Translations under genes and position numbers: made by a program
From: an uncultured Clostridia bacterium
GTDB taxonomy: Bacteria; Bacillota; Clostridia; Christensenellales; UBA1242
Direction of reading: 5' to 3'
Assembly: GCA_947168085.1 (NCBI GenBank)
Contig: CAMVKM010000002.1
Location: 1-52,502, forward strand
Length of the DNA: 52,502 nucleotides
The notes under the pieces: generated by a model
Seen by the model: the letters and a program-made list of their open reading frames with translations, nothing else
Database searches by the model: none
What the model was told of the DNA's origin: nothing
Shown here: in pieces, positions 1 through 52,502 of the stretch
Position numbering within the stretch: the first letter of the stretch is position 1
Layout: every line of letters begins with the position of its first letter

Positions 1-3000
1 ATTGATAGTTTGCTGTTGGCGTAAAGGTTGCAATGTATGTCCCAGCATTTGTTCCACTAACCTGTCCTGAAACTGTTAGTTTGGTTGTGTCATAAGCAGT
101 CCATGAAACATTTTGTAAATTGCTGTTAAAAGTTAGTGTTCCGCTTTGGCTTGGCAATGCACTTGCATCAATATTTTGTTTTGCAATGGTCCAGTCAAAA
201 ATTAGTGTATCAGTTGTGCCATCGCTCCACTTGTAGTTTGCTTTTGGCGAAATTGAAAAAGAATAACTTCCTGCATTTGTTGCGCTTTGAGTTCCAACAA
301 TTTCCATAGTGCTACTGTCAAAACCAGTGATTGTTGGTGCTTGAACTGATCCATTAAAGGTTAAATTTGCACTCATTGTTGGTTTTGTTAGGTTTGCTTT
401 GTTTATCGTCCAACTAAGGGTTATTGGAGCAGTTGTGCCATCACTCCATTTTAAATTGCTTGTGCTGTTTAAATTTATGGTTATTGTGTAAATTCCTGCA
501 TCTATTGCTTTTTCAATTCCATCAATTTCCATTGTGCTACGATTAAAATTATCAAGTTCCAAAATTTGCAAACTTCCATCATAGGTGTATGTTTTATTTT
601 GTAAAACATTGTTAACAGTTTCCTGTGTTAATGTTGGTTTTGTTTGTTGAAAAACAAGCACAGGAAATTCATTTTGTGGAAAATACCAATTTGCTGTAGT
701 AAACGAACTTGGCAATCCACCCGGCCTTGTTCCTGTTGCGGTTGAAATCATTTGAGCCCTTGTTAAAAGTTTTGAAGCATTACTTGTGTTTGTGTAAGTT
801 GTGTTAGTTACACCACTCACTGCTCCACCAAACACATTTTCTGCACAAACATCACTGTTACCAAAGCAGTTTGTTATTGTAAGATTGCTGTAACTGCTAA
901 GTTGAGCACCAACAATGTTACCCATATATAAACTGTTAACATTACTAATAAGAGCTGAATTCCAACAATTTGAAACAGTTACCGTAACAGCAAAACTAGT
1001 AGTTCCACTTTCTAATATTCCAACAATACCTCCAGATCGATCGTTAGCCGTAGAAACAGAACCTGTGTTATAGCAATCTTCAACCAAAACTTTACTTGCT
1101 CCAACCGAAGACACAATTCCACCAGCATGCCTTGCAGCATAAATTGAACCTGTGTTGTAACATCTTTTTACCAAAATGTTGCTTGTTTGGCATTTATTAA
1201 GAAAGCCAAGAATACCGGCCGCTGTATATTTTCCTGAATAAATATGCCCTGTGTTGTAACAATCTGTTATATTTCCTGAACTCGTAGAATCAATACGAGC
1301 ACAAATTCCAGCAGCATCATTTAGTGATGTATTAAAACCAGAAACCCTGCCCGTGTTATGACAATTTGCAATTGTAAAACTATTCAATGAAGAGATAAAA
1401 CCTATAATTCCGCCTAAATCACCAGATCCACTAGAACTAATTAAGCCCTCGTTAAAAGAATTTTTTAAAACCATTGTGTTAATGTTATATTGGGCTTTAC
1501 CAACAATTCCACCAACACTTATAATTCCATAAACAGATCCTTTGTTGTAACAATTGTTAATGTTTAAGTTAGAATTACCCCAACCAATAATTCCACCAAC
1601 ACACTCACCACCATAAACATCACCAGCATTATAACAATTAACAAAATTGCGAGTAACACTTTGTGTTCCACCACTATCTCCACCACCAACAATCCCACCA
1701 ACTCTCATCACAGTTGACGAAGAATTTGATGTGTAAACCATTCCAAGATTATAACAACTAATGCAAGTAAAATCGACAGCAACATCATGGTAATCAACAT
1801 AACCAACAAGACCACCAACTCTACCATTACTCTCAACGCTGTTTACTTTGCCTTTGTTATAACAATTTCTTAAAAACACTTTTGAAGCATAATAACATGT
1901 GCCAATAACACCACCCATATAGGCTTTCCCTGATATTTCACCTGAATTATAAGAATTTGTTAATGTTGTTATGCTTCTTGTATGTCCAACAAGACCTCCA
2001 ACATCATTTTGATAACCCTCAATTTTACCTGAATTGTAACAATCAGAAACGGAGACTTCCGCATTTTCAGAAACACCAATTAATCCACCAACATACTTAT
2101 CTGAAGTGGTTGAAATTTTGGCTGTGTTATAACAATTTTTTAAATATAAAAACCCCATACTTGTTAATGAGTAAAATTTACCTACAATACCACCTGTTTG
2201 AGCGTTTCCAACAATTTCTCCATTATTGTAGCAGTTTTTAATATAAAATGTTGAATTGTATGAGTCTGATACCCGACAAAACCCAACAATTCCACCACCA
2301 TATGAACCGACACAATTTACTTTTCCTACATTAAAACAATTTTCAATAATTCCTGTATTGCTACAAAATTCACCAAGTATACCTCCGGATGTGTTATTAG
2401 AACTTGAAATAATTCCCGAATTTGAACAATTGTAGATAGATATTGTTGCTGCCCCATTCCAAGGGCTACCAACAATCCCACCAACAATGCCGTTTGAAGC
2501 CGTTATATTTGCTTCATTTTTGCAATTAATAATAGTTACACTTCCGGCAACTCTTCCACAAATTCCACCAACCCTGTTATGCGCCGTTACTGTCGCTTTG
2601 TTTGTTAAATTTTCAAGAGTGGTGGCACCATTAACAACACCCACAAAAGATCCAACCCTACCTTCGCCATCAGTGTAAGTACTTGTAACAGATCCACTTG
2701 CAATTGTTAAATTTTTTATGTATCCACCCATCGTTGCAAACAAACCACATTCAGCAGCATTATAATTAATAGTTAAGTTTGAAATGGAAAAATTGTTTCC
2801 ATCATAATAATAAGTTTTAGATGGAAGGGGTGTAAAAGTTTTGCTCCCCATATCTAAATTTGCTGTTTGTTTAAAATATTTTCCATTGTTCAAGTTACGA
2901 ATATAGTTTAAATTGGCTGGAGTTGCAATAATATAGGGATCATCTATAGTGCCAGAGCCTGTTGGCATAGTGGAATCTGAACCATTCCAAGCTGAAGATG

Positions 3001-3172
3001 CAGGATCATCAATTGGAGAAACAATTTCAAGATTTTGTGGTTGTGCTTTTTGTTGTGTTAACTTAACAACTAAAAGCCCCCCCCCCGCAAGGGTTAAAGC
3101 AAGAATTACGCAAATTAAAATAGTCTTCCAATTTTTTAATGCAAAACCTTTAAAACTTTTGTTTGTTTTCAT
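1..3172 (-). CDS. Membrane-anchored GLUG-motif beta-helix surface protein with C-terminal MBG-like Ig repeats. It is partial (3' end lies beyond the left edge) and is absent from the supplied ORF track.
   Basis: Manual translation of the minus strand from ATG at 3172..3170 (GGGGA RBS about 6 nt upstream) stays open to position 1, giving 1,057 codons. The N-terminus MKTNKSFKGFALKNWKTILICVILALTLAGGGLLVV is a signal-anchor. A GSGTIDDPYIIATPANL entry motif follows. I count about 18 repeats of the (N/D)CYNxG ... GG(I/L)VG type, as in the GLUG motif family. The C-terminal part has repeats such as KTYTYDGSLQ..AGIYTITI..NLKWSDG..LSWTI. The track probably missed this ORF because no stop codon lies inside the window. 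Confidence 0.85.
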   Translation of the reverse strand, partial: MKTNKSFKGFALKNWKTILICVILALTLAGGGLLVVKLTQQKAQPQNLEIVSPIDDPASSAWNGSDSTMPTGSGTIDDPYIIATPANLNYIRNLNNGKYFKQTANLDMGSKTFTPLPSKTYYYDGNNFSISNLTINYNAAECGLFATMGGYIKNLTIASGSVTSTYTDGEGRVGSFVGVVNGATTLENLTNKATVTAHNRVGGICGRVAGSVTIINCKNEANITASNGIVGGIVGSPWNGAATISIYNCSNSGIISSSNNTSGGILGEFCSNTGIIENCFNVGKVNCVGSYGGGIVGFCRVSDSYNSTFYIKNCYNNGEIVGNAQTGGIVGKFYSLTSMGFLYLKNCYNTAKISTTSDKYVGGLIGVSENAEVSVSDCYNSGKIEGYQNDVGGLVGHTRSITTLTNSYNSGEISGKAYMGGVIGTCYYASKVFLRNCYNKGKVNSVESNGRVGGLVGYVDYHDVAVDFTCISCYNLGMVYTSNSSSTVMRVGGIVGGGDSGGTQSVTRNFVNCYNAGDVYGGECVGGIIGWGNSNLNINNCYNKGSVYGIISVGGIVGKAQYNINTMVLKNSFNEGLISSSGSGDLGGIIGFISSLNSFTIANCHNTGRVSGFNTSLNDAAGICARIDSTSSGNITDCYNTGHIYSGKYTAAGILGFLNKCQTSNILVKRCYNTGSIYAARHAGGIVSSVGASKVLVEDCYNTGSVSTANDRSGGIVGILESGTTSFAVTVTVSNCWNSALISNVNSLYMGNIVGAQLSSYSNLTITNCFGNSDVCAENVFGGAVSGVTNTTYTNTSNASKLLTRAQMISTATGTRPGGLPSSFTTANWYFPQNEFPVLVFQQTKPTLTQETVNNVLQNKTYTYDGSLQILELDNFNRSTMEIDGIEKAIDAGIYTITINLNSTSNLKWSDGTTAPITLSWTINKANLTKPTMSANLTFNGSVQAPTITGFDSSTMEIVGTQSATNAGSYSFSISPKANYKWSDGTTDTLIFDWTIAKQNIDASALPSQSGTLTFNSNLQNVSWTAYDTTKLTVSGQVSGTNAGTYIATFTPTANYQ
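3077..3086 (-). repeat. Homopolymeric G10 tract (C10 on the plus strand) inside the signal-anchor codons of the GLUG protein
   Basis: Plus strand reads aaaag-cccccccccc-gcaagg. On the coding strand this is CTT GCG GGG GGG GGG CTT (L-A-G-G-G-L), about codons 29-32. It is the only G/C run longer than 6 that I found in the window. Confidence 0.9.
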
Positions 3173-3199
3173 GAGTTTTCCCCTTTGTTTTAAAATTTC

Positions 3200-4156
3200 T
3201 TAATTATTTCTTCGTTTTGGATCAAGAAAAAGTGACAAAACAACAAACACACCAATCAAAACAACTGTACCACTAAGCACACCAATAATGTAAGGCAAAG
3301 TGTTTGTTTTGCTTTTTATTTCCCAAAAAACATCAATGTCGCCTGTTGTTTTTGTGTTCCACTGGTAATTGTAGTAGTCTTTTAATGAAAGTTTTGTTTT
3401 GTAGGTTCCAACATCAGTTGCTTTTCCATAAGAATCAAGAGCAAGAACTTCATCATCAAACCACTCAAAGTAGTTTCTTAAGTCTATTTCTTCACCTGTG
3501 TAAACAAAAGTTTTCTGTTTTAGTTTTGGAACATTTAGTGTTGCTTTTTGTATGGACCAATTAAAAGTTAAATCGTTTGTAGTATCGTTAATCCAAATGT
3601 AATTTGTTTTGTCTTTTAATGAAACTGTTGCCGTGTAATCTCCAGCATTAATTTTTGTTGTGTCACCCGAAAGAGTCATAATGGTTGTGTCAATTGGTTC
3701 GGAAAATTGAATTGACTGCATGGCTTTGTTGTAGGTGAAATTGTTACTGCCAGAAAGCGTTGGCTGAGTTACAACAATTGGTGTTATTTGCCAACCAAGA
3801 TATCTTGTTGCACCTGGCTCGCCATCACTCCAAGCATAATTGTCAGGATCAGATAATGTAATCACAACAACATAGTTTGAATTTGCATCTTTTCTTACCA
3901 AATCACCTTCAAGTTGCATTGTGTCTTGGTCATAACCAGACATCACTTCTTGAATGTTGTAGTTGTTGCCTGAGTACTCAAAAGATGATGTTAAAAGAAC
4001 TGGTTTGTCTAAAAGCGTTTTTTCTGGATCTACTCGAACCTGCGAACTTGGTGTTATTTCATTTTTTTCGTTTTGAACATTCAAAACACCAAAAAGCAAC
4101 AACACAGCAATGCCTAAGACAAAAATTGCTGTAAAAAATTTTGTCGCAATTCTCAT
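3200..4156 (-). CDS. Doubly anchored surface protein (N-terminal signal-anchor, C-terminal TM tail) with three MBG-like Ig repeats
   Basis: The track ORF is 3200..4201. I prefer the ATG at 4156 (MRIATKFFTAIFVLGIAVLLLFGVL) because AAGGAG lies 8 nt upstream. There are three units of about 85 aa with an F/Y-x-Y-x-G ... (A/V)G(D/T)Y ... NY.W ... W.I signature. The C-terminal hydrophobic helix LPYIIGVLSGTVVLIGVFVVLSLFL is followed by a KRRNN tail. The stop is 27 nt upstream of the GLUG gene start, which suggests an operon. Confidence 0.75.
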   Translation of the reverse strand: MRIATKFFTAIFVLGIAVLLLFGVLNVQNEKNEITPSSQVRVDPEKTLLDKPVLLTSSFEYSGNNYNIQEVMSGYDQDTMQLEGDLVRKDANSNYVVVITLSDPDNYAWSDGEPGATRYLGWQITPIVVTQPTLSGSNNFTYNKAMQSIQFSEPIDTTIMTLSGDTTKINAGDYTATVSLKDKTNYIWINDTTNDLTFNWSIQKATLNVPKLKQKTFVYTGEEIDLRNYFEWFDDEVLALDSYGKATDVGTYKTKLSLKDYYNYQWNTKTTGDIDVFWEIKSKTNTLPYIIGVLSGTVVLIGVFVVLSLFLDPKRRNN

Positions 4157-4191
4157 CAATCTTACTCCTTTTTTATTCCTATTATGCAGAT

Positions 4192-4220
4192 AGTATAACA
4201 CAAAAAAATTTTTTTAACAA
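4192..4220 (-). promoter_or_regulatory. Candidate sigma-70/SigA promoter for the MBG/GLUG gene pair
   Basis: Minus strand reads TTGTTA (4220..4215), 17 nt spacer, TATACT (4197..4192). A TG lies at the extended -10 position (TGTTATACT). The -10 is about 35 nt upstream of the ATG at 4156. Confidence 0.5.
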
Positions 4221-4300
4221 ACGATTTTAAGTAATTTTTTTAGACATTCTAAAATTTTTTGAAAATATTTTGGAAAAATGTTTCCTTAAAGTTTGTTTTG

Positions 4301-4309
4301 TGTTATAAT
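4301..4309 (+). promoter_or_regulatory. Candidate extended -10 promoter (TGTTATAAT) for the U32 gene
   Basis: TGnTATAAT lies at 4301..4309, 27 nt upstream of the ATG at 4336. The -35 is weak (TTTCCT at a 17 nt spacer). It is divergent from the 4192..4220 promoter. Confidence 0.45.
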
Positions 4310-4335
4310 TAAAAAAGATTTTGGGGGGAAAACTT

Positions 4336-6660
4336 ATGACAAAAACAGCTGAACTTTTGGCTCCTGTTGGAAATTGGGGCATGCTTAACACTGCCATAAA
4401 CAGTGGCGCTGATGCGGTTTATTTGGGCTTACAAAACTTTAATGCAAGGATGTCTGCAGACAATTTTAATGATGAAAACATCAAAGATTGTGTAAAACTT
4501 TGCCACAGCCATGGCATTAGAGTTTTTGTGACACTTAACACACTTGCAAACAATGATGAAATGAAACAAGTTTTAGAAACAGTTAAAACGGCAGTGGAAG
4601 CAAAAGTTGATGCTTTTATCGTGCAAGATTTTGGAATTGTAAATGTTTTGAAAAATTGTTTTGAAGGGATTGAACTTCATGCCAGCACACAAATGGGCAT
4701 ACACAATCTTGAAGGAGCAAAAATTGCAGAAAGTTTGGGAATTAAACGAATTGTGCTTTCAAGAGAAACAAAACTTGAAGACATTAAACAAATTCACAAA
4801 AACACCAATTTGGAACTTGAATTTTTTGTTCAAGGAGCTCTTTGTGTTGCATTTAGTGGAAACTGTTATTTTAGCAGCTTTATGCAGGATGAAAGTGGAA
4901 ACCGTGGCAGATGCAAACAATTTTGTAGAATGAAATATGTTGCAAGCACTGACAAAAATTGCGAAGAACAATATTTGCTTTCGGCACGAGATTTGTGTTT
5001 GATTGAAAATTTAAAGGAATTAATTGATGCAGGAATTTGCAGTTTTAAGATTGAAGGACGGCTTAGGCGTGAAGGCTATGTTGCTCAAACAGTGCAAAGT
5101 TATCGCCTTGCCCTTGACTGCCTTAAAAACAATAAAATTTTTGACATCAACAAAGAAAAGTTTTTGCTTAAAAAAGTTTTCAGTCGTGGAGACTTTTTGG
5201 AAAGAGCGTATCTTGACACTGGCGTGCCAGATGATGTGATAAACCCAAAAACACAAAATCACTTGGGAATTTTTGTTGGAAAAGTTTTGGATGTAAAACC
5301 TTTTAAAGACCTTTTTAAAGTTACCATAAATTCAACTCACAAACTTTCTTTTGGTGATGGCCTAAAATTTTTGGACGGCGAAAAGCAAATGTTTAGCCTT
5401 GGAGTTGGAAATGTTGAAGAACTTGGAAACAACAATTACAACATTTTTACAAAACACAAAATTAAACCTGGATTTAATGTGAATTTGATTTTGGACAGCG
5501 TTTTTGAGGAAAATTTGCTCAAAAAAACAAAAAAAATTGATTTTTCGGCACAAATTTTTGCATTTGCCGGAAAACCAATCAGTTGCACACTTGAAAGTGA
5601 AAACGTTAAAACCACATTTGAAGGTTGTGTTTTGGAGCCCGCAAAAAACGCTCCCACAACAAAAGAAGAAATTGAAACACAATTTAAAAAACTTGGTACC
5701 ACCGATTTTAATTTGACAAAACTTGAAATTTCTTGTGACAATGTGTTTGTTCCAAAAAGTGTTTTAAATGGATTTAGGCGTAATGCTCTTGAAATGCTAA
5801 AAAACAAAATTATTGATAGTTTTGAGAAAAACATTAATGTTAAAACAAATGAAAAAGAAATTGACAATTACAAAAAATTTAAAGCAGCAAAAACTGATGC
5901 CCTGAACAAAAACGTTTTAATTTTTGATGAAGACAATTTTGAACAATTAAAACAAAACAAAGAATTTTTGAAAGACAGCATTTTGATTTTTTCACCACAA
6001 AATTTTGCAGCAGCAAATTTTGATGATTTTGAAAAGGAATTTGACGATTTTGAAATTGGATTAAATTTGCCAATTATCGCAAACTTTGAAGATACAAAAA
6101 TAATAAAAAATATTTTAGAAAAACACAAAAACTTTTGGGTTGTTGCAAATAACCTATGGGGATTTTGTTTTGCAAAAATTCACAAATTAATAGCGGGAAC
6201 TAACATGAACGTTTTTAGTGATTTTTCAAAACAAACATTACAAAACTTGGGCGCAAAAATTTGCACACTTTCAATTGAACAAGAATTAAAAAATGTTGAA
6301 AGTGAATTTCTTCTGTATGGCTTTGGTTTTGCCACTCTTATGACATTTGCACACTGCCCTTTTAAAACTTTAAACAAAAACTCTTGCCAAAATTGCACCT
6401 TTGACAAAAGTTTGTTTTACAGCGACATAAACCAAAATAAATTTAAAATTAGAAGAATTAAATTAAGCCAATGTTATTTTGAGCTTTTGAATTCAAATGC
6501 TATAAACAACATTGGTTTGTTCAAAGAAAAAATGATGCTAGATTTAAGAAATATTGATGATGAAAAACTTAAACAAATCGCAAAAAATTTAAGCTTGAAC
6601 AATAAACTAAAATTATTTAAAAACGAAATTAATGGAAAAATCTTTAAGCAAGTTTTGTGA
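4336..6660 (+). CDS. Peptidase U32 family protein (long form, collagenase/PrtC-like)
   Basis: The U32 signature E-x-F-x2-G-[SA]-[LIVM]-C-x4-G-x-C-x-[LIVM]-S is matched by EFFVQGALCVAFSGNCYFSS. The N-terminus ELLAPVGNWGMLNTAINSGADAVYLG is typical of the family. The preferred start is ATG 4336 (MTKTAELL), preceded by a GGGGGGAA RBS. The track's TTG at 4321 lies inside that RBS. Confidence 0.85.
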   Translation: MTKTAELLAPVGNWGMLNTAINSGADAVYLGLQNFNARMSADNFNDENIKDCVKLCHSHGIRVFVTLNTLANNDEMKQVLETVKTAVEAKVDAFIVQDFGIVNVLKNCFEGIELHASTQMGIHNLEGAKIAESLGIKRIVLSRETKLEDIKQIHKNTNLELEFFVQGALCVAFSGNCYFSSFMQDESGNRGRCKQFCRMKYVASTDKNCEEQYLLSARDLCLIENLKELIDAGICSFKIEGRLRREGYVAQTVQSYRLALDCLKNNKIFDINKEKFLLKKVFSRGDFLERAYLDTGVPDDVINPKTQNHLGIFVGKVLDVKPFKDLFKVTINSTHKLSFGDGLKFLDGEKQMFSLGVGNVEELGNNNYNIFTKHKIKPGFNVNLILDSVFEENLLKKTKKIDFSAQIFAFAGKPISCTLESENVKTTFEGCVLEPAKNAPTTKEEIETQFKKLGTTDFNLTKLEISCDNVFVPKSVLNGFRRNALEMLKNKIIDSFEKNINVKTNEKEIDNYKKFKAAKTDALNKNVLIFDEDNFEQLKQNKEFLKDSILIFSPQNFAAANFDDFEKEFDDFEIGLNLPIIANFEDTKIIKNILEKHKNFWVVANNLWGFCFAKIHKLIAGTNMNVFSDFSKQTLQNLGAKICTLSIEQELKNVESEFLLYGFGFATLMTFAHCPFKTLNKNSCQNCTFDKSLFYSDINQNKFKIRRIKLSQCYFELLNSNAINNIGLFKEKMMLDLRNIDDEKLKQIAKNLSLNNKLKLFKNEINGKIFKQVL

Positions 6661-6682
6661 TTTTGCAAAATTTTGCTTCAGA

Positions 6683-6718
6683 AAAGCACAAAAAACTTGA
6701 TTTTTGTGCTTTTTTTTG
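6683..6718 (+). terminator. Rho-independent terminator after the U32 gene
   Basis: Hairpin GCACAAAAA / loop ACTTGA / TTTTTGTGC followed by a T8 run, beginning 23 nt after the TGA stop. Confidence 0.75.
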
Positions 6719-6786
6719 TTACTTTTTAAATTTTGGTATTAAAAAAAATTTGTTGGAAACAATTTTGGTTGGAGGTGTGAAACACT

Positions 6787-6990
6787 ATGAAAAACAACAT
6801 TACAACAAAAGATTTACAAGCCCTGGATGAAATGATGATACTAGAAAATTGGATAGCAACAAAATTTTATTTGCACTCAAGTAACGCTAAAGATGACAAA
6901 CTTAAAAAAACACTTCTTGAAATGGGAAAAACTCATTTAAAACAACACGAAGAAATTTTAAGTTATCTTGAAAAAGGAGGTGAAAAATAA
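6787..6990 (+). CDS. Small helical protein, partner of the CotF-like gene
   Basis: 67-aa ORF with a GGAGGTG RBS upstream. Its TAA stop overlaps the next ATG (TAATG). Its function is suggested only by the coupling to the Coat_F-like neighbour. Confidence 0.55.
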   Translation: MKNNITTKDLQALDEMMILENWIATKFYLHSSNAKDDKLKKTLLEMGKTHLKQHEEILSYLEKGGEK

Positions 6991-7268
6991 TGCTTCCAAC
7001 CGAACAAGAAATATTGCAAGATGGACTTTGTGCAACAAAATACTTAATGCAAATGTGCACAAAAAATCAAATTGAAGGCAGCAACAAACATTTAAGAACT
7101 TTGTTTGAACAAATGCATAAAACAGCATCTGAACACAATTTTAAAATTTTTGAAATGATGCAAGAAAAAGGTTATTACAAAACCATGCCAACCGATGAAA
7201 AGCAAATTCAGCAAAAACTTGCAATGCACAAAGATATGCAAAACAAACTTGAAAACAAATTCTGTTAA
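6990..7268 (+). CDS. Spore coat protein F-like (Coat_F / ferritin-like four-helix family) protein
   Basis: TEQEILQDGLCATKYLMQMCTKNQIEGSNKHLRTLFEQMHKTASEHNFKIFEMMQEKGYYK resembles the Coat_F pattern: E..L.D.L...K.....Y, then N..LR..F, then GWY/GYY. A GGAGGTG RBS lies inside the upstream ORF. Confidence 0.65.
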   Translation: MLPTEQEILQDGLCATKYLMQMCTKNQIEGSNKHLRTLFEQMHKTASEHNFKIFEMMQEKGYYKTMPTDEKQIQQKLAMHKDMQNKLENKFC

Positions 7269-7270
7269 AA

Positions 7271-7298
7271 AAAACTTGGTAAGTTTACCAAGTTTTTT
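7271..7298. terminator. Bidirectional rho-independent terminator between convergent units
   Basis: Perfect palindrome AAAACTTGGTAA-GT-TTACCAAGTTTT, flanked by an A-run on the left and a T-run on the right. It sits between the CotF-like stop (7268) and the zinc-ribbon gene stop (7297..7299). Confidence 0.8.
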
Positions 7299-7551
7299 AT
7301 TGTTTTTTCCACCTTTTTAGTGTTGGAAACAACTTTGTGCAAAACTCTTTCATTTGCTTGTTTGTCATGCCCGCTTGTTCTCCAAACTTTGAACACATTT
7401 CAATATAATCTTCCATTGAAACATCATCTAAAAACTCACCATTTTTATAGCAATATTTGCAATAGTCTTGATTTAATTTTCCATCTTTTTCAGTTCCCAA
7501 CTCTTGCTCATTTTTTAAAGGCATACCACAACTTTGACAAATTTTGTTCAT
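7297..7551 (-). CDS. Putative zinc-ribbon domain protein (Zn_ribbon_2-like)
   Basis: MNKICQSCGMPLKNEQELGTEKDGKLNQDYCKYCYKNGEF contains CxxC ... CxxC followed by a helical tail. The preferred start is ATG 7551, which overlaps the upstream TGA (TGATG). The track's start at 7608 would overlap the upstream gene by 58 nt. Confidence 0.65.
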   Translation of the reverse strand: MNKICQSCGMPLKNEQELGTEKDGKLNQDYCKYCYKNGEFLDDVSMEDYIEMCSKFGEQAGMTNKQMKEFCTKLFPTLKRWKKQ

Positions 7552-8798
7552 CAATTTTCCCTTCCTTTTTGCCTGTTTTGTAGCTTTATTGTTTGTTTCC
7601 TTTCGCAATCAACATTGTGACGAACTTGTGCTTTTGTGTCTAAAAAGTTTAAGACATTACTGTAATCAGCTTTTTTGTAATTTTCAAAATGAGACAAAAA
7701 CACATCAAGAGTGTTAAATTTTTGAATTGCTTGAATGTTTTTTTGCATTTTTGCATAAAGTTTTTTGTCAGTTAAAAGTTTTGAAACATTTTGTGAAATT
7801 GAATTTTGTTTATCAACACTTAGTGCAACTCCCATCTTAACCAAATACTCTTTGTTGTGAACTTCTTGTTGTGGAAGTTTGTCAAGTAAAATCATTGGAA
7901 GCGATTTTGTGAGTGCTTCGGTTGTTGTTAGGCCACCTGCTTTCATAAGTATTGCATCCCCTGCAGAAAAAAGCATTGGCAAATCATCAACAAAACCAAA
8001 GTTTTTTACATCATGAATTAAATGATTTTTTGCAAGAATCTTGTCCAAACTTTTTTTAGCTTTTTTGTCTTTTCCATTCCAAACAACAATTTGAATTGGT
8101 GTCTTTATTTTTTTAAATTCATTTACAAGTTTTTTAGTGCTTAAAGGGAAAAAACTTGCTCTTGAAACCAAAAGTGTGAATCTATCTTCAAGTCCCAATA
8201 TTTTTCTTGCATTTTCTTTTGTTTCTTTTTTCGAAAATCCGTCATCAATCGGAATTCCAGACACAACCAATTGTTTTTCAGAAAAACCACGTTTTAAAAA
8301 TTGATTTTTCATGTAAAAATCAGTCAAAAACATTTCATCCATAGCTGTGGCACATTCCCAATAAGGTGAAATGCCATAGTCAAGAGTCATGCAAACAACT
8401 GTTGCTGGAATTTTGTAATATCTTCTTAAATTTGTAAGAGCAACAGCTCCAAAAATGTAGGTGCTTACTACAATGTCTGGTTTGTAATCATAGATTTCTT
8501 TAAGCATTCCATACATGATGCAATAACTTTCATGATTGGCTTTTGATTTATCACGATTTTCATAGTCACTTTTTTCACTTTTTTTGAAAAAATAATTGTA
8601 TATTCCAACAATATGATTACATGCAAGAGCGTAGCCCTTGCTCATTGTCCAAGCTTTTAATTTGCTTGCATAAGTTTTGTACATATCAACAATTTTAATT
8701 TCAGCATTTGGATGTTTAGACAGCACTTTCATTTTAAGTTTTTGTGCTGTTGAATTGTGTCCATTTCCTGCTGATGCTGTAAAAATTAAAATTTTCAT
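7551..8798 (-). CDS. Diacylglycerol glycosyltransferase (MGDG synthase / UgtP-like, GT28 family)
   Basis: MKILIFTASAGNGHNSTAQKL has the N-terminal G-rich motif of the MGDG-synthase family. The C-terminal half has GT-B motifs (AGDAILMKAGGLTTTEAL). The preferred start is ATG 8798 with AAGGA upstream. The track start at 8864 would overlap the upstream gene. Confidence 0.75.
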   Translation of the reverse strand: MKILIFTASAGNGHNSTAQKLKMKVLSKHPNAEIKIVDMYKTYASKLKAWTMSKGYALACNHIVGIYNYFFKKSEKSDYENRDKSKANHESYCIMYGMLKEIYDYKPDIVVSTYIFGAVALTNLRRYYKIPATVVCMTLDYGISPYWECATAMDEMFLTDFYMKNQFLKRGFSEKQLVVSGIPIDDGFSKKETKENARKILGLEDRFTLLVSRASFFPLSTKKLVNEFKKIKTPIQIVVWNGKDKKAKKSLDKILAKNHLIHDVKNFGFVDDLPMLFSAGDAILMKAGGLTTTEALTKSLPMILLDKLPQQEVHNKEYLVKMGVALSVDKQNSISQNVSKLLTDKKLYAKMQKNIQAIQKFNTLDVFLSHFENYKKADYSNVLNFLDTKAQVRHNVDCERKQTIKLQNRQKGREN

Positions 8799-8818
8799 AA
8801 AAATTTTTGTCCTTAAGT

Positions 8819-9478
8819 TTACTTTAATTTCTTTATTTTGTTTGTAACAACTGGACCAACCCAATTGTCTTCACGCTTTATGGCATAATCACTTTGACCA
8901 ATGTCAAGTTTTCGAAGAATTTTGTTGTATTTTGGAAGCCATTTTTTGATGATTTTAATAACTTCATCAGCTGTTGTTACTGGCCAAACTTTGTCTTCCT
9001 TAAAGCTGTAACGATTGTTGTCATCTAGTGGCTGGCCAGCCACCTTTGCGCTCCAACCTTCAACATTGGTGTAAGCAATTAAAAGCCTTGCATGTTTCCA
9101 AGCAGCGCTAATTTCCATAAGAGTTCCACTTCCACCACCAATCGCAACAACAACTGGACTGTTGCCAACAATGCAATCACGATACTCTTCAAGCCCTGTT
9201 GCAATTGTAATGTCTGCAAAGTCATTAACCGCATTTTCGTCATAGCTTGGACCAATTGCAATTGTGTCACCTTCACGATAGTTTGAACTTGCGTGCGCTC
9301 CCGCCATTGCTGCTCTCATAACACCACGTCCACCACCTGTCATAACTCTAAAACCATTGTCAACCAATGCTTTTCCAAGATCATAAGCAAGCTTCCATTT
9401 TTGTTTGTCTTCTGGCTTGCAACTTTCATACCAACAAGCAGCATTCCCAATCACTGACACAATCATTCTTCTTTTCAT
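8819..9478 (-). CDS. LOG / TIGR00725-like Rossmann-fold protein (lysine-decarboxylase-like family)
   Basis: Motifs VMTGGGRGVMRAAMAGA and VVAIGGGSGTLMEIS correspond to GGGxGxM and GGxGTxxE of the LOG/SLOG fold. Confidence 0.65.
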   Translation of the reverse strand: MKRRMIVSVIGNAACWYESCKPEDKQKWKLAYDLGKALVDNGFRVMTGGGRGVMRAAMAGAHASSNYREGDTIAIGPSYDENAVNDFADITIATGLEEYRDCIVGNSPVVVAIGGGSGTLMEISAAWKHARLLIAYTNVEGWSAKVAGQPLDDNNRYSFKEDKVWPVTTADEVIKIIKKWLPKYNKILRKLDIGQSDYAIKREDNWVGPVVTNKIKKLK

Positions 9479-9487
9479 AATGTCTCC

Positions 9488-10930
9488 TTATTTTTTAATA
9501 ACAGTTGTTGTTCCATCTTTGTTATCAACAAGATCATAACCTAAATTTAAAATTTGTTTTTTTATTTCATCAGCACTTGCAAAATCTTTTGCTTTCCTAA
9601 ATTCATTTCGTTTGTCTACAAGTTCTTGAACCTTTTTATCAACAACATTGTCATCTTTTTTTTCTTCTTTTTGGTGCAAAAAATCAAAAACTTTAAAAAT
9701 ACTGTCAATTTTTACAAAAAATTCAGTAATTTCTGTAACATTTTTTGCATCAAAAGAATTTTGTGAAATTAACTCATTTGCTTTTTTAACAAATCCAAAA
9801 ATTTCAGAAAGCGCATTTGGTGTGTTAAAATCATCATCCATTTGCTCTTCAAATTTTGTTTTAAATGTTTCTAGTTCTTCTTGAAGCTTTGCGTTAAAAT
9901 CATTTCCAACTTGAGCATTTAATTTTGTGAAAAAGTTTTCAATCTTTTTGTATTCAGCACCAATCGAATCAAGCAGTGCAGAAGAAAAAGCAAGTGGGCT
10001 GCGATAGTGAGAAAAAGCACACATCCACCTAAGTTTTAATGCTCCATATTTTTGTATAGCATCTTCAACTGTCACATAATTGCCTTTTGACTTACTCATT
10101 TTTGTTCCATCTTCTGCGTTAAGCATGCCTGTGTGAACCCAATATTTTGCTGGCATTCCACAGCCAAGAGCTGCGCTTTGTGCAATTTCATTTTCATGAT
10201 GTGGAAATTGAAGTTCTCTGCCACCACCATGTATATCAAAATTTGCCCCTAAATACTTTTGACTCATAACAGAACATTCTATGTGCCAACCAGGATAGCC
10301 AACACCCCATGGGCTGTTCCATTTTAAAACACTGTTTGATTGTGCTTTTTTCCAAACCGCAAAATCATAAGGTGTGTGTTTTCTTTTATCACAGTCAATT
10401 CTTGCGCCCGCACTCAATTTTTCAACTGTGTTTCCACTTAAAATTCCATAGTTTTTAATTTTTGAAACATCAAGATAAACATTTCCGTCAAGCTCATAAG
10501 CAAAGCCATTTTCAATCATTTTTTTAACTGCTTCAATAATTTCAACAACATGGCCAGTTGCCCTTGGTGAAATGTTTGGACGGCGGCATCTTACAGCATC
10601 AAGACCTTCCCACATTCCTTTTATGTTCATGTCAACAAGTTCAAGTGGATGAACATTTTCATCTTTGGCTTTTAGCTCTATTTTGTCTTCACCTTCATCA
10701 GCATCACCAACAACAGAACCCACATCTGTGATGTTTCTAACATACATAACTTTGTAATTTTTAAAATACTTAAAATATTCTGCCATAACATCATAAGCCA
10801 CATAAGACCTGATATGACCTAAATGAATTGGAGCATAAACAGTTACTCCACAAACATACATACGAACTTCGCCTTCATGAATAGGCACAAAATCTTCTTT
10901 TGTTTTTGTTAATGTGTTATATATTTTCAT
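9488..10930 (-). CDS. cysS: Cysteine--tRNA ligase
   Basis: Class I HIGH motif (PIHLGHIRSY), KMSKS motif present verbatim (TKMSKSKGN), the conserved WHIECS zinc-site region, and a typical length of 480 aa. Confidence 0.93.
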   Translation of the reverse strand: MKIYNTLTKTKEDFVPIHEGEVRMYVCGVTVYAPIHLGHIRSYVAYDVMAEYFKYFKNYKVMYVRNITDVGSVVGDADEGEDKIELKAKDENVHPLELVDMNIKGMWEGLDAVRCRRPNISPRATGHVVEIIEAVKKMIENGFAYELDGNVYLDVSKIKNYGILSGNTVEKLSAGARIDCDKRKHTPYDFAVWKKAQSNSVLKWNSPWGVGYPGWHIECSVMSQKYLGANFDIHGGGRELQFPHHENEIAQSAALGCGMPAKYWVHTGMLNAEDGTKMSKSKGNYVTVEDAIQKYGALKLRWMCAFSHYRSPLAFSSALLDSIGAEYKKIENFFTKLNAQVGNDFNAKLQEELETFKTKFEEQMDDDFNTPNALSEIFGFVKKANELISQNSFDAKNVTEITEFFVKIDSIFKVFDFLHQKEEKKDDNVVDKKVQELVDKRNEFRKAKDFASADEIKKQILNLGYDLVDNKDGTTTVIKK

Positions 10931-10977
10931 TTTCTTACCTCAAAATTGTTTTACGCTAAAACAATACAATTTGACAA

Positions 10978-12564
10978 CTAATTTCTATATTTTTCCAAAA
11001 AAGTTTCATAATCACACATGCGGTCAACAAGTTTACCATCTTTAATTTCAAAAATTCGATTTGCAATACTCTGCAATAGCTCATGGTCATGTGATGAAAA
11101 AAGCAAAACACCTTTAAAATCAGACATGCCATTGTTAAGCGCTGTGATGCTTTCAAGGTCAAGGTGGTTGGTTGGTTGATCCATTAAAATAACATTTGAA
11201 CCTTCAACCATTGTTTTAGACATCATACATCTAACTTTTTCTCCACCAGACAACACTTTAACTTGTTTGTTTGCATCATCTCCAGAAAAAAGCATTCTAC
11301 CCAAAAATCCACGCAAAAAAGTTCCGTCTTTTTCTTTGCTAAACTGTGCCAGCCAATCAACAATTTTTAGTTCATTGTTAAAGTAAGAACTTTGATCTTT
11401 TGGAAGATAACTAACCTGAGTGCTTTTTCCCCATTCAATTTTTCCACTTTCTGGCAAAACTTCGCCAGCCAAAAGTTTGAAAAACGCCGTTACCGCATTT
11501 TCATTGTCACCTAAAATTGCAATTTTATCATCTTTGTTTACCCTAAAAGACACTTTGTCTAAAACCTTTTTACCTTCAAGAGTAAAACTAACTTCATCAA
11601 AAAACAAAATTTCTTTTCCAAGTTCTTTTTCAAATTTAAAATTAATGTAAGGATATTTTCTGTTTGATGCGGGCATTTCTTCAATCTGGATTTTTTCAAG
11701 CATCTTTTTTCGGCTTGTTGCCTGACGAGCCATGCTTTTGTTTGCTCCAAAACGGCGAATAAATGCTTTTAATTCTTCAATCTTTTTTTCTTTTGCCATG
11801 TTTTGCTGTTTTGTTAATTGTTGCATAAGTTGACTTGATTGATACCAAAAATCATAGTTTCCAACCCACATTGTAATTTTGCCATAGTCAACATCAACAG
11901 TGTGTGTGCAAACAGTGTTCAAAAAGTGACGGTCATGAGACACAACAATAACCGTTCCCTCATAATCAAGCAAAAAATCTTCAAGCCAATGAATGCTTTT
12001 TTCATCCATGTGGTTTGTTGGTTCATCCAAAAGCAAAATATCAGGATTTCCAAAAAGAGCTTGTGCAAGCAAAACTTTAACCTTTATGGAACCATTTAGG
12101 TTATGCATCATTTCATAATGCAAATTTTCTGGAATCAAAAGTCCATTTAAAAGTTTTGCAGCATCACTTTCAGCATCCCATCCACCCATTTCGGCAAACT
12201 CTTGTTCAAGTTGTGCAGCCAAATTTCCATCTTCTTCTGAAAAATCTGGTTTCATGTAAAGGGCTTCTTTTTGCTTCATGATGTCGTAAAGTTTTTGGTT
12301 ACCCATAATCACAGTGTCCATAACACTGAATTCATCAAATTGAAAGTGATCTTGTTTTAAAACGGACATACGAAGTTTTGGCGGAATTTCAATAAAACCT
12401 TTGCTTGCTTCAAGATTTCCGGAAAGTAATCTTAAAAATGTTGATTTGCCTGCTCCATTTGCCCCAATAACACCATAACAGTTGCCTGGTGTGAATTTTA
12501 GGTTTACATCTTTAAAAAGTGGTTGTCCACCAAAGGACAATTCAAGGTTGCTAACCGTTATCAT
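10978..12564 (-). CDS. ABC-F family ATPase (YbiT-like, two nucleotide-binding domains, no TM domain)
   Basis: NBD1 has Walker A GANGAGKST and Walker B ILLLDEPTNHMD. A basic linker follows (RRFGANKSMARQATSRKK). NBD2 has the signature LSGGEKVR. NBD2's Walker A is degenerate (GDNENAVT) and its Walker B reads ILMDQ. The gene ends in a TAG stop. Confidence 0.85.
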   Translation of the reverse strand: MITVSNLELSFGGQPLFKDVNLKFTPGNCYGVIGANGAGKSTFLRLLSGNLEASKGFIEIPPKLRMSVLKQDHFQFDEFSVMDTVIMGNQKLYDIMKQKEALYMKPDFSEEDGNLAAQLEQEFAEMGGWDAESDAAKLLNGLLIPENLHYEMMHNLNGSIKVKVLLAQALFGNPDILLLDEPTNHMDEKSIHWLEDFLLDYEGTVIVVSHDRHFLNTVCTHTVDVDYGKITMWVGNYDFWYQSSQLMQQLTKQQNMAKEKKIEELKAFIRRFGANKSMARQATSRKKMLEKIQIEEMPASNRKYPYINFKFEKELGKEILFFDEVSFTLEGKKVLDKVSFRVNKDDKIAILGDNENAVTAFFKLLAGEVLPESGKIEWGKSTQVSYLPKDQSSYFNNELKIVDWLAQFSKEKDGTFLRGFLGRMLFSGDDANKQVKVLSGGEKVRCMMSKTMVEGSNVILMDQPTNHLDLESITALNNGMSDFKGVLLFSSHDHELLQSIANRIFEIKDGKLVDRMCDYETFLEKYRN

Positions 12565-12584
12565 GCTATTTCTCCTTTCATTTT

Positions 12585-14333
12585 TTAATCTTCTTTAATA
12601 TCAACTTTTATGTGTGCTTCAGAAAGTTGTTTGTCAGTAACTGTGCTTGGTGCGTTTGTAAGTGGATCATATGCTGACTTGTTTAATGGAAATGGAATAA
12701 CTTCTTTGATGCTAACTTCATCAAGAAGAAGCATAAGTGTTCTGTCAATTCCAGGAGCCATTCCTGCGTGTGGTGGAGCACCATATTTAAACGCATCATA
12801 AAGTGCGCCAAATTTTGCTCTAACAACATCTGCGCCATAACCAACAACTTCAAACATTTTTTCCATAACTTCGCAGTTGTGATTTCTAACTGCTCCACTT
12901 GCAAGTTCATAGCCATTACAAACCAAATCCCATTGATCTGCTTGCATTTCCAAAACTGGCTTTTCAAATGCTTTCATTCCACCTTTTGGTTGAGAGAATG
13001 GGTTGTGAGCAAAATCAAGTTCACCATCATCATTGAGTTCATAAAGTGGAAAATCTGTAATCCAACAAAATGCATAAGTGTTTGGATCACAAAGGTTTAA
13101 ACGCTCGCCAAGTTCTTTTCTTAAAATTCCAGCAAGTTTTGTTGTCATTGCTTTTTTACCTGCAAGCATAAAAATTGAACTTCCAACATGTGCGTCTAAA
13201 ATTTTAACAAGTGCCTGTTTTTCTTCATCTGTCAAAAATTTAGCAATTGGGCTGTTAAATTCAAGGCCATCTTCAACTTTTATCCAAGCAAGTCCTTTGC
13301 TTTGATTGTTAATCATAAATGTTGTAAGGTTGTCATAAAAAGATCTTGGTTGTCCTGCAAGATTAGGAACACAAATTGCTTTTACTGTGCTGTTTTTAAA
13401 GGCATTAAAACCAGTGTTTTCAAAAACTTTAGAAACATCTTTAATTTCAAGTGGGTTTCTAAGATCTGGTTTATCTGTTCCAAAACGCTCCAAACTTTCA
13501 AAGTAAGGAATGCGTGGAAAAGGTGCTTTTGTCATTGTTTTTTTGCTAAAATGACCAAACAAGTCTGTGTAAAGTTTTTCACCAATTTCAAACCAATCTT
13601 CTTGAGTTGAAAAAGCCATTTCCATGTCAAGTTGATAAAATTCTCCAGCAGCGCGATCTGCTCTGGCGTCTTCATCTCTAAAACATGGGGCAATTTGGAA
13701 ATATTTGTCAAAACCACTAACCATTAAAAGTTGTTTGAAAACTTGTGGTGATTGTGGAAGTGCATAAAACTTTCCTGGGTGTTGACGTGCTGGAATAATA
13801 AAATCACGAGCACCCTCTGGACTGCTTGCGGTGATGATTGGTGTAGAAATTTCCAAAAAACCCATTGATTTCATTTCTTGACGCATGAAATCAATAACTT
13901 GGCTTCTAAAAATAATGTTTTTGAAAAGTTCTGGATTTCTTAAATCCAAAAAGCGATACTTAAGTCTAACATCTTCTCTAACATTTTTGCTGTCTTCAAT
14001 TTCAAAAGGAAGAGGGGCATAAACAGCTCCAAGAACTTCAATGTCATCAGCAAAAACTTCAATTTCTCCAGTTGAAAGCTTTGGGTTAATGTTGTCTTCT
14101 CCACGAAGTCTAACCACCCCTTTTGCGCTAATAACAGCCTCACGGCTAACGCCCGAAAGTTTTTGGCTGTCACCAACAACAATTTGCACAATTCCACTTT
14201 GGTCTCTTAAGTCAACAAAAGTAATTCCACCGTGATCTCTAATTGTGCTTACCCAACCAGCAAGTTTGACAACTTGTCCAACTTGAGTTTTTGAAACTTC
14301 TCCACATTTTTGTGTTCGATATGTGTTTGTCAT
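12585..14333 (-). CDS. aspS: Aspartate--tRNA ligase (bacterial type with insertion domain)
   Basis: N-terminal OB-fold region (VKLAGWVSTIRDHGGITFVDLRD), class II motifs (FRDEDARADR, GAPPHAGMAPGIDR), length 582 aa. The preferred start is ATG 14333 (MTNTYRTQKCGE) with AGGAG upstream. The track's 14429 start adds 32 implausible residues and overlaps the promoter. Confidence 0.93.
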   Translation of the reverse strand: MTNTYRTQKCGEVSKTQVGQVVKLAGWVSTIRDHGGITFVDLRDQSGIVQIVVGDSQKLSGVSREAVISAKGVVRLRGEDNINPKLSTGEIEVFADDIEVLGAVYAPLPFEIEDSKNVREDVRLKYRFLDLRNPELFKNIIFRSQVIDFMRQEMKSMGFLEISTPIITASSPEGARDFIIPARQHPGKFYALPQSPQVFKQLLMVSGFDKYFQIAPCFRDEDARADRAAGEFYQLDMEMAFSTQEDWFEIGEKLYTDLFGHFSKKTMTKAPFPRIPYFESLERFGTDKPDLRNPLEIKDVSKVFENTGFNAFKNSTVKAICVPNLAGQPRSFYDNLTTFMINNQSKGLAWIKVEDGLEFNSPIAKFLTDEEKQALVKILDAHVGSSIFMLAGKKAMTTKLAGILRKELGERLNLCDPNTYAFCWITDFPLYELNDDGELDFAHNPFSQPKGGMKAFEKPVLEMQADQWDLVCNGYELASGAVRNHNCEVMEKMFEVVGYGADVVRAKFGALYDAFKYGAPPHAGMAPGIDRTLMLLLDEVSIKEVIPFPLNKSAYDPLTNAPSTVTDKQLSEAHIKVDIKED

Positions 14334-14370
14334 GTTTGTTTTTCTCCTAAAAATTTGATTTATAACTAAT

Positions 14371-14399
14371 ATTATACTCCAAAACAAAAAATATTTCAA
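14371..14399 (-). promoter_or_regulatory. Near-consensus sigma-70/SigA promoter for the aspS operon
   Basis: Minus strand reads TTGAAA (14399..14394), exactly 17 nt spacer, TATAAT (14376..14371). The leader to the ATG at 14333 is only about 30 nt. Confidence 0.65.
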
Positions 14400-14568
14400 G
14401 TAATTTAGGTGATATTCTTGTAAAAACAAGCAAATTCATGTTTGATGATTTTGGGTCAAATCCACAAATTGCTTTTTGCTTTGCGATTTTAACTCAAAAA
14501 TTTTAAAACAAAAAACGATTAAAACTGTTTTTTGAAAACTTCAAAAAAATGCCGATTAAATCTGAATT

Positions 14569-14605
14569 ATAACACATGTTATCAAACAAAAATAACAAGT
14601 GTTAT
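14569..14605. promoter_or_regulatory. Two copies of the palindrome ATAACA-N2-TGTTAT (possible operator pair)
   Basis: ATAACAcaTGTTAT at 14569..14582 and ATAACAagTGTTAT at 14592..14605, with centres 23 nt apart. They lie in the intergenic region between a terminator and the aspS promoter. Confidence 0.3.
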
Positions 14606-14642
14606 AAGATTTGTGTTTAAATTTGTTTTGTTTTTACACAAC

Positions 14643-14676
14643 AAAAAAACAAGAGCCTAAAACTCTTGCTTTTTTA
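14643..14676 (-). terminator. Rho-independent terminator ending the giant-protein operon
   Basis: Hairpin CAAGAG / 7-nt loop / CTCTTG, with A/T runs on both sides. On the minus strand it is followed by a T7 run. It begins 28 nt after the stop at 14704. Confidence 0.7.
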
Positions 14677-14703
14677 TGTTTTGTGAGATTAATTTTTTTA
14701 ATG

Positions 14704-16245
14704 TTACATTGAAAGTGTGTCGTCCAAAACTTGAGACACAGCATCAACTGCATCATCTGCAACTGAATCAAGAACTTCTGAAACTTTTGGTTTTGATGCT
14801 TTTGTTTCTTGAATGTGATTTAAAATGTCTTCAAAAGTGCTGTCTGCGTCCATGTCTTGTGCCTTGTCATCAACAAGCATGTTTGTAACAAGCAAATCCA
14901 TGTCAAAGTCGTCAGCTGACAAACTTTCAAAGTACTCTTGTTGCAAAGCTTTAATTGCTTGGTTGTAATCATCAACTGTTGCAAAATACTCTCTAAAATT
15001 TGAGTCTGATTCATTATAAAGTTTTTCAAATTCGCTCAACTGCTCATCGGTTGCCAAAGATTTAAATTTGTCAATAAAAACATTAACTTGTTCCTGAGCA
15101 GTAAATGAATTTGCTAAAACATCATATTTGTGATCAAGAAGAAACTCATCTATTGAATATTTATGACCATTAAACACGAAATCTTCATAGGCAATGTCCC
15201 TATACTCTCTTCCAACAAACCCGCTATCACTAGGAACATAAAAAATGTTTTGCACATTAATCTCAATACCACGATCATGATAAGCTTTTGTTAAATTTGG
15301 AAAATTTTCAGTAAATTCATCAATAAATCTTGGTCCATCAGTCTCTTGAATACACTCACATTCTTGAAGTGTTTTCACACAAAAAGAAACAAGATTGTCA
15401 TCCAAATCTCGAACAAAGCCATTCACTCCACCACAAGTGCCTTTTTTGCCAGTAATATCGAATTCTGTGATGTTTGCACAATCTGTTGTAAGAAAATCTT
15501 CCAAATTTTGGTAAGATTCATCAATTTTTTCAATCAATGGTGCAAGTTTTTGGTTTGTTTTTGCCGCAAGTTCCTCAACTTGTTGTTGATAGGTTTTTGA
15601 AGAAAGCATTTCCACAACTTTTTCTTCAATTTCTGGCTTTCCTACATATTGTCCTGAAAGATTTGTTTCAATGATGTTTTCAATTTCATTTTCAGACATT
15701 TGTGGCTCATAAGGGTTGGTTACTGGAATCTCAAGTTTTTCGGGCAGAACAATTTCTGGAGCATCAGGAAGAGTCACATCTTTTTGCATTTGATTAAGTG
15801 CCACATAGGCACCAACTCCTGCAGCTGCAGCAACGCCAACACCCACAGCAGCCACTTTTGCTTTTGATTTGCCTTTTTTTAGGCTAGCTGGAGACACTGC
15901 TTCAAGTTTTTTGGATTCGTCCAAAAGTGTTTTTTCAAAATCAGCATAGGCGCTTGCTGGATTTGCCATTGAAGCAAACTCGGCTTCAACAGAATCTTTT
16001 CCAAATTTTTCTTCAATTTGTTTTGCATTTTTTTCACTTTCTTTTAGTTTTTGTGCTTTTGCATAAACTTTTGCACGGCTTTTGTCTCGTTGGTCCAAAA
16101 ACGCTTTGTAGGAAGCTTTGTCTTCAAAACCTTTTGATTCAAAATCTTCTAGTTTAGCTTCTCGTTCCTTTTCTACTTCTTTTAATGTTTTTTTAAATTT
16201 TCGTTGTTTTAACAATGGTTTTACAACCGGAATTGGATTTGGCAT
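14704..16245 (-). CDS. Bitopic membrane protein of unknown function: basic coiled N-terminal region, Gly/Ala-zipper TM helix, acidic ectodomain
   Basis: The track ORF starts at GTG 16251. ATG 16245 has AAGGAG 9 nt upstream. Residues 1-130 are K/E-rich. The TM helix is KVAAVGVGVAAAAGVGAYVAL (about 15796..15858). The roughly 360-aa C-terminal domain is strongly acidic with a 6-Cys cluster (TDCANI..GTCGG..SFCVKTLQECECIQ). I recognise no family. Confidence 0.7.
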   Translation of the reverse strand: MPNPIPVVKPLLKQRKFKKTLKEVEKEREAKLEDFESKGFEDKASYKAFLDQRDKSRAKVYAKAQKLKESEKNAKQIEEKFGKDSVEAEFASMANPASAYADFEKTLLDESKKLEAVSPASLKKGKSKAKVAAVGVGVAAAAGVGAYVALNQMQKDVTLPDAPEIVLPEKLEIPVTNPYEPQMSENEIENIIETNLSGQYVGKPEIEEKVVEMLSSKTYQQQVEELAAKTNQKLAPLIEKIDESYQNLEDFLTTDCANITEFDITGKKGTCGGVNGFVRDLDDNLVSFCVKTLQECECIQETDGPRFIDEFTENFPNLTKAYHDRGIEINVQNIFYVPSDSGFVGREYRDIAYEDFVFNGHKYSIDEFLLDHKYDVLANSFTAQEQVNVFIDKFKSLATDEQLSEFEKLYNESDSNFREYFATVDDYNQAIKALQQEYFESLSADDFDMDLLVTNMLVDDKAQDMDADSTFEDILNHIQETKASKPKVSEVLDSVADDAVDAVSQVLDDTLSM

Positions 16246-16309
16246 AAACACATTCTCCTTTTTTTATGTCTGGTAAATTGTATCACAAAACTTTAATTTT
16301 GTCAAGTTT

Positions 16310-19300
16310 TTAATTGTAATTAGAATATTTATAACCCAACAGTTTATATCGTTCAAAAAACTTGTGCCATTCTTCAATCAATTCATCTTTTTCTTCTTTA
16401 CTGATTTCTTGTTTTTGCGTTGTAGCGAAGTTTCCGTTTCTATCTTTCAAAAGTTTTCCAGAACCTTTACAAAGTGGGCAATCAATATGACCACTTCCAT
16501 CCACTTTGCCTTGCCACAAATCATCCCAAGCTCCGCCATGACCTCCACAACCAGAACAACCCACAGTGTCAATAACTGAGGATATTTTACCATTACCCCA
16601 ACATTCATCACAAACAACCTGGCCTTTTACAATAGCTGCCCCATTTTGACATATTTGCCCAATCCATTCACTGCACAGCATACAATCAATTTCCACATAA
16701 TCCTTAAGAATAGTTTTTGCCCAATTATTTTGAAGTATTTGAAAAACTGGACTAAAATTATGAGTATATAAAACACTTTTCATGGTTGGGTTTGCCGTTT
16801 TCATTGAACCATTACCCGTCTTGTCGTTTGTAACTAAACCTTTTGTTGCCAAATGTATTACTGAAGTGGATGCAGAACCATAATCTGTAATCGTTTCATA
16901 ATACCCTTGTTTTACTCCCTGATGTGAAGGGCCCGTTTCAACAAACACAGAATACTCATAATCGTAATCAACTGAAAGATTCCATGTTGATCGATATGGA
17001 TTACCATGCAAAATGTATTGTTGAGGAGTAACCGTCATGGACGCATCAAGTTCCATCCATCTTTGTGTTTTTGGACTGCTGCCTTGTTTTCCTGGAGTTA
17101 TTGAATATTTTTGAGTCAATGTACTGTTACATTCATAAGTTATGGTCCTAGATTCTTTCTCTTCACCATCTTCTCTTTTTAAATTATCAAAATCTATTTG
17201 CTCAGTTTGCTCTGGTTCTGTTGTTGAAATTGTTCCTGGATCTGGGCAAATTACCGTTCTTTGCAAACCATAAGTTTTAAAGAAAGCATTGTTGTTTTTG
17301 TCCCCAACTTCATCATCTGTCGCAAAAGGTGATGTTAAAGAAAATTTAAGCTTTTCAATTTTTGTTAACAAATTTTGTGTAACATCTACATTAGCTTTAA
17401 GATAAATGTAAGTTTTGCCAGTTTCCTTATCAAAAAACAAAAATCTTGTTACAACTGGATTGCTTGGATCATCTGAACTTATCTCTGTTGACGGACGAAT
17501 AGCCTGTCCAGAAACATCCTGGGCTTCAGCCCAATAAGTTGTGTTAGAATCGAGCACAATTTGTTGTTCACTGTCTGCATAGTTGTATGGATTTGTTATT
17601 GGAATTTTTACTCCTGCTATGTACTCATAATCAAAAGCATACAAATAAGGTGTTATGGTGTAAGTTTTTGTTAGTCCACCTTCTGAAACTCCTTTAATCT
17701 CCAATCCATTATCCTCAGGCTTTACTTCTACAGCCTCACTCCCATACACAAAGTAAGTGTCATCTTCATCATTTTCTGCATCAACACTATAATTGTCATC
17801 ACCTTGATTGTCTGGATTGTAAGCGTACACAACACTAGTGATTGGCTCTTCCTTATCATCTAAGAAGAACGCAATAACTCCACCAGCACCCAATGATTTT
17901 GGTTCATAATCGATGAAATCTTTTGGAACGATGTAATTTATCTTTTCACCTTCACCTTCGGTTTGAAGATCTGTTGTGTCTAGCGAAGGAAGAAACTCGT
18001 CAACACAATTAACATCAAATTGAGTTTCATAGAAATAACCAATTTCATAATCAGAATTTTTTGGAATTACACTTATCACAACAACATTACGACCAATTTG
18101 GAACTTTCCGTAGTTTACTCTTAGACCTTGTTCTGTGTTTGCCTCAGAAATAAGTGTGTAGTCAAACAAACCACCTGCCAATGCTTTGTAGGTGTTTGTT
18201 GTGGCTGTGTCTTTTTCACCCAAAGCCAAAAAGTTTGAAAGTCCAGTTATGGTGTCGTATTTTGATTTTGAATCTGAAATAACTCTAAGAATATCATCTT
18301 TTGACACATTGAGTGCATCAAGAGATGATGGATTGATTGTGTAGATTGCGCTTTGAGCCCTTTGAAGATTGATTGTGCTTTCACCAGAAATGATTTCTGA
18401 ATCTTGATAAGCAAAACCTTCAACTGGGTTGTCTTTGTAGGCAGTGTCATTAATTGTTTGTTGCCTTAGCGCAACTTTTACGCCCAAGTTGTTGTTGTAG
18501 GCAACTTTTGTTTCAACATTTGTGATTGCTTTTGTTACTGTGTTTCCAAAAGCGTTGTAGCGATAGTTTGTGTTTCCAACATCTGTTTTCGTTGCTGAAA
18601 TGCCTTCGTTGTTAAGACCTTGAATTATGATTTTGTCGTTTTCTTGAACAAGAGAAATGTCACCCTGTCCTGTTTCTCCCACTTTTGGATTGATGTAAAT
18701 TTTTCGGTATTCAACTGTTGCTGCAACACTCCAATCGCTGTCAAAAGCCCTTGGTTTGTTGTTTGAAGCGGTTTTTCCTGTAAGTTTGTAGAAAGCTGTG
18801 TAGACCCCACCTGGAGAATTTTGCAAAATGGCGTTGTAAAGATTTACAACATCATTACCGCTGAAAGAACCAGTTACTGTTGCATACCCAACTCTTGAAT
18901 TTGTGCTTTCTGGATATTCCGTTAAACTTCCTGAATAGATTTCAATTAAGGTTTGAGCCAAATTGTTGTCACCCAAACTATCAAATGTTTTTCCTGTGGT
19001 TGAATCAATGCTGAAACCTGCCAATTTTCTGTTGCCTGCCAAATCTGTTATGGTAATTGCATTTGCACTGTTTTCATAAACAGCAGCAAGTTTTGAAACA
19101 TCGATGTCCCTGTCTGCATTTAGCAATTTTTTGTTTTGATCAAAGCCATATGACAGCAAAACATTTTGATTGAAATTGTATTTTGCCGAAATGTCACGAA
19201 GGTGTGAAAGCTTTAACACAAAATCAAATTCGCTTGAAAGATCTTTGTGCCCAAACACCTTTTGGTCTTTGTTGTTTATTGTTATGGTGTAGTAAGGTTG

Positions 19301-22300
19301 AATTGCAAACTGCCATGTTGTGCATGTTGCCCAATCAAGATTGTTTTCAACATCTTTAAAGAGGAATTTTTTGCCTGAATGATCATTTGAACGCTCGATA
19401 ATATCAATGATGTTGTAGGTTTTTGTGTTTGATGAAACTGAACTATCATTCAACATGTAGATATGTGGATTTTCTTGTGTTTGATTTTTGTAATCAAAAA
19501 TTGTGAATTGATAATTTACATCATCAATGTTGCAATTTGCCAATTTGTCATATTTAAAACTCATGTTTATGCGGGCAGGTTTTAAAAGACCAGATGCTTT
19601 TCCTCCAACAATGGTTTCCTCTTCTGTCCACATGCCATCTTTTTCTGCTTCCATTTTTTCAACTGTGAATTCTTCGGTTGAAATGCGGTGATAGAATTTG
19701 AAGTTGCGCAACATTGATTGACTTGTTGTCCACAAACTTGATGCCTCTGCTGTTGGTTTTACTGTGATTTGAAAACTTATGTTAACACCATTTTTGTCAA
19801 TTAATCCTTTTTCCTTTAATGCGTTGTCGATTTGATTGTAGAAATTGTGGTTTGTTTCTTGATTTTGCGTGTTTTCTGAAATTGACGCATCTATACGATT
19901 TGTGTTTCCATAATTTTTTAATGCAATAGTTTCACCAAGTTGACCTGAACTTTGAATGGTGTTTTCAAGGAAAACTTTTACTTCAAAATCTAAGTGCAAA
20001 CCAAAACCATTTATGTTGGTGTAGCAAACACCATTGTTAGTATGAAATTCATCTCCTGCAGATTCAGCAGTGTAAAGATATAAATATGGGTCCATAACCA
20101 AAATTTGTTCCCTATATTCTCTAGACAATGTGTCATTTTTATAAGTTGTTAGGTTTGTAACATGATTGTCAACTCTCATCAAATCTTCAGTTGTTAAATA
20201 TGTGAACTTACCATTAATTTCTTTCTTTAATTCACCTGTGGTGTCTTCAATAGCCCCAGCAAAATCTAATTCAATTTTTCGAACATAGTTGTATTGTTCA
20301 CCATTTGAACCTTCTCTATCAATGTTAACACTTCTTGTTTCAACAAAAGACAATTGTTTTTTGATTAGAATTGTTTTAAATTTGTTTTGTTCTGGATTTG
20401 TTTGACTGCTGTGAGATTTTTTTGCTCCTGCAACATAACTTGCAACATAACCTTGATTTCCGTTTGAAACAAATGGCACATTATTTGTTGTAGTTACATT
20501 AAACAACATAACTCCATTGCCTTCTTGGTCGGTTGACACAAAAATGTCTTGAGCAATTGGTGTTTGATAGAATCCCCAAATATTGCGAATTACATTAAAC
20601 TTGTTACCGTTTCGATCAGAATAAAGTGCATTTAGTGTTGTACTTACTTCTCCACTTTGTTGTTGCTCGAGAACTATGTCTTGAACATAATCGGTTGTTG
20701 CCGGATTTCTTCCAACAACATCAACACAAAAAGCATCTCCCATTGTGCCCGTTTTGTGCCTGATGTACTGTGATGCTTCGTTTGTGCTGTAAACACCAAC
20801 AGTAAACGTGAAGTAGCCCGGAATAAATTTGTCGACAATCGCGTTGTAAATTGCGCTTTCTTGTTTTTGAGTGCTTAGATTTTCTGCTTTTGTTTCATAA
20901 TTAAGGAAATAAGTTTTATCTAAAACAATTGATGCTCGTTTCATAAAGTTGTGAATGTCCACTTGACAATCACTTAATGGAATGTCAAGACAAATGATTG
21001 AAGGTTCTGCCTCATCATCAAAGTAAAGTGAACTATTATTAAAATCTGCGCTATTAAGCAAGTTTAGACTAGTGTTTGTTGTGTCTCGAACAATGTAAAC
21101 CTTTAACATATCAGCAATGTCTGTTGCGCCATTAACAGGAGAGCTGATGTTTTCAACAGTTAGAGTGATTTTTATGTCTTTTACAATTTCACTTGATTGA
21201 TTTGGGTTTTCCTCAACATAATTAAACACATAAAAACCACTATTTGAATCGTCGATTGTGCCTTTGTCGCTTTCAACAACAACTTCGGAAATTTTTGGTG
21301 TTGCCATACGCACTCTATGAACAAAACTTGCTTCACCTTTTCCGTTTGATGACATTAAGTCTTGTCCGCCTTCAACAGGAATCAAAACCACTGTTCCAAC
21401 CACTTGGCCAACCACCATGCAAGTTCTGCTTACGTTGTAGGTTACTTCATTTAAGCCAGCGTTTGAACTAAACATCCAATTTAATGGAATTGCAACATTT
21501 GTAATTTCAACAGACCAAACTTGTGAGTCATTAGATGCTCCTGAAATGTAAGTGTTTGAAGTTACTCTTTTTAATATTTGTGGTTTTGTGTTAGAACCAT
21601 GTCCACGCAACAAAAGATTTTCGATTAACTCTGCACTGGAATCAGCGCTTGGATCTTTGTTGAAAACTTTTACTGCAACAACTTTGTATGGTGTTTGTTC
21701 TTCTGGTGTTTGCTCTATAACAATGCGGAAGAAAATGTCTTTGCTTACTGAATTTTGATTTGCAAGCATGGTTGAAACTTTTACAACAGCATAATATCTG
21801 TTTGTGCCAGCCGCATAATCAACATCTGTTGCATCTGTCAATTTTTGGAATGCTTCGGTTTTTAACGACAAGTAAAGGTTGTAGTAGTAATTATCCTTAA
21901 TTGTATCAAAATTGTCATCTTCAGAAACAAACATAAAGTGCTCTTCGTCACCAAAAGTATTTGCTTCTTTGCTTTTTGATGTGTAGGTTGAAATTCCAAC
22001 TATTGGTGCATCAAGACCATCAGGAATTAATGGCAAATCTTCTACATTTGTGTCACTGTCCAAAATGTAACCATCACCAAAATTGTTTGCAAAAACTTTA
22101 AAGCTTAATGTGTTGTAAATGAGTTCAAGCACACTTGGTGTGATGTGAAGTTTTCCGTTCCATGTTTCTGGGTCAAGGTTTTTAAGGTTAATTGTCATGC
22201 TGTAGGTGTTATTATTACGAACAACTGATGCCTCTGTTCCAACAACAGAAACCATTGCCGGTCCATGATTTTCCCCACTTTCTTCAGGCGAATACTTTGT

Positions 22301-25300
22301 TGTGTTCACAATTGAAAAATATGGTTCTTTTTCGCCTGGAATGTAAGTTTCTTCAATGTTTTTAAAGAAGGAACAATACCAATCAAATTTTAACTTGCTG
22401 TTTTTCAAATCTTTGAAGTCAAAACTGATATTTGTAACATTTTCAAATTTTAAGTAATGAAGCATTGCATTGGTTGTTGTTTTTGCTGTGCGCTCTGATG
22501 ACATATCAGCAACAGCATCACTTTTTGCACCATAAACACGGAAATAATGTTTGCCATAGTAATCTTTAAATTTTCCTGCAAGAATAGCTTTGTCTTCGTC
22601 CAAATCATCTGGAATTGGTCTAAACATAATTGAAACATCAATGTAAATGTAGCCATCAATTGGTTGAACACTTATTGGGTAAAAACTTTGATTTTCACCA
22701 TATTTTGAATTTGCTGTGGCAAATTCTTGTGAATGCCCTAAAATATAACTTGTTGGATACTGTCCATTAACATCTTCAACCTTAAATTTAATAAACACAT
22801 TGCGTTCATTTTCATTTTCTGCCCAAGCCTCTTTTAATGCATCTTTTGTTTCTTGAGAATCAGATTCATAAATCATTTTTGTGTTTTCAGATGTTGGGAA
22901 CAAACTGCTGTAATAGCCACTGCTGTCTGCGATGCTGTCCACAAGCATAATTTCAGTGATTTTCCATGGAGCCAAAATCAATTTTTTAGCGCTGTAAACA
23001 ATAGAATCCTCATACAAAACTGGATTTATTTGAGTGACTAATGAAATGGCAATGTAATACCAACCTGTTTTAAGTTCTTCACTGTCAAACCACTTGTCTT
23101 TTTCGACATTATCCCTGCTTTCAAGAAATTCTCGCATGTTAAATGAATATAAAAGTTTTTGTGTGTCTTGGTCAAGGTAAGACATGTTAAATGTCATATT
23201 GTAACCACCACTACTTTGATTACACCATGCAACTAACTCAGTTTGCCCAAAAACGCCGTAATTGCTTGGGTCAATATCTAGTTCTTTAAGTTGTTCAAAA
23301 GTTTTGTTTTCATCATAATCAGCAACATCAACACGAATAAGTTCAAATTTAAAAGTAACTTTTGAAGTACTGTTAATGCCATTGTTCCAAAGTCTTGTGT
23401 CTTGAGCATAATACTTATTAAATTTGTAGTTAAAGTCAACCTTGCCAGATGTGGTGTCCCAATTCATTCCTGGGTGATCATCCTCTGAAACAACACAATC
23501 AAGTTCTGTTTCCCAAACAAATTCATTGCTTGCAACATTAATTCCGCTTGTTGTTTGAATGTCTGTAATCAAAGGTGTGTCAATCCAGCCACTTTTGTTA
23601 ACAAAACGAGCGTCAGAAACTCTTAAAAACATTTCTATTGTGTTTGCATTGCTTGATGTGCTGTTGTCAGCCAAAAGAATGCTTCTTAAACTTATGCTTA
23701 AATTGTGTGTTGTTGCTGATTCCACATCCACAACTGAGATTGAACGTTCAATTCTTTGTTTGTTTACATAAATAATGAAATAATAACTGTCTGATTTGTT
23801 GCCTTTCATTCTTGTGTTGTCTGTGAATGACCAAGAAAGTTCTCCATAACTTGGACTTTGTCTGTTAGTGTTTAAAACAACTGAATTTATGTAAAGATTT
23901 CCAACCATGTCAAGAATGTCCCAGTATTCAAAATTACTTTCGTCCACATCAACAAGGTCTAATTGTGTTGCATAAACATCAAAGTAAACATAAGAATTGC
24001 CTAAACTTGATTCAGCAAACTCATCAAAAAATGGTTTTTCTTCAAAGTTTTCATTTGCTTGCATTACTATTGATTCAGGTTCTTCACCCCTTAACACATC
24101 AACAAAAGTTGTGTTAAAGTTGTAGGTGTCAACAATTTCATCTGTTGTGTAGATGTAATTAAGAGCATTGAACTCTAACACCATGTAACTAATGTTTGTT
24201 TTTGGATCAACTTTTGGCATAATGCTAAACAGTGAGTGAATGTGACCGGAAACATCAATTTTTGAAGTTTTTCTTGCAGCATCAACATCAACAAGTTCAT
24301 ACAAAATTTCAAAAATGTCATCATTGTCTGGATCAACATAACTAACTTTTACATAAGCATCAAATGTGTTTGTGCTGTCCTTTAATGCATCTACACTTTT
24401 AAATGAAATTTGATAGTGCAACATTGTGTCTAAAATTGGGTCTAGCAAAATTGTGTAGAGTTTTGTTCCTGTTACATAACCAGAAATGTCATCATCAACA
24501 CCATTTCCATCATAGTCAAACCATGTGTAACCCAACTTGTCGCGAGTTTCATAAATGTAACCATCATTTATGTCATCAGTTTTTTGCAAAACTGTTGAGT
24601 GAATTGTTTTGATGTAGTGTTTGTAAGTGATTGCATGAGTTTCGTTAAGGTCACTGTTTAAAACAAACTCACTTAAATCAGCAAGTGTCGAAAGCCATTT
24701 TGTTTTAAATGTGTAATTTCCATAATTCATGTCTGCAATGTGTTTTAACATCATTTGATAAACAGAAACATTTGCAACAACATTTCCATTGCCATCGTCT
24801 TGAGTTTCTGCTCTTTCTTTCCAAACAACATCACCATTTTCATCAATGCAGTAAATTTCATAAATTACGCCAATTTCACTAATGCCATGTTCAATCAAAA
24901 GATCAGTTAATGTGTCAAAACCATCAGTTGTTCTAATTTCCGTTGCAGGTCTATCTTCATCAATTGTTGTCATGTGACGATTGTAAATTGTTATGGTGCT
25001 TTGTGCTCCACCAAAATCATAATCAAACAAATCACTGTTTGCATAGTAAACTCCATCACCTTTTGCAACAATTTTTAAGGTGTAAACACCTGGAGTGAGT
25101 TCATTTGTTGTGTTTGATTTGTTTCCTGTTAAGGTAAGTTTTTTAACTAAAGAGCCTTGTTTGTAGAAGTATACTTCATATCCCATAATTTCATCAGGTT
25201 CTTCAGCTTCCGAAAGTCCTCTTGTTACTGCTTTTGCGTTAAAATATCCACTTAACAAATGTTCGTTTAAAATTGCAATATAGCTTTGGTCATAAATTGG

Positions 25301-28300
25301 TTCACCAAAAGATTCACTTGTTTCGTCAGAATTTACTGCAAGAATATAGCTGTCCACAACAACATCAATGTATCTTAAAGCATTACTAAGTTCAATTTTT
25401 CTGTTGTTAACAAACTCTGTTCCAACAGAGTCTCCAGTTCTCATAAATTCATTTGCAATAGCTGGAAGAACTGTTACATAAACTTTGAAATCACCTGAAT
25501 CAACATTTTCAAAATAATCAAACACATTAAGTTGAACATGCGCAACAGAACTATCTTGTTCATCAATCACATAAAAACTTGTTGTTCCATCAAAGTAAAT
25601 AATACTGTAACGAGCATCGCTAATTACGCTACTGTAAGCAAAGTAAGCAGCATAAACTGGTCTTTCATCACCGCCAACCGTTTCTGTTGCCAAAACTTGA
25701 GCTTCTTCTCTAATCAAAACATTGTTTTCAACAATATCTTTTTTAACTTCAACTTTTAATATTGATCTTGTTAAATCATCATCTGCCATATCAAAAGTCA
25801 AGGTTTTTGTTCTTGAACCATCATTTGAGTTGTAAGTGTAGTTGTAATTAAGATTAGAAACATGACCCGCTTTATCAAAAATTCTAAGTTCAGCCCTCGT
25901 TTCATTGTCCGCCATAGAACCAGTCATTGTGTAAGAAGAATTTAAGTTTTCTTGCTTGTCTGTAGCAACACTTGCCCAAAGATAATACAAGCCTTTTGAT
26001 GGAGGATTTGCACTGTTTTGAAGAGATTCAATCCAGCTTGAAATGTCACAAACATAATAAATTTGCTCATTTTCAATCAAAATGTCAACAAGCAAAGGAT
26101 CAACAAATTCATTTAATTTGTCGCTTCTTAAAACACTTGTTTGATTTGCATCTAAAAGTGTTGGAACTCTAACTTCAATTTTATCTTCTGCGTTACTTGC
26201 TTCTCCTGTTGCTCTGTTTACATCAAGATTTGTTACACTTGATTGCGCAAGATAGAAATTGTAAAGCGTTGCATAGTAGTTTTCACTTGAATCTTGAGTT
26301 GCTTTCCATTTAAGTATGTAGGTTACTTCATCTGGGCAATCAATTTCAAGCCAAACATTAGAATTTATGACAATAGGAAGAAAAACTTCTGCTTGCAAAG
26401 TTTTATCGTTGTAAATTTGGTGAGTTGTTCCCAATTCATCAACAACAGCAAAGTTTGAAACAGACATTGTTGCCATTCCATTTCTGTATCTTCTGTCTAT
26501 TTCACTTAAGAACAAACTTGTTTTTCCATCAGTTGTTGCAAAAACGCTGTTATTTGCTGTTGAATATGGAGTTGATTCAATTCCTTCCTGAATCACTGAC
26601 ACAACATAATGTTCGTGTTTTTTGTAGTTGTTTGGCAAAAGTTGTGTTGAAATTTTAGAGAATGGATCATCCCATGAAAGATAGTAACCATCACTAACAT
26701 CATCAAAACTAATGTCTAAATCAAAGTTTTGAAAGTCTTGTGAACCAACATGGAAAATTTGATAAACAATTGTTGAGTAACCTATTGTTGCCACATTTGA
26801 TTTTGAAAAAACAATAACGCCATAAATTTTTGTGCTGTCATTAACATCAAAATCGTCAATCACAAAATAATTGTTCTCTGTTAAAATCCAAAAATCTGAA
26901 AGACCAAGATAGTCGTCATAACTTTCATTTGCAAAAAGTAGATTTGTGTCAATATAAAGTTTGTCAGACACATTTGTTAATGTTTCACGACCAGTGTTGT
27001 CTTGGCAACGAAGTTCATAAGTGTTTGTTGTTAAATCCCAAACATAGTAAGCATAACCATAAGTTGCATTTGACACTTCACCCCAACTTACATTTGCCCC
27101 ATGCCCCAAAAGTGGAGTGATTTGTAAACCTGCTGGAGATGGTGTGCGTGTTGATGTTACTATTGTTTTGTAATCAAACCATGAGTGTGTTAAGAAAACA
27201 AACTCTTCTGGCATGTCATTACAATCAAGCAAATCTTCATAATCTGCTTTTTGTTTGGCTTCAAAATCCATTACCCTTACGCCAAACTCAAAGTTGTAGT
27301 CAAATGTTGTCCAGTAAGCAAAAGCCTTTCCTTCAAGTTTGAAGCCTGCAATGTGCTCTATTGGAATTTCATAAGTGAAGAGCGTTGCAAATTCGCCTTG
27401 TTGTTTTTGAGCAAGATAGGTGCTTCCGTCTGCAACAAAAAGGCTTTTGTTTGTTGTTTGTTGTTCATGATTTCCAACAATGTCAACTGTTTTAATTTCT
27501 AAATCAAAACCTTTAAAATCATCTGTTAAAAATTCATTTAGCACAGAAATTTTAACCGAAACAGGATCTGTTGAATTAATTTGAGCACTTTCAACAGAAA
27601 AACCATAAACTGAATCTAAAGTTTTTGAGTAAAAGATGTAAATTGGATTAGAAAAACTGCTTTCATTAGCATATTGGTTTCCACCAAATTTAATAATCAG
27701 TTTGTAAATTCCTTCTTTGTTTAAGAACAAAGACACTGGATCAATAAGATACTTGTAATATGTTTTGCCCTCATAAGAAAAGTCGGTCAGCAAAACAGTT
27801 TGTGGCTCTTGTGATTCTACACTCATAAAGCCTGAGCCATAAACTTGTGTTATTTCAAAGTTTATCCATGCAGCTGATCTTCCGCTGTCATAATAACTGT
27901 TTGGAGTTCTTTGAATGTAAACAGCAAGTGGTCTTGTTGATTGGTCATTTGATGTTGCATAATCTTTTAAAACACTAGAGCCATCATAAAAACCAATTTC
28001 TGGTGCAGTAATTACTGCTGATTTGGTTCTAAATGTAACTCTGTATGGGTTTGATTCGTTGAAGTGTTTTTCAACTTTTCCTTTTGCAATAACAACAAGT
28101 TGATATTGTGTGTTTGCCAAGAACCCTGTTGCACCATAAAACTTTAAGCCAATTCTCTTGTCTCCAACAACCAAAGTTGCCAAAACATTGTCTCCATTCA
28201 TAGCTGTTAGTGTTCCATTAATGTCAGCAAAATCAAACTCTGCATTGTTGTAGTTTAAACTATATGAGTAGTAAGCATCTTCGCCTTCAGGTTCAACCAA

Positions 28301-31300
28301 ACTAATTTGTAGTCCAAGAGTTAAAACATCACTTTGGGCAACACCACTGGTTTGAATTTTAATGCTGTAGCCACCAGGAAGAATTTCTTGTTCTTCACCA
28401 AAACTTGTGCCTTTTATGTTTTTAAAACTTGTTTCAAAAGTTGGAATTAAAGTTGCAGATGTTTGCTCACCAGTAAATCCTTCTGCAACATAAATTTCTG
28501 GGGTGTCAAATTTTTTGCTTACTTCAACAGCAACAGACAAACTTGGTTCACTTTTTATAACACTACCATCAATGTTTTTCCAATTTTCGTTTGTTGCAAC
28601 AACAAAAATTTTGTATAAACCATTTGCAACAAGATTGTTGTTTAAGTAGTCTGCAAGTTTTGCATTAAGCAAATACTCTGTGTGTTCAAAACCAATCAAA
28701 GATTCCTCTGTTGCGCCACTACTCATGCTAAATTCACCCAAAATTTGAGCATCATCTTGTGTTTGTGTGTCATCATTGTAGTAGTAAACACTGTAAAGTG
28801 TCACAAAAGATTCTGGCTGAATTTTTTTAATTTGAAGTTGTGTTCCATTTAGTGTTACAACAGGTGCATCTAAAATTGGAAGATATTCAAAAAGTTCACT
28901 TGTTGTGGTTTCACTTTGAAGATATGCTCCACCGTCAACATTGTAGCCACACGCAAAAACTTTTGCTCTAATTTTAAATCTTTCAGAAAAAATGTTTTCA
29001 TAAATGTCTTTTGCATTAACAGTAATTCTTGCGCTTGCTTGTCCAACTGTTAGTTCACCAAGAAAAACTCCCGTTTCATCATTTTCGTCCTCATACTTAA
29101 ACAATTGAACGCAGTAAGCATCTCCTGTTCTGTTTTGCTTTCTAACAATATCCCAAGAAACGAAAATTTGTTGTGTTTCTAAATTTTGAGTTATTTTTAG
29201 ATTTTGTGGTGCTTCAAGTTTTACATTAACATTAATTTCTTGTGTAAGTTTGTTGCTTGTTCTGTTTTGAACTGAATCAAAAGATGAATATGGCCACATT
29301 GAAAATTCAATTGTTCCGGCTTTTTCAAAGAACACTTGTTCAGAGTAAAGCATGTAGTCGCCATCTTCGGTTTCATTGGATTTTGAAAGTGTCATTTCTT
29401 GAACATTTTCATAAACCCCATTTACAATATAGCGATAATTGCATTTAAAACTTGTTACATAAGCACTGGCTGTTTTTAAAAATCTCCAGTAAAATGTTGA
29501 AGTTGTTGAATCATAACTAAACCCATAAACTTGTGGCATTCTTGAATTGTCATAAAAATCTTTTGAAAATTCTTGTGAATGAATGTAGTTTTTGTCTACT
29601 GTTGTGTTTGGTAAAGCATTGTTTTCATCATAAACAGGATTGCATATGATTCTTGTTTTGGTGTATTCAGCAAGCCATGTTGGGTTTAGTTTTTGAACAT
29701 AAACCGCTGTTGTTTGTCCGTTTGCATAAAAATCATAACTTGCACTGTTTGAGTGAACTGTGCTTTCACTGTCGGTGTAAACAAATGTGTAGTTAAACTT
29801 GTTTGCATAGCGATCAGAGTAAAACATTAAATAGAAATTAAGTTCGTCATCAACATCTGTGTATTTTTTAATTGCTCTTGCTTCCACTAAAAATCTTGTT
29901 TCATCATAACCCGCACCAATGTAGTAGTGGTAAGCAACATTTGTAAGCTGAGGACTTGCTGATGTGGTAAAACCAGTGTAGCCAAGCGCTGTGATTTGAA
30001 CTGTGTTTGTTGCTTTTGGAATAACATAGTCAGAAATGTTTAATCTGTATTGTGTGTCATCACCCGTTCCACACGCTGCCAATTTAGATTGATTGTCAAT
30101 AGAAATAATGTAGCCGTTTACATTGATGTCAAAATGCTGATTGTATTCATCATAAATTGTTTCCATGTTGCTATCAAGACGATCCCAAACAACATACAAA
30201 TTGTTGCTGTTCTCTGCTTGAGATGCAATAAAAACATCAGGCACAGGAAGATAACGAACAAAGGAATAACTAACACTTTGTGAAAGTTCGCTGTCACCAA
30301 AGTTTGAATCATCTAAAGCAATTGCTTTAACAGCAAAGTTGTAACTTCCTTGTTCAAATTGCCCTTGCATTTCATTAAAGTAGTAGTCAAAACCAGATAA
30401 ACTAAGCACTCCATTTGTTATGGTTGCATTAAAGTTGGCGTTAACTTCCCACTCATTCAAATTGTTTTTAGTTTTAACAACACAATTTGTTTCATCTGTT
30501 GTGTCAACAAAAACATTGCCATCAACACCATCAACAAAAAGTTGATAACCTTTTGCATGACTAACAACACTAAACTCAAGTTTGTGCTGTGAAATGTCTT
30601 GATCTGTGTCTACAAACTGCAAATTTTGTGGTGTAGCAACAAGCACAGAGTAGTAAAATTCACATTTTTCTGATTCATCTGAATCTGTAAAGATTAAGTA
30701 ACCACCCAAAGTTTTTACGCTTGCAAAATATGTTCCTGGATTTTCACTGTTTTCTGCCAAAAATTCAGAAAGATTTAAGTTGTTGTTTGAAAAAACACTT
30801 TCGTTGTGGTTTCTTTGTTTCCTAAATGTTTTTACAACATTATTTTCGTTTTGATAGTAAATTGTTATCTCGTAACCGTCAATATCGGTTAATGCTGGAT
30901 ATCTTGTTGAACCCTCTAAAGTGTCTGTTGCGTAACTGTTTGCAAAAGGTGTCCAAGAAAGCACTTGTGTTGCAGAGTTGTAGGTTACTTCAATTGGTGC
31001 TTCGTGCTTTAGAGTTTCAAATTTAAAGAACTTTGAACTAATGTCACTTTCTGTGTAGTAGTCGCTTTGTTTTTTTGCAACAACAGACACAAGATAGTAA
31101 CCATCGGCACTTAAATCAACTGGGAATGAAACTGTTCCACCATCAATTTCAGCATACCACTGATTTGATGAGCCTGGAATTGTGAAATAGTTTCCAAGTT
31201 TGTCTTGGATAAAGACTTTGTAGCGGGTTTGTTCTTCAGCCCTCCAAGAAACATCAATTCTGTCTCCTTGTTCTCCACTTCTAAAAACTTTAAAGTCAAC

Positions 31301-32413
31301 AGCATTTGTCTGTTTTTTGATTGTGTAAGAAACAACATTACTTGTGCTTGCAAAAATGTTGTCTGAAGGGTTTTTTGCTTCAACATAAACACTGTAGGTT
31401 CCAACATCATCATTATCAGTAAAGAACACTGTTACTGTGCTACTTGATGATGAGATTTCATAACTTCCAGCATCATCTTCAGACACAAACACTTTTTGCA
31501 TCAAACCATTTCTAAACACCTGAAAAGTTTTTGCAAATTTCACATTGTCCCAAGAAAGAACAATTCTTCTGCCTTGTTGTGACAGTGTAAGGTTTGGAGA
31601 TGCGATTTGTTTGTAAGTGTTAAAATAGCCATAAGCAATGCTGCTTGGAAGCAAGTAAGAATTTGTGCTAAATGTTTGAACGGAAACAGCAAAATTTAAT
31701 GAATCAAGGCTGTTTAACAAATTTGCTTGTTCTTGTGTTAGAGTGTAAGAATTTGATTGCGTTGTAATTGTTAAAACAACATTATTGTTGTTGTCACGGT
31801 CTAGCACTTTTAGTTCATGGTAAAGTGTTCCAAGTTCTGCGCTTTCATCAACAGTCCAGGAAAAAGACAAACTGTCATTGTTAACGCTTACCACTGGAGT
31901 TTTTATGTCATAATAAACATCAACAGGACATTGCTCTGGATCACTTAAAACAGAATTGTAGGAAGGCACTTTAAAGTACAGTGCTTGCACTGAAACGTAG
32001 TAAATTCCAGAACCGGAAAGATAGTTTGTTATGTCTCTTGTTGTTGAGCGAAAAGAAAATTTTGGCACAACATTTTCATAAGCATTTTCTTTGGCTCTTT
32101 GAACATCTTCCATTCCTTTGAATATGTAAACAGCATAGCCATCGGCATGCTCTACTTCATCAAAAGACAAAATGTAACGATTGCCACTATCCGTCCGTTG
32201 CGTGGTAACAACAACCCCTGTTGGACTGTTTAACTCACTCGCAACAACCGGTTTGCTTGTGTTAAAAATAATAGCAAACATTGCAAATCCACCAATCAGC
32301 AATAGTAAAGCAATCAAGATTATGATTAGTCTTGACCTTCTTTCCTTGCTTTTGTTTGTAATGTAAACAACTTGGGAACCTTGCCCGTTGCTATTAAAAT
32401 CATGTTTAGCCAT
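16310..32413 (-). CDS. Giant (5,367 aa) N-terminally membrane-anchored surface protein, giant B
   Basis: The ORF is uninterrupted for 16,104 nt. An RBS (AAGGAAAAAG) precedes the ATG at 32413. The N-terminus has KSKERRSR followed by LIIILIALLLLIGGFAMFAIIF, indicating an N-in signal-anchor. About 10 Fn3-like modules occupy residues 55-1174. The next roughly 4,000 aa are collinear with giant A. The C-terminus has a CxxCxGxG zinc-finger module and a charged helical tail. Confidence 0.9.
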   Translation of the reverse strand: MAKHDFNSNGQGSQVVYITNKSKERRSRLIIILIALLLLIGGFAMFAIIFNTSKPVVASELNSPTGVVVTTQRTDSGNRYILSFDEVEHADGYAVYIFKGMEDVQRAKENAYENVVPKFSFRSTTRDITNYLSGSGIYYVSVQALYFKVPSYNSVLSDPEQCPVDVYYDIKTPVVSVNNDSLSFSWTVDESAELGTLYHELKVLDRDNNNNVVLTITTQSNSYTLTQEQANLLNSLDSLNFAVSVQTFSTNSYLLPSSIAYGYFNTYKQIASPNLTLSQQGRRIVLSWDNVKFAKTFQVFRNGLMQKVFVSEDDAGSYEISSSSSTVTVFFTDNDDVGTYSVYVEAKNPSDNIFASTSNVVSYTIKKQTNAVDFKVFRSGEQGDRIDVSWRAEEQTRYKVFIQDKLGNYFTIPGSSNQWYAEIDGGTVSFPVDLSADGYYLVSVVAKKQSDYYTESDISSKFFKFETLKHEAPIEVTYNSATQVLSWTPFANSYATDTLEGSTRYPALTDIDGYEITIYYQNENNVVKTFRKQRNHNESVFSNNNLNLSEFLAENSENPGTYFASVKTLGGYLIFTDSDESEKCEFYYSVLVATPQNLQFVDTDQDISQHKLEFSVVSHAKGYQLFVDGVDGNVFVDTTDETNCVVKTKNNLNEWEVNANFNATITNGVLSLSGFDYYFNEMQGQFEQGSYNFAVKAIALDDSNFGDSELSQSVSYSFVRYLPVPDVFIASQAENSNNLYVVWDRLDSNMETIYDEYNQHFDINVNGYIISIDNQSKLAACGTGDDTQYRLNISDYVIPKATNTVQITALGYTGFTTSASPQLTNVAYHYYIGAGYDETRFLVEARAIKKYTDVDDELNFYLMFYSDRYANKFNYTFVYTDSESTVHSNSASYDFYANGQTTAVYVQKLNPTWLAEYTKTRIICNPVYDENNALPNTTVDKNYIHSQEFSKDFYDNSRMPQVYGFSYDSTTSTFYWRFLKTASAYVTSFKCNYRYIVNGVYENVQEMTLSKSNETEDGDYMLYSEQVFFEKAGTIEFSMWPYSSFDSVQNRTSNKLTQEINVNVKLEAPQNLKITQNLETQQIFVSWDIVRKQNRTGDAYCVQLFKYEDENDETGVFLGELTVGQASARITVNAKDIYENIFSERFKIRAKVFACGYNVDGGAYLQSETTTSELFEYLPILDAPVVTLNGTQLQIKKIQPESFVTLYSVYYYNDDTQTQDDAQILGEFSMSSGATEESLIGFEHTEYLLNAKLADYLNNNLVANGLYKIFVVATNENWKNIDGSVIKSEPSLSVAVEVSKKFDTPEIYVAEGFTGEQTSATLIPTFETSFKNIKGTSFGEEQEILPGGYSIKIQTSGVAQSDVLTLGLQISLVEPEGEDAYYSYSLNYNNAEFDFADINGTLTAMNGDNVLATLVVGDKRIGLKFYGATGFLANTQYQLVVIAKGKVEKHFNESNPYRVTFRTKSAVITAPEIGFYDGSSVLKDYATSNDQSTRPLAVYIQRTPNSYYDSGRSAAWINFEITQVYGSGFMSVESQEPQTVLLTDFSYEGKTYYKYLIDPVSLFLNKEGIYKLIIKFGGNQYANESSFSNPIYIFYSKTLDSVYGFSVESAQINSTDPVSVKISVLNEFLTDDFKGFDLEIKTVDIVGNHEQQTTNKSLFVADGSTYLAQKQQGEFATLFTYEIPIEHIAGFKLEGKAFAYWTTFDYNFEFGVRVMDFEAKQKADYEDLLDCNDMPEEFVFLTHSWFDYKTIVTSTRTPSPAGLQITPLLGHGANVSWGEVSNATYGYAYYVWDLTTNTYELRCQDNTGRETLTNVSDKLYIDTNLLFANESYDDYLGLSDFWILTENNYFVIDDFDVNDSTKIYGVIVFSKSNVATIGYSTIVYQIFHVGSQDFQNFDLDISFDDVSDGYYLSWDDPFSKISTQLLPNNYKKHEHYVVSVIQEGIESTPYSTANNSVFATTDGKTSLFLSEIDRRYRNGMATMSVSNFAVVDELGTTHQIYNDKTLQAEVFLPIVINSNVWLEIDCPDEVTYILKWKATQDSSENYYATLYNFYLAQSSVTNLDVNRATGEASNAEDKIEVRVPTLLDANQTSVLRSDKLNEFVDPLLVDILIENEQIYYVCDISSWIESLQNSANPPSKGLYYLWASVATDKQENLNSSYTMTGSMADNETRAELRIFDKAGHVSNLNYNYTYNSNDGSRTKTLTFDMADDDLTRSILKVEVKKDIVENNVLIREEAQVLATETVGGDERPVYAAYFAYSSVISDARYSIIYFDGTTSFYVIDEQDSSVAHVQLNVFDYFENVDSGDFKVYVTVLPAIANEFMRTGDSVGTEFVNNRKIELSNALRYIDVVVDSYILAVNSDETSESFGEPIYDQSYIAILNEHLLSGYFNAKAVTRGLSEAEEPDEIMGYEVYFYKQGSLVKKLTLTGNKSNTTNELTPGVYTLKIVAKGDGVYYANSDLFDYDFGGAQSTITIYNRHMTTIDEDRPATEIRTTDGFDTLTDLLIEHGISEIGVIYEIYCIDENGDVVWKERAETQDDGNGNVVANVSVYQMMLKHIADMNYGNYTFKTKWLSTLADLSEFVLNSDLNETHAITYKHYIKTIHSTVLQKTDDINDGYIYETRDKLGYTWFDYDGNGVDDDISGYVTGTKLYTILLDPILDTMLHYQISFKSVDALKDSTNTFDAYVKVSYVDPDNDDIFEILYELVDVDAARKTSKIDVSGHIHSLFSIMPKVDPKTNISYMVLEFNALNYIYTTDEIVDTYNFNTTFVDVLRGEEPESIVMQANENFEEKPFFDEFAESSLGNSYVYFDVYATQLDLVDVDESNFEYWDILDMVGNLYINSVVLNTNRQSPSYGELSWSFTDNTRMKGNKSDSYYFIIYVNKQRIERSISVVDVESATTHNLSISLRSILLADNSTSSNANTIEMFLRVSDARFVNKSGWIDTPLITDIQTTSGINVASNEFVWETELDCVVSEDDHPGMNWDTTSGKVDFNYKFNKYYAQDTRLWNNGINSTSKVTFKFELIRVDVADYDENKTFEQLKELDIDPSNYGVFGQTELVAWCNQSSGGYNMTFNMSYLDQDTQKLLYSFNMREFLESRDNVEKDKWFDSEELKTGWYYIAISLVTQINPVLYEDSIVYSAKKLILAPWKITEIMLVDSIADSSGYYSSLFPTSENTKMIYESDSQETKDALKEAWAENENERNVFIKFKVEDVNGQYPTSYILGHSQEFATANSKYGENQSFYPISVQPIDGYIYIDVSIMFRPIPDDLDEDKAILAGKFKDYYGKHYFRVYGAKSDAVADMSSERTAKTTTNAMLHYLKFENVTNISFDFKDLKNSKLKFDWYCSFFKNIEETYIPGEKEPYFSIVNTTKYSPEESGENHGPAMVSVVGTEASVVRNNNTYSMTINLKNLDPETWNGKLHITPSVLELIYNTLSFKVFANNFGDGYILDSDTNVEDLPLIPDGLDAPIVGISTYTSKSKEANTFGDEEHFMFVSEDDNFDTIKDNYYYNLYLSLKTEAFQKLTDATDVDYAAGTNRYYAVVKVSTMLANQNSVSKDIFFRIVIEQTPEEQTPYKVVAVKVFNKDPSADSSAELIENLLLRGHGSNTKPQILKRVTSNTYISGASNDSQVWSVEITNVAIPLNWMFSSNAGLNEVTYNVSRTCMVVGQVVGTVVLIPVEGGQDLMSSNGKGEASFVHRVRMATPKISEVVVESDKGTIDDSNSGFYVFNYVEENPNQSSEIVKDIKITLTVENISSPVNGATDIADMLKVYIVRDTTNTSLNLLNSADFNNSSLYFDDEAEPSIICLDIPLSDCQVDIHNFMKRASIVLDKTYFLNYETKAENLSTQKQESAIYNAIVDKFIPGYFTFTVGVYSTNEASQYIRHKTGTMGDAFCVDVVGRNPATTDYVQDIVLEQQQSGEVSTTLNALYSDRNGNKFNVIRNIWGFYQTPIAQDIFVSTDQEGNGVMLFNVTTTNNVPFVSNGNQGYVASYVAGAKKSHSSQTNPEQNKFKTILIKKQLSFVETRSVNIDREGSNGEQYNYVRKIELDFAGAIEDTTGELKKEINGKFTYLTTEDLMRVDNHVTNLTTYKNDTLSREYREQILVMDPYLYLYTAESAGDEFHTNNGVCYTNINGFGLHLDFEVKVFLENTIQSSGQLGETIALKNYGNTNRIDASISENTQNQETNHNFYNQIDNALKEKGLIDKNGVNISFQITVKPTAEASSLWTTSQSMLRNFKFYHRISTEEFTVEKMEAEKDGMWTEEETIVGGKASGLLKPARINMSFKYDKLANCNIDDVNYQFTIFDYKNQTQENPHIYMLNDSSVSSNTKTYNIIDIIERSNDHSGKKFLFKDVENNLDWATCTTWQFAIQPYYTITINNKDQKVFGHKDLSSEFDFVLKLSHLRDISAKYNFNQNVLLSYGFDQNKKLLNADRDIDVSKLAAVYENSANAITITDLAGNRKLAGFSIDSTTGKTFDSLGDNNLAQTLIEIYSGSLTEYPESTNSRVGYATVTGSFSGNDVVNLYNAILQNSPGGVYTAFYKLTGKTASNNKPRAFDSDWSVAATVEYRKIYINPKVGETGQGDISLVQENDKIIIQGLNNEGISATKTDVGNTNYRYNAFGNTVTKAITNVETKVAYNNNLGVKVALRQQTINDTAYKDNPVEGFAYQDSEIISGESTINLQRAQSAIYTINPSSLDALNVSKDDILRVISDSKSKYDTITGLSNFLALGEKDTATTNTYKALAGGLFDYTLISEANTEQGLRVNYGKFQIGRNVVVISVIPKNSDYEIGYFYETQFDVNCVDEFLPSLDTTDLQTEGEGEKINYIVPKDFIDYEPKSLGAGGVIAFFLDDKEEPITSVVYAYNPDNQGDDNYSVDAENDEDDTYFVYGSEAVEVKPEDNGLEIKGVSEGGLTKTYTITPYLYAFDYEYIAGVKIPITNPYNYADSEQQIVLDSNTTYWAEAQDVSGQAIRPSTEISSDDPSNPVVTRFLFFDKETGKTYIYLKANVDVTQNLLTKIEKLKFSLTSPFATDDEVGDKNNNAFFKTYGLQRTVICPDPGTISTTEPEQTEQIDFDNLKREDGEEKESRTITYECNSTLTQKYSITPGKQGSSPKTQRWMELDASMTVTPQQYILHGNPYRSTWNLSVDYDYEYSVFVETGPSHQGVKQGYYETITDYGSASTSVIHLATKGLVTNDKTGNGSMKTANPTMKSVLYTHNFSPVFQILQNNWAKTILKDYVEIDCMLCSEWIGQICQNGAAIVKGQVVCDECWGNGKISSVIDTVGCSGCGGHGGAWDDLWQGKVDGSGHIDCPLCKGSGKLLKDRNGNFATTQKQEISKEEKDELIEEWHKFFERYKLLGYKYSNYN
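16457..16684 (-). other. DnaJ-type cysteine-rich zinc-finger module at the C-terminus of giant B
   Basis: CMLCSEWIG (degenerate), CDECWGNG, CSGCGGHG and CPLCKGSG: three canonical CxxCxGxG repeats plus one degenerate. A 48-aa K/E-rich tail follows. Confidence 0.75.
28892..32250 (-). other. Array of about 10 Fn3-like modules in the N-terminal quarter of giant B (approximate bounds)
   Basis: Recurrent units of about 90-110 aa open with motifs such as SPNL, TPVV, APQNL, ATPQNL or DAPVV. Each contains an (L/F)SW(D/T) ... GY.(V/I).(V/I/F) signature. Confidence 0.5.
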
Positions 32414-32441
32414 AATTTCTTTTTCCTTAATTTTTTATTTT

Positions 32442-35400
32442 TTAATTTGCGCTTACAAATGAAATTCTTGGATAATTTCCATCTTCAAATGTAAACACTG
32501 ATTTTTGTAAGTAAAGTGTTGAGTAAAAACATGCTGCAGTTGATGTGTAGGTTGGTGTTATGTCACTTGAAAGCACAAATGAAATTTCGGCTTCATTAGC
32601 CATTTTTCCATTTGACATGTAACTTTCTGAAACAAGAGATGAGTAATCTAAAGAGTACTCTGTTGAAATTAAGTTTCCAACACCAATAATACGCGTTGTT
32701 GTTGGGTTTTTTGTTGAGTCATAGTAGCTGTTTTTTGGCTTGTTGTTAACACTGTCAACCGAAGCCAAAATTCCACTGAAATAACTTGGACCGCTGTCAA
32801 TTTCAGTACCACGAGCAAATTTGTCTGATGTAAATTGAATTTCGCCAACATTAAGACAATTGATGATGGCTCCATAGAATTTGTCAGTTTGATTTGGATA
32901 CTGCTTTGCTTTTTGTGTTGCAACAATTCCACCAACTAAAATTGTGCTTTTTGTGTCATCAGTTGTTGAAATGTCCAAATGACTTTCAATTGTGTCTGCA
33001 ACAATGTTTCCACTGTTTATGCAGTTAACAATAAATGTGTTTGTTGCTTCACCCACAATTCCACCAGAGTAAGACCAATCTTCTTTTCCCAAGTTGTTGA
33101 TTGAGTAAGCATTAAGAACTCCATTGTTTGTGCAACCACTTACAACACTTGAAATTGTAACTTCTGAAAAAGCTTGAGCATTAATTGGTTGATAAGCAAT
33201 TTGTGAAGTTGATTTAAGAGTGATTCCGGCTACCTGAGTTGCAGCCAACAATCCGTTGTTTGCGCAGTTGTAAATGTTGGCACCATAACACTCTCCAGCA
33301 ATTCCAGCAACCCTTGTTGCCCTTGAACTTTGATCGGCTGTTTTTAACAATGAAATTCCAAAGTTTGAAGTACAATTTGTTATGGTTGTGTTGCGATAAG
33401 AGTTTTTATCTGAAACTGGCTCATAAGAACTTGAATCATACTCTTCTGTTCCACAAATTTTTCCAACAAACGTTCCAAAGACAATTGGTTGAGTTCCATA
33501 ATCATTGTTTGAAACATAACCCCTTGGATATTTTGTTTGGTCAAGACCAATCGAGCAGTTTGCAATTAATCCACCTGTCATTTGTTTTGCCACAATACCA
33601 AGATAAAGTGTGTTTTCTGATTCAATTGAAACGCTGTATTCAAATTTTGAAACCTCAATATCAAGATTCATCAAAACTCCACGCTGTCTAAAGAAGTTTG
33701 AAGAATTTGGTCCAATGCTTGGGTCTATCAAATCTTTGTTTGTGCCACCTTCAATTGTGTTAAACAATGGTTCACCACTGTAAATTTCAAAATTACTTAT
33801 TTTGTGAATAACTTGAACCACATCGCCATTTTCAATTTTTGTTTCCATTCCATCAATTCCACCAGTAAATGGCTTTATAAAAGACTCAGAGAATGAGAAG
33901 TTGTTTACAAATTCATTTGTTGAACCTGTTGGTGATGTTAGATTTATGTCTTCAGCAAGCCTAAAGAAACAAGTTGTTAAAGTTTTTATGTAACCAAACT
34001 TTGTTAAAGCATCTGTTCGTGACATAATCCAATGTTTGTTTCTTGGGTTTTGACTTGTTGGTGCATCGAGTGTTGATTTGATGACAAATGGATTTTCTGC
34101 TGAACCATTACCACTAGAAAATTTGTTAAACAAAACATGATTCATTGACCTTGGCGCACTTCTAAGGCTGTGAACATTTGAACTTGTTGTAACAACATAA
34201 AAATCAAAATTGTAGTATCCCAAATCCCACAAAGGAATGCTAAAGTAATTTAATCCACCTTCAGAAATTTGTTCTGTTTCTGACAAATTAATTTCTTTGG
34301 TTTTTGCTTGTGCAATATCAACATAGTCAAGGCCATCTTCTTCTATTTCATCATTTTCGTATTCTGAATACTTGTAAACCAAAACAATTTTGTCATTTGC
34401 AATGTTGTAAGCACTTCTAATGTCCATGTTCCAAAGCAGTTGCAATCCATCATTAGAAAGTTTACATGAATTTATTGGTGCAAATTTGATAGCATTAATT
34501 GTTTTGCTTTCACTAAAAAGATAAATTGGTTGACTAGCATCAATTCTTTCATTGTTTGGAGCATAAGCACGGTAAGTTATGTCAAGAGAAGCAAAGCCAT
34601 TTTGATCAATTTTTCGGTTTATTTCTTCACTGTTTATGTCAATGTTTTGCCTTTCTGTTGTTCTAACTTCTGTGTCGTCAACTTTTATGGCAATTCCTGC
34701 AACACTTGAATCATAAGCATAATCGCCACCCCAAGCAATAACACCATCTTCTGTGATTGTTACATCATTAATTTCATCAAGTTTAATAACATTTAATAAT
34801 GGTGTTGAATATGCTGAGTTCAAGTAAACTGTGGTTAAAATTTGTCTTGAATCTTCTGTTCCATAATGCCTAACTCTTATTGAACTAAACTTGTGGCCTT
34901 GTGAAGCAACTTCAGAAAGAGCGTTTGAGTTTTGTAAACTTCTTAAAGGCTCTAGTTTTGTTACGCCATCATCTAGCACGATTTCAAGCTCATAATCGCT
35001 GTATTTGTAAATGGCAGAACTATCTTCTTCCCAAGTCAGCACACCATCTTTGACGGTTAAATTTACTGGCCTTCCACGAATTTCAGCATAAAAACCATCC
35101 GTAAAATCACTTGACACATAGTCTTGCTGTCCACCAACAAGTGTTCCTATTGCGCAAATTTGAACACGAACACTGCTTCTAAGTTCAAAATGCTCACTCA
35201 AGAAAAAGTCTTCTTCTCTACCCACTTCATAAGTGTTTTCACCGCAAACAATTCTGTAACCACTCACATGATAAGAACCATAATCGTGTTCTGTGTTTCG
35301 ATACCAAACAATTTCACCATTTTCCACATGAACATCAGTTGGTGTTTGCAATTTTGTTACATTAAATGTGCTTCTTGCTGTTACAATAGAGTTGACATAA

Positions 35401-38400
35401 ACATATGATTCAACACCACTAAAGCCTTTTGTTCCTTTTGCTTGAACCGTAAAACTAATACTGCCATCAAGCCCAGCAAAAGCACCCCTTGGCAAAGTCA
35501 CAAAATTTGAACCAGTTTGTGGCCTTATGTCTTCATAATTCACTGTGTTGTTACCATTTGTTGCAACTGTTGTGTAAGTTAGTTCATTCTCCGATATTCC
35601 ACCACAAATTCCCCATTCAACTTCACCATTAACAACATTAATGTCTTCAACAGACTGAAGTTTTCCAATATTAACAGCTCCAGACCCTGCCACAGAAAAC
35701 ACCTCTGGGATTGATTGTATGTAAAATGATGGATTACCCACAGCAATAACAGATAGATTGTAGTAAATTGGCCTGCCATCATAAGTTCTTGAAATGTCAG
35801 CAAGTTCTGTGCTGCTCATATCATAACTGTAAACCCCGCCTTCTATTGGCACATAAACAGTTTCAACTTGTTGAACAGTTGGGCTAAACACAAGCATATA
35901 ACCATTGTCATAAACATTGTTGTTTGTCCAAACAATTTTTCCGTCACTTATGTTAATTGTTGGTGCTCTGTTTCTGTAAATGTTTTTAACTTGGCTTGTT
36001 GCAGAGCTGATTGTAAGTGTTCCATTTTTCTGCACAAGATTTTCATCACTTCCATCAATTTTGGCAGTAACCGTAAGCCCCAAAAGCCCAACGTCAGAAT
36101 TTCCTAAAGCACCACGATTGATGGTTGAATCAATCAAATACATTGATGTTGTGTTTGGATCGTTAATTGTTTGAAGTTCTGTGCTTCCACCACCTTCACG
36201 TTTAATTGAAACCGTGTAGCCAGCTGCTCCATTAATTTTGTCCCATGAAAGCAAGTAGTTTTTGTCAACAAGTCGTTTGCCTGAAGATGTTTCTTCAACC
36301 ACTGAAGATGTTCCGTTAACACTAATTCCTGTAACAGTGCTTAATCTGTTTACAAACACTTGATTTGAAATGTCTCCATTAATAAAATCTCCCCTGTAAA
36401 CAGCTTGAACTGTAATGTAATATCTGTTTGAAGCAAATGTGTCATCAAAAACAAAACTGTTTGTTTCAAGCACTTCATCGTATTTTAAAACATCATTTGT
36501 TAAAATTTGATAAACTTTAATTCTGTATTGTGCTCTTGCAACAGAATCCCAAGTTATTGTGTTATAGTTTGTGTCATTGTCAAGAAGTGATGATTTAAAG
36601 ATTTTTATTGAATTAGAATCAATAGCTCCAAGTTTTCTGTATGATGACTCAACACTTTCACGGCTAGAAACAATTGCACTTCCAACTCCAACTGCCGTAA
36701 CAGAAATTCCATACTCACCAGCAGCAACACCCTTCATGTCCCAACTTGTTCCTTCAATTGAACGTGTTGCTGTTGTGTTTGTGTTTGTGTTTCGATAGTT
36801 AATTATATAATTGTTTATTTTTGTTGTGATTCCATCAATTTCACCACTAACTTGTGACCAATGAAGCACACCATCTTGAATGTAAAGCTCTGGAGTTTTT
36901 AGTTTGTAAAGTGATGCCCCACTTTTTGATTCTGGTGAATTTATGTAGTTATCTCCACCCAAAGCAACAACTGTTGCCCGATATTTTCCAGCATCAAGAT
37001 TTGTTGTGAAAAGTGTTGAAACTGACATGCTCCAAATTGGATCATTTTGATTACAAGAAACATCTTCAAACTTAACTTGCATTGAAATCGATTCTGTGTA
37101 ATAAGTTAACAAAACTCGATAATTTGTTGTTGTTGGAATCGTGTCACCAACAAGCATTTGAGAAGTTGAACTGTTTTCATCTTTGTCGATAATTGGAGAT
37201 TTTGGTGAAGCAAGCCTTGTAAAAAGCTCTGAATCGCTGTAAGAAGAGTCTAGAACATAAACTGTTTGCGAGTCTGGTAAAACTCTTTTGTTTGAAGAAT
37301 TTGCTGAATTTTTTCTAACACAGGTTTTTATTCTCACAGCACAAGTTGAGCCAGCACCCATTTGTGCACTTGTTGGAAGGCAAGTTCTTGGATTGTTTGA
37401 AAAATTGTCAATATTAATTCTGTTTTTTCCATCAATCAAAATTTCGTAAACAACAATGTCTTCCATAACTCCAACAATGTTTGTTGCTTCATCCCAAACA
37501 AATTGTCCATTTGAAATCTTTAGGTTTTGTGGGGTTGCAAGTTTGTAAGGAACAACCACTTCTGACCTTTCTGAATTTAGATATTTTATGCTGCTCACAT
37601 CATTAACTGCGTTAATATAAAATTGATAACGACCATAGCCAACATAATCGGATAAATAGTTAGACAAATCGTAAGATGTTTCAAGCAAGTTAAATGTTTG
37701 TGCCACATCTTGCTGTTCAACATCAAAAACACTAATTTCATAGTGTGTTGTGTCTAACGCAAACTCTCCTGGCTCCCACACCAAAACACCTTCAGAACTA
37801 AAAGCAGTAATGATTGGTGCAGATTGTTTTGTGAAAGTGTGATTTTGACGATTTGTGCTGTCAATAACAATTTCATCACCATCTCGAATGTTTCTTCCAT
37901 TTCCAAGACCGCGAACTTTAACAATGTATTCACCCGCTTGTTCCGTGTAAGAATTGTCATTAAAAGAATATGTTAAAACATCATTAGACAAAACCTCTTG
38001 GCAAATAACTTCGTTTCCTTTTGAAATTATGATCTCATAGTTAAGAGCACCATCAAGCGCATCCCAACCAACATCACCAAAACAATTTTTTAAGTTTGCT
38101 TTTGCAATTTTGTGAATTTCAAGTGTGGCTGGTTCAACGCTTTCAACAACAACATCTTGTCCATCTTCGTCTTGATAACTCATTCTCGCAACAACCGACA
38201 CAACATTAACATTTTGTGCTCCGCTAAATTCACCATCAGCAACAAATTTCATTGATGCACAATCAAGTCTTAAATCATTGTTTCCACTTGGTAACACATT
38301 TTGTGGGCGATTGTATTGAATGTTTGACGGATCATCAACATATGGATTTCTGCCATTCACATAAACAAAGTAGTTGGCAGCATTTTTAACTGGGCTCCAA

Positions 38401-39701
38401 AAAATATAGTTACCACTAACCCTAAGGTTTTCAACAATGTCAAGTTTTTCCATGTCAATTTTTTGAACTGAGCTACTCAAAATTTCCTTACTATTTCCAA
38501 CAGTTTGAATCCTTAGTGTGTAGGCATTTGCTGAAACATCTTGAGTTAACATATCCAAAGAGAATCTCCCATTATTCTCAACAAAGCCATCTTCTATAGT
38601 TTTTAAGAGCACAGGACTTGATGATGAACTTGCCTTAGACCACACAAAAACAACATATCCACTAGCATTTGAAACTTTGTCCCAAGAAAGAACTTCGCCA
38701 CGATAAGACAAATTTGCTGGAACTGGCAATTTTTCAATTGCAACTGGCACCATATTTCTAGATTCAAAAATCTTTAATGCAGAATTTCCTGTTGTGGTAA
38801 TTTCAAACTCATAAGTTCCAGATTCAAAAGTTTTTGGAATGGTCCAGTAAATTTCATTGTTTGATCTCACAACGTCAAACACACTTGTGTCCACAATGTC
38901 TCCACGAATTGTTTCTCCGCTTTGAACTTTTGTTGTTTTAAAAAGGTCAAGCCTGTAAGACACATCCATTCTTCCAGTTGTCGTTGCTGAAATTTTGTCG
39001 TTTAACACATTAACATTACTAACTTGCGGCAAAATTTCAAAACTGTAAGAATCCGTTTCTTCCGAATCTGTGTAAAGAGTGGTAAAGTCATCTTCTGTCA
39101 CAACAGATTTTAGTGTCACTTCATATCTTCCAGAATCAGTCAGTTTAAAATTGGTTTTGCTCAAAATTTGTGGTTCTTGCTGTTCTCCATCTTTTGTAAT
39201 GCTTAGTTCATACTTTGGAGAGTAAGTTACAAATTCATCTCTTGCAACCACAGCGTCCCAAACCAAACTGGATGTTTGGTCATCATACTGCAAATTTTCT
39301 GGAGCACTTAATGCTTGAACATCTCCAACAATCGTAATAAAGCAAGTGTCACTAAAATTGCCATAGTCACTTTTCACAAAAACTTTTGCTGTGTATCTTG
39401 TCTTGTCATCAATCACTTTAACTTTTACAAGACCAGTGTTAGGGTCAACAGTTATGTGCTTGTCACTTTCTGCATCAGTAAAAAAACGAACAATTTTGTT
39501 TGTTGCCTCAAGCGGCATCAAGTTTACTCTAAGCTGAACATCATCACCTTGTGCAACAATGTACTGCGTTTGAGTAAAACTTAAACTTGTTACAGGAATA
39601 TCATCTTCTGAACACGCCACAAAAGCTGGCGCAAAAAAAGCCATTAACAAAACAAGAAAGAAAAGTTTTACGACCTTTGAAATTGTTTTTGCTCTCTCCA
39701 T
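32442..39701 (-). CDS. Giant (2,419 aa) lipoprotein: Big_2-like domain, at least 15 Fn3-like modules, C-terminal GLUG-type beta-helix
   Basis: A GGGAGA RBS lies upstream. The signal peptide MERAKTISKVVKLFFLVLLMAFFAPAFVAC has lipobox A-F-V-A-C (Cys30, 39612..39614). The Big_2-like segment is PVTSLSFTQTQYIVAQGDDVQLRVNLMP..ITVDPNTGLVKVKV. Repeated modules include VPANLSYRGEVLSWDKVSNASGYVVFVW and IVENLRVSGNYIFWSPVKNAANYFVYVNG. The C-terminal third opens with the GNGSAENPFVIKS entry motif and has GG(L/I)(I/V) ... NC.N.G repeats. Confidence 0.88.
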   Translation of the reverse strand: MERAKTISKVVKLFFLVLLMAFFAPAFVACSEDDIPVTSLSFTQTQYIVAQGDDVQLRVNLMPLEATNKIVRFFTDAESDKHITVDPNTGLVKVKVIDDKTRYTAKVFVKSDYGNFSDTCFITIVGDVQALSAPENLQYDDQTSSLVWDAVVARDEFVTYSPKYELSITKDGEQQEPQILSKTNFKLTDSGRYEVTLKSVVTEDDFTTLYTDSEETDSYSFEILPQVSNVNVLNDKISATTTGRMDVSYRLDLFKTTKVQSGETIRGDIVDTSVFDVVRSNNEIYWTIPKTFESGTYEFEITTTGNSALKIFESRNMVPVAIEKLPVPANLSYRGEVLSWDKVSNASGYVVFVWSKASSSSSPVLLKTIEDGFVENNGRFSLDMLTQDVSANAYTLRIQTVGNSKEILSSSVQKIDMEKLDIVENLRVSGNYIFWSPVKNAANYFVYVNGRNPYVDDPSNIQYNRPQNVLPSGNNDLRLDCASMKFVADGEFSGAQNVNVVSVVARMSYQDEDGQDVVVESVEPATLEIHKIAKANLKNCFGDVGWDALDGALNYEIIISKGNEVICQEVLSNDVLTYSFNDNSYTEQAGEYIVKVRGLGNGRNIRDGDEIVIDSTNRQNHTFTKQSAPIITAFSSEGVLVWEPGEFALDTTHYEISVFDVEQQDVAQTFNLLETSYDLSNYLSDYVGYGRYQFYINAVNDVSSIKYLNSERSEVVVPYKLATPQNLKISNGQFVWDEATNIVGVMEDIVVYEILIDGKNRINIDNFSNNPRTCLPTSAQMGAGSTCAVRIKTCVRKNSANSSNKRVLPDSQTVYVLDSSYSDSELFTRLASPKSPIIDKDENSSTSQMLVGDTIPTTTNYRVLLTYYTESISMQVKFEDVSCNQNDPIWSMSVSTLFTTNLDAGKYRATVVALGGDNYINSPESKSGASLYKLKTPELYIQDGVLHWSQVSGEIDGITTKINNYIINYRNTNTNTTATRSIEGTSWDMKGVAAGEYGISVTAVGVGSAIVSSRESVESSYRKLGAIDSNSIKIFKSSLLDNDTNYNTITWDSVARAQYRIKVYQILTNDVLKYDEVLETNSFVFDDTFASNRYYITVQAVYRGDFINGDISNQVFVNRLSTVTGISVNGTSSVVEETSSGKRLVDKNYLLSWDKINGAAGYTVSIKREGGGSTELQTINDPNTTSMYLIDSTINRGALGNSDVGLLGLTVTAKIDGSDENLVQKNGTLTISSATSQVKNIYRNRAPTINISDGKIVWTNNNVYDNGYMLVFSPTVQQVETVYVPIEGGVYSYDMSSTELADISRTYDGRPIYYNLSVIAVGNPSFYIQSIPEVFSVAGSGAVNIGKLQSVEDINVVNGEVEWGICGGISENELTYTTVATNGNNTVNYEDIRPQTGSNFVTLPRGAFAGLDGSISFTVQAKGTKGFSGVESYVYVNSIVTARSTFNVTKLQTPTDVHVENGEIVWYRNTEHDYGSYHVSGYRIVCGENTYEVGREEDFFLSEHFELRSSVRVQICAIGTLVGGQQDYVSSDFTDGFYAEIRGRPVNLTVKDGVLTWEEDSSAIYKYSDYELEIVLDDGVTKLEPLRSLQNSNALSEVASQGHKFSSIRVRHYGTEDSRQILTTVYLNSAYSTPLLNVIKLDEINDVTITEDGVIAWGGDYAYDSSVAGIAIKVDDTEVRTTERQNIDINSEEINRKIDQNGFASLDITYRAYAPNNERIDASQPIYLFSESKTINAIKFAPINSCKLSNDGLQLLWNMDIRSAYNIANDKIVLVYKYSEYENDEIEEDGLDYVDIAQAKTKEINLSETEQISEGGLNYFSIPLWDLGYYNFDFYVVTTSSNVHSLRSAPRSMNHVLFNKFSSGNGSAENPFVIKSTLDAPTSQNPRNKHWIMSRTDALTKFGYIKTLTTCFFRLAEDINLTSPTGSTNEFVNNFSFSESFIKPFTGGIDGMETKIENGDVVQVIHKISNFEIYSGEPLFNTIEGGTNKDLIDPSIGPNSSNFFRQRGVLMNLDIEVSKFEYSVSIESENTLYLGIVAKQMTGGLIANCSIGLDQTKYPRGYVSNNDYGTQPIVFGTFVGKICGTEEYDSSSYEPVSDKNSYRNTTITNCTSNFGISLLKTADQSSRATRVAGIAGECYGANIYNCANNGLLAATQVAGITLKSTSQIAYQPINAQAFSEVTISSVVSGCTNNGVLNAYSINNLGKEDWSYSGGIVGEATNTFIVNCINSGNIVADTIESHLDISTTDDTKSTILVGGIVATQKAKQYPNQTDKFYGAIINCLNVGEIQFTSDKFARGTEIDSGPSYFSGILASVDSVNNKPKNSYYDSTKNPTTTRIIGVGNLISTEYSLDYSSLVSESYMSNGKMANEAEISFVLSSDITPTYTSTAACFYSTLYLQKSVFTFEDGNYPRISFVSAN
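32750..34120 (-). other. GLUG-like beta-helix region of the 2,419-aa lipoprotein (approximate bounds)
   Basis: Motifs TGGLIANCSIG, VAGIAGECYGANIYNCANNG, SGGIVGEATNTFIVNCINSGNI and VGGIVATQ..GAIINCLNVGEI. These belong to the same repeat family as in the 1..3172 protein. Confidence 0.6.
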
Positions 39702-39797
39702 TTTTTATCTCCCAATTTTAATTTTTAGAATGCAACTTAAACGGTTAACTTTTACAAGTAAATTTACTAAGTTAGTTTAACCAAAGTTTATGTTTTT

Positions 39798-39826
39798 ATT
39801 ATAATATAATAAACAAAAAAAAGCAA
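39798..39826 (-). promoter_or_regulatory. Weak candidate promoter for the lipoprotein / giant B operon
   Basis: Minus strand reads TTGCTT (39826..39821), 17 nt spacer, TATAAT (39803..39798). An A8/T8 run (39815..39822) spans the -35/spacer junction. The -10 is about 90 nt upstream of the ATG at 39701. Only 3 of 6 positions match the -35 consensus. Confidence 0.3.
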
Positions 39827-40178
39827 ACAAAATGAGACCTTTTTTTTAATATTTTTTTCTACTAACCCAACATTTTTTTGCAGTTAAATATTGCTTTTTT
39901 GCATGCAAAACACACAAATTTTCACATTTTTTTAAAAAAATTGGGTTTTTTAACACTTTTTTAACGTTTTTTTGAATTTTTTTAAGCTATTTTTTGCAAA
40001 TTGTGATTTGGCTTTTTTCTTCTTCAAAAAAATTAAAATAAAAAATTTTTAGCAATTTTAAAAATATCAAAAAAATATTTTAAAAAAAACAACTTTTTTA
40101 TGTTTTTAAAACATTTTTAAAAACGTAAAAACCCAACAAAATTTTGTACAACTTGCACAAAAAAAATTAACTATAAAA

Positions 40179-40211
40179 ACAAAAAAAGTAAGACATTTTT
40201 GCCTTACTTTT
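40179..40211 (-). terminator. Candidate rho-independent terminator for giant A
   Basis: Minus strand reads AAGUAAGGC / loop AAAAAU / GUCUUACUU (one G-U pair) followed by a U7 run. It lies about 140 nt downstream of the stop at 40351. Confidence 0.5.
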
Positions 40212-40350
40212 TTAAAAGAGTAATGTTAAATTAACACAAAAATTGTAGGTGTTTTTTGTGTTGATTTTTAAATTGCTTGAGCATTGTTAATTTTATGTTT
40301 TCAACTTTTGCCTAAAAATTAACAAATTAGCAAAAATTGATTTTTTAGCA

Positions 40351-43300
40351 TCATTCTTCTTTACTTTCTACATGGCCTGTTCCCTTACATTTTGGACATT
40401 CTATGATTCCTTTTCCTCGAACATATGGATCAGCACCTATGTGCAAACCACCACCGGAACCACCGCAATTTTCACAACCATAATGAGTAAGATCAAACCA
40501 TCCTCCACTAGTGTAACCATTTCCATCACATTTTGGACATTTAATTTCACCAGTTCCACCACAGTCAGGACAAACATCCATGTTTTTAACATATTTGTAA
40601 GCTAAATCTTTTGCCCATCTGCCCGTCTCAACTTCAACACTAGCGCTCCAAGTGCACTCAGAAGATGATGAACTTGTTGCATTTCTCATGCTATATCCAG
40701 TGCTCTTTGACTCGGTCCATACTGTTTCACTTATTGAACCAGGACCACTAATTGTTTTTGATGAACTGCCTGACTTTGACCAACTGATAGAACCATGACT
40801 TACCTCATAAGTGTAAGTACTTCCATCTGAACGAGTTCCTGTTTTTGTTTCATACAAACTAGCACTACCACTACCACTACCAGAAAAGTTAAACGTTGCC
40901 GTTTTATTGTGAACATACTCAGCATCACCAGCACTTCCTGAAATGTTCATGCTACCACTTAAAGTCGATGCATTTACGTTTGTTCTGCCCCTGTAGCTTA
41001 CAGAATTTGAAGCTGAACCTGTTTCTATTCCTGATTGTGATCCAATATCAGCATCAGACAAATCAAATTCCAAAATTCCATCGTTCGGAATCAATTTTCT
41101 GTTTTGTGGATCATTTGGATTAGATAATGCAGTGTTTGCAAACACAGAATAAATTGTTAAATGAAGTTGTGAAAACTTTGTTATTTTGTTTGATTTTTCA
41201 GTGTTAACAGTAATATTAAAACCATCATCATTAATTCTTAATTGAAGTTGTTTACCAAACAACATTTCAAGAATTGAAGTTTCGTCAGTTATTGGCCTAT
41301 CCAAGAAATTATAAATAATTCCAGAATCATGCACTACTTCACAAGCATCTTCATAACTTCCCGAAGCCTGGCCTTTAAGTTCAAATTTCTTGTTAAAGTT
41401 GTAGGTTGGTGTTGTTGAATAATTTACATTTTTAATATATTCACGGTCACGATAGTAAATGGTTGCCTCAATTCTAATCGAACTTGGGTTGTCACCAGCT
41501 GATGCTGTTCCTTTTGTTTCAGCAATGTTTGATATTTTTCCTGTTTTTTCATCAACAGAATAATTAACAGTACCAACATCATCTTCTTCATCAAAGCCAA
41601 ACAACACTTTTCCATTGGTTTTCATTGATTCGGTTTCAACATTTGGAGCACCTGAAACTGTTGGAGTGAAACTGTCGACGTAGTCGACATCAAAAGTGAA
41701 TGTGTAATAGTAACCAATCTCATATTCAGGAACTTGAGATTCAACTTTAATTAAAATATGGTTTGTTCCAAGCTGGAATTTTCCTATTGCAGCTTCTCTA
41801 AAAATTCCACCATCAACAAGCTTTGAGGCCATTGATGCCTCTTTTCCTTTTGCATCATGCGCCGTAACCATTAACGCATCCCATGTTGTTGGATCTATGG
41901 TGTAAGAACGAGTTTTTACCCCTTGCATTTCTTTTTCTTTAAATTCTTCAACTGGATTGTCACCATTTGAGTTAATACTAGAATTTAAAGATTGTTGCTG
42001 CAAAAATAGTGTTGTAATTAAATTGTTATTATATTTAGTTCCCTTACCAAAAGCATTGTAACTTTCACTGTGTGTGTTGTATTTTGCTGACATATCATCA
42101 TTGTTTTGTGAAGCAAATGTAATTGATGTGCCATTTTGTTCTAGTGTGAAATCATTTTTTGCGTTTGTGTAAATTTTTCGATAAGTAAAGTTGTAAGAAG
42201 CACTCCAATCACTCATAAAAGTCATGTAAGTGTTAGAAAGTCGATACTTAACCTTATAAACGCCACCAGGGCTGTTTTGACAAATGTTGTTAAGCGCTAT
42301 GATTAAATCTTTGGCATTAAATTTACCATTAATTGTCTTTTCACCAACATCAACAACTTTAATTGTCCAGTTACTTACATAGTCATCACTAATATCGGCA
42401 TTTTTACCTGTAAGACCACTTATCTCTCCAACTTTGATTGCAGAACTGTTCACATTTCCATACGCTGCAGCATGTCTTTCTGGTGAATTGTCTGTTATTT
42501 CGTTTGCATTAACCATGTTGTTTGCGTAGGAATGGTCAAATGTGTAGGTTGTTGTTATGTTTCTAAGATGAGAAAGTTTTAGAATCAAATCAAATGGTGA
42601 TCCAACCCATTCTTCATGACCATAAATTCTTGAGGCCTGTCCATTTAAAGTTATATCATAAAATGGTTGCACACTAAACACCCAACTGGTGTGAGTTGCC
42701 CAATTTTTGCCATCAACATCAAACATAAATTTTGTTGAACCATTGCCATTGTTATAACAACTTTCAATTTGTTTTGCAAGGTTAACATAGGACTCACTGG
42801 ACCTATTTTCTAAATCAAACTCAAAACTTTCACGAAATGTTCCATTATCTTCATAAACATCAATCTTGTAATGTGTTGGATTAATTTTTAGGTTTTCAAT
42901 AAAATCATATGTGTAACGAAGTGGAATGAAGTTTGGTTTCAAAAGACCTGTATTGTTACTGCTTGGACTATCTTGAGTTTCTTCATTTGCCCATATGTCT
43001 GCGTCTTTGTCCATTTCATCAACCACTACTTCTGATGTTGTTGTTCGACAGTAAAACATTAATTCTCTGCTTCTCATTTGACTGTCAGTCCAAATTGAAC
43101 CCTGTTCTTTTAAGGACACAACCACTTCAAATCGAAGAAGAGCTCCCGGTGCTAAGCTGGTTCCTTCTCTTAAGAAATAATTGTAGATTTGACCATAAAA
43201 ATCATGGTTTTTTGGAGAACGACCGTTTTCTGGCTCATTTGAATCAACACGTTTAACACTGTTGTTTTCAATGTTTGTAAGATCTTGACTAAACATTAAA

Positions 43301-46300
43301 GCATTTCCCCAATAAACATTAAACATAAACGTAAGCCCAAGATCTTCACCATTAACGTTGTCATACTCCGAAGTTCCTTCATCTGGAATGATTACATAAG
43401 GATGGAAAACTTCATACCTTTTTGGAGTTTTGTTAGAAACTTTGTATAAAGTTGACACAACGCCATCAACTTTTGTCATTTCATACTCATCTAAGATGTT
43501 ACTTTCACCATCAAGCAATCCACCAAAGAAAAATTCTTTCATTCTGGATCCAGTTCCATTTTCAACCCATGAAAGTTGTTTTTTGAACACCACAACAAAA
43601 GCGCGATTATCATTTCTAAAGTTTCCTGTTTGCTTGTTTGGCTCGGTTTTTGAAAAAGACAAATAAGAAGAAAGTTTGTATTTTTCTTGACCAATGAAAG
43701 CCCTTGTTTCTCCAGTTTTTACTTGAGTTGTAAGCATGTCGTTTGGCTGAGAAAAATCAGTTGATGCGTAAATATCTTGACCTATTGGTTTTGAGTAGAA
43801 TCCCCAAATGTTCATTTGTGTTGTTGCACGTTTACATTCGTCAAGTGTTGTTGCTTTTAGATCAACACTTTCAAGCATAATGTCTTGAAGGAATGAATGA
43901 TTTGCTGTTGAACCCGGATAAATGTTTTCGGTTTTAAAATCAACAACTTTGTTGTTTTGATAAGATGTGTGAACGAGATACTCTGTTAACTCTCTTGAAT
44001 CAAACACTCGAGCAGCAAAAGTAAGTTTGTGTGGAACAAATGTGTCAATAAATAGCTTGTAAAGGCTTTTTCCATTTATGTTTTGAATACCCAAAGCATT
44101 TTGATAAATATTTAAACTTCTCTGATCCAAAACCATGGTGATTGTTTTCATGCTTGAGTAGTCGTCTTCGTCAACAAAAATCCAGTTTCCTTTAAATGCA
44201 TTAAAAGTTGTTTTTATGATAATTACTGAAGGGTCCACTCCGCCGTCACGAATAGTTGTTGCATCAAACCTGTTACTGTCTCTTAAAATGTCTACATCCC
44301 CTTTAATAAGATAAAGAGCAATTGAATCAGCACGTTTATCAACATTTGTTATAGTGATTGTCATTTTTGTGTCAGTAATAATATTCCCACGATCTTCAAC
44401 ATACTTAAGGACTGGACTGTCACCTTCATATTCAATAATTGGATCAGTTTGCCTGTTGTAGTTACCTTCAAACACAACTTCGTTAATAATTGGTACAGCA
44501 AAGCGAACATGATGATAGAACAAAAGTGTTGCGACATTGTTTGCTGCCGTGATTTGCTCTAATGTGTCTGGATCTTCAATAACAAGTTCTTTGCTTAAAA
44601 TTTTTCCACGAAGAAAGTAAGAACCTTCCACATTGTAGTAAATTGATTTGTCATTATCTTCACTGTAAACATCGAAAATCCACCCAAGTTTTATTGGAAT
44701 TGCACTAAATTCAATTGTTGTGTAGGATGTTTTCTTGACATTGCTTGCTGTTTCTGTGTTTTTGACATAATATTCATTAGTTTTCTTTGCGTAAACATAA
44801 TTAGCACTTGATGATGAACCAATGTTTGAGTACTCGGCAAGCACATTTCCGAAAACTTCGGAGTAATTGTCACTGCCCGTTTCATCAATTCTTACGTAAT
44901 TATCAAAGATTGTTATGTGATAGTAGTTTCCACCATCCCAATCTATTTTTATGTAGAATGGAGCATGAATGTTGTTTGTATCTGTTGCTGCCGATTGAAT
45001 CATAACCATTGCATAGCGCCAACCAGAAGCAAAAGGATTTGGACCAAGTATAAAGCCTTCAGTTCTAAGTGACAAATAAAGGTTGTGATAAACATTGTTT
45101 TTTGCAATGTCAAAATTATCATCTGCCGACACATAGTAGTAATTTTCTTGGCTTTGTTGGTTAGCTTTTATGGTTGAATAAGCTGTTGAAATTCCAAGCA
45201 TTGGCGCTTCAAGACCTTTTGCAAACACTTTTTGATAATTTGAAATGTTTGAGTCAAGCACAAATTCACTAAAGTTGTTTGACAAAACTTGGAAACTTAG
45301 GTTGTTTATGATTAAGTAAACAACACTTGGAGTGATGCACAAGACGTTGCTATCTTCTTCCAAATCAAACTTGTAGCTAAAATTGTAGTCAAAACCAGAC
45401 TCATTCATAAAAATACGTTTTTGATTTTCTGGAAGCACAATTGGGAAATCAATTTCTCCAGCAAATGTTTCTGGCTGCGATGCTGTTTGCAATTTGTTGA
45501 TGATATCAATCTTAGGCATGTTTAAAATTGGTGTTTCACTGTTTTTAAACACTGTTTTGTAGAACAAACAATTCCAAGAAAAACTTAATTCAAATATTTT
45601 TCCTTCTTGTTTAAGTTTTATGCTTGACTGATCTATTGGACTAAATTTAATGTAGTGAAGCATTGCATATTGATTTTGTTTTGATGTTTTGTTGCTGGAT
45701 TCTTCTGCAACTTCATCAACTTTGTTTCCATAAACTCTAAAGTAATGTGGACCATAAGCAAATCTGTAGATTTCAGCATATGGGTCATTTTCATCACAAA
45801 TATCTTTTGGCCAAAACATGGATGAAATGTCAATATAAATAAAACCATCAGCAAGTGGCGTGTTGCTTATTGGAACAAAAGTGTTTCCAACTTTTGACAT
45901 GTCTGCAGCAAGTGTTGGATCATAAAAGGCTTCGCCAGTTTTTGAATGTTTTATCGTGTAAGTATCTGGATAAGTTAAGGTGCCGCCCTGCAAACTTGGC
46001 ACAGCTTCAACCTTAAATTTAATATAAACTCTACGTTTGCTTTCATTTTCAGCCCACGCTGTTTTATGTTCATCTTTGTATGACTCAGGATCATTTTCAT
46101 GAATCATAGGTGTATCACTTTGATAAGGATAAAGTTCTTGATAAGCTGGATCATCAATTTTGTCAACGATAGAAACAGAGTTATCTATAATGATCCAAGG
46201 GGCAACAATAAGTTTGTGTGATTCAAATAAAACAGAATCTTTGTAAAGTGGGTTTTCTGGATGTTGTTTGTTGTAATCAGTTACAAGTGACAGAACAAGG

Positions 46301-49300
46301 AAATAACCACCCGAAATAAGTTCATCACTCTTAAACCATTTGTCATATTCATAAGTTTTCAAAATTGAGTTTAAATTAAAACTATAATTTGCAACAATGG
46401 TATTTCCATTCTCTGTGGTTTTTGTTGTTCCTTCTTCATCATACAAGAACATATCAAAACTCATTTTGTATGTTAAATCATGGTCTTCCAAATCAAGCCA
46501 ATCTTCTATTTGTTGTTGAGTAAATTTGCTGTAAACATAACTTCCTTCAGGAATTTCTGTTGTTCCAAGCTGATCTTCCATGTCTCTAAGACTTGTGTCG
46601 CGATATTTATTGAAAATATTGTAGTCAACACGCAAAACTTCAAGCATAAATTCAACACCTGGATTTTCACCATTAACTTGTCCATCAGTCCAAAGTCTGT
46701 CATCGTAAGAATAGTATTTGTTGAATTTGTTAGATAATTGCACTTCACCAGCAACTGAATCATCAGTGTCCGCTGTCGCCCAATTTGAACCATTTCCAAG
46801 TTTTCCACCACGAATAATTTCAGTCTCCCAAATAAAGTTTGGATCAGACATCAAAATATTGTGTGTTCTGTCATAAATTTCTGTGTAAAGTGGCAAATCA
46901 AGCCAACCATCAATAGTAGCGTAAATGCCTATGGTGTTACTGTTGTCTTCAAGGCTGTTGTCTGCCCACAAAACCTCATACAAACTTTGATGGAATGGTT
47001 TTAAAGGATTTTCACCCGGCTCAAGAGTATACTGTTGTGTGATCTTCAAATCATTTACTAAAATCACAAAAGTAACATCACGGCTTTGTCTTGTGTTGTT
47101 ACTAAAAGTCCAACTAAAGTCACCATAATTGTTTTCGTCAGTTTTGTCGTTGTTAAGACCAACATTTTGGATGTAAAGGTCAGCATAAGCTGCTCCCCAA
47201 TCTTTCCAAAATCTAAATGTTGTCTCTTTTGTGTCAAACATGTCTTGAAGTGTTGCATATGTGTCAATGTAGTTATATGCATTCAAGTCACTAGATGTTT
47301 TAAAGAACGAAACAGAACTAACTCCTGCTTGTGTTTTTATGGATTCACCACCACGAATAAGATCACGGAAACTTGAATTATAATGATAAACATCAACAAT
47401 TTCTGCTGTTGAATAAATGTAGTAAAGGTCATTAAAGTCAAGAATTGTTCGAATTATTCCATGGTCATTTACTTCTTTAAGTTCAAAAATTGTTTCTGTT
47501 CCAAAAAGTTTTTGTGTAAGTTCGTTAAGCTGGTAATGAACAGTGTAAATCCCATCTTCATCATCATCAACATAGGTAACATCAACAAAAGCACTAAATG
47601 TCGTAACTTCTCCTGCTGATGTTTCCATTGACACGTCATACTGAATTGTTAAGTTTAATGTTGGATCTAACACTATTGTGTAGAAGTTTGACGAATCAAG
47701 ATATCCACCCATTTCTTCAATACTCTTGTCAAACCATTCATAACCATGGTTGCTTCGTGTTTCCAAAATGTAACTGCCATTTTCTTGCAAAATTAAATCA
47801 GCATGAACTGTTCCAATGTGATGGCAATAAGAAATTGCTTTTGTTTCATTTAAATCACTGTTTAAAATAAAGTTGTTTAGGTCTTCTTCACTTGAAATCC
47901 ACTTTGTTTTGAAGAAAAAGTTTGCATAACTCATAAGAGTAATGTTTTTAAGAACGAAGTTAAACACAGACACAGTAGGCTCAACTTGTCCTAAAGCATT
48001 TTGTTTTGTTCTTGCTTGTTCTTTCCACAAAAATTGTCCATCAGCATCAAAACACCAAACTTCAAAAAGCGCATCAATTTCACTAATTCCATGTTGAATT
48101 TTTAAATCATAAAGTGTGTTGTAATCGTCAGTTCTGTATTCAACAGCTTCAAGTGAAACATTGCCAATCATGTGTCTTTGATAAATTGTGAGTTTTTCAA
48201 TATTTTTAAGACCAAATGTGTAATCAAAAAGATTTGTGTCACTGTAGTAAACGTGGTCACCAACAGCAACAAGTTTTAAATAATAAAGCCCTGGAGAAAG
48301 ATCAAAACTTTGTGTTTGAAGATCTAAAAGACTCAATTTTAAAACTCTAATATTAGCAAACACCGCTTCAGAAACTAGGCATGTTGGCATCTCGGTTTGC
48401 AATGCTGTTGAAAGGGCTGTGTTAACATCAATGTTTTCTTCTTCCGTTAATCCAACAGCGTTTTGATACTCAATTTGAACTTTGTTTGCATCAACTTGAA
48501 CAAATCTGGCAACTTTAAGTTCAATATCAAATCTTTCATTAATATGTGCAAACGCCCTGTTAACCGCACTTTCAATCATTTCAGCTGTAATAGTAGAATT
48601 TGATGAAGAAATTTCAATCAAACTTCCATCTTGATAAAAATAAATATCAAATGACTCAACACCAACTGGTTTATCAACACTTCTTCTAACTGTTTTTATG
48701 TTGAAAATGTAACTATCAAGATGAGCATTAACAATCTCCAGCAAACTTTGGTCTTCAACATAAATTGGTTCACCATAAGTGCTGTGAGTCTCATCATTTG
48801 GTGTGTGGTCAGCGTATTGAACATAGCTGTCCACAACAACATCAACATATTCAATACTTGCATCCAAAACTAGTTGTCTGTTGTTAATAAATTCATGTTC
48901 AACAGTGTCACCAATTCGCTTGTAAGAATTTGCACCAACAGGAACAACTGTTATGTAAAACTTGTAGTCCCCAGCCGGAATGGCTTCAAGAAATTCTGTA
49001 AGATTTAAAGAAATTTGAGTGTTTTGTGCACCTTCGATGTAGAAATTCTCACCGGCGCCATTGTAAATGTAGTAAACTGGAGCAACTCTAGTTGTTGATA
49101 TACCTGCTTTTAAGTAATAAATGCTTGTAACATCGCCCAAAACAGCATCATGAAAAATCATTTCTTCGCCATCAAAATTCTTAACTTGAATTTGAAATGC
49201 TGAACTTGAAAAGTCATCATTTTGCGCTTTAAATTTTAAAGTTTTGCTTCTTTCACTGCCCAGCAAAGTGTAATCTTCTTCAAAAACATAATTTGGATCA

Positions 49301-52300
49301 AAAACTGTTCCTGCTTTTTCATAAATCATCAAGTCAACACGGCTTTCACCAAAACCCTCATAACCTTCGCCTGGTTGAGTTTGTCCACCTTGTTGTCCAC
49401 CAAAAGGATTGTGTGTTGAAATGATGTTTTTTGCTTTATCAGAAGCAACAACTCCCCAAAGACTGTAAATGCCCTTTTCAATAAATGGAACAACACTTCC
49501 ACCTTCATCTTTTGTTAGTGATTGAAGTTTGTTTATCCACTCTGTTATGTTCGCGCTATAAGAAATTGAATTTTCATCACCTAAAAGATTTATTTGAATT
49601 GGTGTTTCAAATTCATCCACACTAACGCTTCCCAAAACAGAAGTTGTGTTGTCCCCATTAAATGTTGGAACTGTTATGGTAATTTGATCGTAAGGATAAC
49701 ATGTTTGCAATCCCCCCATTCCATCATCAACAACATAACACCACTTGCCTTCGCCATCAAGAACAAAACTGTTAGACACAACAAAGTAGTCACTTAAAAC
49801 AAAGTCATATTTTGTTGCCACATTTTTGTCATCATTTGCCTTTGTCGCTTTCCAAGTAAGTGTGTAATCTGTTAAATCTTCACTTATGGACAAATTTAAC
49901 CAAACTGTTCTAGAAATTTCAAGCGGAAGATTAACTTCACGATAAATGGTTCCACCCCTAAAGATTGTGTGAACTTTTTCTAATTCATCAGTAACATAAA
50001 AATCTGAAACAACCATTGTAATAATACAATCACGAACAACTGATGTTAACTGAGATTCAAGATTTAATCGAGTTTTTCCAGCTTCAGTTTGAAAATCACT
50101 GTCTTGCGATATTGCATTATAAACAAGAGTTGCATAACCTTCTCGGTCTAAGTAAACCGTGTAAAGAAGATTTTTTGAGTGGTTTGAAAGCAAAACTTCT
50201 GAAACGTCATTAAATGGATCATCCCAAACAAGGAAGTAAGTTCCATCTAAGTCAATTGTCATGTCAAAATAAGGCAAATCAACTCCACCCACATAAAATG
50301 TGTCGTAGACAACCGCTGAAAAACCAACAATTTCAGTGTTTGATTTCGAATAAACCAAAGCACCATAAATTTTCGTGTAGTCACTGGCATCAAAATTTTG
50401 AATTACAAACGAATTTTCTGTTGTTGTAAACCAAAAATCCATGTCTGACACACTGTCATAAAGATCAGCGTAATCTTCAAAATTTTCATTGTAAAATGGA
50501 TAATTTTCTGATTCACTTGTGTAAGAAAAGTAAAGTTTGTTCAATCTTTGTTCAAGATAAACATCTTCCATAACTCCACCGGTTGTTTTATCATAACGGT
50601 AAAGTTTTACCGTGTTTTGTTCTATGTCCCACTCATAGTAAACATAACCATATGAAGAACCTTCAACAGCATCCCAAGTAATTGTTCCATCAGAAAGCAT
50701 TTTAAGGTTTGTTGGTGCTGGCGTTCTTAATGATGTTATGATTGTGTAAGATTTTGCTTCTGACTCAGTTTTAAACACAAAACTTTCTGGCATTGGGTTT
50801 GAAATCATTTCTTGATAAGCATCTGTTGGGTTTGGATACTTGTCAAGTTTTATCACATGTTCAAAATCAGTTGATTGTGTTGCATCAAAACTTGCTGCTG
50901 TTACTGAAAATTCAAAGTTGTAATCAAATGTTTGCCATGTAATGACGCCCCCAAGGCCTCTTGGATCAAAGCCATTTATGTAACCAATTGGAATTTTGTA
51001 CTTAAACAAAATTGATGATTCGGTTTCTTCATAATTGTAGTAATATGATGAATCTTGATTTATGCCAAGTTCAAAATTAGTTGTTTGTGGCACAAAATTT
51101 GCTTCATCACTTTTTGTTGAAATAGTTAAATTAAAACCTTTAAAGTTGTCTGTAATCAAACTTTTTAATGTTAAAATGCTTACCAAAACTGGAGTTGTTG
51201 AACCAATTTCACCTGGAGTAACAACAACACTTTCAACAGGGTCAAGAGTGCTGGCATAGTAAACATAAATTGGGTTAGACCAACCACTTTCAGTTGCTAT
51301 GGAAGTCTCTTGGAATTTTATGGTAATTTCATAAATGCCCTGCTTGCTCTCAAAAAGTTCTTTTGTATCAATAAAATAACCATAAAACTCTAAGGTTCTT
51401 GAAACTCTCATAACATTTATGTCTTTAATTTCTTTGTCTATGACTGTGTTTCCATAAACATTTGAAATTGAAACAGTTATTTTGGCGTTTGTTTTTGAGT
51501 TGTCATAATTGCTGTTTGCTGTTTGTTCAATGTAAACAAGATTTTGTTTTGTTGCCAATTCATCACTTGTAATGTAAGCTTTTAAAAGTGCGTCATTATC
51601 TTCCTTAAAACCAATTCGTGGAGCACGAATGCTGATTGACTTTGGTTTAAAGCCACGAGCTGTAGGAGCAGAATCTTTAAAATGTTTAGCATCATTTCCA
51701 AGCACAACAAGTTCCAAACGATAGCTGCTTCCAGAAATCATTCCTGTCATGCCATAGTATTTGAAAGTGTAAGTGTCAGTTTTTTCTTCTAGTGTTGCAA
51801 TCAAACTTGTTTCTGTTGTCGAAACTTGTTCTAAAACAGTCCAAATTCCATCAATCAAAACAAATTCGCGTTCCATAGAATCAACAAATGTAAATCCATT
51901 GTCTGTTGCCTTTATTGCAAAAGTTATCATAATTGAAGTGCTTGCAACATTAAACAAACTTAATTTGTAACCACCAGCATCAACTGCTTCAATTTGGCCA
52001 TCTTCTGTTCTGTTTTTTCCTTGAATTTTGGCAAAAGTTGCATTAAGTGTTGGCACTGTTTGTCCATCTTGTTGACTGCCCGTAAAACCATCAACAAAAT
52101 CAATTCTTGAACTATCAAAAATTTGGCTTACTTCGTAAACAATTTCTGCACTTCTTTCACTTGAAACACACGTTCCATCTTCTTGAATCCATGATGTGTT
52201 GCTTGCAACAACAAAAATTCTGTAATTTCCATTGCTTACATTGCCAGCATTTAAGTAGTCACTTAAATTTGTGCTTAATGTTATGGTGTTGTTTGAAAAT

Positions 52301-52502
52301 GTTAAATTTGTTCCTTCAGTTTCACCTGTTTGTGTGTTAAAACCACCAAGTAGTTTGATGTTTGGCTCAAATTCTTCTGTTTCATAATCATAATAAGCAT
52401 AAACAGCATAAAAGTTTGCAAAATCATCTTTTGTTATTTCAATTCTTGAACCCTGGCTTGTTACAACTGGTTTTCTGATAACTGGATAGTATTCAAACAA
52501 CG
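40351..52502 (-). CDS. Giant surface protein, collinear paralogue of giant B (giant A). It is partial, with the 5' end beyond the right edge and at least 4,049 aa in the window.
   Basis: The reading frame is open to the window edge. The track's M1 is a TTG at the edge, not a real start. Its first residues FEYYPVIRKPVVTSQGSRIEI align with residue about 1175 of giant B (FEYLPILDAPVVTLNGTQLQI). Collinear matches continue to the C-terminus, for example NIWGFYSKPIGQDIYASTD vs NIWGFYQTPIAQDIFVSTD and ILKLSHLRNITTTYTF vs VLKLSHLRDISAKYNF. It ends with four CxxCxGxG repeats. Confidence 0.9.
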   Translation of the reverse strand, partial: LFEYYPVIRKPVVTSQGSRIEITKDDFANFYAVYAYYDYETEEFEPNIKLLGGFNTQTGETEGTNLTFSNNTITLSTNLSDYLNAGNVSNGNYRIFVVASNTSWIQEDGTCVSSERSAEIVYEVSQIFDSSRIDFVDGFTGSQQDGQTVPTLNATFAKIQGKNRTEDGQIEAVDAGGYKLSLFNVASTSIMITFAIKATDNGFTFVDSMEREFVLIDGIWTVLEQVSTTETSLIATLEEKTDTYTFKYYGMTGMISGSSYRLELVVLGNDAKHFKDSAPTARGFKPKSISIRAPRIGFKEDNDALLKAYITSDELATKQNLVYIEQTANSNYDNSKTNAKITVSISNVYGNTVIDKEIKDINVMRVSRTLEFYGYFIDTKELFESKQGIYEITIKFQETSIATESGWSNPIYVYYASTLDPVESVVVTPGEIGSTTPVLVSILTLKSLITDNFKGFNLTISTKSDEANFVPQTTNFELGINQDSSYYYNYEETESSILFKYKIPIGYINGFDPRGLGGVITWQTFDYNFEFSVTAASFDATQSTDFEHVIKLDKYPNPTDAYQEMISNPMPESFVFKTESEAKSYTIITSLRTPAPTNLKMLSDGTITWDAVEGSSYGYVYYEWDIEQNTVKLYRYDKTTGGVMEDVYLEQRLNKLYFSYTSESENYPFYNENFEDYADLYDSVSDMDFWFTTTENSFVIQNFDASDYTKIYGALVYSKSNTEIVGFSAVVYDTFYVGGVDLPYFDMTIDLDGTYFLVWDDPFNDVSEVLLSNHSKNLLYTVYLDREGYATLVYNAISQDSDFQTEAGKTRLNLESQLTSVVRDCIITMVVSDFYVTDELEKVHTIFRGGTIYREVNLPLEISRTVWLNLSISEDLTDYTLTWKATKANDDKNVATKYDFVLSDYFVVSNSFVLDGEGKWCYVVDDGMGGLQTCYPYDQITITVPTFNGDNTTSVLGSVSVDEFETPIQINLLGDENSISYSANITEWINKLQSLTKDEGGSVVPFIEKGIYSLWGVVASDKAKNIISTHNPFGGQQGGQTQPGEGYEGFGESRVDLMIYEKAGTVFDPNYVFEEDYTLLGSERSKTLKFKAQNDDFSSSAFQIQVKNFDGEEMIFHDAVLGDVTSIYYLKAGISTTRVAPVYYIYNGAGENFYIEGAQNTQISLNLTEFLEAIPAGDYKFYITVVPVGANSYKRIGDTVEHEFINNRQLVLDASIEYVDVVVDSYVQYADHTPNDETHSTYGEPIYVEDQSLLEIVNAHLDSYIFNIKTVRRSVDKPVGVESFDIYFYQDGSLIEISSSNSTITAEMIESAVNRAFAHINERFDIELKVARFVQVDANKVQIEYQNAVGLTEEENIDVNTALSTALQTEMPTCLVSEAVFANIRVLKLSLLDLQTQSFDLSPGLYYLKLVAVGDHVYYSDTNLFDYTFGLKNIEKLTIYQRHMIGNVSLEAVEYRTDDYNTLYDLKIQHGISEIDALFEVWCFDADGQFLWKEQARTKQNALGQVEPTVSVFNFVLKNITLMSYANFFFKTKWISSEEDLNNFILNSDLNETKAISYCHHIGTVHADLILQENGSYILETRSNHGYEWFDKSIEEMGGYLDSSNFYTIVLDPTLNLTIQYDVSMETSAGEVTTFSAFVDVTYVDDDEDGIYTVHYQLNELTQKLFGTETIFELKEVNDHGIIRTILDFNDLYYIYSTAEIVDVYHYNSSFRDLIRGGESIKTQAGVSSVSFFKTSSDLNAYNYIDTYATLQDMFDTKETTFRFWKDWGAAYADLYIQNVGLNNDKTDENNYGDFSWTFSNNTRQSRDVTFVILVNDLKITQQYTLEPGENPLKPFHQSLYEVLWADNSLEDNSNTIGIYATIDGWLDLPLYTEIYDRTHNILMSDPNFIWETEIIRGGKLGNGSNWATADTDDSVAGEVQLSNKFNKYYSYDDRLWTDGQVNGENPGVEFMLEVLRVDYNIFNKYRDTSLRDMEDQLGTTEIPEGSYVYSKFTQQQIEDWLDLEDHDLTYKMSFDMFLYDEEGTTKTTENGNTIVANYSFNLNSILKTYEYDKWFKSDELISGGYFLVLSLVTDYNKQHPENPLYKDSVLFESHKLIVAPWIIIDNSVSIVDKIDDPAYQELYPYQSDTPMIHENDPESYKDEHKTAWAENESKRRVYIKFKVEAVPSLQGGTLTYPDTYTIKHSKTGEAFYDPTLAADMSKVGNTFVPISNTPLADGFIYIDISSMFWPKDICDENDPYAEIYRFAYGPHYFRVYGNKVDEVAEESSNKTSKQNQYAMLHYIKFSPIDQSSIKLKQEGKIFELSFSWNCLFYKTVFKNSETPILNMPKIDIINKLQTASQPETFAGEIDFPIVLPENQKRIFMNESGFDYNFSYKFDLEEDSNVLCITPSVVYLIINNLSFQVLSNNFSEFVLDSNISNYQKVFAKGLEAPMLGISTAYSTIKANQQSQENYYYVSADDNFDIAKNNVYHNLYLSLRTEGFILGPNPFASGWRYAMVMIQSAATDTNNIHAPFYIKIDWDGGNYYHITIFDNYVRIDETGSDNYSEVFGNVLAEYSNIGSSSSANYVYAKKTNEYYVKNTETASNVKKTSYTTIEFSAIPIKLGWIFDVYSEDNDKSIYYNVEGSYFLRGKILSKELVIEDPDTLEQITAANNVATLLFYHHVRFAVPIINEVVFEGNYNRQTDPIIEYEGDSPVLKYVEDRGNIITDTKMTITITNVDKRADSIALYLIKGDVDILRDSNRFDATTIRDGGVDPSVIIIKTTFNAFKGNWIFVDEDDYSSMKTITMVLDQRSLNIYQNALGIQNINGKSLYKLFIDTFVPHKLTFAARVFDSRELTEYLVHTSYQNNKVVDFKTENIYPGSTANHSFLQDIMLESVDLKATTLDECKRATTQMNIWGFYSKPIGQDIYASTDFSQPNDMLTTQVKTGETRAFIGQEKYKLSSYLSFSKTEPNKQTGNFRNDNRAFVVVFKKQLSWVENGTGSRMKEFFFGGLLDGESNILDEYEMTKVDGVVSTLYKVSNKTPKRYEVFHPYVIIPDEGTSEYDNVNGEDLGLTFMFNVYWGNALMFSQDLTNIENNSVKRVDSNEPENGRSPKNHDFYGQIYNYFLREGTSLAPGALLRFEVVVSLKEQGSIWTDSQMRSRELMFYCRTTTSEVVVDEMDKDADIWANEETQDSPSSNNTGLLKPNFIPLRYTYDFIENLKINPTHYKIDVYEDNGTFRESFEFDLENRSSESYVNLAKQIESCYNNGNGSTKFMFDVDGKNWATHTSWVFSVQPFYDITLNGQASRIYGHEEWVGSPFDLILKLSHLRNITTTYTFDHSYANNMVNANEITDNSPERHAAAYGNVNSSAIKVGEISGLTGKNADISDDYVSNWTIKVVDVGEKTINGKFNAKDLIIALNNICQNSPGGVYKVKYRLSNTYMTFMSDWSASYNFTYRKIYTNAKNDFTLEQNGTSITFASQNNDDMSAKYNTHSESYNAFGKGTKYNNNLITTLFLQQQSLNSSINSNGDNPVEEFKEKEMQGVKTRSYTIDPTTWDALMVTAHDAKGKEASMASKLVDGGIFREAAIGKFQLGTNHILIKVESQVPEYEIGYYYTFTFDVDYVDSFTPTVSGAPNVETESMKTNGKVLFGFDEEDDVGTVNYSVDEKTGKISNIAETKGTASAGDNPSSIRIEATIYYRDREYIKNVNYSTTPTYNFNKKFELKGQASGSYEDACEVVHDSGIIYNFLDRPITDETSILEMLFGKQLQLRINDDGFNITVNTEKSNKITKFSQLHLTIYSVFANTALSNPNDPQNRKLIPNDGILEFDLSDADIGSQSGIETGSASNSVSYRGRTNVNASTLSGSMNISGSAGDAEYVHNKTATFNFSGSGSGSASLYETKTGTRSDGSTYTYEVSHGSISWSKSGSSSKTISGPGSISETVWTESKSTGYSMRNATSSSSSECTWSASVEVETGRWAKDLAYKYVKNMDVCPDCGGTGEIKCPKCDGNGYTSGGWFDLTHYGCENCGGSGGGLHIGADPYVRGKGIIECPKCKGTGHVESKEE
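40375..40572 (-). other. Canonical four-repeat DnaJ-type zinc-finger module at the C-terminus of giant A
   Basis: CPDCGGTG, CPKCDGNG, CENCGGSG and CPKCKGTG all match CxxCxGxG. Only 7 residues (HVESKEE) follow before the stop. A Ser/Gly/Thr-rich low-complexity stretch precedes the module. Confidence 0.8.

Follow-up and report, generated by a model that had tools for sequence, protein, structure and literature searches.

The stretch of DNA analysed here (a complete contig of 52,502 nt from a public MAG, hereafter the window) belongs to a ruminant-gut organism. Its first three kilobases hold the 5′ part of a gene for a Glug-motif surface protein, which is preceded by the co-directional gene p318, and the rest of the contig is taken up by three more giant ORFs (5367, 2419, and >4049 aa); the features discussed below are collected in Table 1. 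Look-ups of the exact products of the window genes returned none on record, and the U32 peptidase encoded in the window reached no more than 53–57% identity to "Clostridia bacterium" MAG proteins. The Glug protein is composed of an N-terminal anchor, Glug repeats of the GG[IL]VG type, and C-terminal repeats of about 75 aa. The Pfam Glug family (PF07581) was matched with 25.5 bits at a gathering cut-off of 20.5 (E = 1.5e-5), and the repeat region resembled the "putative IgA1 protease" (immunoglobulin A1) of PDB entry 3n6z (E = 2.6e-6). With the N-terminal 330 aa as query, the best database homologues were Glug proteins (PF07581) of 29–37% identity and no orthologue was found by this protein search, and the 60-aa leader as a protein query by itself gave no matches. 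The C-terminal repeats were homologous to those of p318 (E = 3e-18), and the p318 gene is separated from the start of the Glug-protein gene by 27 nt, in which no terminator-like match was detected. Given this short gap and the shared repeats, the two genes probably form one operon of cell-surface proteins. The anchor, the Glug repeats, the likeness to 3n6z, and the repeat module shared with p318 likewise point to a product that is exposed at the cell surface or serves as an interaction determinant, as far as can be judged from the sequence.

Table 1 Features of the Glug-protein locus (window coordinates)
Feature	Position	Strand	Description
Glug-motif surface-protein gene, 5′ part	1–3172	−	at least 1057 codons, still open at the contig end
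TAA stop (peptide ending GGGAFSC)	3063–3065	−	frame reached with G8 or G11 (also G14)
Nucleotide-conserved core of 47 nt	3063–3109	−	GTAATTCTTGCTTTAACCCTTGC-G10-CTTTTAGTTGTTAA
Hydrophobic h-region, signal peptide or signal anchor	3065–3124	−	residues 17–36, TILICVILALTLAGGGLLVV; from translation and hydropathy
TAG stop (peptide ending GGGF)	3070–3072	−	frame reached with G9 or G12
G10 homopolymer	3077–3086	−	third base of codon 29 (GCG, Ala) and codons 30–32 (GGG GGG GGG, Gly)
Start codon with Shine-Dalgarno sequence	3170–3186	−	ATG at 3172–3170, AAAGGGGAAAA (GGGG) upstream; from the sequence
Gene p318	3200–4156	−	318 aa with a hydrophobic segment at either end; carries the repeat module of the Glug protein

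The N-terminus of the Glug protein reads MKTNKSFKGFALKNWK-TILICVILALTLAGGGLLVV-KLTQQKAQPQ, i.e., a Lys-rich n-region followed by a hydrophobic segment of 20 residues with a Kyte-Doolittle mean of about 2.6 (computed by hand). Within the ORF, and starting 86 nt past the ATG, the coding strand carries a run of ten G (C10 on the forward strand), so that the residues encoded by the tract, Ala29 and Gly30 to Gly32, come to lie in the middle of the hydrophobic segment. With ten bases, the run is in the size range (G/C runs of about 8 or more) in which the length of simple repeats is hypermutable. Of the Glug homologues, only three carried Gly-Gly-Gly in the leader, in each case past the cleavage site and outside the h-region. 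The 47-nt core that surrounds the tract occurs as a single copy in the window.

The contig contains no other G/C run longer than 6 nt, the next longest being two runs of 6 nt (4323–4328 and 49712–49717), and no G/C run of 7 nt or more was present in about 87 kb of sequence from relatives of similar GC content. In dinucleotide-preserving shuffles of the window, G10 arose in 1 of 100 replicates (mean 0.01 per window), which is unusual, although less than compelling if many windows are scanned. Codon usage provides the stronger argument. Over the 12 window ORFs, GGG accounts for 5.4% of the Gly codons and GCG for 6.7% of the Ala codons, and the probability of encoding the tetrapeptide AGGG as GCG GGG GGG GGG is thus about 0.067 × 0.054^3, or ~1e-5. 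All seven other Gly-Gly-Gly tripeptides of the window are written GGT GGT followed by GGA, GGC, or GGT, i.e., without any GGG codon. These figures, together with the alleles in diverged surroundings described below and the sequences of the relatives, indicate a repeat that is maintained against both chance and codon bias; in a genome of 34% GC, we would expect a long G run to decay. The first-pass annotation, which had placed the tract at codons 29–32 within a transmembrane or signal segment, had described it as the sole G/C run above 6 nt, and had argued that AT-richer Gly codons were available, is borne out on all of these points, including the coordinates and codon numbers.

The length of the tract determines whether the gene is read through. 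With G7, G10, or G13, the ORF of the Glug protein remains open. Loss of a single G leads to a peptide of 33 aa (G9) and gain of one to a peptide of 36 aa (G11); taken over the whole range, the products are 33–34 aa long for G9 and G12 and 35–37 aa long for G8, G11, and G14. An in-frame restart with a ribosome-binding site was not seen near the tract. The repeat hence lies inside the 5′ part of the ORF, and length changes other than multiples of three would abolish the product. A change of +1 or −1 had previously been predicted to truncate the protein after about 30 residues, which agrees well with stops at about 33–36 aa, and the assembled state had correctly been called ON, as G10 is in frame and leaves at least 1057 codons open.

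Alleles from other ruminant-gut runs were read from Logan contigs with a depth of 2–5, and Logan contigs drop minority variants. In two kb-scale searches with window sequence, no run matched more than a fraction of 0.21 of the words sampled, and in a search with the 66-nt core, all 4 words were present in run X1. X1 provided a contig of 264 nt that aligned without gaps to positions 2869–3132, differed at one base, and carried C10. In X2, the sequence read ...TTAACAATTAAAAG-C7-GCAAGG... (AAAAG before C7), which equals G7 on the coding strand and thus one Gly codon fewer with the frame kept; the flanks of this allele were about 89% identical up to the ATG, with divergence further into the gene, 3′ of the core. 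Two runs of a different study, X8 and X12, matched the core at 45–47 of 47 positions with C10 intact, X12 being exact across the 33 nt that it covered. In these two runs, the 15 codons around the tract differed by at most 2 of 47 nt, while identity in the flanks on both sides was only about 50–60% (hand alignment); the leader that they encode reads LNKFKTILLF-VILALTLAGGGLLVV-NFTSKNLQKQ. No contig spanning the tract was present in X3–X7, X9–X11, and X13–X16. Besides the window, the tract was thus G10 in three runs (X1, X8, X12) and G7 in one (X2), all four in frame and therefore ON, and no out-of-frame allele of the Glug gene occurred among these four low-depth contigs. Orthologues that conserve the protein and lack the tract, which the first-pass annotation had named as evidence against a switch, were not encountered in this comparison, which covered metagenomic alleles only. 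From the independent assemblies of G10, the G7 allele, and the diverged flanks, it follows that the tract is real, that it persists in diverged alleles, and that its length differs between populations (G10 versus G7) and hence changes in the course of evolution.

These alleles also bear on whether the run could be produced by sequencing or assembly, i.e., by two-colour Illumina poly-G or by a miscounted homopolymer, which we regard as very improbable. Artefactual poly-G is normally found at the ends of reads or contigs. The tract in the window, in contrast, lies mid-contig inside an intact ORF of >1057 codons with the frame kept, and G10 was assembled independently in runs of two studies. G-tracts are nonetheless error-prone in Illumina data, including the "G's end" effect (PMC9187656), and the contig of X12 begins exactly at the start of the tract. 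Such a start would be expected if length heterogeneity had split the assembly graph at this point, and just as well from a drop in coverage or from the known problems of Illumina sequencing at G-tracts (PMC9187656).

Since all four alleles are in frame, the main rival to a switch remains a tract that is incidental or tolerated. According to this explanation, the run is mutable, cells with a frameshift are purged, and only changes of ±3 survive, so that the number of Gly residues in the anchor helix (2–4) would vary instead of the expression state. Besides the frame of the alleles (G10, G10, G10, G7), it would account for the sole length change seen amounting to exactly one codon and for the occurrence of one tract per 52.5 kb, with no "phasome" visible. 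It sits poorly with the codon choice (~1e-5) and with the other Gly-Gly-Gly tripeptides, from all of which GGG codons are missing, and also with the unbroken tract of alleles that retain only about 50–60% identity in their flanks, where we would expect synonymous G>A/T substitutions to have broken it. Moreover, assemblies and contigs favour the majority state, probably ON, and in the termite-gut leader described below, out-of-frame alleles were assembled as dominant sequences. Considering both sides, we hold a merely tolerated run to be rather unlikely. As a separate observation that counts against a switch, the window contains this single tract in 52.5 kb despite three other giant surface-protein genes.

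The leader has an unexpected parallel in the termite gut. When JGI metagenome contigs were scanned for TTAACCCTTGCGGGGG-N(0-12)-CTTTTA, one match was retrieved, a termite-gut contig of 44% GC (L001). The protein encoded there showed no homology to the Glug protein, and the motif lay within the signal peptide in the same frame (MLRLKPKAALLAALLTLAGGG), with about 30 nt common to the termite contig and the window (TTTAACCCTTGC-G10-(T)CTTTTAG). With G9 or G12, the termite gene encodes 754–755 aa (ON), with G10 a peptide of 36 aa (OFF), and with G11 one of 23 aa. The JGI assembly carried G10 on a flank designated type 1, as did run X17; G9 was found in X18 on flank type 2, which is distinguished by three substitutions adjoining the tract, and X19 held both G10 on type 2 and G9 on type 1. 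The presence of G9 and G10 on both flank types is the pattern expected from recurrent slippage, in contigs with a depth of 3–6 in which homopolymer miscalls are possible. L001 was found by searching for this very motif. By a rough estimate, a collection of that size should contain about one match to the 22 fixed bases by chance, and only the additional G's and the signal-peptide context lift the match above this expectation and render it non-trivial. By analogy, the termite alleles support a switch, as the same leader architecture would appear to toggle between ON and OFF in nature, in a different gene and a different organism.

The shared stretch also raises the question of whether the core of about 47 nt is kept for some other role in DNA or RNA, either as a junction for recombination or gene conversion by which diverged surface-protein bodies exchange leaders, or as a portable leader cassette that spreads horizontally. 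The G run would then belong to that site and would be a frameshift switch at most secondarily. Such a role would explain the sharp step from 45–47 of 47 matching positions in the core to about 50–60% identity in the flanks of X8 and X12, the divergence of X2 3′ of the core, the recurrence of ~30 nt in a termite-gut organism with 44% GC, where the encoded protein is unrelated, and the joining of the core to differing upstream and downstream flanks in the termite runs. We nevertheless consider it improbable: no second copy of the core was present in the window or in the loci of the relatives, RNA structure was not significant (z = 0.22), flanking inverted repeats of the type found at invertase switches were missing, and the termite match was ascertained by means of the motif itself with about one match expected by chance. 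The more far-reaching version, in which a cassette of ~30–47 nt (...TTTAACCCTTGC-Gn-CTTTTAG...) has been recombined onto unrelated surface proteins of distant gut bacteria (a Clostridia-like MAG from ruminants and the termite-gut organism) as a portable "phase-variable secretion leader" and would make any surface protein joined to it switch ON and OFF, has, in our view, little chance of being correct.

Two other kinds of regulatory element were considered for the region and rejected. For an inverton, the inverted repeats in positions 2600–4400 were weak, AT-rich, and no more than expected by chance; a Pfam search of the 9 nearest ORFs revealed no recombinase. As a terminator or attenuator, CCCTT/GGGGG with CTTTTAG was flagged in a scan, but its fold energy equalled that of shuffled sequences (z = 0.22).

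The nearest genome fragment (L002), whose U32 peptidase is 76% identical to that of the window, keeps the gene order to the right as well as a p318 homologue (47% identity), and has an acyl-carrier-protein gene in place of the Glug-protein gene. This places the Glug-protein gene among the accessory genes, or at least outside the conserved gene order. As this fragment also carries a Coat_F gene, the source organism is probably a spore-former. Four relatives at the family level (L003–L006) showed neither synteny nor any G/C run of 7 nt or more. The GTDB representatives were searched by a scan anchored on the U32 peptidase as well as by a scan for the DNA motif, both without matches, so that either the species or the motif is absent from the representatives searched; a motif scan of viral contigs gave no matches either.

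By its anatomy, the G10 locus is a well-supported candidate contingency locus, and the mechanism as such is already known. On balance, we lean towards the tract being a functional ON/OFF slippage switch of the Glug surface protein. Following this model, the tract would act as a slipped-strand (replication-slippage) contingency site for the translation of the large protein. With G7, G10, or G13, the ribosome would read Ala-Gly(n) in the middle of the anchor and continue into a protein of at least 1057 aa. If one or two G were gained or lost during replication, the resulting frameshift would lead to a stop 2–5 codons further on, so that peptides of 33–36 aa, in which the hydrophobic segment is cut short, would be made in place of the surface protein, and further slippage would restore expression. 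The model presumes an appreciable rate of ±1 slippage in the host organism. It likewise presumes that OFF variants exist and are put to use, e.g., in the escape from phage, host antibody, or protozoal recognition, or in saving cost.

If confirmed, the switch would mean that an uncultured low-GC and probably spore-forming Firmicute of the ruminant gut shares the poly-G contingency mechanism with mucosal pathogens, and that a giant adhesin-like surface protein is varied in this way. It would add to the few cases documented in gut commensals (Bifidobacterium) and offer a concrete locus at which within-host microdiversity could be followed from metagenomes. Tracts of this kind also cause mis-annotation, i.e., surface proteins that appear in MAG catalogues as truncated or as N-terminally shortened without signal peptides, the termite-gut contig L001 being an example. 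Because the mechanism is well known, the conceptual gain is modest unless the reading as a shared cassette holds.

Classical contingency loci of Gram-negative bacteria include the CTCTT repeats in the signal-peptide codons of Neisseria opa genes and the poly-G genes in Campylobacter jejuni, Helicobacter, and Haemophilus. They share the mechanism (PMC11868660, PMC5953494): a surface-protein gene has a simple repeat in its leader or 5′ coding part, as the Glug gene does, and frameshifts switch translation ON or OFF there. Unlike the window, in which one such locus is visible in 52.5 kb, the Gram-negative species carry tens of loci, and some of these species lack MutS/MutL. Within the Firmicutes, inlA of Listeria monocytogenes has a poly-A tract (A7/A8) at its 5′ end, at which frameshift variation occurs about 1000-fold above the rate of point mutation (PMC2831843). 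In both cases, a homopolymer marks the 5′ end of a gene for a surface protein, whereas poly-A is common in an AT-rich genome and the G10 described here opposes both composition and codon bias.

Among Gram-positive gut commensals, the sortase-dependent pilus genes bbr_0113 and bbr_1889 of Bifidobacterium breve UCC2003 contain intragenic G10/G11 tracts that control the pilus by replication slippage; this slippage was measured by maximum-depth sequencing, and shifts in length were observed in vivo in the mouse gut (PMC9187656). The likeness to the Glug gene extends to the intragenic position, the tract length, and the kind of product, a surface adhesive structure there and an adhesin-like surface protein here. 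B. breve differs in its high GC content, which makes G runs less remarkable, in the position of the tract further inside the pilin ORF, and in the annotated state, which is OFF. The closest precedent is the nanH3 sialidase of Gardnerella piotii, in which a poly-C tract of 8–14 nt follows directly on the signal peptide, at a distance of about 100 nt from the start; length variants within colonies were detected by cloning and Sanger sequencing, and every third length gives the full protein, the others giving peptides of about 37–44 aa (bioRxiv 10.1101/2020.09.16.300947). The tract of the Glug gene, in contrast, lies mid hydrophobic core, where it encodes Gly, and does not follow the signal peptide; its alleles are known from contigs of separate runs, whereas variants within colonies were demonstrated for nanH3; and the two genes belong to different protein families, in Actinobacteria there and in an uncultured Clostridia-like Firmicute here. 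Common to both are a Gram-positive surface protein with a G/C homopolymer near the start, by the signal-peptide codons, and the annotation artefacts caused by out-of-frame tract lengths.

The G10 tract of the Glug-protein gene lies in a 47-nt core (window 3063–3109) that was retained at 45–47 of 47 positions in contigs of the ruminant-gut runs X8 and X12, with the flanks on both sides of the core reaching only ~50–60% identity when aligned by hand. In the contig of a further ruminant-gut run, X2, divergence sets in 3′ of the core. Because the boundaries of the core are sharp, gene conversion or constraint at the nucleotide level is suggested. A consensus terminator scan flagged positions 3077–3093 (minus strand; CCCTT/GGGGG stem followed by CTTTTAG), and a terminator was rejected here since the predicted fold was no more stable than that of shuffled sequences (z = 0.22).

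The window was further compared with L002, a genome fragment of the nearest relative, whose U32 peptidase is 76% identical to that of the window. In the region corresponding to window 1–4156 (L002 1–1469), a homologue of the 318-aa protein p318 is followed not by the Glug-protein gene but by an acyl-carrier-protein gene; judged from gene order, the gene with the tract is therefore accessory or relocated in this lineage. p318 shares a repeat module with the Glug protein, in the C-terminal portion of the latter (…NY.W.D.T….F.W.I.K…; E = 3e-18), for which a Pfam search returned no significant match, with He_PIG as a weak hit only. For the U32 peptidase, the public annotation gives 797 aa, placing the start 5′ of the ATG adopted here (774 aa).

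Features located in the window and in the JGI termite-gut contig L001 (Ga0209737_10000665)
Feature	Position	Strand	Remarks
Sole other run of six G	window 4323–4328		U32 peptidase gene, transcribed divergently: its Shine-Dalgarno region (GGGGGGAAAACTT-ATG)
Repeat module, ~75 aa	window 3200–4156 (p318, upstream membrane protein) and 2–925 (Glug protein)	−	BLASTP
Pair of small ORFs (67 aa, 92 aa)	window 6787–7268	+	length and position match pair at L002 4006–4487
Three consecutive giant ORFs, 5367, 2419 and >4049 aa	window 16310–52500	−	
Leader motif with G10, ~30 nt	L001 3597–3666		in gene of 754-aa secreted protein, unrelated to Glug protein
Short repeats	L001 3765–3845		upstream of the 754-aa protein gene

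The second ORF of the L002 pair encodes Coat_F (spore coat), and because the small ORFs of the window correspond to this pair, their presence suggests a spore-forming organism. Pfam searches of the three giant ORFs yielded almost nothing (weak Big_2 only); a 5305-aa counterpart is kept in L002. Both contig ends fall within giant or repetitive genes.

The leader motif recurs in L001, where the G10 tract is out of frame as assembled, and annotation from this state would miss the signal peptide of the 754-aa protein. In the termite-gut runs X17–X19, G9 (ON, in frame) and G10 (OFF) alleles were each found on both of two flank backgrounds. The short repeats, made up of heptamers arranged in tandem (CTTACAG/CTTAGAG) plus a palindrome, cattccggcgtatgccggaatc, reached k-mer depths of 1500–5500 in the termite-gut runs and represent a REP-like element of very high copy number.

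Follow-up and report, generated by a model that had tools for sequence, protein, structure and literature searches.

Giant membrane-tethered proteins encoded in a rare, hypervariable and partly duplicated cassette of uncultured Clostridia

Three giant envelope proteins and a smaller bitopic membrane protein are encoded side by side in the 52,502-nucleotide stretch of DNA analysed here (the window), which comes from an uncultured Clostridia bacterium (contig CAMVKM010000002.1, assembly GCA_947168085.1). An initial annotation, made from the sequence alone, proposed that these proteins may be co-expressed components of one large extracellular structure rather than independent adhesins. Are the genes of this locus linked in function, and what kind of surface structure might they encode?

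Layout of the locus

The four ORFs, their membrane tethers, the three gaps between them and both terminators lie where the initial annotation had placed them. The genes and signals are as follows, with L numbers denoting related loci:

14650..14668, no strand assigned: bidirectional intrinsic terminator, CAAGAG-loop-CTCTTG with flanking A and T runs, at the end of the cassette that faces aspS
14704..16245, minus strand: third gene, encoding the 513-aa bitopic membrane protein (from ORF and homologues)
16277..16305, minus strand: predicted promoter of the third gene, TTGACA-17 nt-(TG)-TACAAT, near-consensus, conserved in L001 and L005
16310..32413, minus strand: giant B, a surface protein of 5,367 aa anchored in the membrane by its N-terminus (from ORF and homologues)
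32442..39701, minus strand: lipoprotein B, 2,419 aa, with lipobox FVAC (Cys30), Big_2 domain, 16 FN3-like modules and GLUG-like repeat head
39702..40350, minus strand: spacer of 649 nt between the two cassettes, 19.6% GC
39798..39826, minus strand: candidate promoter shared by the lipoprotein and giant B genes, TTGCTT-17 nt-TATAAT, within a block conserved upstream of the L001 and L002 lipoprotein genes
40182..40213, minus strand: intrinsic terminator 3' of giant A, 14-bp stem and T-run (hairpin at 40213..40182)
40351..52502, minus strand: giant A, incomplete at the window end, with at least 4,049 aa (ORF 40351..52500)

The ORF of the third gene spans 14704..16251, and its true start is the ATG at 16245, with AAGGAG in front. 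The lipoprotein and giant B genes are separated by 28 nt, giant B and the third gene by 64 nt, and the lipoprotein gene and giant A by the AT-rich spacer that had been put at about 650 nt. A chance origin of the giant B ORF is excluded by its length – 5,367 stop-free codons have a log10 P of -177 at a per-codon stop probability of ca. 0.073 – and giant homologues in independent assemblies are 4,320–5,508 aa long. In these uncultured, low-GC Clostridia a full cassette takes up ca. 25 kb, and the two tandem copies in the window more than 38 kb.

The lipoprotein, giant B and the third gene had been described as a single transcription unit of ca. 25 kb. Lipoprotein and giant are always encoded 20–45 nt apart behind one predicted promoter. 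However, the third gene has a predicted promoter of its own, which three loci share and for which a fourth has a similar sequence (the L003 counterpart is TTGACT-17-TAAAAT), and in one relative, L008, a homologous third gene lies inverted. A single 25-kb transcript thus accounts for the locus only in part, and the third gene is linked more loosely to the cassette. Both conserved promoters are predicted to be of the sigma-A type (TTGACA/TATAAT).

Giant A does not stand as the single-gene unit that it was first taken for. Its orthologues, the giants of L002 (53% identity) and L009 (51%), belong to lipoprotein+giant cassettes, so giant A is the distal gene of a second, upstream cassette, and its lipoprotein would lie beyond the window end. 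The window thus contains two cassettes in tandem, a layout seen again in the MAG CAVEAP01. The ends of L002 and L001, which come from the same sample, do not overlap, so the adjacency of these two is taken only from the window and L009.

Conservation and divergence of the cassette

The cassette is very rare. Among 1.84 billion protein representatives, scanned exhaustively with HMMER, the giant family has five members, including the query. A k-mer-limited search of 5.8 billion proteins returned four lipoprotein clusters, including the window's own, and for the third protein only the window's own copy. There were no relatives in JGI metagenome contigs or IMG/VR, and a literature search for giant proteins in Christensenellales found nothing. 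All collections pooled, there are ca. 10 loci, all from uncultured Clostridia. The MAGs that carry them have the NCBI labels Christensenella sp., uncultured Clostridia and '[Ruminococcus] torques', and these labels, from which the taxonomy is taken, place the organisms in the Bacillota; spo0A lies beside the single-cassette loci. A prophage or mobile-element origin was considered and set aside as unlikely, given the lack of relatives in IMG/VR and a site among housekeeping genes.

The related loci share the gene order lipoprotein-giant-third gene-aspS-ABC-F-cysS-SLOG, and the arrangement of the first three is kept down to 70% AspRS identity. The initial annotation had named conserved gene order in relatives as a check on its proposal. 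In 7 of 7 related loci whose sequence spans the junction, the lipoprotein gene precedes the giant by 20–45 nt. A third-protein homologue is encoded beside the giant and next to aspS in 5 of 5 related loci with adequate 3' flank, as in the window; the one in L008 is inverted. These homologues (L001, L003, L005, L007 and, by hhalign at 95.5%, L008) form a family of 500–650 aa. Both members of the lipoprotein-giant pair have been retained after tandem duplication. The conserved order, the keeping of the pair through duplication and the joint divergence described below support a functional link between the cassette genes rather than random adjacency. The cassette is real, rare and conserved, and most likely a chromosomally fixed, lineage-specific feature of uncultured spore-forming Clostridia.

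Sequence divergence within the cassette is far higher than around it. Loci L001 and L005, putatively of the same species as judged from 2.6 kb of flank, have AspRS proteins of 100% amino acid identity and flanks of 96.9% nucleotide identity, yet their giants are only 54% and their third genes 60% identical. The lipoproteins of L001 and L009, the latter from the same MAG as L005, are 72% identical. Between the window and L001, AspRS and ABC-F are 94% identical, versus 54%, 41% and 39% for the three cassette proteins. The three cassette genes have diverged in parallel, and the divergence stops sharply at aspS. The pairing of 97%-identical flanks with 54%-identical giants at two loci marks the cassette as hypervariable; it most likely evolves far faster than the rest of the genome. 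Given this contrast, pressure from phages, hosts or competitors probably acts on the locus, which could also serve as a strain-typing marker.

Protein architecture and nearest known families

Within the three large proteins the following segments were delimited:

16457..16684, minus strand: giant B C-terminal Cys-rich tail, aa 5244–5319, three CxxCxGxG and a degenerate CxxC pair, DnaJ-type zinc-finger-like
17564..28531, minus strand: giant B dark core, aa 1295–4950, no Pfam or PDB relative
28532..29188, minus strand: two more FN3-like modules of giant B, aa 1076–1294, after a 360-aa insert of unknown type (module HMM)
30272..32188, minus strand: six tandem FN3-like modules of giant B, aa 76–714 (module HMM)
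32270..32326, minus strand: giant B signal-anchor TM helix, aa 30–48, preceded by a Lys/Arg-rich tail and shared by every full-length homologue
32712..34130, minus strand: lipoprotein C-terminal head, aa ca. 1858–2330, with GLUG-type GGIVG...NC.N.G repeats; better conserved than any other part of the lipoprotein
34503..39302, minus strand: 16 contiguous FN3-like modules of the lipoprotein, aa 134–1733 (module HMM)
39342..39596, minus strand: lipoprotein Big_2 Ig-like domain, aa ca. 36–120 (family profile against PDB 7quz)
40375..40572, minus strand: giant A C-terminal tail, 4 x CxxCxGxG, aa 3977–4042

No Pfam or NCBIfam family reached its cutoff in any of the four proteins. A motif scan of the cassette proteins found no LPXTG, HEXXH or RTX motif, in line with what the initial annotation had noted for the core of the giants. 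Neither LP.TG nor NP[QK]TN occurs anywhere in them and their sole hydrophobic helices are N-terminal, which sets them apart from sortase-anchored LPXTG (MSCRAMM) proteins. Likewise, they have no GG.G.D motif of the RTX/type I secreted giant adhesins (LapA, SiiE, MpIBP), and no SLH or CWB2 domain of S-layer proteins was matched by Pfam in them or in the scanned orthologues.

The lipoprotein begins with the lipobox, conserved in its orthologues, followed by a predicted Big_2 domain. The family profile of aa 26–120 matches the Big_2 domain of PDB 7quz with an E of 6.3e-7, the one informative match from the PDB sequence searches. At E<=0.01, Pfam Big_2 (PF02368) matches 4 of 7 members, with a best E of 7e-5; the window lipoprotein scores 19.6 bits, below the 22.8 cutoff. 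The FN3-like modules that follow are of predicted beta-sandwich type and ca. 85–100 aa long, with a conserved Trp in strand B, a Tyr in strand C and a G.Y.v.V.A...S..S signature in the F and G strands; the consensus of the module HMM is PTNLKISNGELSWDKVENAT.SYEVYV...AGTYSVSVKALG...S.YSESV. The HMM was iterated at relaxed thresholds, where a shuffled control gave 0 matches, and at a strict threshold it retrieved orthologous copies only. Lipoprotein and giant modules match one another by hhalign (probability 98%, E 2.5e-13); this and the module HMM bear out the earlier suggestion that the lipoprotein and the first quarter of giant B share one Fn3-like module type. Pfam fn3 has no match in the cassette proteins; the family profile finds FN3 chains in the PDB at a weak E of 0.11–0.29, and Foldseek matches to FN3/MG-domain arrays come from low-confidence models. 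Sixteen tandem modules are present in all four full-length lipoproteins examined (the window, L001, L002 and L003) and eight in the N-terminal quarter of the giant. At 16 versus 8 recognisable modules, the idea of matched stalk lengths was dropped.

The repeats of the lipoprotein head match those of a bona fide GLUG-repeat protein at the left end of the window (hhalign 90%, E 1.5e-6). Pfam Glug (PF07581) is found in 1 of 7 lipoprotein members (E 8e-4) and has no match in the C-terminus of the window lipoprotein. An AlphaFold2 model of lipoprotein aa 1400–2419, built from 4 sequences, has a pLDDT of 39.9, too poor for fold assignment; Foldseek on this model gave nothing at E<=0.001, and a beta-helix fold was not confirmed. 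The lipoprotein resembles GLUG-motif and Big_2 surface proteins of Firmicutes in its two ends. It differs from them in scoring below both Pfam cutoffs, in its 16-module FN3-like stalk and in its obligate pairing with a giant.

Giants A and B are collinear paralogues: aa 1–3702 of giant A align with aa 1174–4945 of giant B at 32–35% identity. Along the giant, identity drops from 63–78% at the N-terminus to 29–39% at the C-terminus. The core of giant B is rich in invariant Tyr, Trp, Phe and Gly, and BLAST detects no internal repeats in it. Ser content is 8.6–10.5%, without Ser-rich repeats. The initial annotation recognised no family in the core, and no relative of its ca. 3,600 aa was found in Pfam, or in the PDB with either a single sequence or the family profile; with all members of core tiles A5 and A6 as queries, Pfam gave scattered single weak matches only. 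The one modelled segment (aa 2290–3480 of giant B, AlphaFold2, 6 sequences) is mostly beta, at a pLDDT of 50.6 that is too poor for fold assignment. Foldseek matched this model to generic multi-beta-sandwich proteins (C3/C5, alpha-2-macroglobulin, cytokine receptors) with TM <0.15. Weak as it is, this evidence suggests a fold of chained beta-sandwich domains. Because both AlphaFold models are of low confidence, the core could hide an enzymatic or toxin domain. The ca. 3,600 aa per giant that have no detectable Pfam or PDB relative may represent a sizeable stretch of new fold space.

The CxxCxGxG repeats that end both giants had been missed by the initial annotation. The tail is present in 5 of 9 giant family members and absent from the other 4, and C-terminal modules are swapped among members. 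The DnaJ zinc-finger family (PF00684) scores 15.6 bits against a cutoff of 32.7, with weak matches in each of the five members (of 9) that carry the motif (best E 2.7e-4). The tails span ca. 70 aa and resemble DnaJ-type CXXCXGXG modules (PF00684; Anti-TRAP, BSD2), giant A having four motifs and giant B three and a CxxC pair; unlike these modules, they would lie outside the cytoplasm, at the distal end of a surface protein.

The third protein has a Lys/Glu-rich N-terminal region of 130 aa, probably cytoplasmic, one Gly/Ala-rich TM helix (aa 133–151) and an acidic ectodomain of ca. 360 aa with 5 Cys. It belongs to no known family; Pfam on the third-gene family gave scattered single weak matches.

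What the cassette may encode

We favour, at about even odds (a probability of roughly 0.5), the reading that the cassette encodes co-functioning, membrane-tethered surface fibrils under diversifying selection. The FN3-like arrays would form stalks that span the wall and place the distal parts outside it. Jointly, the distal core of the giant and the lipoprotein head may bind an external ligand, for example a phage, a host glycan, fibre or a second cell. The third protein would be an assembly or anchoring partner at the membrane. Strong diversifying selection or allelic replacement would have its greatest effect at the C-terminal end farthest from the membrane, which would suit a structure exposed on the surface. 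None of the cassette proteins has a recognisable ligand-binding domain of adhesin type. The three proteins may assemble into one structure. If the lipoprotein-giant pairing is a physical complex, it would be an unusual long Gram-positive appendage, with neither sortase nor wall-binding domains. A more specific version has the lipoprotein, giant and bitopic protein as stoichiometric parts of one membrane-rooted surface organelle of a small gut-Clostridia lineage, used for attachment or cell contact, with a core of unseen folds, the GLUG-like head docked on the giant and the third protein as membrane base. This version is speculative and seems quite unlikely as a whole; were it true, the hypervariable alleles would be strain-specific recognition types.

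Bacillota surface proteins that are very long, beta-rich and stalk-like, in part with tandem Ig/FN3-like domains and a presumed role in adhesion, include Ebh/Embp, SasC and similar adhesins and the serine-rich repeat proteins. Adhesins of the Ebh/Embp and SasC type are highly repetitive and are anchored to the wall by LPXTG and sortase or by a C-terminal TM helix, and serine-rich repeat proteins need an AST signal for the accessory Sec pathway; the cassette proteins are anchored N-terminally, and have neither LPXTG nor Ser-rich repeats. A close system in gene layout is Giant1-5 of Apilactobacillus kunkeei, several consecutive genes for extracellular proteins of 3,000–8,000 aa in a Bacillota genome (PMC12863079). 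In both systems the proteins largely lack known domains and have elongated predicted shapes with beta-sheet arrays, neighbours co-diverge and the phyletic range is limited. Proteins of the kunkeei cluster carry cleaved Sec signal peptides, have beta-solenoids at the N-terminus and wall-binding domains of DUF5776/SH3b-like type at the C-terminus, and contain long internal repeats, many of them alpha-helical (PMC12863079), whereas the cassette proteins have a lipid anchor and a signal-anchor helix as tethers, no BLAST-detectable repeats, no DUF5776, obligate lipoprotein and bitopic partners, and no sequence similarity to them.

The kunkeei cluster is also a precedent for independent giant surface genes lying together (PMC12863079), and the cassette could likewise consist of independent giant adhesins brought together only by duplication and module shuffling, with no joint structure. 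Common ancestry of parts would explain the shared FN3-like modules, and the separately promoted, sometimes inverted third gene would fit as well. However, the lipoprotein-giant pair is never split or spaced differently where its junction is covered, both members survive tandem duplication and their divergence is in step, and we consider independence rather unlikely. The co-varying downstream gene with its strong predicted promoter can be read in another way, as part of a contact-dependent polymorphic toxin or competition system in which the giant is a stalk with a variable C-terminal effector and the third protein an immunity or receptor-blocking factor. Immunity genes often have a promoter of their own. 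The giant C-terminus is the most divergent part and its modules, including the CxxCxGxG tail, are exchanged; novel toxin folds there are possible. Yet no Pfam toxin domain is found in any of the 9 C-terminal regions, divergence spans the whole cassette including the lipoprotein rather than a C-terminal tip behind a conserved demarcation motif, and a bitopic third protein of 500–650 aa with a large ectodomain is unlike the typical small cytoplasmic immunity protein. A toxin system is thus improbable.

The odds are equally poor for an S-layer-like or envelope-scaffold cassette, although hypervariable alleles with a sharp boundary at a fixed chromosomal site recall the slpA cassette of Clostridioides difficile. 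The cassette proteins are tethered to the membrane, no SLH, CWB2 or other wall-binding domain was found, and at 270–600 kDa they exceed known lattice formers by far; Foldseek lists the S-layer protein 7ptp among its weak matches, at TM <0.15 and from a low-confidence model. Least probable, and by our estimate very improbable, is a role as sporulation-associated envelope proteins of the forespore or spore surface. This was suggested by the single-cassette loci L003 and L010, directly downstream of spo0A, and by sigma-factor, SpoIIT and Coat_F genes nearby. The conserved promoters look like sigma-A rather than sigma-E, F, G or K promoters, the other neighbours are housekeeping genes (aspS, cysS), and the spo0A adjacency at L003 and L010 is simple synteny.

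Outside the two cassettes, another surface-protein gene, of at least 1,057 aa and overlooked initially, runs past the left end of the window.

Gene order, duplication and divergence

The cassette near aspS, made up of a lipoprotein gene, a giant gene and a third gene, is real, rare and conserved. Its genes in the window, with a second giant gene and two terminators, are as follows.

Cassette genes and terminators in the window
14650..14668, bidirectional terminator 3' of the 513-aa gene
14704..16245 (within ORF 14704..16251), minus strand, third gene, 513 aa, with its ATG at 16245, eight nt past AAGGAG
16310..32413, minus strand, giant B, 5,367 aa
32442..39701, minus strand, lipoprotein (B), 2,419 aa
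40213..40182, minus strand, terminator hairpin 3' of giant A
40351..52500, minus strand, giant A, at least 4,049 aa, with its reading frame still open where the window ends

The ORF table reproduced the coordinates of the initial annotation exactly. The intergenic gaps are 28, 64 and 649 nt, with 19.6% GC in the 649-nt spacer. At 34% GC, the probability that a run of 5,367 codons lacks a stop by chance has a log10 of about -177. Hydropathy and motif scans recovered the three tethers first described (signal-anchor, lipobox, TM helix): a single TM helix in giant B (aa 30-48), the lipobox FVAC with Cys30 in the lipoprotein, and a single Gly/Ala-rich TM helix in the 513-aa protein (aa 133-151). 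LPXTG, HEXXH and GGxGxD are absent from all cassette proteins of the window, in agreement with the earlier statement, made for the shared core of the giants, that HEXXH, RTX and LPXTG were lacking.

Gene order is conserved in related loci from other assemblies (L001, L003, L005, L007, L008, L009 and L010). A big lipoprotein gene is followed 20-45 nt on by a giant gene in all seven loci covering the junction, and a homologue of the third protein (500-650 aa) lies beside the giant, followed by aspS, in all five covering the giant's 3' flank well enough. The L008 third gene is on the opposite strand and is still homologous to the 513-aa protein (hhalign 95.5%, E 1.5e-8). ABC-F, cysS and a SLOG gene follow aspS in the three loci that reach far enough, and cassette synteny is kept down to 70% AspRS identity. 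The window's SLOG-family (LDcluster4) gene (8819..9478, minus strand) has cysS on one side and an MGDG-synthase-like glycosyltransferase gene on the other, a position kept in L001 and L003. In the distant third-gene homologues of L003 (23844-25718) and L007 (19829-21790), an N-terminal motif (E..L..W.EKGF.S...Y..FL) is duplicated, the ectodomain has a ~100-aa insert, and a second TM helix, close to the C-terminus, precedes a tail rich in Lys and Glu.

Giant A had been described as an upstream unit of its own. It is not a lone gene. Giant A aa 1-3702 are collinear with giant B aa 1174-4945 (32-35% identity), so giant A is a paralogue whose first ~1,170 aa are missing only through the contig end. 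The giant of L002, an orthologue of giant A (53% identity), is preceded by its own lipoprotein, 38% identical to that of the window, and MAG CAVEAP01 has the window's layout – giant-A orthologue, ~900-nt spacer, lipoprotein-B orthologue, giant-B orthologue. The window therefore carries two tandem paralogous cassettes, with lipoprotein A predicted past its right end. In the more distant genomes L003 and L010, a single cassette lies directly downstream of spo0A.

Hypervariability of the cassette is absent from the initial annotation and is new here. L001 and L005 have 100% amino acid identity in AspRS and 96.9% nucleotide identity over 2.6 kb of flank, against 54% in the giant and 60% in the third protein, with the switch in identity located in the intergenic region before aspS. 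The lipoproteins of L001 and L009 (in one MAG with L005, so with the same flank comparison) are 72% identical, and the giant-A orthologues of L002 and L009 are 61% identical. Between the window and L001, AspRS and ABC-F are 94% identical, against 54% for the lipoprotein, 41% for the giant and 39% for the third protein. Identity of the giants declines along their length, being 63-78% close to the membrane anchor and 29-39% at the C-terminal end. Exposed surface structures that undergo diversifying selection or allelic exchange typically show this pattern.

Domain architecture

With the four proteins as queries, no Pfam or NCBIfam family scored over cutoff, PDB sequence searches with the window's cassette proteins gave no match, and BLAST found neither internal repeats nor likeness between the lipoprotein and the giants. 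In profile-profile comparison, the first quarter of the giant was linked with the lipoprotein (98% probability, E 2.5e-13) and with the beginning of the giants' shared core (96.5%), and showed no link with the later core. An iterated HMM seeded with one lipoprotein module converged to a consensus of 84 aa bearing the classic FN3-like pattern W / Y.V / G.Y.V.V.A / S..S; it found zero modules in shuffled sequences. Lipoproteins have exactly 16 contiguous modules in all four full-length proteins examined (window aa 134-1733), and giants have 6 (aa 76-714), a 360-aa insert, 2 more (aa 1076-1294) and isolated matches. Both methods uphold the Fn3-like module originally noted as common to the lipoprotein and the first quarter of giant B.

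At its N-terminus the lipoprotein has a Big_2 domain, with its family profile matching PDB 7quz (E 6.3e-7). The C-terminal end is the best-conserved region, with GGIVG...NC.N.G repeats that resemble the GLUG repeats of an unrelated surface protein at the left end of the window (hhalign 90%, E 1.5e-6); the AlphaFold2 model of the lipoprotein C-terminal part (pLDDT 39.9) had no significant Foldseek match. The left-end gene (2..3172, minus strand) is cut by the window end and encodes at least 1,057 aa; its product has a signal-anchor helix, ~20 GLUG repeats of the form GGIVG...NCYN.G (25.5 bits with Pfam Glug, over cutoff) and C-terminal Ig-like repeats.

The giant core (aa ~1295-4950), in which no family had been recognised, likewise had no match in family-profile searches of the PDB, and Pfam was empty for all nine members of two alignment tiles of the core (A5, A6). 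An AlphaFold2 model of giant B aa 2290-3480 is mostly beta with low confidence (pLDDT 50.6), and Foldseek matched this low-confidence model to generic beta-sandwich domain strings (TM <0.15). The C-termini of the giants carry repeated CxxCxGxG, four times in A, and in B three times together with a CxxC pair. The tail gave sub-threshold DnaJ_CXXCXGXG, Anti-TRAP and BSD2 matches in the five members having it, and is absent from four other family members. The giant C-termini of L001 (~22248-23588) and L005 (~13228-14481) also have, between two Cys-motif pairs, a hydrophobic Gly/Ala-rich segment of ~45 aa (columns 440-500 of alignment A7; e.g. GGGALSAATIATLGSGGTLIVPAAIFTAVSTAAGAGAGAI) that is absent from the window's giants and could be membrane-inserting.

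Transcription and interpretation

The single unit of ~25 kb first proposed for the lipoprotein, giant and third genes holds in part. The lipoprotein and giant genes are very probably one transcript; TTGCTT-17-TATAAT (39826..39798, minus strand) lies in a block 5' of the lipoprotein gene that is kept in L001 and L002. The third gene has its own promoter, TTGACA-17-(TG)-TACAAT, in the gap that separates giant B from the 513-aa gene, near base-for-base identical in L001 and L005 against 65-75% identity in flanking coding DNA, with an equivalent in L003. This predicted promoter can serve for separate transcription, and read-through from the giant is possible because no terminator intervenes. The terminator annotated 3' of the 513-aa gene was found again, as a bidirectional hairpin.

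The 19.6% GC spacer (39702..40350) is largely A-runs with short GT-containing words between (AAAAAAGTGTTAAAAA type), found again 5' of the orthologous lipoprotein genes in L001 and L002; these may be curved DNA or candidate regulator binding sites. A tRNA-like sequence (GCTTCCGTAGCTCAGATGGATAGAGCAGTGCCCTCCTAAGGCA...GGTTCGAATC...GCCA-like) lies at ~3020-3110 in L003, between spo0A and the lipoprotein gene, just 5' of the lipoprotein promoter. A tRNA search of the window found none.

The best-supported reading is that this conserved, rapidly evolving cassette encodes surface fibrils rooted in the membrane. Their FN3-like stalks would hold a GLUG-like lipoprotein head and a large novel distal body of the giant off the membrane, with the bitopic third protein as a partner acting at the membrane. 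Synteny, spacing, retention after duplication and co-divergence together give good support to a functional coupling of lipoprotein and giant; the cassette proteins may also assemble physically into one apparatus. The likeliest of four rivals is that they are independent adhesins. A polymorphic-toxin-like system, with the variable C-terminus as toxin and the downstream gene as immunity, ranks second, and the downstream gene does co-vary and have its own promoter. An S-layer-like coat is less probable, and a spore-surface role the least. Both promoters look sigma-A type, which argues weakly against sporulation-specific expression.

Among published systems, the Giant1-5 cluster of Apilactobacillus kunkeei (PMC12863079) comes closest; its anchoring, repeat structure and domain content are different, and there is no sequence similarity. 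What makes the present cassette notable is a non-repetitive core without matches, an obligate lipoprotein partner and hypervariability, its function and assembly being inferential.

Rarity and hosts

Among 1.84 billion cluster representatives, an exhaustive HMMER scan that took giant B aa 1464-2662 as query yielded only five proteins, the query among them; their lengths are 4,320-5,367 aa, and every one forms a singleton cluster from a single contig. Another four loci, in three MAGs, came from scanning 185,579 species-representative genomes; the NCBI labels of these MAGs are '[Ruminococcus] torques' (CAVEAP01), 'Christensenella sp. UBA7584' and 'uncultured Clostridia bacterium', the last from reindeer. 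None turned up in JGI metagenome contigs or in IMG/VR viral contigs. In k-mer-limited searches of 5.8 billion clusters, the lipoprotein had three relatives and the 513-aa protein none. A 2,000-aa fragment of giant B matched nothing in the k-mer-indexed search, not even its own protein, though the proteins are present in the collection; the index possibly treats very long proteins otherwise, and rarity figures from it alone may mislead. Among the neighbouring genes are spo0A, sigma-factor, SpoIIT and Coat_F genes, so the hosts are endospore-forming Clostridia. The GC content of the fetched loci is ~33-38%.

Follow-up and report, generated by a model that had tools for sequence, protein, structure and literature searches.

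The 52,502-nt window analysed here, positions 1 to 52,502 of the forward strand of contig CAMVKM010000002.1 (assembly GCA_947168085.1, an uncultured Clostridia bacterium), carries a giant gene, B, whose product is probably a cell-surface fibre or adhesin under diversifying selection. The protein would consist mostly of a chain of Fn3/Ig-like domains closed by a DnaJ-like cysteine tail, with a membrane protein, D, as its partner. We infer the adhesin or antigen role solely from architecture and evolutionary pattern.

Gene B (16310..32413, minus strand) is a single ORF running from ATG to TAA, preceded at a distance of 11 nt by an AAGGA ribosome-binding site on the same strand. The uninterrupted 16.1-kb frame of 5,367 aa given in the original prediction is confirmed, with no breaks. 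The other five frames across the same 16.1 kb contain 261–597 stops, their longest open stretch being 106 codons, and base composition puts the probability of 5,367 codons without a stop at about 1e-186. Gene B is a real protein-coding gene, and the claim that its sequence is selected rather than filler holds. The window is a metagenome-type contig and every family member is known from a single contig only, which could favour an assembly artefact or a decaying pseudogene merely resembling one ORF. That explanation is already effectively refuted by the improbability of the open frame, by colinear full-length relatives of 5,305, 5,248 and 4,320 aa in independent assemblies (four for the colinear set), by positional orthologues on at least five contigs, and by a dN/dS of about 0.44, below 1, for the giant between genomes L005 and L006.

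Evidence for an exposed protein comes from divergence. Gene order giant–D–AspRS–ABCF–CysRS–SLOG–MGDG–CoatF is identical in the window, L005 and L006, the last two, of a species represented by GCA_963613725.1 and SRR19415688, forming the one genome pair on which the within-species comparison is based. Between them, six flanking proteins are 98–100% identical, AspRS is identical, and flanking DNA is 96.9% identical across 11.7 kb. Left of the D–AspRS intergenic region, DNA identity falls to 66–76%, and the giant and D are only 54% and 60% identical. Substitution rates follow the same division: dN is 0.001–0.008 and dS 0.07–0.12 in the flanks, against dN 0.44 and dS about 1.0 in the giant and dN 0.27 and dS 0.64 in D. 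The boundary of the variable block is sharp, and divergence within the giant is graded from N-terminus to C-terminal tip, identity being 65–80% at B-equivalent positions 400–1700 and falling to about 30% past 4800. The giant and D together make up a hypervariable block with sharp bounds in genomes that are otherwise nearly identical. Such a bounded block, together with a C-terminal gradient, is expected if the protein is an antigen, a strain-specific adhesin or a target for recognition by phage or host.

Across greater distances the same tendency is observed. B is 38–41% identical to positional orthologues where AspRS is 94% identical, and sequence comparison places it among the fastest-diverging genes of the locus. 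In relatives whose AspRS is 79–82% identical, the giant at the same position retains only patchy identity of 24–28%. A candidate second within-species pair, L009 and L010, was discarded, both being the same sequence. The sharp within-species contrast marks a candidate exposed, strongly selected surface structure in an uncultured Clostridia lineage, and the locus might account for strain-specific phage susceptibility, immune recognition or attachment.

B has a paralogue in the window, giant A (40351..52500, minus strand), of at least 4,049 aa, which is cut by the window end and has a tail with four CxxCxGxG motifs. A full-length relative of A, P0002 (5,248 aa), has the same N-terminus as B. Residues 1174–2439 of B align with A1–1308 at 34% identity and residues 2438–4945 with A1400–3702 at 32%, and the tails match too. 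Conservation with giant A module by module, as first proposed, stands for order and length, the two proteins being colinear, but not for sequence, in which B is among the fastest-diverging genes of the locus. Gene conversion between A and B was considered and rejected, the only DNA matches being short and 66–81% identical.

Gene C (32442..39701, minus strand), encoding a putative lipoprotein of 2,419 aa, ends 28 nt before B, and the two are probably co-transcribed. A terminator-like hairpin after giant A (40182..40213, minus strand) parts A from the C–B unit, and a C homologue lies immediately upstream of P0004, a distant family member. On the other side of B, gene D (14704..16251, minus strand) encodes a 515-aa single-pass membrane protein with a charged N-terminus, a hydrophobic segment rich in G, A and V, and an acidic C-terminal part. 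The 58-nt gap between B and D contains a near-consensus sigma-70-like promoter, TTGACA-17-TACAAT with a TG extension (16277..16305, minus strand). Orthologues of B are also followed by a conserved D, which varies in step with them.

Giant surface proteins are usually explained by expansion of a single repeat, and B is not a repeat expansion. Self-BLASTP detected no protein repeats at E<0.01, and the gene contained no direct or tandem DNA repeats beyond chance 20–40-mers. Profile-profile self-comparison of the family, based on a seven-sequence alignment, yielded nothing off the diagonal beyond weak matches (the best at 46% probability, E 2e-4), so that the absence of near-identical repeats at both protein and DNA level, as noted originally, was borne out. 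What is found instead is a succession of diverged modules. Within residues 55–1174 (28892..32251, minus strand), described at first as an array of about ten Fn3-like modules, consecutive modules of about 100 aa recognise one another in an iterated HMM across residues 74–730 (30224..32194, minus strand), sharing the pattern W..V..A..Y.VY ... G.Y.V.V.A. Four of them score 73–85 bits (74–191, 278–377, 380–487 and 604–730). Two are weaker, 500–603 at 19.7 and 178–280 at 4.6, the latter near the decoy maximum of 3.7. Past residue 730 the module signals are weak, with additional weaker links at about 1053–1127 (hhalign). The array is upheld to that extent, but the name Fn3 finds no match in Pfam: fn3 (PF00041) gave nothing at E<=0.1 in five overlapping B segments or in P0004, and none of the Fn3/Ig Pfam models was significant on B. 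A profile of 16 modules searched against the PDB returned sub-threshold Fn3 matches (7jgu, 1bpv and 3mpc; E 0.07–0.3).

The core that follows (residues 1174–4945; 17579..28894, minus strand) is colinear with giant A, P0002, P0003 and P0004, and has no sequence match in Pfam, NCBIfam or the PDB. AlphaFold2 modelled residues ~1755–2230 (25724..27151, minus strand) as about five tandem beta-sandwich domains, with block-mean pLDDT mostly 65–87 across model residues 55–530 and a composition of 48% strand and 6% helix. The top 50 Foldseek matches to this model were mostly multi-domain FnIII/Ig ectodomains, including fibronectin, titin and contactin, along with one S-layer protein, and tandem FnIII proteins matched at E 6e-13 to 1e-5. 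Head-to-tail beta-sandwiches of about 90–100 aa were found for this stretch only; confident modelling covers about 9% of B, the remainder of the first model having a mean pLDDT of 53. An unrelated protein with two Pfam fn3 domains also matches B at ~1764–1807, through a stretch that is not its best Pfam-listed fn3 stretch.

The division of B into an Fn3-like array and about 4,000 unassignable residues, as originally drawn, is not supported, the only confidently modelled core stretch consisting of FnIII-like sandwiches; in the light of the model, that split looks like an artefact of sequence-level visibility. The core therefore has at least partly, and probably mostly, the same fold as the N-terminal modules. 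The best reading is that B comprises about 50 domains, each diverged past sequence recognition, a count that is an extrapolation because only the modelled fraction is confident. Functional domains of other folds could be hidden in the core, for example in the most conserved stretch, residues 2475–2600, which contains invariant RHM and HGI.E motifs and might be such a place. Searched as a profile against the PDB, the core alignment returned only cadherin-6 (E 0.003), too weak for use, and the N-terminal profile found no PDB match.

One alternative to a fibre is that A, B and C form a structural envelope layer, namely a protective coat, sheath or S-layer-like lattice on the cell or spore, with variability arising from phage or immune pressure and not from ligand binding. 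The genes for these three very large surface proteins are grouped and take up about 36 kb of the 52-kb window, a Coat_F spore-coat gene lies nearby, and the S-layer protein among the Foldseek matches (rank 35) is a Haloferax protein of Ig-like domains. Hypervariable surface-layer cassettes in Clostridia, such as the C. difficile slpA cassette, offer a precedent. We nevertheless consider a lattice unlikely: Pfam and NCBIfam searches found no SLH, CWB2 or other wall-binding domain in B, a linear chain of about 50 domains anchored at one end would suit a fibre better than a two-dimensional array, and the N-to-C divergence gradient suggests a single distal exposed end.

Topology predictions are consistent with a fibre. 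A short cytoplasmic N-terminus ending in KSKERRSR, a positive-inside signal (residues 1–28; 32330..32413, minus strand), precedes the only strong hydrophobic segment (residues 29–50; 32264..32329, minus strand), a candidate signal-anchor or long signal-peptide core. Five K/R residues fall in the 15 positions before this segment and one in the 15 after it, and three full-length relatives share the pattern of one strong hydrophobic segment with a K/R-rich N-flank. A second hydrophobicity peak at 3665–3683 is marginal (score 1.64, cut-off 1.6) and present in B only. The predicted N-in orientation, with the bulk of the protein outside the cell, is upheld as a prediction. The hydrophobic segment of the proposed signal-anchor also stands, but it may not act as an anchor: a conserved V-x-A|S/N motif, 6–8 residues past the hydrophobic core and reading KPVVA|SE in B, could be a signal peptidase I site. 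In that case the segment may be cut off as a signal peptide, and the protein would lose its proposed anchor. LPxTG is absent throughout B, A, P0002, P0003 and P0004. At its C-terminus B also lacks a hydrophobic segment of the kind that a sortase (LPXTG) anchor entails.

At the opposite end, the least conserved region of B (residues ~4950–5225; 16739..17566, minus strand) is partly acidic or of low complexity, and BLASTP gave no alignment of residues 5001–5200 with giant A. It precedes a conserved tail (residues 5230–5321; 16451..16726, minus strand) in which NWAKTIL is followed by four Cys pairs resembling the DnaJ cysteine-rich domain: CMLC (5244), CDECWGNG (5268), CSGCGGHG (5286) and CPLCKGSG (5312). 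A C-terminal extension found in B only (residues 5322–5367; 16313..16450, minus strand) has one helix predicted with low confidence. The Cys-pair pattern is kept in B, A, H1, P0002 and P0003, with varying counts of CxxCxGxG: four in A and P0002, three plus one CxxC in B, three plus one in H1, and two plus two in P0003. A frameshift artefact as the cause of the missing tail in P0004 was considered and rejected, as the shifted frame runs into an S-rich stretch that likewise lacks CxxC motifs.

Searching with the family tail profile gave matches to BSD2, to Anti-TRAP and to 1exk, the cysteine-rich domain of E. coli DnaJ, the last at E 0.004 over 69/79 of its residues. The scores of B (13.7 bits) and A (17.7) lie below the PF00684 cut-off of 32.7 bits, B has no J domain, and AlphaFold2 of residues 4400–5367 was unreliable (mean pLDDT 31.8). 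The zinc-finger tail originally proposed is retained as zinc-finger-like, with metal binding a prediction. What it shares with the DnaJ zinc finger (PF00684; 1exk) is the repetition of CxxCxGxG within about 90 residues; unlike that domain, the family tail is predicted to be extracellular and to end a fibre of about 5,000 aa, and in P0003 and H1 a hydrophobic insertion lies between the Cys pairs. No precedent for an extracellular DnaJ-type zinc finger was found in the literature, and the predicted tail would be an unusual use of the motif.

The variability of the C-terminal end, the highest in B, and the presence directly downstream of D, hypervariable in step with the giant, also recall polymorphic toxins. 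B could be the stalk of a contact-dependent competition system with a variable C-terminal effector, D acting as immunity protein or cognate receptor, in an arrangement like those of CdiA/CdiI, WapA/WapI and Rhs. The details make such a role decidedly improbable. Divergence is graded across the whole 16 kb with no sharp demarcation motif, the two VENN strings of B (2228 and 4355) are missing from A, P0002 and P0003, and the extreme tail motif is conserved, not swapped. Furthermore, Pfam and NCBIfam revealed no toxin, RHS/YD, LXG or filamentous-haemagglutinin domain, and D, a membrane protein of 515 aa under a predicted promoter of its own, is not a small cytoplasmic immunity protein.

On the preferred reading of B as a fibre, the protein would be exported via Sec through its N-terminal hydrophobic segment and would stay membrane-attached if that segment is an uncleaved signal-anchor. 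The remaining residues, about 5,300, would form a shaft mostly of some 50 Fn3/Ig-like beta-sandwich domains mutually diverged past recognition, a fold shown by the model for ~1755–2230, supported by the module signals at 74–730 and extrapolated elsewhere. At 3.5–4 nm per domain, the shaft could extend well over 100 nm. Its distal end would present the variable region and then the small four-Cys-pair domain resembling a DnaJ zinc finger, which is common to the A and B lineages and is likely to act as a folded cap or docking element. B would be expressed together with lipoprotein C and followed by the co-varying D, its likely partner, the locus presumably being under diversifying selection and allele exchange, with divergence climbing toward the exposed C-terminal end.

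Giant bacterial adhesins of the SiiE, LapA, MpIBP, Ebh and Bap types are built from arrays of Ig-like or Fn3-like beta-sandwiches. B resembles them in its thousands of residues, its predicted extracellular rod of ~100-aa beta-sandwiches, its distinct distal end and its proposed anchoring at one end. Those proteins display recognisable, often near-identical Pfam repeats and carry T1SS/RTX or LPXTG/sortase signals. In B neither internal repeats nor a Pfam domain could be detected, LPXTG and RTX motifs are missing (zero GGxGxD motifs and no Big or RTX Pfam match), and a predicted N-terminal hydrophobic anchor is combined with a four-Cys-pair tail.

The leg protein of Mycoplasma mobile, Gli349, is 3,183 aa long and comprises a transmembrane segment and 18 repeats, each about 100 aa, with a 463-aa foot at the C-terminus (PMC6376172). 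The parallel in architecture is close enough to suggest a motility role for B: in both, an N-terminal transmembrane segment is followed by weakly similar ~100-aa repeats and a distinct C-terminal part, and several giant surface genes stand in tandem. We regard such a role as very improbable. The likeness is one of described architecture; the B tail is zinc-finger-like whereas the Gli349 foot contains LRRs; and the window has no motor genes. The host is not a mollicute but a relative of walled, spore-forming Clostridia: a Coat_F gene lies within the window, and a relative carries Mur ligase and SpoVG genes. The within-species hypervariability of B is not described for Gli349.

An evolutionary parallel for a variable fibre is offered by the giant-protein flexible genomic islands of Alteromonas macleodii, single genes for proteins of 5,751 and 6,388 aa, of which one carries bacterial Ig-like domains; they differ strongly among close strains, a variation that the authors linked to phage recognition or evasion (PMC3458243). 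These are likewise single giant surface genes diverging between close strains, but they belong to another phylum and envelope type, vary by presence or absence and carry recognisable BIg domains, whereas B has orthologues at the same position and a sharp recombination boundary. The giants of Omnitrophota and other uncultured bacteria reach 10,000–85,000 aa and contain numerous transmembrane helices as well as SecA-like domains, and attachment roles have been proposed for them (bioRxiv 10.1101/2023.11.21.568195). They and B are alike in being metagenome-derived and largely unannotated, with domains visible via structure prediction of sub-fragments, but B contains only one strong hydrophobic segment and lacks SecA-like domains.

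Relatives of B are scarce in sequence databases. Searches of Pfam, NCBIfam, PHROGs and PDB sequences gave no significant match to the protein, and Rfam none within the window. An exhaustive scan of 1.84 billion proteins recovered only three to four relatives, three of them 4,300–5,300 aa long and all singletons. A word-index protein search with residues 1701–3300 and 2480–2780 as queries returned none; since the exhaustive scan did find relatives, this null reflects a limit of the index for the B family and not absence. Giants of this type are invisible to domain databases, and their relatives are nearly undetectable even in 15 billion sequences: a 16-kb gene is kept intact while every domain drifts past recognition.

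More speculatively, B might represent an undescribed giant-fibre family in an uncultured Clostridia clade. Its members would be non-repetitive proteins of about 5,000 aa, with two paralogues per genome at a fixed site by aspS, relatives undetectable within the genus, an extracellular DnaJ-type cap and a co-diversifying D. The family might serve as a strain-specific recognition device, whether phage receptor or decoy, host attachment or kin recognition, under balancing or diversifying selection with allele exchange. Scans of metagenome contigs and viral contigs found no family member; their single match, L004, proved to be an unrelated secreted enzyme with one Fn3-like module in common.

Giant B is encoded by a single ATG-to-TAA reading frame of 5,367 codons on the minus strand (16310-32413), which bears out the uninterrupted 16.1-kb ORF of the original prediction. 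The other five frames over these 16.1 kb carry 261-597 stops apiece, with a longest open run of at most 106 codons, and the chance of 5,367 codons without a stop, computed from local base composition, is ~1e-186. The window has a G+C content of ~34%, its stop codons include TGA, and it contains ordinary cellular genes for CysRS, ABC-F, AspRS, a U32 peptidase, an MGDG-synthase-like glycosyltransferase and Coat_F. An artefact reading of B is effectively excluded. Three very large genes share the minus strand: the paralogue A (40351-52500), truncated by the edge of the window but still at least 4,049 aa long; C (32442-39701; 2,419 aa), which stops 28 nt short of B; and B itself, after which comes D (14704-16251, minus strand; 515 aa). 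A terminator-like hairpin lies 3' of A, promoter-like sites lie 5' of C, and the 58-nt B-D gap holds a near-consensus promoter for D.

Residues 29-50 form the sole strong hydrophobic segment of B in a hydropathy scan; a second peak, at 3665-3683, barely exceeds the cut-off and is present in B alone. Five K/R occupy the 15 residues before the segment and one the 15 after. The full-length giant relatives P0002, P0003 and P0004 share this asymmetry, so the N-in orientation predicted from the positive-inside rule is well supported. Further on, 6-8 residues past the hydrophobic core, V-x-A|S/N is conserved (in B as KPVVA|SE) and would fit a candidate signal peptidase I site.

The expected absence of near-identical repeats also held. 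BLASTP of B against itself returned no internal repeats at E<0.01, and scans of the gene revealed no direct, inverted or tandem DNA repeats above chance short matches. Profile-profile self-comparison of 110-residue windows of B against a 7-sequence family alignment gave weak off-diagonal matches (best, 46% probability, E 2e-4), nearly all linking ~100-aa stretches within residues 60-1200, the few others falling at 1744-1823 and 2407-2529. An HMM seeded with one module, iterated over all family members and compared with reversed-sequence decoys, recovered consecutive modules in B: four at 73-85 bits (residues 74-191, 278-377, 380-487 and 604-730), one at 19.7 bits (500-603) and one at 4.6 bits (178-280), the last close to noise given a decoy maximum of 3.7; the rest of B scored at or near decoy level. 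The idea of an array of about 10 Fn3-like modules is broadly sound, although the sequence demonstrates only about six.

The core had been described as unassignable, and by sequence it is: Pfam, NCBIfam and PHROGs give no significant match anywhere in B, and a PDB sequence search with B found nothing. Structural modelling, however, suggests an identity for part of it. A model of B1701-2860, built on a 5-sequence alignment, has a mean pLDDT of 53; its residues 55-530 (B ~1755-2230) reach block means mostly of 65-87, with 48% strand and 6% helix, and the remainder, like the whole model of B4400-5367 (pLDDT 32), is unreliable. Foldseek against the PDB yielded 124 matches at E<=0.001 (lowest E 6e-13), the best being multi-domain FnIII/Ig ectodomains, namely the leptin receptor, OSMR, gp130, fibronectin III7-10, titin, contactins and LAR. 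The sole non-family match of an exhaustive profile search, P0005 (E 1.8e-4), carries two Pfam fn3 domains and aligns with B ~1764-1807. Together, the confident model, the Foldseek matches and P0005 argue that at least B ~1755-2230 is a predicted chain of Fn3/Ig-like sandwiches. In the model, these 475 residues hold about five domains, from which we infer that the whole protein may comprise ~50.

The most conserved family stretch lies at B ~2475-2600 (window 24900-25000 region), where R-H-M, H-G-I-x-E, a single Cys and S-D-L-x-E are invariant in all five aligned members (alignment A4: B, A, P0002, P0003 and P0004). AF2 confidence is low here, and the stretch could conceivably contain a functional site.

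In its C-terminal tail, B carries a conserved NWAKTIL motif followed by four Cys-pair motifs (CMLC, CDECWGNG, CSGCGGHG and CPLCKGSG; residues 5244-5319), a layout common to B, A, P0002, P0003 and the further family member H1. A profile of these five tails matches nearly the entire E. coli DnaJ cysteine-rich domain 1exk (E 0.004), and also BSD2, DNAJA3 and Anti-TRAP; against Pfam DnaJ_CXXCXGXG the tail scores under threshold. Our literature search found no report of an extracellular bacterial fibre with a DnaJ-type CxxCxGxG domain. In P0003 and H1, a G/A-rich hydrophobic insertion, absent from B and from A-type proteins, shifts the third Cys pair (alignment A8); in P0003 it measures ~45 aa (AAITGGGALSAATIATLGSGGTLIVPAAIFTAVSTAAGAGAGA), lies within residues ~5228-5275 and might form a membrane hairpin.

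The family is rare. A profile of B1701-2700 and the corresponding part of A, run exhaustively against 1.84 billion representatives, recovered as members only B, P0002 (5,248 aa), P0003 (5,305 aa) and P0004 (4,320 aa), the last three each a singleton cluster from one contig. Two pieces of B gave zero matches, B itself included, in a word-indexed protein search; since exhaustive HMMER on the same collection finds B and three relatives, giant proteins seem to be unreachable by word index. Among 185,579 species (one genome each), relatives occurred in one MAG, CAVEAP01, labelled [Ruminococcus] torques, and scans of JGI metagenome and viral contigs revealed no family member. Two lineages can be distinguished: a B-type (B, P0003 and H1), whose members match B at 38-41% identity over essentially the full length, and an A-type (A, P0002 and the further member H2), with 52-53% identity to A. 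From P0002 it is evident that A-type proteins share both the N-terminus and the module array of B; P0004 is a distant member (~26% identity) without the Cys tail. All members are colinear end to end, so that the conservation claimed between B and A stands for order and length but not for sequence. The called end of P0004 (…KKCQHQNHIIQMQRIGQ*; 16036-16470 of its contig L003) overlaps a second frame running into an S-rich stretch, suggestive of a frameshift or an error of assembly close to a run rich in A; CxxC motifs are absent from both frames.

A same-species comparison exposes how B-type giants diverge. The closest AspRS to that of the window, P0008 (94% identical), is one protein sequence on two contigs, CAVEAP010000003.1 (L005, with H1) and a Logan contig from SRR19415688 (L006, with P0003). 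The order giant, D, AspRS, ABC-F, CysRS, SLOG, MGDG synthase and Coat_F is the same in the window and both contigs. Between L005 and L006, six flanking proteins are 98-100% identical, D 60% and the giant 54%; DNA identity is 96.9% over 11.7 kb of flank, 75.7% in the segment spanning D and 66-76% in the giant, switching in the D-AspRS intergenic region. From flanks to D to giant, dN is 0.001-0.008, 0.27 and 0.44, and dS 0.07-0.12, 0.64 and ~1.0, amounting to about ten-fold (dS) and hundred-fold (dN) elevation over the flanks. As both rates are raised, the alleles are far older than the genes beside them, a pattern indicating allele exchange or alleles kept over long periods; amino-acid change in them is also tolerated or favoured. 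H1 and P0003 share 65-80% identity at B-equivalent 400-1700, which drops to ~30% past 4800; constraint is highest at the membrane-proximal end and lowest at the distal end. Against these contigs, the window retains 94% identity in AspRS and ABC-F, 38-41% in B and 37-39% in D, which is kept downstream of B orthologues (37% identity, full length).

In relatives at 79-82% AspRS identity, a giant and a D-like membrane protein still lie beside aspS (5,971 aa in L007, at least 2,580 aa in L009), matching the family in patchy, colinear fashion at 24-28% identity and without the Cys tail; a relative at 72% has no giant at this site. In L007 (ENA ERZ28653755 scaffold_1462, regions 1-7457 and 20983-21749; AspRS 79% identical; G+C 30%), the 5,971-aa gene was missed by the B1701-2700 profile, and the opposite end of the locus holds another large gene, of 2,856 aa.

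The best-supported reading is that B is an exported, very long beta-sandwich fibre, probably tethered at the membrane after export, whose distal exposed part, with D as putative partner, would be under diversifying selection. Such a profile would suit an adhesin specific to the strain, a surface antigen, or a target of recognition by phage or host; a structural coat and a polymorphic-toxin-like system are rival readings. A third rival, a leg like Gli349 of Mycoplasma mobile, draws on a parallel layout in which a transmembrane segment is followed by modules of ~100 aa and a distinct C-terminal part (PMC6376172). As a fibre, B would work like giant Ig/Fn3-array adhesins, but it has none of their defining features (Pfam repeat domain, near-identical repeats, LPXTG or RTX motif). 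It also differs from the giants of Omnitrophota, with their numerous transmembrane helices and SecA-like domains, and resembles the giant-protein genomic islands of Alteromonas in varying between strains (PMC3458243). Overall, the original prediction is confirmed as an observation and supported in part as an interpretation. B represents an intact 16-kb gene with extreme, sharply bounded divergence inside a species, and illustrates how giant proteins escape domain- and homology-based annotation.

Several neighbouring genes deserve mention. C has a lipoprotein-like N-terminus (…APAFVAC|SEDD), a weak Big_2 match and a C-terminal half rich in GGIVG-type motifs; a homologue 28% identical to that half lies directly upstream of P0004 (L003, 1-2970). 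Another large surface-protein gene (1-3199, minus strand; at least 1,066 aa), cut by the window start, encodes an N-terminal hydrophobic anchor MKTNKSFKGFALKNWKTILICVILALTLAGGGLLVV and has one GLUG-motif Pfam match. Beside it, a 333-aa ORF (3200-4201, minus strand) is hydrophobic at both ends, contains repeated ~70-aa units (...GDYTATVSLKDKTNYIW...), has no Pfam match, and shares only 46% identity with the positional orthologues of L005 and L006, which are 95% identical to one another. The called start of AspRS (12585-14429, minus strand) is probably too far upstream, since relatives of 581-583 aa place it near 14333; the same probably applies to the MGDG-synthase-like ORF (7551-8864, minus strand), whose TTG start overlaps SLOG and whose called orthologues have 414 aa. 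A small-gene cluster (6787-7608) comprises a 67-aa ORF and the genes for a 92-aa Coat_F domain protein and a 103-aa Zn_ribbon_2 protein; Coat_F, a hint that the host forms spores, stays paired with the 67-aa ORF in L005 and L006.

Follow-up and report, generated by a model that had tools for sequence, protein, structure and literature searches.

Introduction

Tetra-cysteine zinc sites and DnaJ-type cysteine-rich (CR) modules are usually regarded as intracellular, and Firmicutes avoid cysteine in exported proteins. Several described systems bear on the proteins reported here. BSD2, which has been reported from plants and algae only, is a chloroplast Rubisco assembly chaperone of ~8 kDa that occurs in the stroma as a protein in its own right; it forms a hairpin with two zinc atoms, each bound by four cysteines, and binds folded RbcL (PMC5859369). 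PSA2, a plant DnaJ-like zinc-finger protein, has been reported in the thylakoid lumen (PMC4806229, PMC7662858). Apilactobacillus kunkeei encodes, in consecutive genes, the surface proteins Giant1-5; these are 3000-8000 aa long, start with a signal and end in a small conserved domain for which a function in attachment has been proposed (PMC12863079).

Here we describe two giant proteins, A and B, of a low-GC gut bacterium, encoded within a window (the whole stretch of DNA analysed) that comprises an entire 52,502-bp contig. Both end in a module resembling that of BSD2 but, unlike BSD2, fused to the end of bacterial proteins of ~5000 aa that are predicted to be exported. By analogy they recall PSA2, LQY1 and CYO1, whose CR-type modules work at or within a compartment that lies, in topological terms, beyond the cytoplasm or stroma; those proteins, however, are small and eukaryotic, and have been proposed to act as disulfide isomerases in the assembly of photosystems. 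The A. kunkeei giants are unrelated, being repetitive and ending in DUF5776/SH3b-like domains that carry no zinc or cysteine motif, whereas neither repeats nor Pfam domains were detected in A and B.

Results and discussion

A cysteine-rich module at the end of giant B

Giant B, entered as P0001 in the public protein library, was defined from the open reading frame list and its translation, and has the following features.

16310..32413, minus strand: giant B, 5367 aa plus stop, with the module at its C-terminus
32240..32413, minus strand: residues 1-58, predicted to act as an export signal or anchor at the N-terminus (hydropathy scan)
16685..16729, minus strand: conserved segment ahead of the module, NNWAKTILKDYVEID, with the motif W-A-K/E-T/D-I/L-L..Y
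16457..16684, minus strand: cysteine-rich module, made of C5244xxC5247, C5268xxCxGxG, C5286xxCxGxG and C5312xxCxGxG
16313..16456, minus strand: B-specific C-terminal extension of 48 residues, rich in K/E and aromatic residues

The translation of 16310-17509 (minus strand) ends in DYVEIDCMLCSEWIGQICQNGAAIVKGQVVCDECWGNGKISSVIDTVGCSGCGGHGGAWDDLWQGKVDGSGHIDCPLCKGSGKLLKDRNGNFATTQKQEISKEEKDELIEEWHKFFERYKLLGYKYSNYN followed by the stop codon. An earlier note on this DNA had read the motifs CMLC, CDECWGNG, CSGCGGHG and CPLCKGSG in this module; translation confirmed them with exact coordinates, base 16684 opening the codon of Cys5244 and base 16457 closing that of Gly5319. Three of the motifs are canonical CxxCxGxG (at 5268, 5286 and 5312), while the first is degenerate, consisting of CxxC alone (CMLCSEWIG) and followed by a 13-residue insertion that contains a ninth cysteine, C5255. 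Nine of the 35 cysteines of giant B fall within the last 124 of its 5367 residues (hypergeometric P = 6e-8), and in giant A the last 73 of 4049 residues hold 8 of 24 (P = 4e-9). Chance clustering was rejected on these values; amino acid composition would yield only ~7e-4 CxxCxGxG motifs per protein.

The same note had described a K/E-rich helical tail. The richness is real, with lysine and glutamate making up 18 of the 48 residues of the extension, but it is confined to B, the extension being absent from A and from the two further giants described below (P0023 and L001), and the helix appears only as a low-confidence AlphaFold2 (AF2) prediction at residues 5339-5356. An antisense open reading frame of 71 aa on the plus strand (16364-16579) was rejected, as it lies inside the conserved coding region.

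Conservation in a paralogue and in further giants

A second giant is encoded in the window.

40351..52500, minus strand: giant A, at least 4049 aa, a paralogue of B whose N-terminus is lost at the contig end
40591..40620, minus strand: helix RWAKDLAYKY ahead of the module (DSSP helix, model residues 5-14, pLDDT about 60)
40375..40572, minus strand: cysteine-rich module with CPDCGGTG, CPKCDGNG, CENCGGSG and CPKCKGTG, seven residues ahead of the stop

A and B are 32-35% identical across most of their length. Two related giants come from other assemblies: P0023 (5248 aa), an orthologue of A that matches it at 53% identity across 4100 aa, and the giant of locus L001, which is 51% identical to A. 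L001 was the sole locus found when GTDB genomes were scanned with conserved pre-tail peptides; the same scan of JGI metagenomes found nothing, and word-indexed homology searches with the B tail (160 aa), the last 520 aa of A and the A tail (88 aa) gave no matches.

Four canonical CxxCxGxG repeats are present in A, P0023 and L001, against three plus a CxxC without GxG in B. Eight cysteines are invariant across the four tails even though overall tail identity is only 38-44%, and alignment showed the W-A-K/E-T/D-I/L-L..Y motif ahead of the module to be kept in all four. The earlier statement that the paralogue carries the module is thus borne out by the four perfect motifs that end A, and conservation in the paralogue and in two giants of other assemblies upholds the claim that the module is under selection.

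Family assignment and fold

The module had been attributed to the DnaJ CR domain. Against PF00684 the B tail scored 18.2 bits (E = 0.0031) and the A tail 24.1 bits (E = 4.4e-5), both below the gathering score of 32.7, so that the match to this family falls short. Scores were likewise below threshold for PF25436 (BSD2_CRD; B 17.4 bits, A 18.3 bits, threshold 27) and for PF15777 (anti-TRAP; 15-16 bits, threshold 32, with four motifs in the tails and not two), and NCBIfam DnaJ models gave 15-18 bits on the giants against cut-offs of 377-619. When a profile built from 15 modules was compared with PDB sequences, BSD2 was matched at E = 1.1e-5, the DnaJ CR domain 1exk at 7e-4 and anti-TRAP at 9e-4.

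The AF2 model of the A tail had a pLDDT of 81.1, with the four knuckles all in blocks of 89-95. Foldseek placed it closest to BSD2 6ekb (target-normalised TM 0.72, probability 1.0), the top matches being 6ekb, 6ekc, 8ilm and 8ilb, followed by DnaJ CR domains; the E-values were weak (0.02), which is usual for so small a domain (~70 residues). The model of B's own tail was unreliable and uninformative (pLDDT 47.9), so the structural check proposed earlier gave, for A, a model whose best matches are the BSD2 and DnaJ CR hairpins but nothing usable for B. Together, profiles and predicted fold support the tails of A and B as cysteine-rich modules of the DnaJ-CR/BSD2 superfamily. The superfamily link made by the earlier note therefore stands, but the DnaJ assignment itself does not, as the PF00684 cut-off is missed and the nearest solved relative is BSD2. 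The four CxxC knuckles would be expected to form two tetra-cysteine Zn(II) sites, and we infer that zinc occupies them.

BSD2 (PF25436; 6EKB/6EKC) is both the best PDB profile match and the best structural match, sharing four CxxCxGxG-type knuckles in a ~70-residue hairpin. Motifs 1 and 2 are exactly three residues apart in BSD2 and in A, P0023, L001 and the lipoproteins discussed below, and the profile alignment to BSD2 keeps the C..C.G.G-xxx-C..C.G.G register for this first pair only; unlike in BSD2, the three-residue spacing is restricted to that pair, motifs 3 and 4 of the tails being about 18 residues apart. The DnaJ CR domain (PF00684; 1EXK), the second structural family in the Foldseek results, also has four CxxCxGxG motifs. 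Its motif starts are 17, 22 and 14 residues apart in E. coli DnaJ, compared with 11, 21 and 26 in A, and in contrast to DnaJ/Hsp40 the giants lack a J-domain, G/F region and DnaJ C-terminal domains and are predicted to be extracytoplasmic. Anti-TRAP (PF15777; 3LCZ/2BX9) shares the DnaJ-CR-like CxxCxGxG knuckles and gave weak profile matches, but it has two motifs and one zinc, forms a cytoplasmic oligomer with a specific partner, TRAP, and was a poor structural match.

Beyond these weak CR matches, no J-domain, DnaJ_C or other Pfam domain was found in the 5367 aa of B or the 4049 aa of A. NCBIfam found no domains in the whole giants, phmmer with 1140 aa of B found no relatives in the PDB, and self-BLAST and TRF detected no repeats in the giants.

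Export signal and topology

The N-terminus of giant B consists of a K/R-rich n-region with the motif GSQVVYITNK, a hydrophobic segment of 22 residues directly preceded by NKSKERRSR, and, after it, PVVA↓SE, at which signal peptidase might cut judging from the sequence. The B-like gene of L001 starts with a near-identical region and P0023 has a similar one, and the AxA-like site after the hydrophobic segment is kept in all three (as PVVA↓SE, PAVA↓SQ or PAVA↓SE). The hydropathy scan found no further convincing transmembrane segment across the 5367 aa of B, and none near the tail. A positive n-region and a single N-terminal hydrophobic segment with no other, as seen also in P0023 and L001, predict that the tails lie outside the cell. 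Translation and hydropathy thus agree with the earlier placing of the module at the end of a protein predicted to be extracellular.

Related modules on other exported proteins

Relatives of the module were sought exhaustively among 1.84 billion proteins. The nearest were not DnaJ; most were signal-peptide proteins and lipoproteins, and only 1 of the 37 matches was a J-domain DnaJ. An N-terminal signal peptide, lipobox or anchor was present in about half of the cysteine-bearing matches and in 8 of the 10 best, B itself excluded; four proteins (P0002, P0003, P0006 and P0018) had such an element and also passed the PF00684 cut-off. Viral matches bear CR-type or DnaJ annotation. P0005 and P0025, low-complexity sequences without a CxxC that the profile search had picked up falsely, were dropped.

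The lipoprotein relatives include four BACON lipoproteins of Bacteroidota (P0010, P0014, P0015 and P0029) and a TonB_C lipoprotein, P0009, encoded in a Muribaculaceae MAG. The module ends 0-3 residues from the stop in P0010, P0014, P0029 and P0009 and is internal in P0015 (residues 117-190 of 299). In these lipoproteins it takes the form motif 1, three residues, motif 2, GC..CGG and G.G.(I/V).C..C.G. No neighbouring gene common to P0009, P0010, P0014 and P0029 was found, and the small upstream open reading frames of two of them are unrelated.

Since related modules are common on other exported bacterial proteins, that of the giants is no unique oddity, and the earlier view of an essentially cytoplasmic module in an unexpected place is weakened, also by the report of PSA2 in the thylakoid lumen (PMC4806229). 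A literature search returned no description of bacterial exported CR modules; their use on exported bacterial proteins is real, and probably an undescribed use of a known domain.

Gene neighbourhood

Two further genes flank giant B.

32442..39701, minus strand: gene between A and B for giant lipoprotein M (2419 aa), whose signal ends in ...FVAC and which has no Cys-rich tail
14704..16251, minus strand: gene next downstream of B, for a membrane protein of about 513 aa with a single transmembrane segment, VAAVGVGVAAAAGVGAYVAL

The gene order A, M, B is kept in L001, whose M-like protein is 55% identical, and M is a possible partner. The 513-aa membrane protein had no family match. A promoter-like site lies between its gene and giant B. 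Scans of the contig for tRNA genes and Rfam families were empty.

Proposed role of the module and alternatives

We propose that A and B each carry, in their final ~75-125 residues, a small zinc-hairpin domain that is exported, folds outside the cell and serves as a protein-binding end domain, a reading to which we give roughly even weight. The giants would be exported via Sec by their N-terminal signal or anchor; with the signal at that end, the module would be the last part to cross and would fold outside the cytoplasm. In an anaerobic gut setting, thiols outside the cell could remain reduced and hold zinc. The module would belong to an extracytoplasmic branch of the superfamily that includes the end domains of Bacteroidota lipoproteins and the modules of other signal-peptide proteins, and its most likely role would be that of a compact, metal-stabilised protein-binding end domain or docking knob. 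If the N-terminal anchor is retained, the module would form the distal tip of a membrane-anchored fibre; with cleavage of a signal peptide at the conserved VxA↓S, it would not be a distal tip.

Such cleavage underlies a rather unlikely alternative, namely that the signal is removed at P-x-V-A↓S and the zinc hairpin holds the released giant at the surface via a partner in the membrane or wall, for which lipoprotein M and the downstream single-pass protein are candidates. The conserved AxA-like site and the conserved A-M-B order favour this account, as does the finding of no LPXTG or other known anchor at the C-terminus of the giants, and the A. kunkeei giants with their proposed C-terminal attachment domain (PMC12863079) offer an analogy. 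Nevertheless, the 22-residue hydrophobic segment is long enough for a stable anchor, the same module terminates lipoproteins that are already lipid-anchored N-terminally, and the gene downstream of B is set apart from it by the promoter-like site.

The CxxC pairs might instead act outside the cell as a thiol-disulfide oxidoreductase or a client-binding holdase, with the giant itself or neighbouring surface proteins as clients, much as has been proposed for PSA2 and CYO1; we consider this improbable. The module shares its superfamily with DnaJ CR and BSD2, both of them client-binding modules of chaperones (PMC5859369), and a disulfide-isomerase role has been discussed for PSA2, reported in the thylakoid lumen (PMC4806229). 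Yet the rest of B has only 26 cysteines in 5243 residues in no obvious paired pattern, and hence few disulfide substrates; the module would emerge last and could not act while the chain is translocated; it would work outside the cell without a J-domain or Hsp70 partner; and its conserved xGxG knuckles are typical of structural zinc sites.

The earlier suggestion of a cytoplasmic stopper, in which the zinc domain folds before translocation ends and keeps the C-terminus inside, draws on the fast and tight folding of zinc-stabilised domains but is hardly credible, because the module recurs on exported proteins, lying straight after the signal peptide or lipobox in P0002, P0003 and P0018, where it must cross the membrane, and ending short lipoproteins that need full translocation and sorting, while no transmembrane segment near the tail would stabilise such a topology and a plugged SecYEG channel is harmful to the cell.

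Conclusions

Returning to the exported end domain, a bolder extension, which we put forward only tentatively and regard as rather doubtful, is that the giant tails and the Bacteroidota lipoprotein modules constitute an undescribed extracytoplasmic branch of the DnaJ-CR/BSD2 superfamily, spanning at least two phyla, in which an extracellular Zn(Cys)4 end domain of anaerobes binds clients or ligands independently of ATP (as a holdase or adhesin tip). The tail is the only recognisable handle on giant 'dark' proteins for which no further domain, no repeat and no solved relative was detected, and it is small enough for expression, zinc testing and use as bait for partners. The conserved two-zinc hairpin in which these exported proteins of ~5000 aa would end is a feature they would have in common with many gut Bacteroidota lipoproteins and, if the proposal is true, would represent a widespread and largely unnoticed metal-dependent surface module in anaerobic gut bacteria.

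Results and discussion

The contig and its giant genes

The window is an entire contig (52,502 bp, 34% G+C) and part of a cellular genome; domain searches identified genes for AspRS, an ABC-F protein, CysRS, a SLOG protein, an MGDG-synthase-like glycosyltransferase and a U32 peptidase. Upstream of this AspRS-to-U32-peptidase block, three consecutive very large minus-strand genes occupy about 36 kb and encode the paralogues A and B (32–35% identity over most of their length) and, between them, the giant lipoprotein M:

16310–32413, minus strand: giant B, 5367 aa
32442–39701, minus strand: M, 2419 aa, lipoprotein signal ending ...FVAC
40351–52500, minus strand: giant A, at least 4049 aa, N-terminus cut by the contig end

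Apart from sub-threshold matches to the C-terminal module, A, M and B contain no above-threshold Pfam or NCBIfam domain. Neither internal protein repeats nor tandem DNA repeats were found in them, and a PDB sequence search with a 1140-aa stretch of B returned no relative.

Several neighbouring features were recorded. The 650-bp A–M intergenic region (39702–40350) holds a terminator-like hairpin (40213–40182, minus strand, 14 pairs) and a short T-rich tandem array with an 11-bp unit (39946–39995). Directly downstream of B, 14704–16251 (minus strand) codes for a membrane protein of about 513 aa, acidic and with a single membrane pass, that matches no family. Its likely true start is an ATG two codons inside the listed GTG ORF, 9 nt past AGGAG, and the gene is separated from the B stop codon by a strong promoter-like site (11/12 plus TG; 16305–16277). 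At the left contig end, a stop-free minus-strand frame of at least 1066 aa (2–3199; truncated and absent from the ORF list) starts MKTNKSFKGFALKNWKTILICVILALTLAGGG... with an N-terminal hydrophobic anchor and represents another large surface protein. Between it and the U32 peptidase gene, 3200–4201 (minus strand) encodes a protein of 333 aa that has a hydrophobic segment at either terminus and matches no family. An Rfam scan of the entire contig gave zero matches at the gathering score and, in particular, no T-box leader ahead of aspS (12585–14429) or cysS (9488–10930), a lack that would be unusual in a typical member of the Bacillota; a tRNA scan of the contig found no genes.

The cysteine-rich tails

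Translation bore out the four motifs that the earlier note had read at the end of B, at 16457–16684 (exactly Cys5244 to Gly5319): CMLCSEWIG, CDECWGNG, CSGCGGHG and CPLCKGSG, followed by a K/E-rich extension of 48 residues. The canonical CxxCxGxG form was found in three of the four only; motif 1 keeps CxxC, followed by a 13-residue insertion with an extra cysteine. The paralogue does carry the same module, A ending in four perfect motifs seven residues ahead of its stop codon. Cysteines are clustered in both tails far above chance, with 9 of 35 in the last 124 residues of B (P = 6e-8) and 8 of 24 in the last 73 residues of A (P = 4e-9); fewer than 1e-3 CxxCxGxG motifs per protein are expected by chance.

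When 1.84 billion representative proteins were searched exhaustively with a profile, the giants recovered were B itself and one other, P0023 (5248 aa), the orthologue of A with 53% identity over about 4100 aa. The GTDB genome scan yielded one locus, L001 (1–17912), on a contig (37% G+C) that comes from a human-gut MAG and bears the label [Ruminococcus] torques. Since an A-like giant (51% identity), an M-like lipoprotein (55%) and the start of a B-like giant follow one another there, the A-M-B order is conserved. Overall identity in the four-way tail alignment was only 38–44%, but every one of the eight cysteines was invariant, as were most glycines of the motifs and the preceding W-A-K/E-T/D-I/L-L..Y segment. 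Loss of the cysteines in orthologues, which the earlier note had named as a refutation, was therefore not observed.

Assignment of the module

For both tails the best Pfam match was DnaJ_CXXCXGXG, then BSD2_CRD and Anti-TRAP, all under gathering thresholds (DnaJ_CXXCXGXG: B 18.2 and A 24.1 bits vs 32.7); in NCBIfam, DnaJ and RtpA models matched only faintly. A 15-module profile (alignment A5) run against PDB sequences matched BSD2 (E = 1.1e-5 and 1.1e-4), the E. coli DnaJ cysteine-rich (CR) domain 1EXK (7e-4) and anti-TRAP (9e-4). AlphaFold2 gave an unusable model of the B tail (pLDDT 47.9); the A tail, with the 15-sequence alignment, reached pLDDT 81.1, each CxxC knuckle lying in blocks of 89–95. 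Foldseek searches of the PDB with this model placed BSD2 structures on top (6ekb, TM 0.72 normalised to target, probability 1.0) and DnaJ CR next. Viral matches were largely annotated CR-type or DnaJ. Like the module, BSD2 has two knuckles exactly three residues apart, a distinctive arrangement; it is a hairpin binding two zinc atoms through four cysteines each, and binds folded RbcL (PMC5859369).

Because the profile and fold matches agree, we place the module in the DnaJ-CR/BSD2 zinc-hairpin superfamily, in a form nearer BSD2 than DnaJ, and consider it very probably a CR-type zinc hairpin, in which the fold match suggests two Cys4 sites. The DnaJ-type label thus stands at superfamily level; by Pfam threshold, including the PF00684 cut-off, the module is assignable to neither the DnaJ CR nor the BSD2 family.

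Exported relatives and location of the tail

Only 1 of the 37 matches from the exhaustive search was a J-domain protein. A signal peptide, lipobox or anchor was present at the N-terminus of about half of the Cys-bearing matches and in 8 of the 10 best, B itself excluded. The PF00684 cut-off was passed by P0002, P0003, P0006 and P0018, with modules directly behind the export signal in P0002, P0003 and P0018. Further relatives were BACON-domain lipoproteins (P0010, P0014, P0015 and P0029; loci L005–L007) and a TonB_C lipoprotein from a Muribaculaceae MAG (P0009; L002–L004). The module lies 0–3 residues from the C-terminus in P0010, P0014, P0029 and P0009, as in P0004, P0013, P0020 and P0037, and internally in P0015 (residues 117–190 of 299). 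These BACON/TonB_C lipoproteins, together with P0004, P0013, P0020 and P0037, share the motif spacing of the giants. The lipoproteins are from Bacteroidota, in gene neighbourhoods with no obvious shared gene.

The combination of CR module and export signal is therefore recurrent, which lowers the surprise that the earlier note had attached to such a module on an exported protein. What emerges is an apparent extracytoplasmic branch of this superfamily, of which a literature search found no description. Eukaryotes offer a precedent in the DnaJ-like zinc-finger protein PSA2, which is reported to reside in the thylakoid lumen (PMC4806229, PMC7662858).

The predicted extracellular location of B agrees with a hydropathy scan, in which a K/R-rich n-region (NKSKERRSR) precedes one 22-residue hydrophobic segment and PVVA|SE, the only other segment over threshold being weak and strand-like. 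On this basis and the positive-inside rule, the roughly 5300 residues past the anchor, tail included, are likely to lie outside the cell. The N-terminal ~65 residues (B 32240–32413 vs about 16550–16750 in the B-like gene of L001) are far better conserved than the rest, with an n-region motif GSQVVY.TNK, the hydrophobic segment of 22 aa and then P-[AV]-V-A|S-E. This points to a long, specialised N-terminal signal, either a signal peptide or an anchor, that may include a signal-peptidase site.

Proposed role of the tail

The evidence best fits a module that would cross the membrane unfolded and then fold outside around two zinc ions, which is feasible given the reducing milieu of gut anaerobes, to form a compact protein-binding end domain. 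A protein-binding role is put forward because, to our knowledge, all characterised relatives (DnaJ CR, BSD2 and anti-TRAP) act in protein binding; that the tail is a binding knob is a tentative reading, somewhat short of even odds. Were the N-terminal segment kept as an anchor, the tail would form the distal tip of a fibre, an arrangement resembling the exported lipoprotein relatives, with lipid anchor, spacer domains and then module.

With cleavage at the conserved VxA|S instead, the tail might serve to keep the giant attached to the cell, much as has been proposed for the C-terminal SH3b-like domains of the unrelated A. kunkeei giants (PMC12863079). Redox or holdase activity is conceivable, though less likely, as the giants have few other cysteines and the module is the last part to emerge. 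The cytoplasmic stopper of the earlier note, holding back the C-terminus, is disfavoured, since many relatives have to carry the same module across the membrane and blocking the translocon would harm the cell.

Conclusions

The observation on the tail of B is confirmed and its first interpretation partly supported: the tail is a new form of an already known domain type. Its interest stems mainly from the apparent extracytoplasmic clade of zinc-hairpin modules and from its being the one recognisable feature through which this family of giant surface proteins of gut bacteria can be approached.

Follow-up and report, generated by a model that had tools for sequence, protein, structure and literature searches.

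A DnaJ/BSD2-type cysteine-rich module at the C-terminus of giant proteins of an uncultured Clostridia bacterium and on small exported proteins

Two genes on a contig of an uncultured Clostridia bacterium (CAMVKM010000002.1, assembly GCA_947168085.1) encode giant proteins, here called giant A and giant B, which carry a short cysteine-rich module close to the C-terminus. The window analysed is the whole stretch of 52,502 nucleotides at positions 1 to 52,502 of this contig. The locus raises the question which fold the module adopts, whether it is confined to the giants and what it might do at the end of such a chain.

C-terminal repeats and tether of giant A

The following features were assigned to giant A and its 3' side (positions in the window):

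40351..52500, minus strand: giant A, open reading frame of at least 4049 aa (ORF list), A-type member of an orphan giant family
40621..41103, minus strand: Ser/Gly/Thr-rich, indel-rich stretch, aa 3800-3960 of A, read as a tether
40375..40572, minus strand: cysteine-rich module, aa 3977-4042 of the visible ORF, four CxxCxGxG repeats with eight Cys
40549..40572, minus strand: repeat 1, CPDCGGTG, aa 3977-3984
40516..40539, minus strand: repeat 2, CPKCDGNG, aa 3988-3995, 3 aa past repeat 1 (BSD2-like doublet)
40453..40476, minus strand: repeat 3, CENCGGSG, aa 4009-4016, with the subfamily signature (Y/W)GCxxCGGxG
40408..40431, minus strand: Cys-less pseudo-repeat DPYVRGKG, aa 4024-4031, with IIE between it and repeat 4 (alignments)
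40375..40398, minus strand: repeat 4, CPKCKGTG, aa 4035-4042
40351..40374, minus strand: 7-aa tail HVESKEE and stop codon (translation)
40182..40213, minus strand: terminator-like hairpin with a T-run, 3' of giant A

Giant A is truncated N-terminally by the contig end and lacks about 1170 aa; in alignments, its residue 1 pairs with residue 1174 of B and residue 1167 of the orthologue P0002. Minus-strand translation of positions 40351-41400 yielded KNMDV-CPDCGGTG-EIK-CPKCDGNG-YTSGGWFDLTHYG-CENCGGSG-GGLHIGADPYVRGKGIIE-CPKCKGTG-HVESKEE-stop. This confirms the four canonical repeats, the gaps of 3, 13 and 18 aa and the end 7 residues before the stop that were reported in a preliminary description of this DNA. 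The module spans 66 residues, and its pseudo-repeat, IIE and repeat 4 make up a conserved [KR]GxG[KRH][IV]xC motif. With its Cys and Gly content, giant A would be expected to contain 0.00025-0.00056 CxxCxGxG motifs in 4049 aa by chance. Four were observed within 66 aa, while the rest of the protein contains no CxxC at all.

Apart from its module, giant A was matched by nothing in Pfam, NCBIfam, PHROG or PDB sequences. The module was also the sole match in PDB sequence searches with the whole of A and with a profile of four giants, and scans for PHROGs, NCBIfam and Rfam families and tRNAs returned no relevant match. No internal repeat above 70% probability was detected by hhalign on 300-column segments of the giants, so that a tandem-domain architecture is not demonstrable from sequence. 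Recent horizontal acquisition of the module was ruled out by its host-like GC3 of 0.15; its higher GC content results from Gly and Cys codons.

The stretch in front of the module had been described as a low-complexity flexible linker, and it is indeed a compositional outlier. Residues 3800-3960 consist of 47% S + G + T, whereas no core window exceeds 31%, and the fraction of order-promoting residues is 0.217, compared to a core minimum of 0.281. Between A and its orthologue, the tether shows 38.6% identity with 32 gap columns, whereas the core shows 57.7% with about 7. Module identity between the orthologues is 42%, of which the invariant Cys and conserved Gly make up a large share. The corresponding dN/dS values are 0.44 for the module, about 0.49 for the linker and 0.27 for the core, which is a rough guide only since dS (1.1-1.9) is near saturation. 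A lower ratio in the module than in the linker, proposed as a check in the preliminary description, was thus not clearly seen. Only the Cys/Gly scaffold is conserved, and the module overall evolves as fast as the tether and faster than the core. The C-terminal region of about 700 aa is the least conserved part of the giants, while conservation is highest in the cytoplasmic N-tail and helix (45% invariant columns).

Relationship to known cysteine-rich domains

PF00684, the DnaJ cysteine-rich domain, was the top Pfam match for the C-terminal 150 aa of A (24.4 bits, E 3.5e-5). The score is below the gathering threshold of 32.7, as is the value for the C-terminal 150 aa of B (18.1 bits). In whole-protein Pfam scans of the giants, PF00684 gave no match. 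PF25436 (BSD2) scored A at 18.9 bits and B at 17.6, both likewise below its gathering threshold of 27. TIGR02349 (DnaJ_bact) yielded 18.1 bits against a cut-off of 377.

A profile of 19 sequences provides additional means of placing the module. Against PDB sequences it matched BSD2 (6EKB, E 3.8e-5), EMB2737 (5.6e-5) and the E. coli DnaJ cysteine-rich domain (5e-4). An AF2 model of the module from the 19-sequence alignment reached a pLDDT of 82.8, with short strands flanking each knuckle; when the alignment was restricted to A and B, the pLDDT was 31.8 and the model of no use. The best Foldseek match of this model was BSD2 6EKB (probability 1.00, target-normalised TM 0.69, 77 aligned columns), followed by the DnaJA3 zinc finger, and viral proteins with a DnaJ cysteine-rich domain likewise match the module. 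We conclude that the module of giant A is a DnaJ/BSD2-type cysteine-rich hairpin below Pfam cut-offs. Its nearest solved relative by sequence and fold is plant BSD2 and not DnaJ, so the label of a textbook DnaJ module is not supported.

In DnaJ, a cytosolic J-protein, the cysteine-rich domain is flanked by the G/F region and the substrate-binding domain. Giant A has in common with this domain (PF00684, 1EXK) the presence of four CxxCxGxG repeats with eight Cys. For E. coli DnaJ, the preliminary description gave gaps of 9, 14 and 6 aa; these were verified in the 1EXK sequence, and they differ from the 3/13/18 spacing of giant A. Unlike DnaJ, the giants are predicted to be exported, have the module at the C-terminus and lack a J-domain; no Pfam or NCBIfam domain besides the module was found in either giant.

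BSD2 forms a hairpin with two zinc ions, each bound by four Cys, and is a plastid Rubisco-assembly factor reported from plants and algae only (PMC5859369). Like the module, it is a stand-alone DnaJ-like hairpin without J-domain (PF25436, 6EKB) and contains a CxxCxGxG doublet with a spacer of exactly 3 residues (CANCEGEG-CVA-CSQCKGGG in BSD2, repeats 1-2 in giant A). A, P0002 and all the small members described below have this first doublet. In place of the second intact doublet of BSD2, the module has the (Y/W)GCxxCGGxG repeat, a Cys-less pseudo-repeat and repeat 4. The Cys-less form is that of A, while P0003, a further giant, has a true second doublet (CNGCDGKK-WQS-CSECSGVG). In contrast to plastid BSD2, the module is part of a bacterial protein that is presumably exported and lies at the end of a chain of 5,300 aa. 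By analogy, its eight Cys would bind two zinc ions in four-Cys sites, presumably by pairing of repeats 1 + 4 and 2 + 3, with which the modelled strands and the BSD2-like fold are compatible.

Anti-TRAP (RtpA, PF15777, 3LCZ/2BX9) also has adjoining CxxCxGxG knuckles with a short spacer and was the top single-sequence PDB match for A (E 0.16; profile E 0.0077). Unlike the module, it is a 53-aa cytosolic regulator with a single knuckle pair. The scores, 15.3 bits for PF15777 (threshold 32) and 16.5 for NF058604 (threshold 65), are far too low, and the fold match is weak. CHP02642/TIGR02642 (PF27659) was considered as well: P0022, one of the subfamily members, has a weak precomputed match to it, and the C-terminus of A matched TIGR02642 with E 0.028. 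Membership was rejected at 14.1 bits against a cut-off of 101.4, with only the knuckle motif in common.

The giant family and the subfamily on small proteins

Giant B and the gene upstream of it were assigned the following features:

16310..32413, minus strand: giant B, B-type paralogue, 5367 aa, N-terminal hydrophobic anchor at aa 25-53
16457..16684, minus strand: module of giant B, aa 5244-5319, subfamily HMM 58.6 bits
16313..16456, minus strand: post-module extension of giant B, 48 aa, charged, DELIEEWHKFFERYKLLGY
32442..39701, minus strand: lipoprotein-like partner gene, 2419 aa, signal peptide, lipobox FVAC, weak Big_2

Giant B is identical to P0001 of the protein library. Its identity to A is 31-35%, in line with the earlier statement that the module was kept in both paralogues despite low overall identity. 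Repeats 2-4 of B (CDECWGNG, CSGCGGHG, CPLCKGSG) are canonical. Repeat 1 (CMLCSEWI) had been called degenerate, which applies to the lost GxG, with an insertion after CMLC; its CxxC is kept, so the metal-ligand pair is not lost.

When 1.84 billion representative proteins were searched exhaustively by HMM, three giants were recovered, namely B itself, P0002 (syntenic orthologue of A, 53% identity) and P0003 (syntenic orthologue of B, 41%). In about 15 billion predicted proteins, no family members other than the two giants and their two orthologues were found. All four have kept eight cysteines, arranged as four CxxC pairs, through the A/B duplication and a speciation. In P0003, repeats 1 and 3 are degenerate and one Cys pair is lost, and according to the alignment the adjacent pseudo-repeat, which here holds real cysteines (CNGCDGKK), supplies a pair instead. 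None of the giants lacks the module or carries it with disrupted cysteines, the states named beforehand as signs of a fortuitous or decaying fusion. The earlier proposal is supported in that the module is a genuine domain under selection and is retained also in P0002 and P0003, the only other known members.

Gene order is conserved at the orthologous giant loci. The 2419-aa partner gene precedes B by 28 nt and makes up the first half of a two-gene cassette that has been duplicated; its product shares 54% identity with the syntenic gene in L204 and 38% with the L205 gene upstream of the A-type giant.

Other searches for giants were blank. A word-indexed homology search with the last 1500 aa of A gave no match, not even to B, which reflects an insensitive index and not a lack of relatives; the same type of search with a two-sequence module alignment also gave none. 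Comparison of the A/B core alignment with 185,579 GTDB species representatives resulted in 113 pattern matches, none of which was confirmed. The giant family is missing from these genomes at the sensitivity of that scan. An exact look-up of the CysRS encoded in the window returned no record.

The module itself was found elsewhere. When module columns alone were used, the exhaustive search yielded 12 small proteins (P0004-P0015), 11 of which have an identical repeat 1-2 spacing. Overall, at least 24 unrelated non-giant proteins, mostly small lipoproteins, bear a module with the same spacing and extra motifs. The claim that the module is specific to the giant family is therefore not tenable. The consensus reads CxxCxGxG-[KR][IV]x-CxxCxGxG-(Y)-x8-18-(Y/W)GCxxCGGxG-x9-22-[KR]GxG[KRH][IV]x-CxxCxGxG. 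A local HMM score of at least 55 bits across the whole model was taken as criterion for the subfamily, and generic CxxCxGxG arrays scored at most 39 bits. Giant A reached 75.3 bits, a value that is partly circular, as is that of B, since both sequences were in the training alignment. Independent members (two further paralogues at L081, four at L119, and L169, L151 and L111) scored 55-78 bits. We conclude that the module is a discrete, so far unnamed subfamily that is not confined to giants.

For 21 of the 24 non-giant members, export is indicated by a signal peptide, a lipobox or a TM helix at the N-terminus. An export signal is missing from P0007/L117, L151 and P0025, so an extracytoplasmic location does not hold for every member. 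It ends within 2 aa of the C-terminus in 17 members and is internal or membrane-proximal in five (P0005, P0009, P0014, P0015 and L111). BACON, TonB_C, Flg_new or bare tethers accompany it, and the minimal lipoproteins are built from a lipid anchor, either a tether or BACON/TonB_C, and the module. In small lipoproteins, as in the giants, the module follows low-complexity tethers. Lipoprotein paralogues form tandem arrays of three at L081 and four at L119; neither informative partner genes nor a polysaccharide-utilisation locus were seen around these arrays. The module hosts are gut anaerobes, P0008 is annotated as Muribaculaceae, and the small module lipoproteins are probably from Bacteroidota. 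Net module charge among members ranges from -2 to +11, hence no conserved binding surface is evident. A metagenome scan with a degenerate DNA pattern found mostly generic CxxCxGxG arrays outside the subfamily. In the literature, nothing relevant was found on extracellular or lipoprotein CxxCxGxG modules or on giants bearing them.

Proposed role and alternatives

Taken together, the module is a real, reusable terminal unit, with extra copies on unrelated small lipoproteins. As to its role, we favour by a small degree the reading that it is a two-zinc terminal knob shown outside the cell on a tether. The giants have a single hydrophobic segment at the N-terminus, accompanied by a basic N-tail that is conserved. 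This conserved signal-anchor would hold the chain of about 5,300 aa in the membrane, while the remainder would be exported and the module would presumably be extracellular. Placed with the Ser/Gly-rich tether at the chain end, the module would be the last part to emerge and would lie at the free end. Metal binding may lock the hairpin into a small stable knob, on which the invariant Cys/Gly scaffold would present two fast-evolving loops (between repeats 2 and 3 and between repeats 3 and 4). These loops could contact a putative partner, which would give the module a binding function.

A chaperone or redox role appears rather unlikely to us. The module would then act as a holdase or thiol-disulfide oxidoreductase for the exported giant, its lipoprotein partner or envelope proteins, or as a redox-sensitive Cys4-Zn switch. 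Plant CYO1/LQY1 are a further analogue of this kind, beside the DnaJ cysteine-rich domain and BSD2. The nearest relatives all act on non-native client proteins, in the case of BSD2 on RbcL assembly intermediates (PMC5859369). Lipoproteins composed of anchor, tether and module indicate that the module is functional alone, and in gut-anaerobe hosts reduced thiols outside the cell are plausible. However, neither a J-domain nor an Hsp70 partner or thioredoxin-like element is located nearby, and non-scaffold residues are poorly conserved, unlike in a dedicated active site. In addition, a C-terminal module emerges last and would be of no help in cis to earlier folding.

An anchoring role, which we consider unlikely, would reverse the topology: the N-terminal helix would be a cleaved signal peptide, and the module would be the cell-proximal end that keeps the giant on the envelope, either by binding to a component of the membrane or wall or, for P0003, directly by means of a hydrophobic insert. 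In three giants, the N-terminal hydrophobic segment runs straight into a conserved P-[AV]-V-A-S motif. If this motif serves as a signal-peptidase site, the N-terminus would not be an anchor. The strong conservation of the N-tail and helix is unusual for a discarded signal peptide, and the fast evolution of the C-terminal 700 aa fits an exposed tip. The module of P0003 contains a hydrophobic insert of about 45 aa; between its repeats 2 and 3, 32 aa form a hydrophobic stretch (Kyte-Doolittle hydropathy 1.68) that is followed by KK. If membrane-spanning, the insert would place the C-terminal end at the membrane and not at the distal tip. The 48-aa tail of B, judged from its sequence, is a possible amphipathic helix, whereas the C-termini of A and P0002 have no hydrophobic element. 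No LPXTG or other wall-sorting signal was found in the giants, which would leave room for an anchoring module, but the lipoproteins are already anchored N-terminally and do not need it for retention.

That the motif cluster is fortuitous or a functionless remnant of a decaying fusion is very improbable and effectively refuted: the degenerate repeats of B and P0003, a module dN/dS above that of the core and the sub-threshold Pfam scores would fit it, but fewer than 0.001 motifs are expected by chance, the eight Cys persist in all four giants despite duplication at about 33% identity, the lost pair of P0003 is offset by its neighbour, dN/dS is below 1, the architecture recurs in at least 24 unrelated proteins, and the AF2 model is confident.

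Beyond the preferred reading of a tethered two-zinc knob, we tentatively suggest, as a more doubtful proposal, that the module stands as the first representative of extracytoplasmic knobs of this kind. It would represent a bacterial exported branch of the DnaJ/BSD2 type common to the orphan giants of gut Clostridia and the tandem lipoproteins of gut Bacteroidota, would serve at the surface as a variable-loop binding or zinc/redox-sensing unit, and would be the first such bacterial role outside cytoplasm or plastid, as well as the only functional handle on the giants.

Because the giants, with genes of about 16 kb each, have no other recognisable domain, the 66-residue module is their sole experimental handle and can be used as epitope, metal probe, deletion target or pull-down bait. 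Its presence on minimal proteins of anchor, tether and module indicates an autonomous unit that is open to study in isolation. The signature also marks unnamed gut-bacterial lipoproteins that are labelled 'DnaJ-class chaperone', 'TonB family protein' or not at all in databases. If zinc is bound outside the cell, a chaperone fold of the cytosol and plastid would be extended to the bacterial surface.

Anatomy and predicted fold of the C-terminal module

Giant A is truncated by the end of the contig, and the window is the entire 52,502-nt contig. Its first visible residue pairs with residue 1174 of its paralogue, giant B, in the alignment. The two proteins are 31–35% identical, a narrower range than the 30–45% estimated in the preliminary description. 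The features concerned are:

40351–52500, minus strand: giant A, about 1170 N-terminal residues missing
40375–40572, minus strand: four CxxCxGxG repeats of giant A (the module; ORF residues 3977–4042)
16310–32413, minus strand: giant B, 5367 aa

Translation of positions 40351–41400 confirmed the four repeats, located 7 residues before the stop: ...SSSSSECTWSASVEVETGRWAKDLAYKYVKNMDV-CPDCGGTG-EIK-CPKCDGNG-YTSGGWFDLTHYG-CENCGGSG-GGLHIGADPYVRGKGIIE-CPKCKGTG-HVESKEE-stop. The eight cysteines of the module form the only CxxC pairs among the 4049 visible residues. Since the Cys and Gly frequencies of giant A predict only about 0.0003–0.0006 CxxCxGxG motifs over its entire length, an origin of the repeats by chance is excluded. 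Giant B has one degenerate repeat (CMLCSEWI) and three canonical ones (CDECWGNG, CSGCGGHG, CPLCKGSG), followed by a 48-aa tail. The Ser/Gly/Thr-rich tether preceding the module of giant A (residues 3800–3960) is indeed a compositional outlier, with S+G+T at 47% and a fraction of order-promoting residues of 0.217, compared to a minimum of 0.281 in the core. Indels relative to the orthologue P0002 are abundant in this stretch.

PF00684 (DnaJ_CXXCXGXG), the family put forward initially, was the best Pfam match, but with scores (24.4 bits for giant A, 18.1 bits for giant B) below the threshold of 32.7. The next matches, BSD2_CRD and Anti-TRAP, were also sub-threshold. Comparison of a 19-sequence module profile with PDB sequences yielded the plant hairpin protein BSD2 (6EKB, E 3.8e-5), EMB2737 (E 5.6e-5), the cysteine-rich domain of E. 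coli DnaJ (E 5e-4) and Anti-TRAP (E 0.0077). Matches in the viral library were DnaJ-CRD-like proteins. From the 19-sequence alignment, AlphaFold2 modelled the module with a pLDDT of 82.8 (pTM 0.64; 31.8 from two sequences), each knuckle being flanked by short strands. The best Foldseek match of this model in the PDB was BSD2 (probability 1.00, TM 0.69 across 77 columns), with the DnaJA3 zinc finger in second place. Based on sequence profile and predicted fold, the module is assigned to the DnaJ/BSD2 cysteine-rich superfamily.

The repeat spacings of 3, 13 and 18 aa in giant A differ from those of E. coli DnaJ, for which the values of 9, 14 and 6 aa given initially agree with the 1EXK sequence. 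In the alignment, BSD2 consists of two CxxCxGxG-x3-CxxCxGxG doublets. The spacing looked wrong for DnaJ because repeats 1 and 2 follow that of the BSD2 doublet. The BSD2 hairpin holds two zinc ions with four Cys per zinc (PMC5859369). From the strand order of the model and the BSD2 match, pairing of repeats 1+4 and 2+3 would be expected in the module.

The giant family and its locus

Outside the module, giants A and B have no match in Pfam, NCBIfam, PHROGs or PDB sequences, and internal repeats were not detectable. With a four-giant profile, the DnaJA3 zinc finger was the sole match and was confined to the module. When 1.84 billion representative proteins were searched exhaustively by HMMER with a profile of the A/B C-termini, only three giants were recovered: P0001, which is giant B itself, P0002 (5248 aa; 53% identical to giant A over the full length) and P0003 (5305 aa; 41% identical to giant B). 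Hence, four giants are known, and P0002 and P0003 both originate from sequencing run SRR19415688. No relatives were found in the GTDB representative genomes.

The locus of P0003 has the gene order of the window: homologue of gene M, B-type giant, ~500-aa protein, AspRS, ABC-F protein, CysRS, SLOG protein and MGDG synthase. On the contig of P0002, a 2296-aa lipoprotein with 38% identity to M lies directly upstream of the A-type giant. Based on this synteny and the M-like gene, the locus (16310–52500, together with L204 and L205, the loci of P0003 and P0002) arose from an ancient tandem duplication, the duplicated unit being a two-gene cassette in which a lipoprotein of ~2,300–2,400 aa is followed by a giant of ~5,300 aa. 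Further features of the window are:

39702–40350: intergenic region between giant A and M, 650 bp, 19.6% GC, dense in A/T runs; the orthologous assembly is also broken here, where contigs L205 and L204 end and begin
32442–39701, minus strand: gene M, 2419 aa, lipoprotein-like, between the giants; family match weak Big_2 only
14704–16251, minus strand: 515-aa acidic protein directly downstream of giant B, one hydrophobic segment (aa 133–152), without family match; counterpart in L204 with 39% identity
9488–14429, minus strand: AspRS and CysRS genes, no T-box leader or other Rfam match despite the Clostridia-class Firmicute host
3200–4201, minus strand: 333-aa protein, hydrophobic segments at both ends, without Pfam family; matches PHROG 37900 (unknown function, E 1.2e-23)
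1–3199, minus strand: surface-type protein truncated by the start of the window, with N-terminal helix, numerous repeats of GGIVG type (GLUG motif, PF07581) and C-terminal Ig-like repeats

Given its conserved synteny, the 515-aa protein may belong to the giant system. The housekeeping neighbours further include an MGDG-synthase-type glycosyltransferase and a U32 peptidase, and the GC content is ~34%. The AspRS shares 85% identity with its counterpart in the uncultured Clostridia MAG Tb.RUG.40 and 66–67% with those in further uncultured Clostridia MAGs (GTDB representatives), and the syntenic relative also encodes a spore-coat protein F. Thus, a spore-forming Clostridia bacterium with a single membrane, living in the gut or rumen, is the most likely host. 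In giant B, one hydrophobic segment is found at the N-terminus (aa 25–53), behind a basic tail; an LPXTG-type signal was not found in the giants.

Retention and constraint of the module

Eight Cys in four CxxC pairs were found at the C-terminus of all four giants. Loss of the module or disruption of its Cys in homologues, which would have spoken for a fortuitous or decaying fusion, was thus not seen. A-type giants have four canonical repeats at near-identical spacings (3/13/18 in giant A, 3/14/19 in P0002). In B-type giants, the GxG of repeat 1 is gone, but its CxxC is kept. In P0003, a ~45-aa Ala/Gly-rich hydrophobic insert occupies the repeat-3 position. The count of eight is restored, since CNGCDGKK provides true Cys where giant A has the Cys-less pseudo-repeat DPYVRGKG. 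The insert (aa ~5225–5275 of P0003, whose gene lies at L204 7674–23591) takes the place of a CxxCGGxG repeat, after repeat 2 and ahead of the last two repeats. It has a Kyte-Doolittle hydropathy of 1.68, precedes KK and may represent a membrane segment.

Identity and approximate dN/dS, giant A compared to P0002 (all ratios rough, dS 1.1–1.9, near saturation)
Core: 57.7%, 0.27
Tether (aa 3800–3960): 38.6%, 0.49
Module: 42.4% (28/66), 0.44

For giant B and P0003, the similarly rough ratios were 0.34 in the core, 0.41 before the module and 0.64 in the module. The expected lower dN/dS of the module compared to its tether did not clearly emerge. A large share of the A–P0002 module identity stems from the eight invariant Cys and conserved Gly, and 98% of 66-aa core windows are conserved at least as well. 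Among the four giants, invariant columns drop from 20–45% in the N-terminal part to 7–14% in the last ~700 aa and rise slightly to 21% at the module. This pattern points to an invariant metal scaffold that bears variable loops and sits where the giants evolve fastest.

The module on small exported proteins and its putative role

In the exhaustive HMMER search, 12 small proteins (143–445 aa) matched the module columns only. Eleven of these share an 11-residue offset from repeat 1 to repeat 2, an aromatic-Gly ahead of repeat 3, an invariant CGG within it and a [KR]GxG[KRH][IV]x motif ahead of repeat 4. P0022–P0025 were gained from a word-index search, and L119 (four tandem ~258-aa paralogues), L169, L151/L160 and L111 from a metagenome pattern scan; L081 has three tandem paralogues. 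The arrays at L081 (6001–7395) and L119 (2504–5725), the latter after a Sel1-repeat protein, encode small lipoproteins that all carry this Cys module at their end. With a local HMM, subfamily members reach 55 bits or more over the full model and generic CxxCxGxG arrays no more than 39 bits, which delineates the module, by its sequence signature, as a discrete subfamily. Environmental metagenomes commonly encode proteins built of long CxxCxGxG knuckle arrays with 3-residue spacers (loci L084–L163) that have no relation to DnaJ chaperones, so the motif by itself says little about DnaJ function. Its presence on 24 non-giant members contradicts the presumed specificity for the giant family; what stands of the initial interpretation is a retained, real domain, under weaker constraint than expected.

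The module lies within 2 residues of the C-terminus in 17 of the 24 non-giant members, and a lipobox, signal peptide or N-terminal helix is present in 21 and absent from three. Partner domains are BACON, TonB_C, Flg_new and GDPD, otherwise just a Ser/Thr/Ala-rich tether; one small member is annotated as from a Muribaculaceae MAG. This anchor-tether-module layout mirrors the end of giant A. The module is terminal in most members and associated with export signals, with conservation confined to the scaffold. In the reading we moderately favour, the hairpin would be locked by two zinc ions and be extracellular, forming the free end of a giant anchored by its N-terminus; the variable 2–3 and 3–4 loops of the module may touch a partner.

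A chaperone or oxidoreductase/redox switch, as in known relatives, appears rather unlikely. Quite unlikely is a cell-proximal anchor with cleaved N-terminal signal, for which the conserved PxVAS motif, the hydrophobic insert of P0003 and the extra tail of giant B speak. The low motif expectation and the retention of all eight Cys effectively rule out a fusion that arose by chance or is decaying.

Literature on a terminal CxxCxGxG module of exported proteins was not found. Fold and motif are already known; new are their service as a module at the end of exported bacterial proteins, the signature that sets the subfamily apart and the attachment to an extremely rare, otherwise unannotatable giant family. 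The function of the module is now testable on an autonomous domain of 70 residues.
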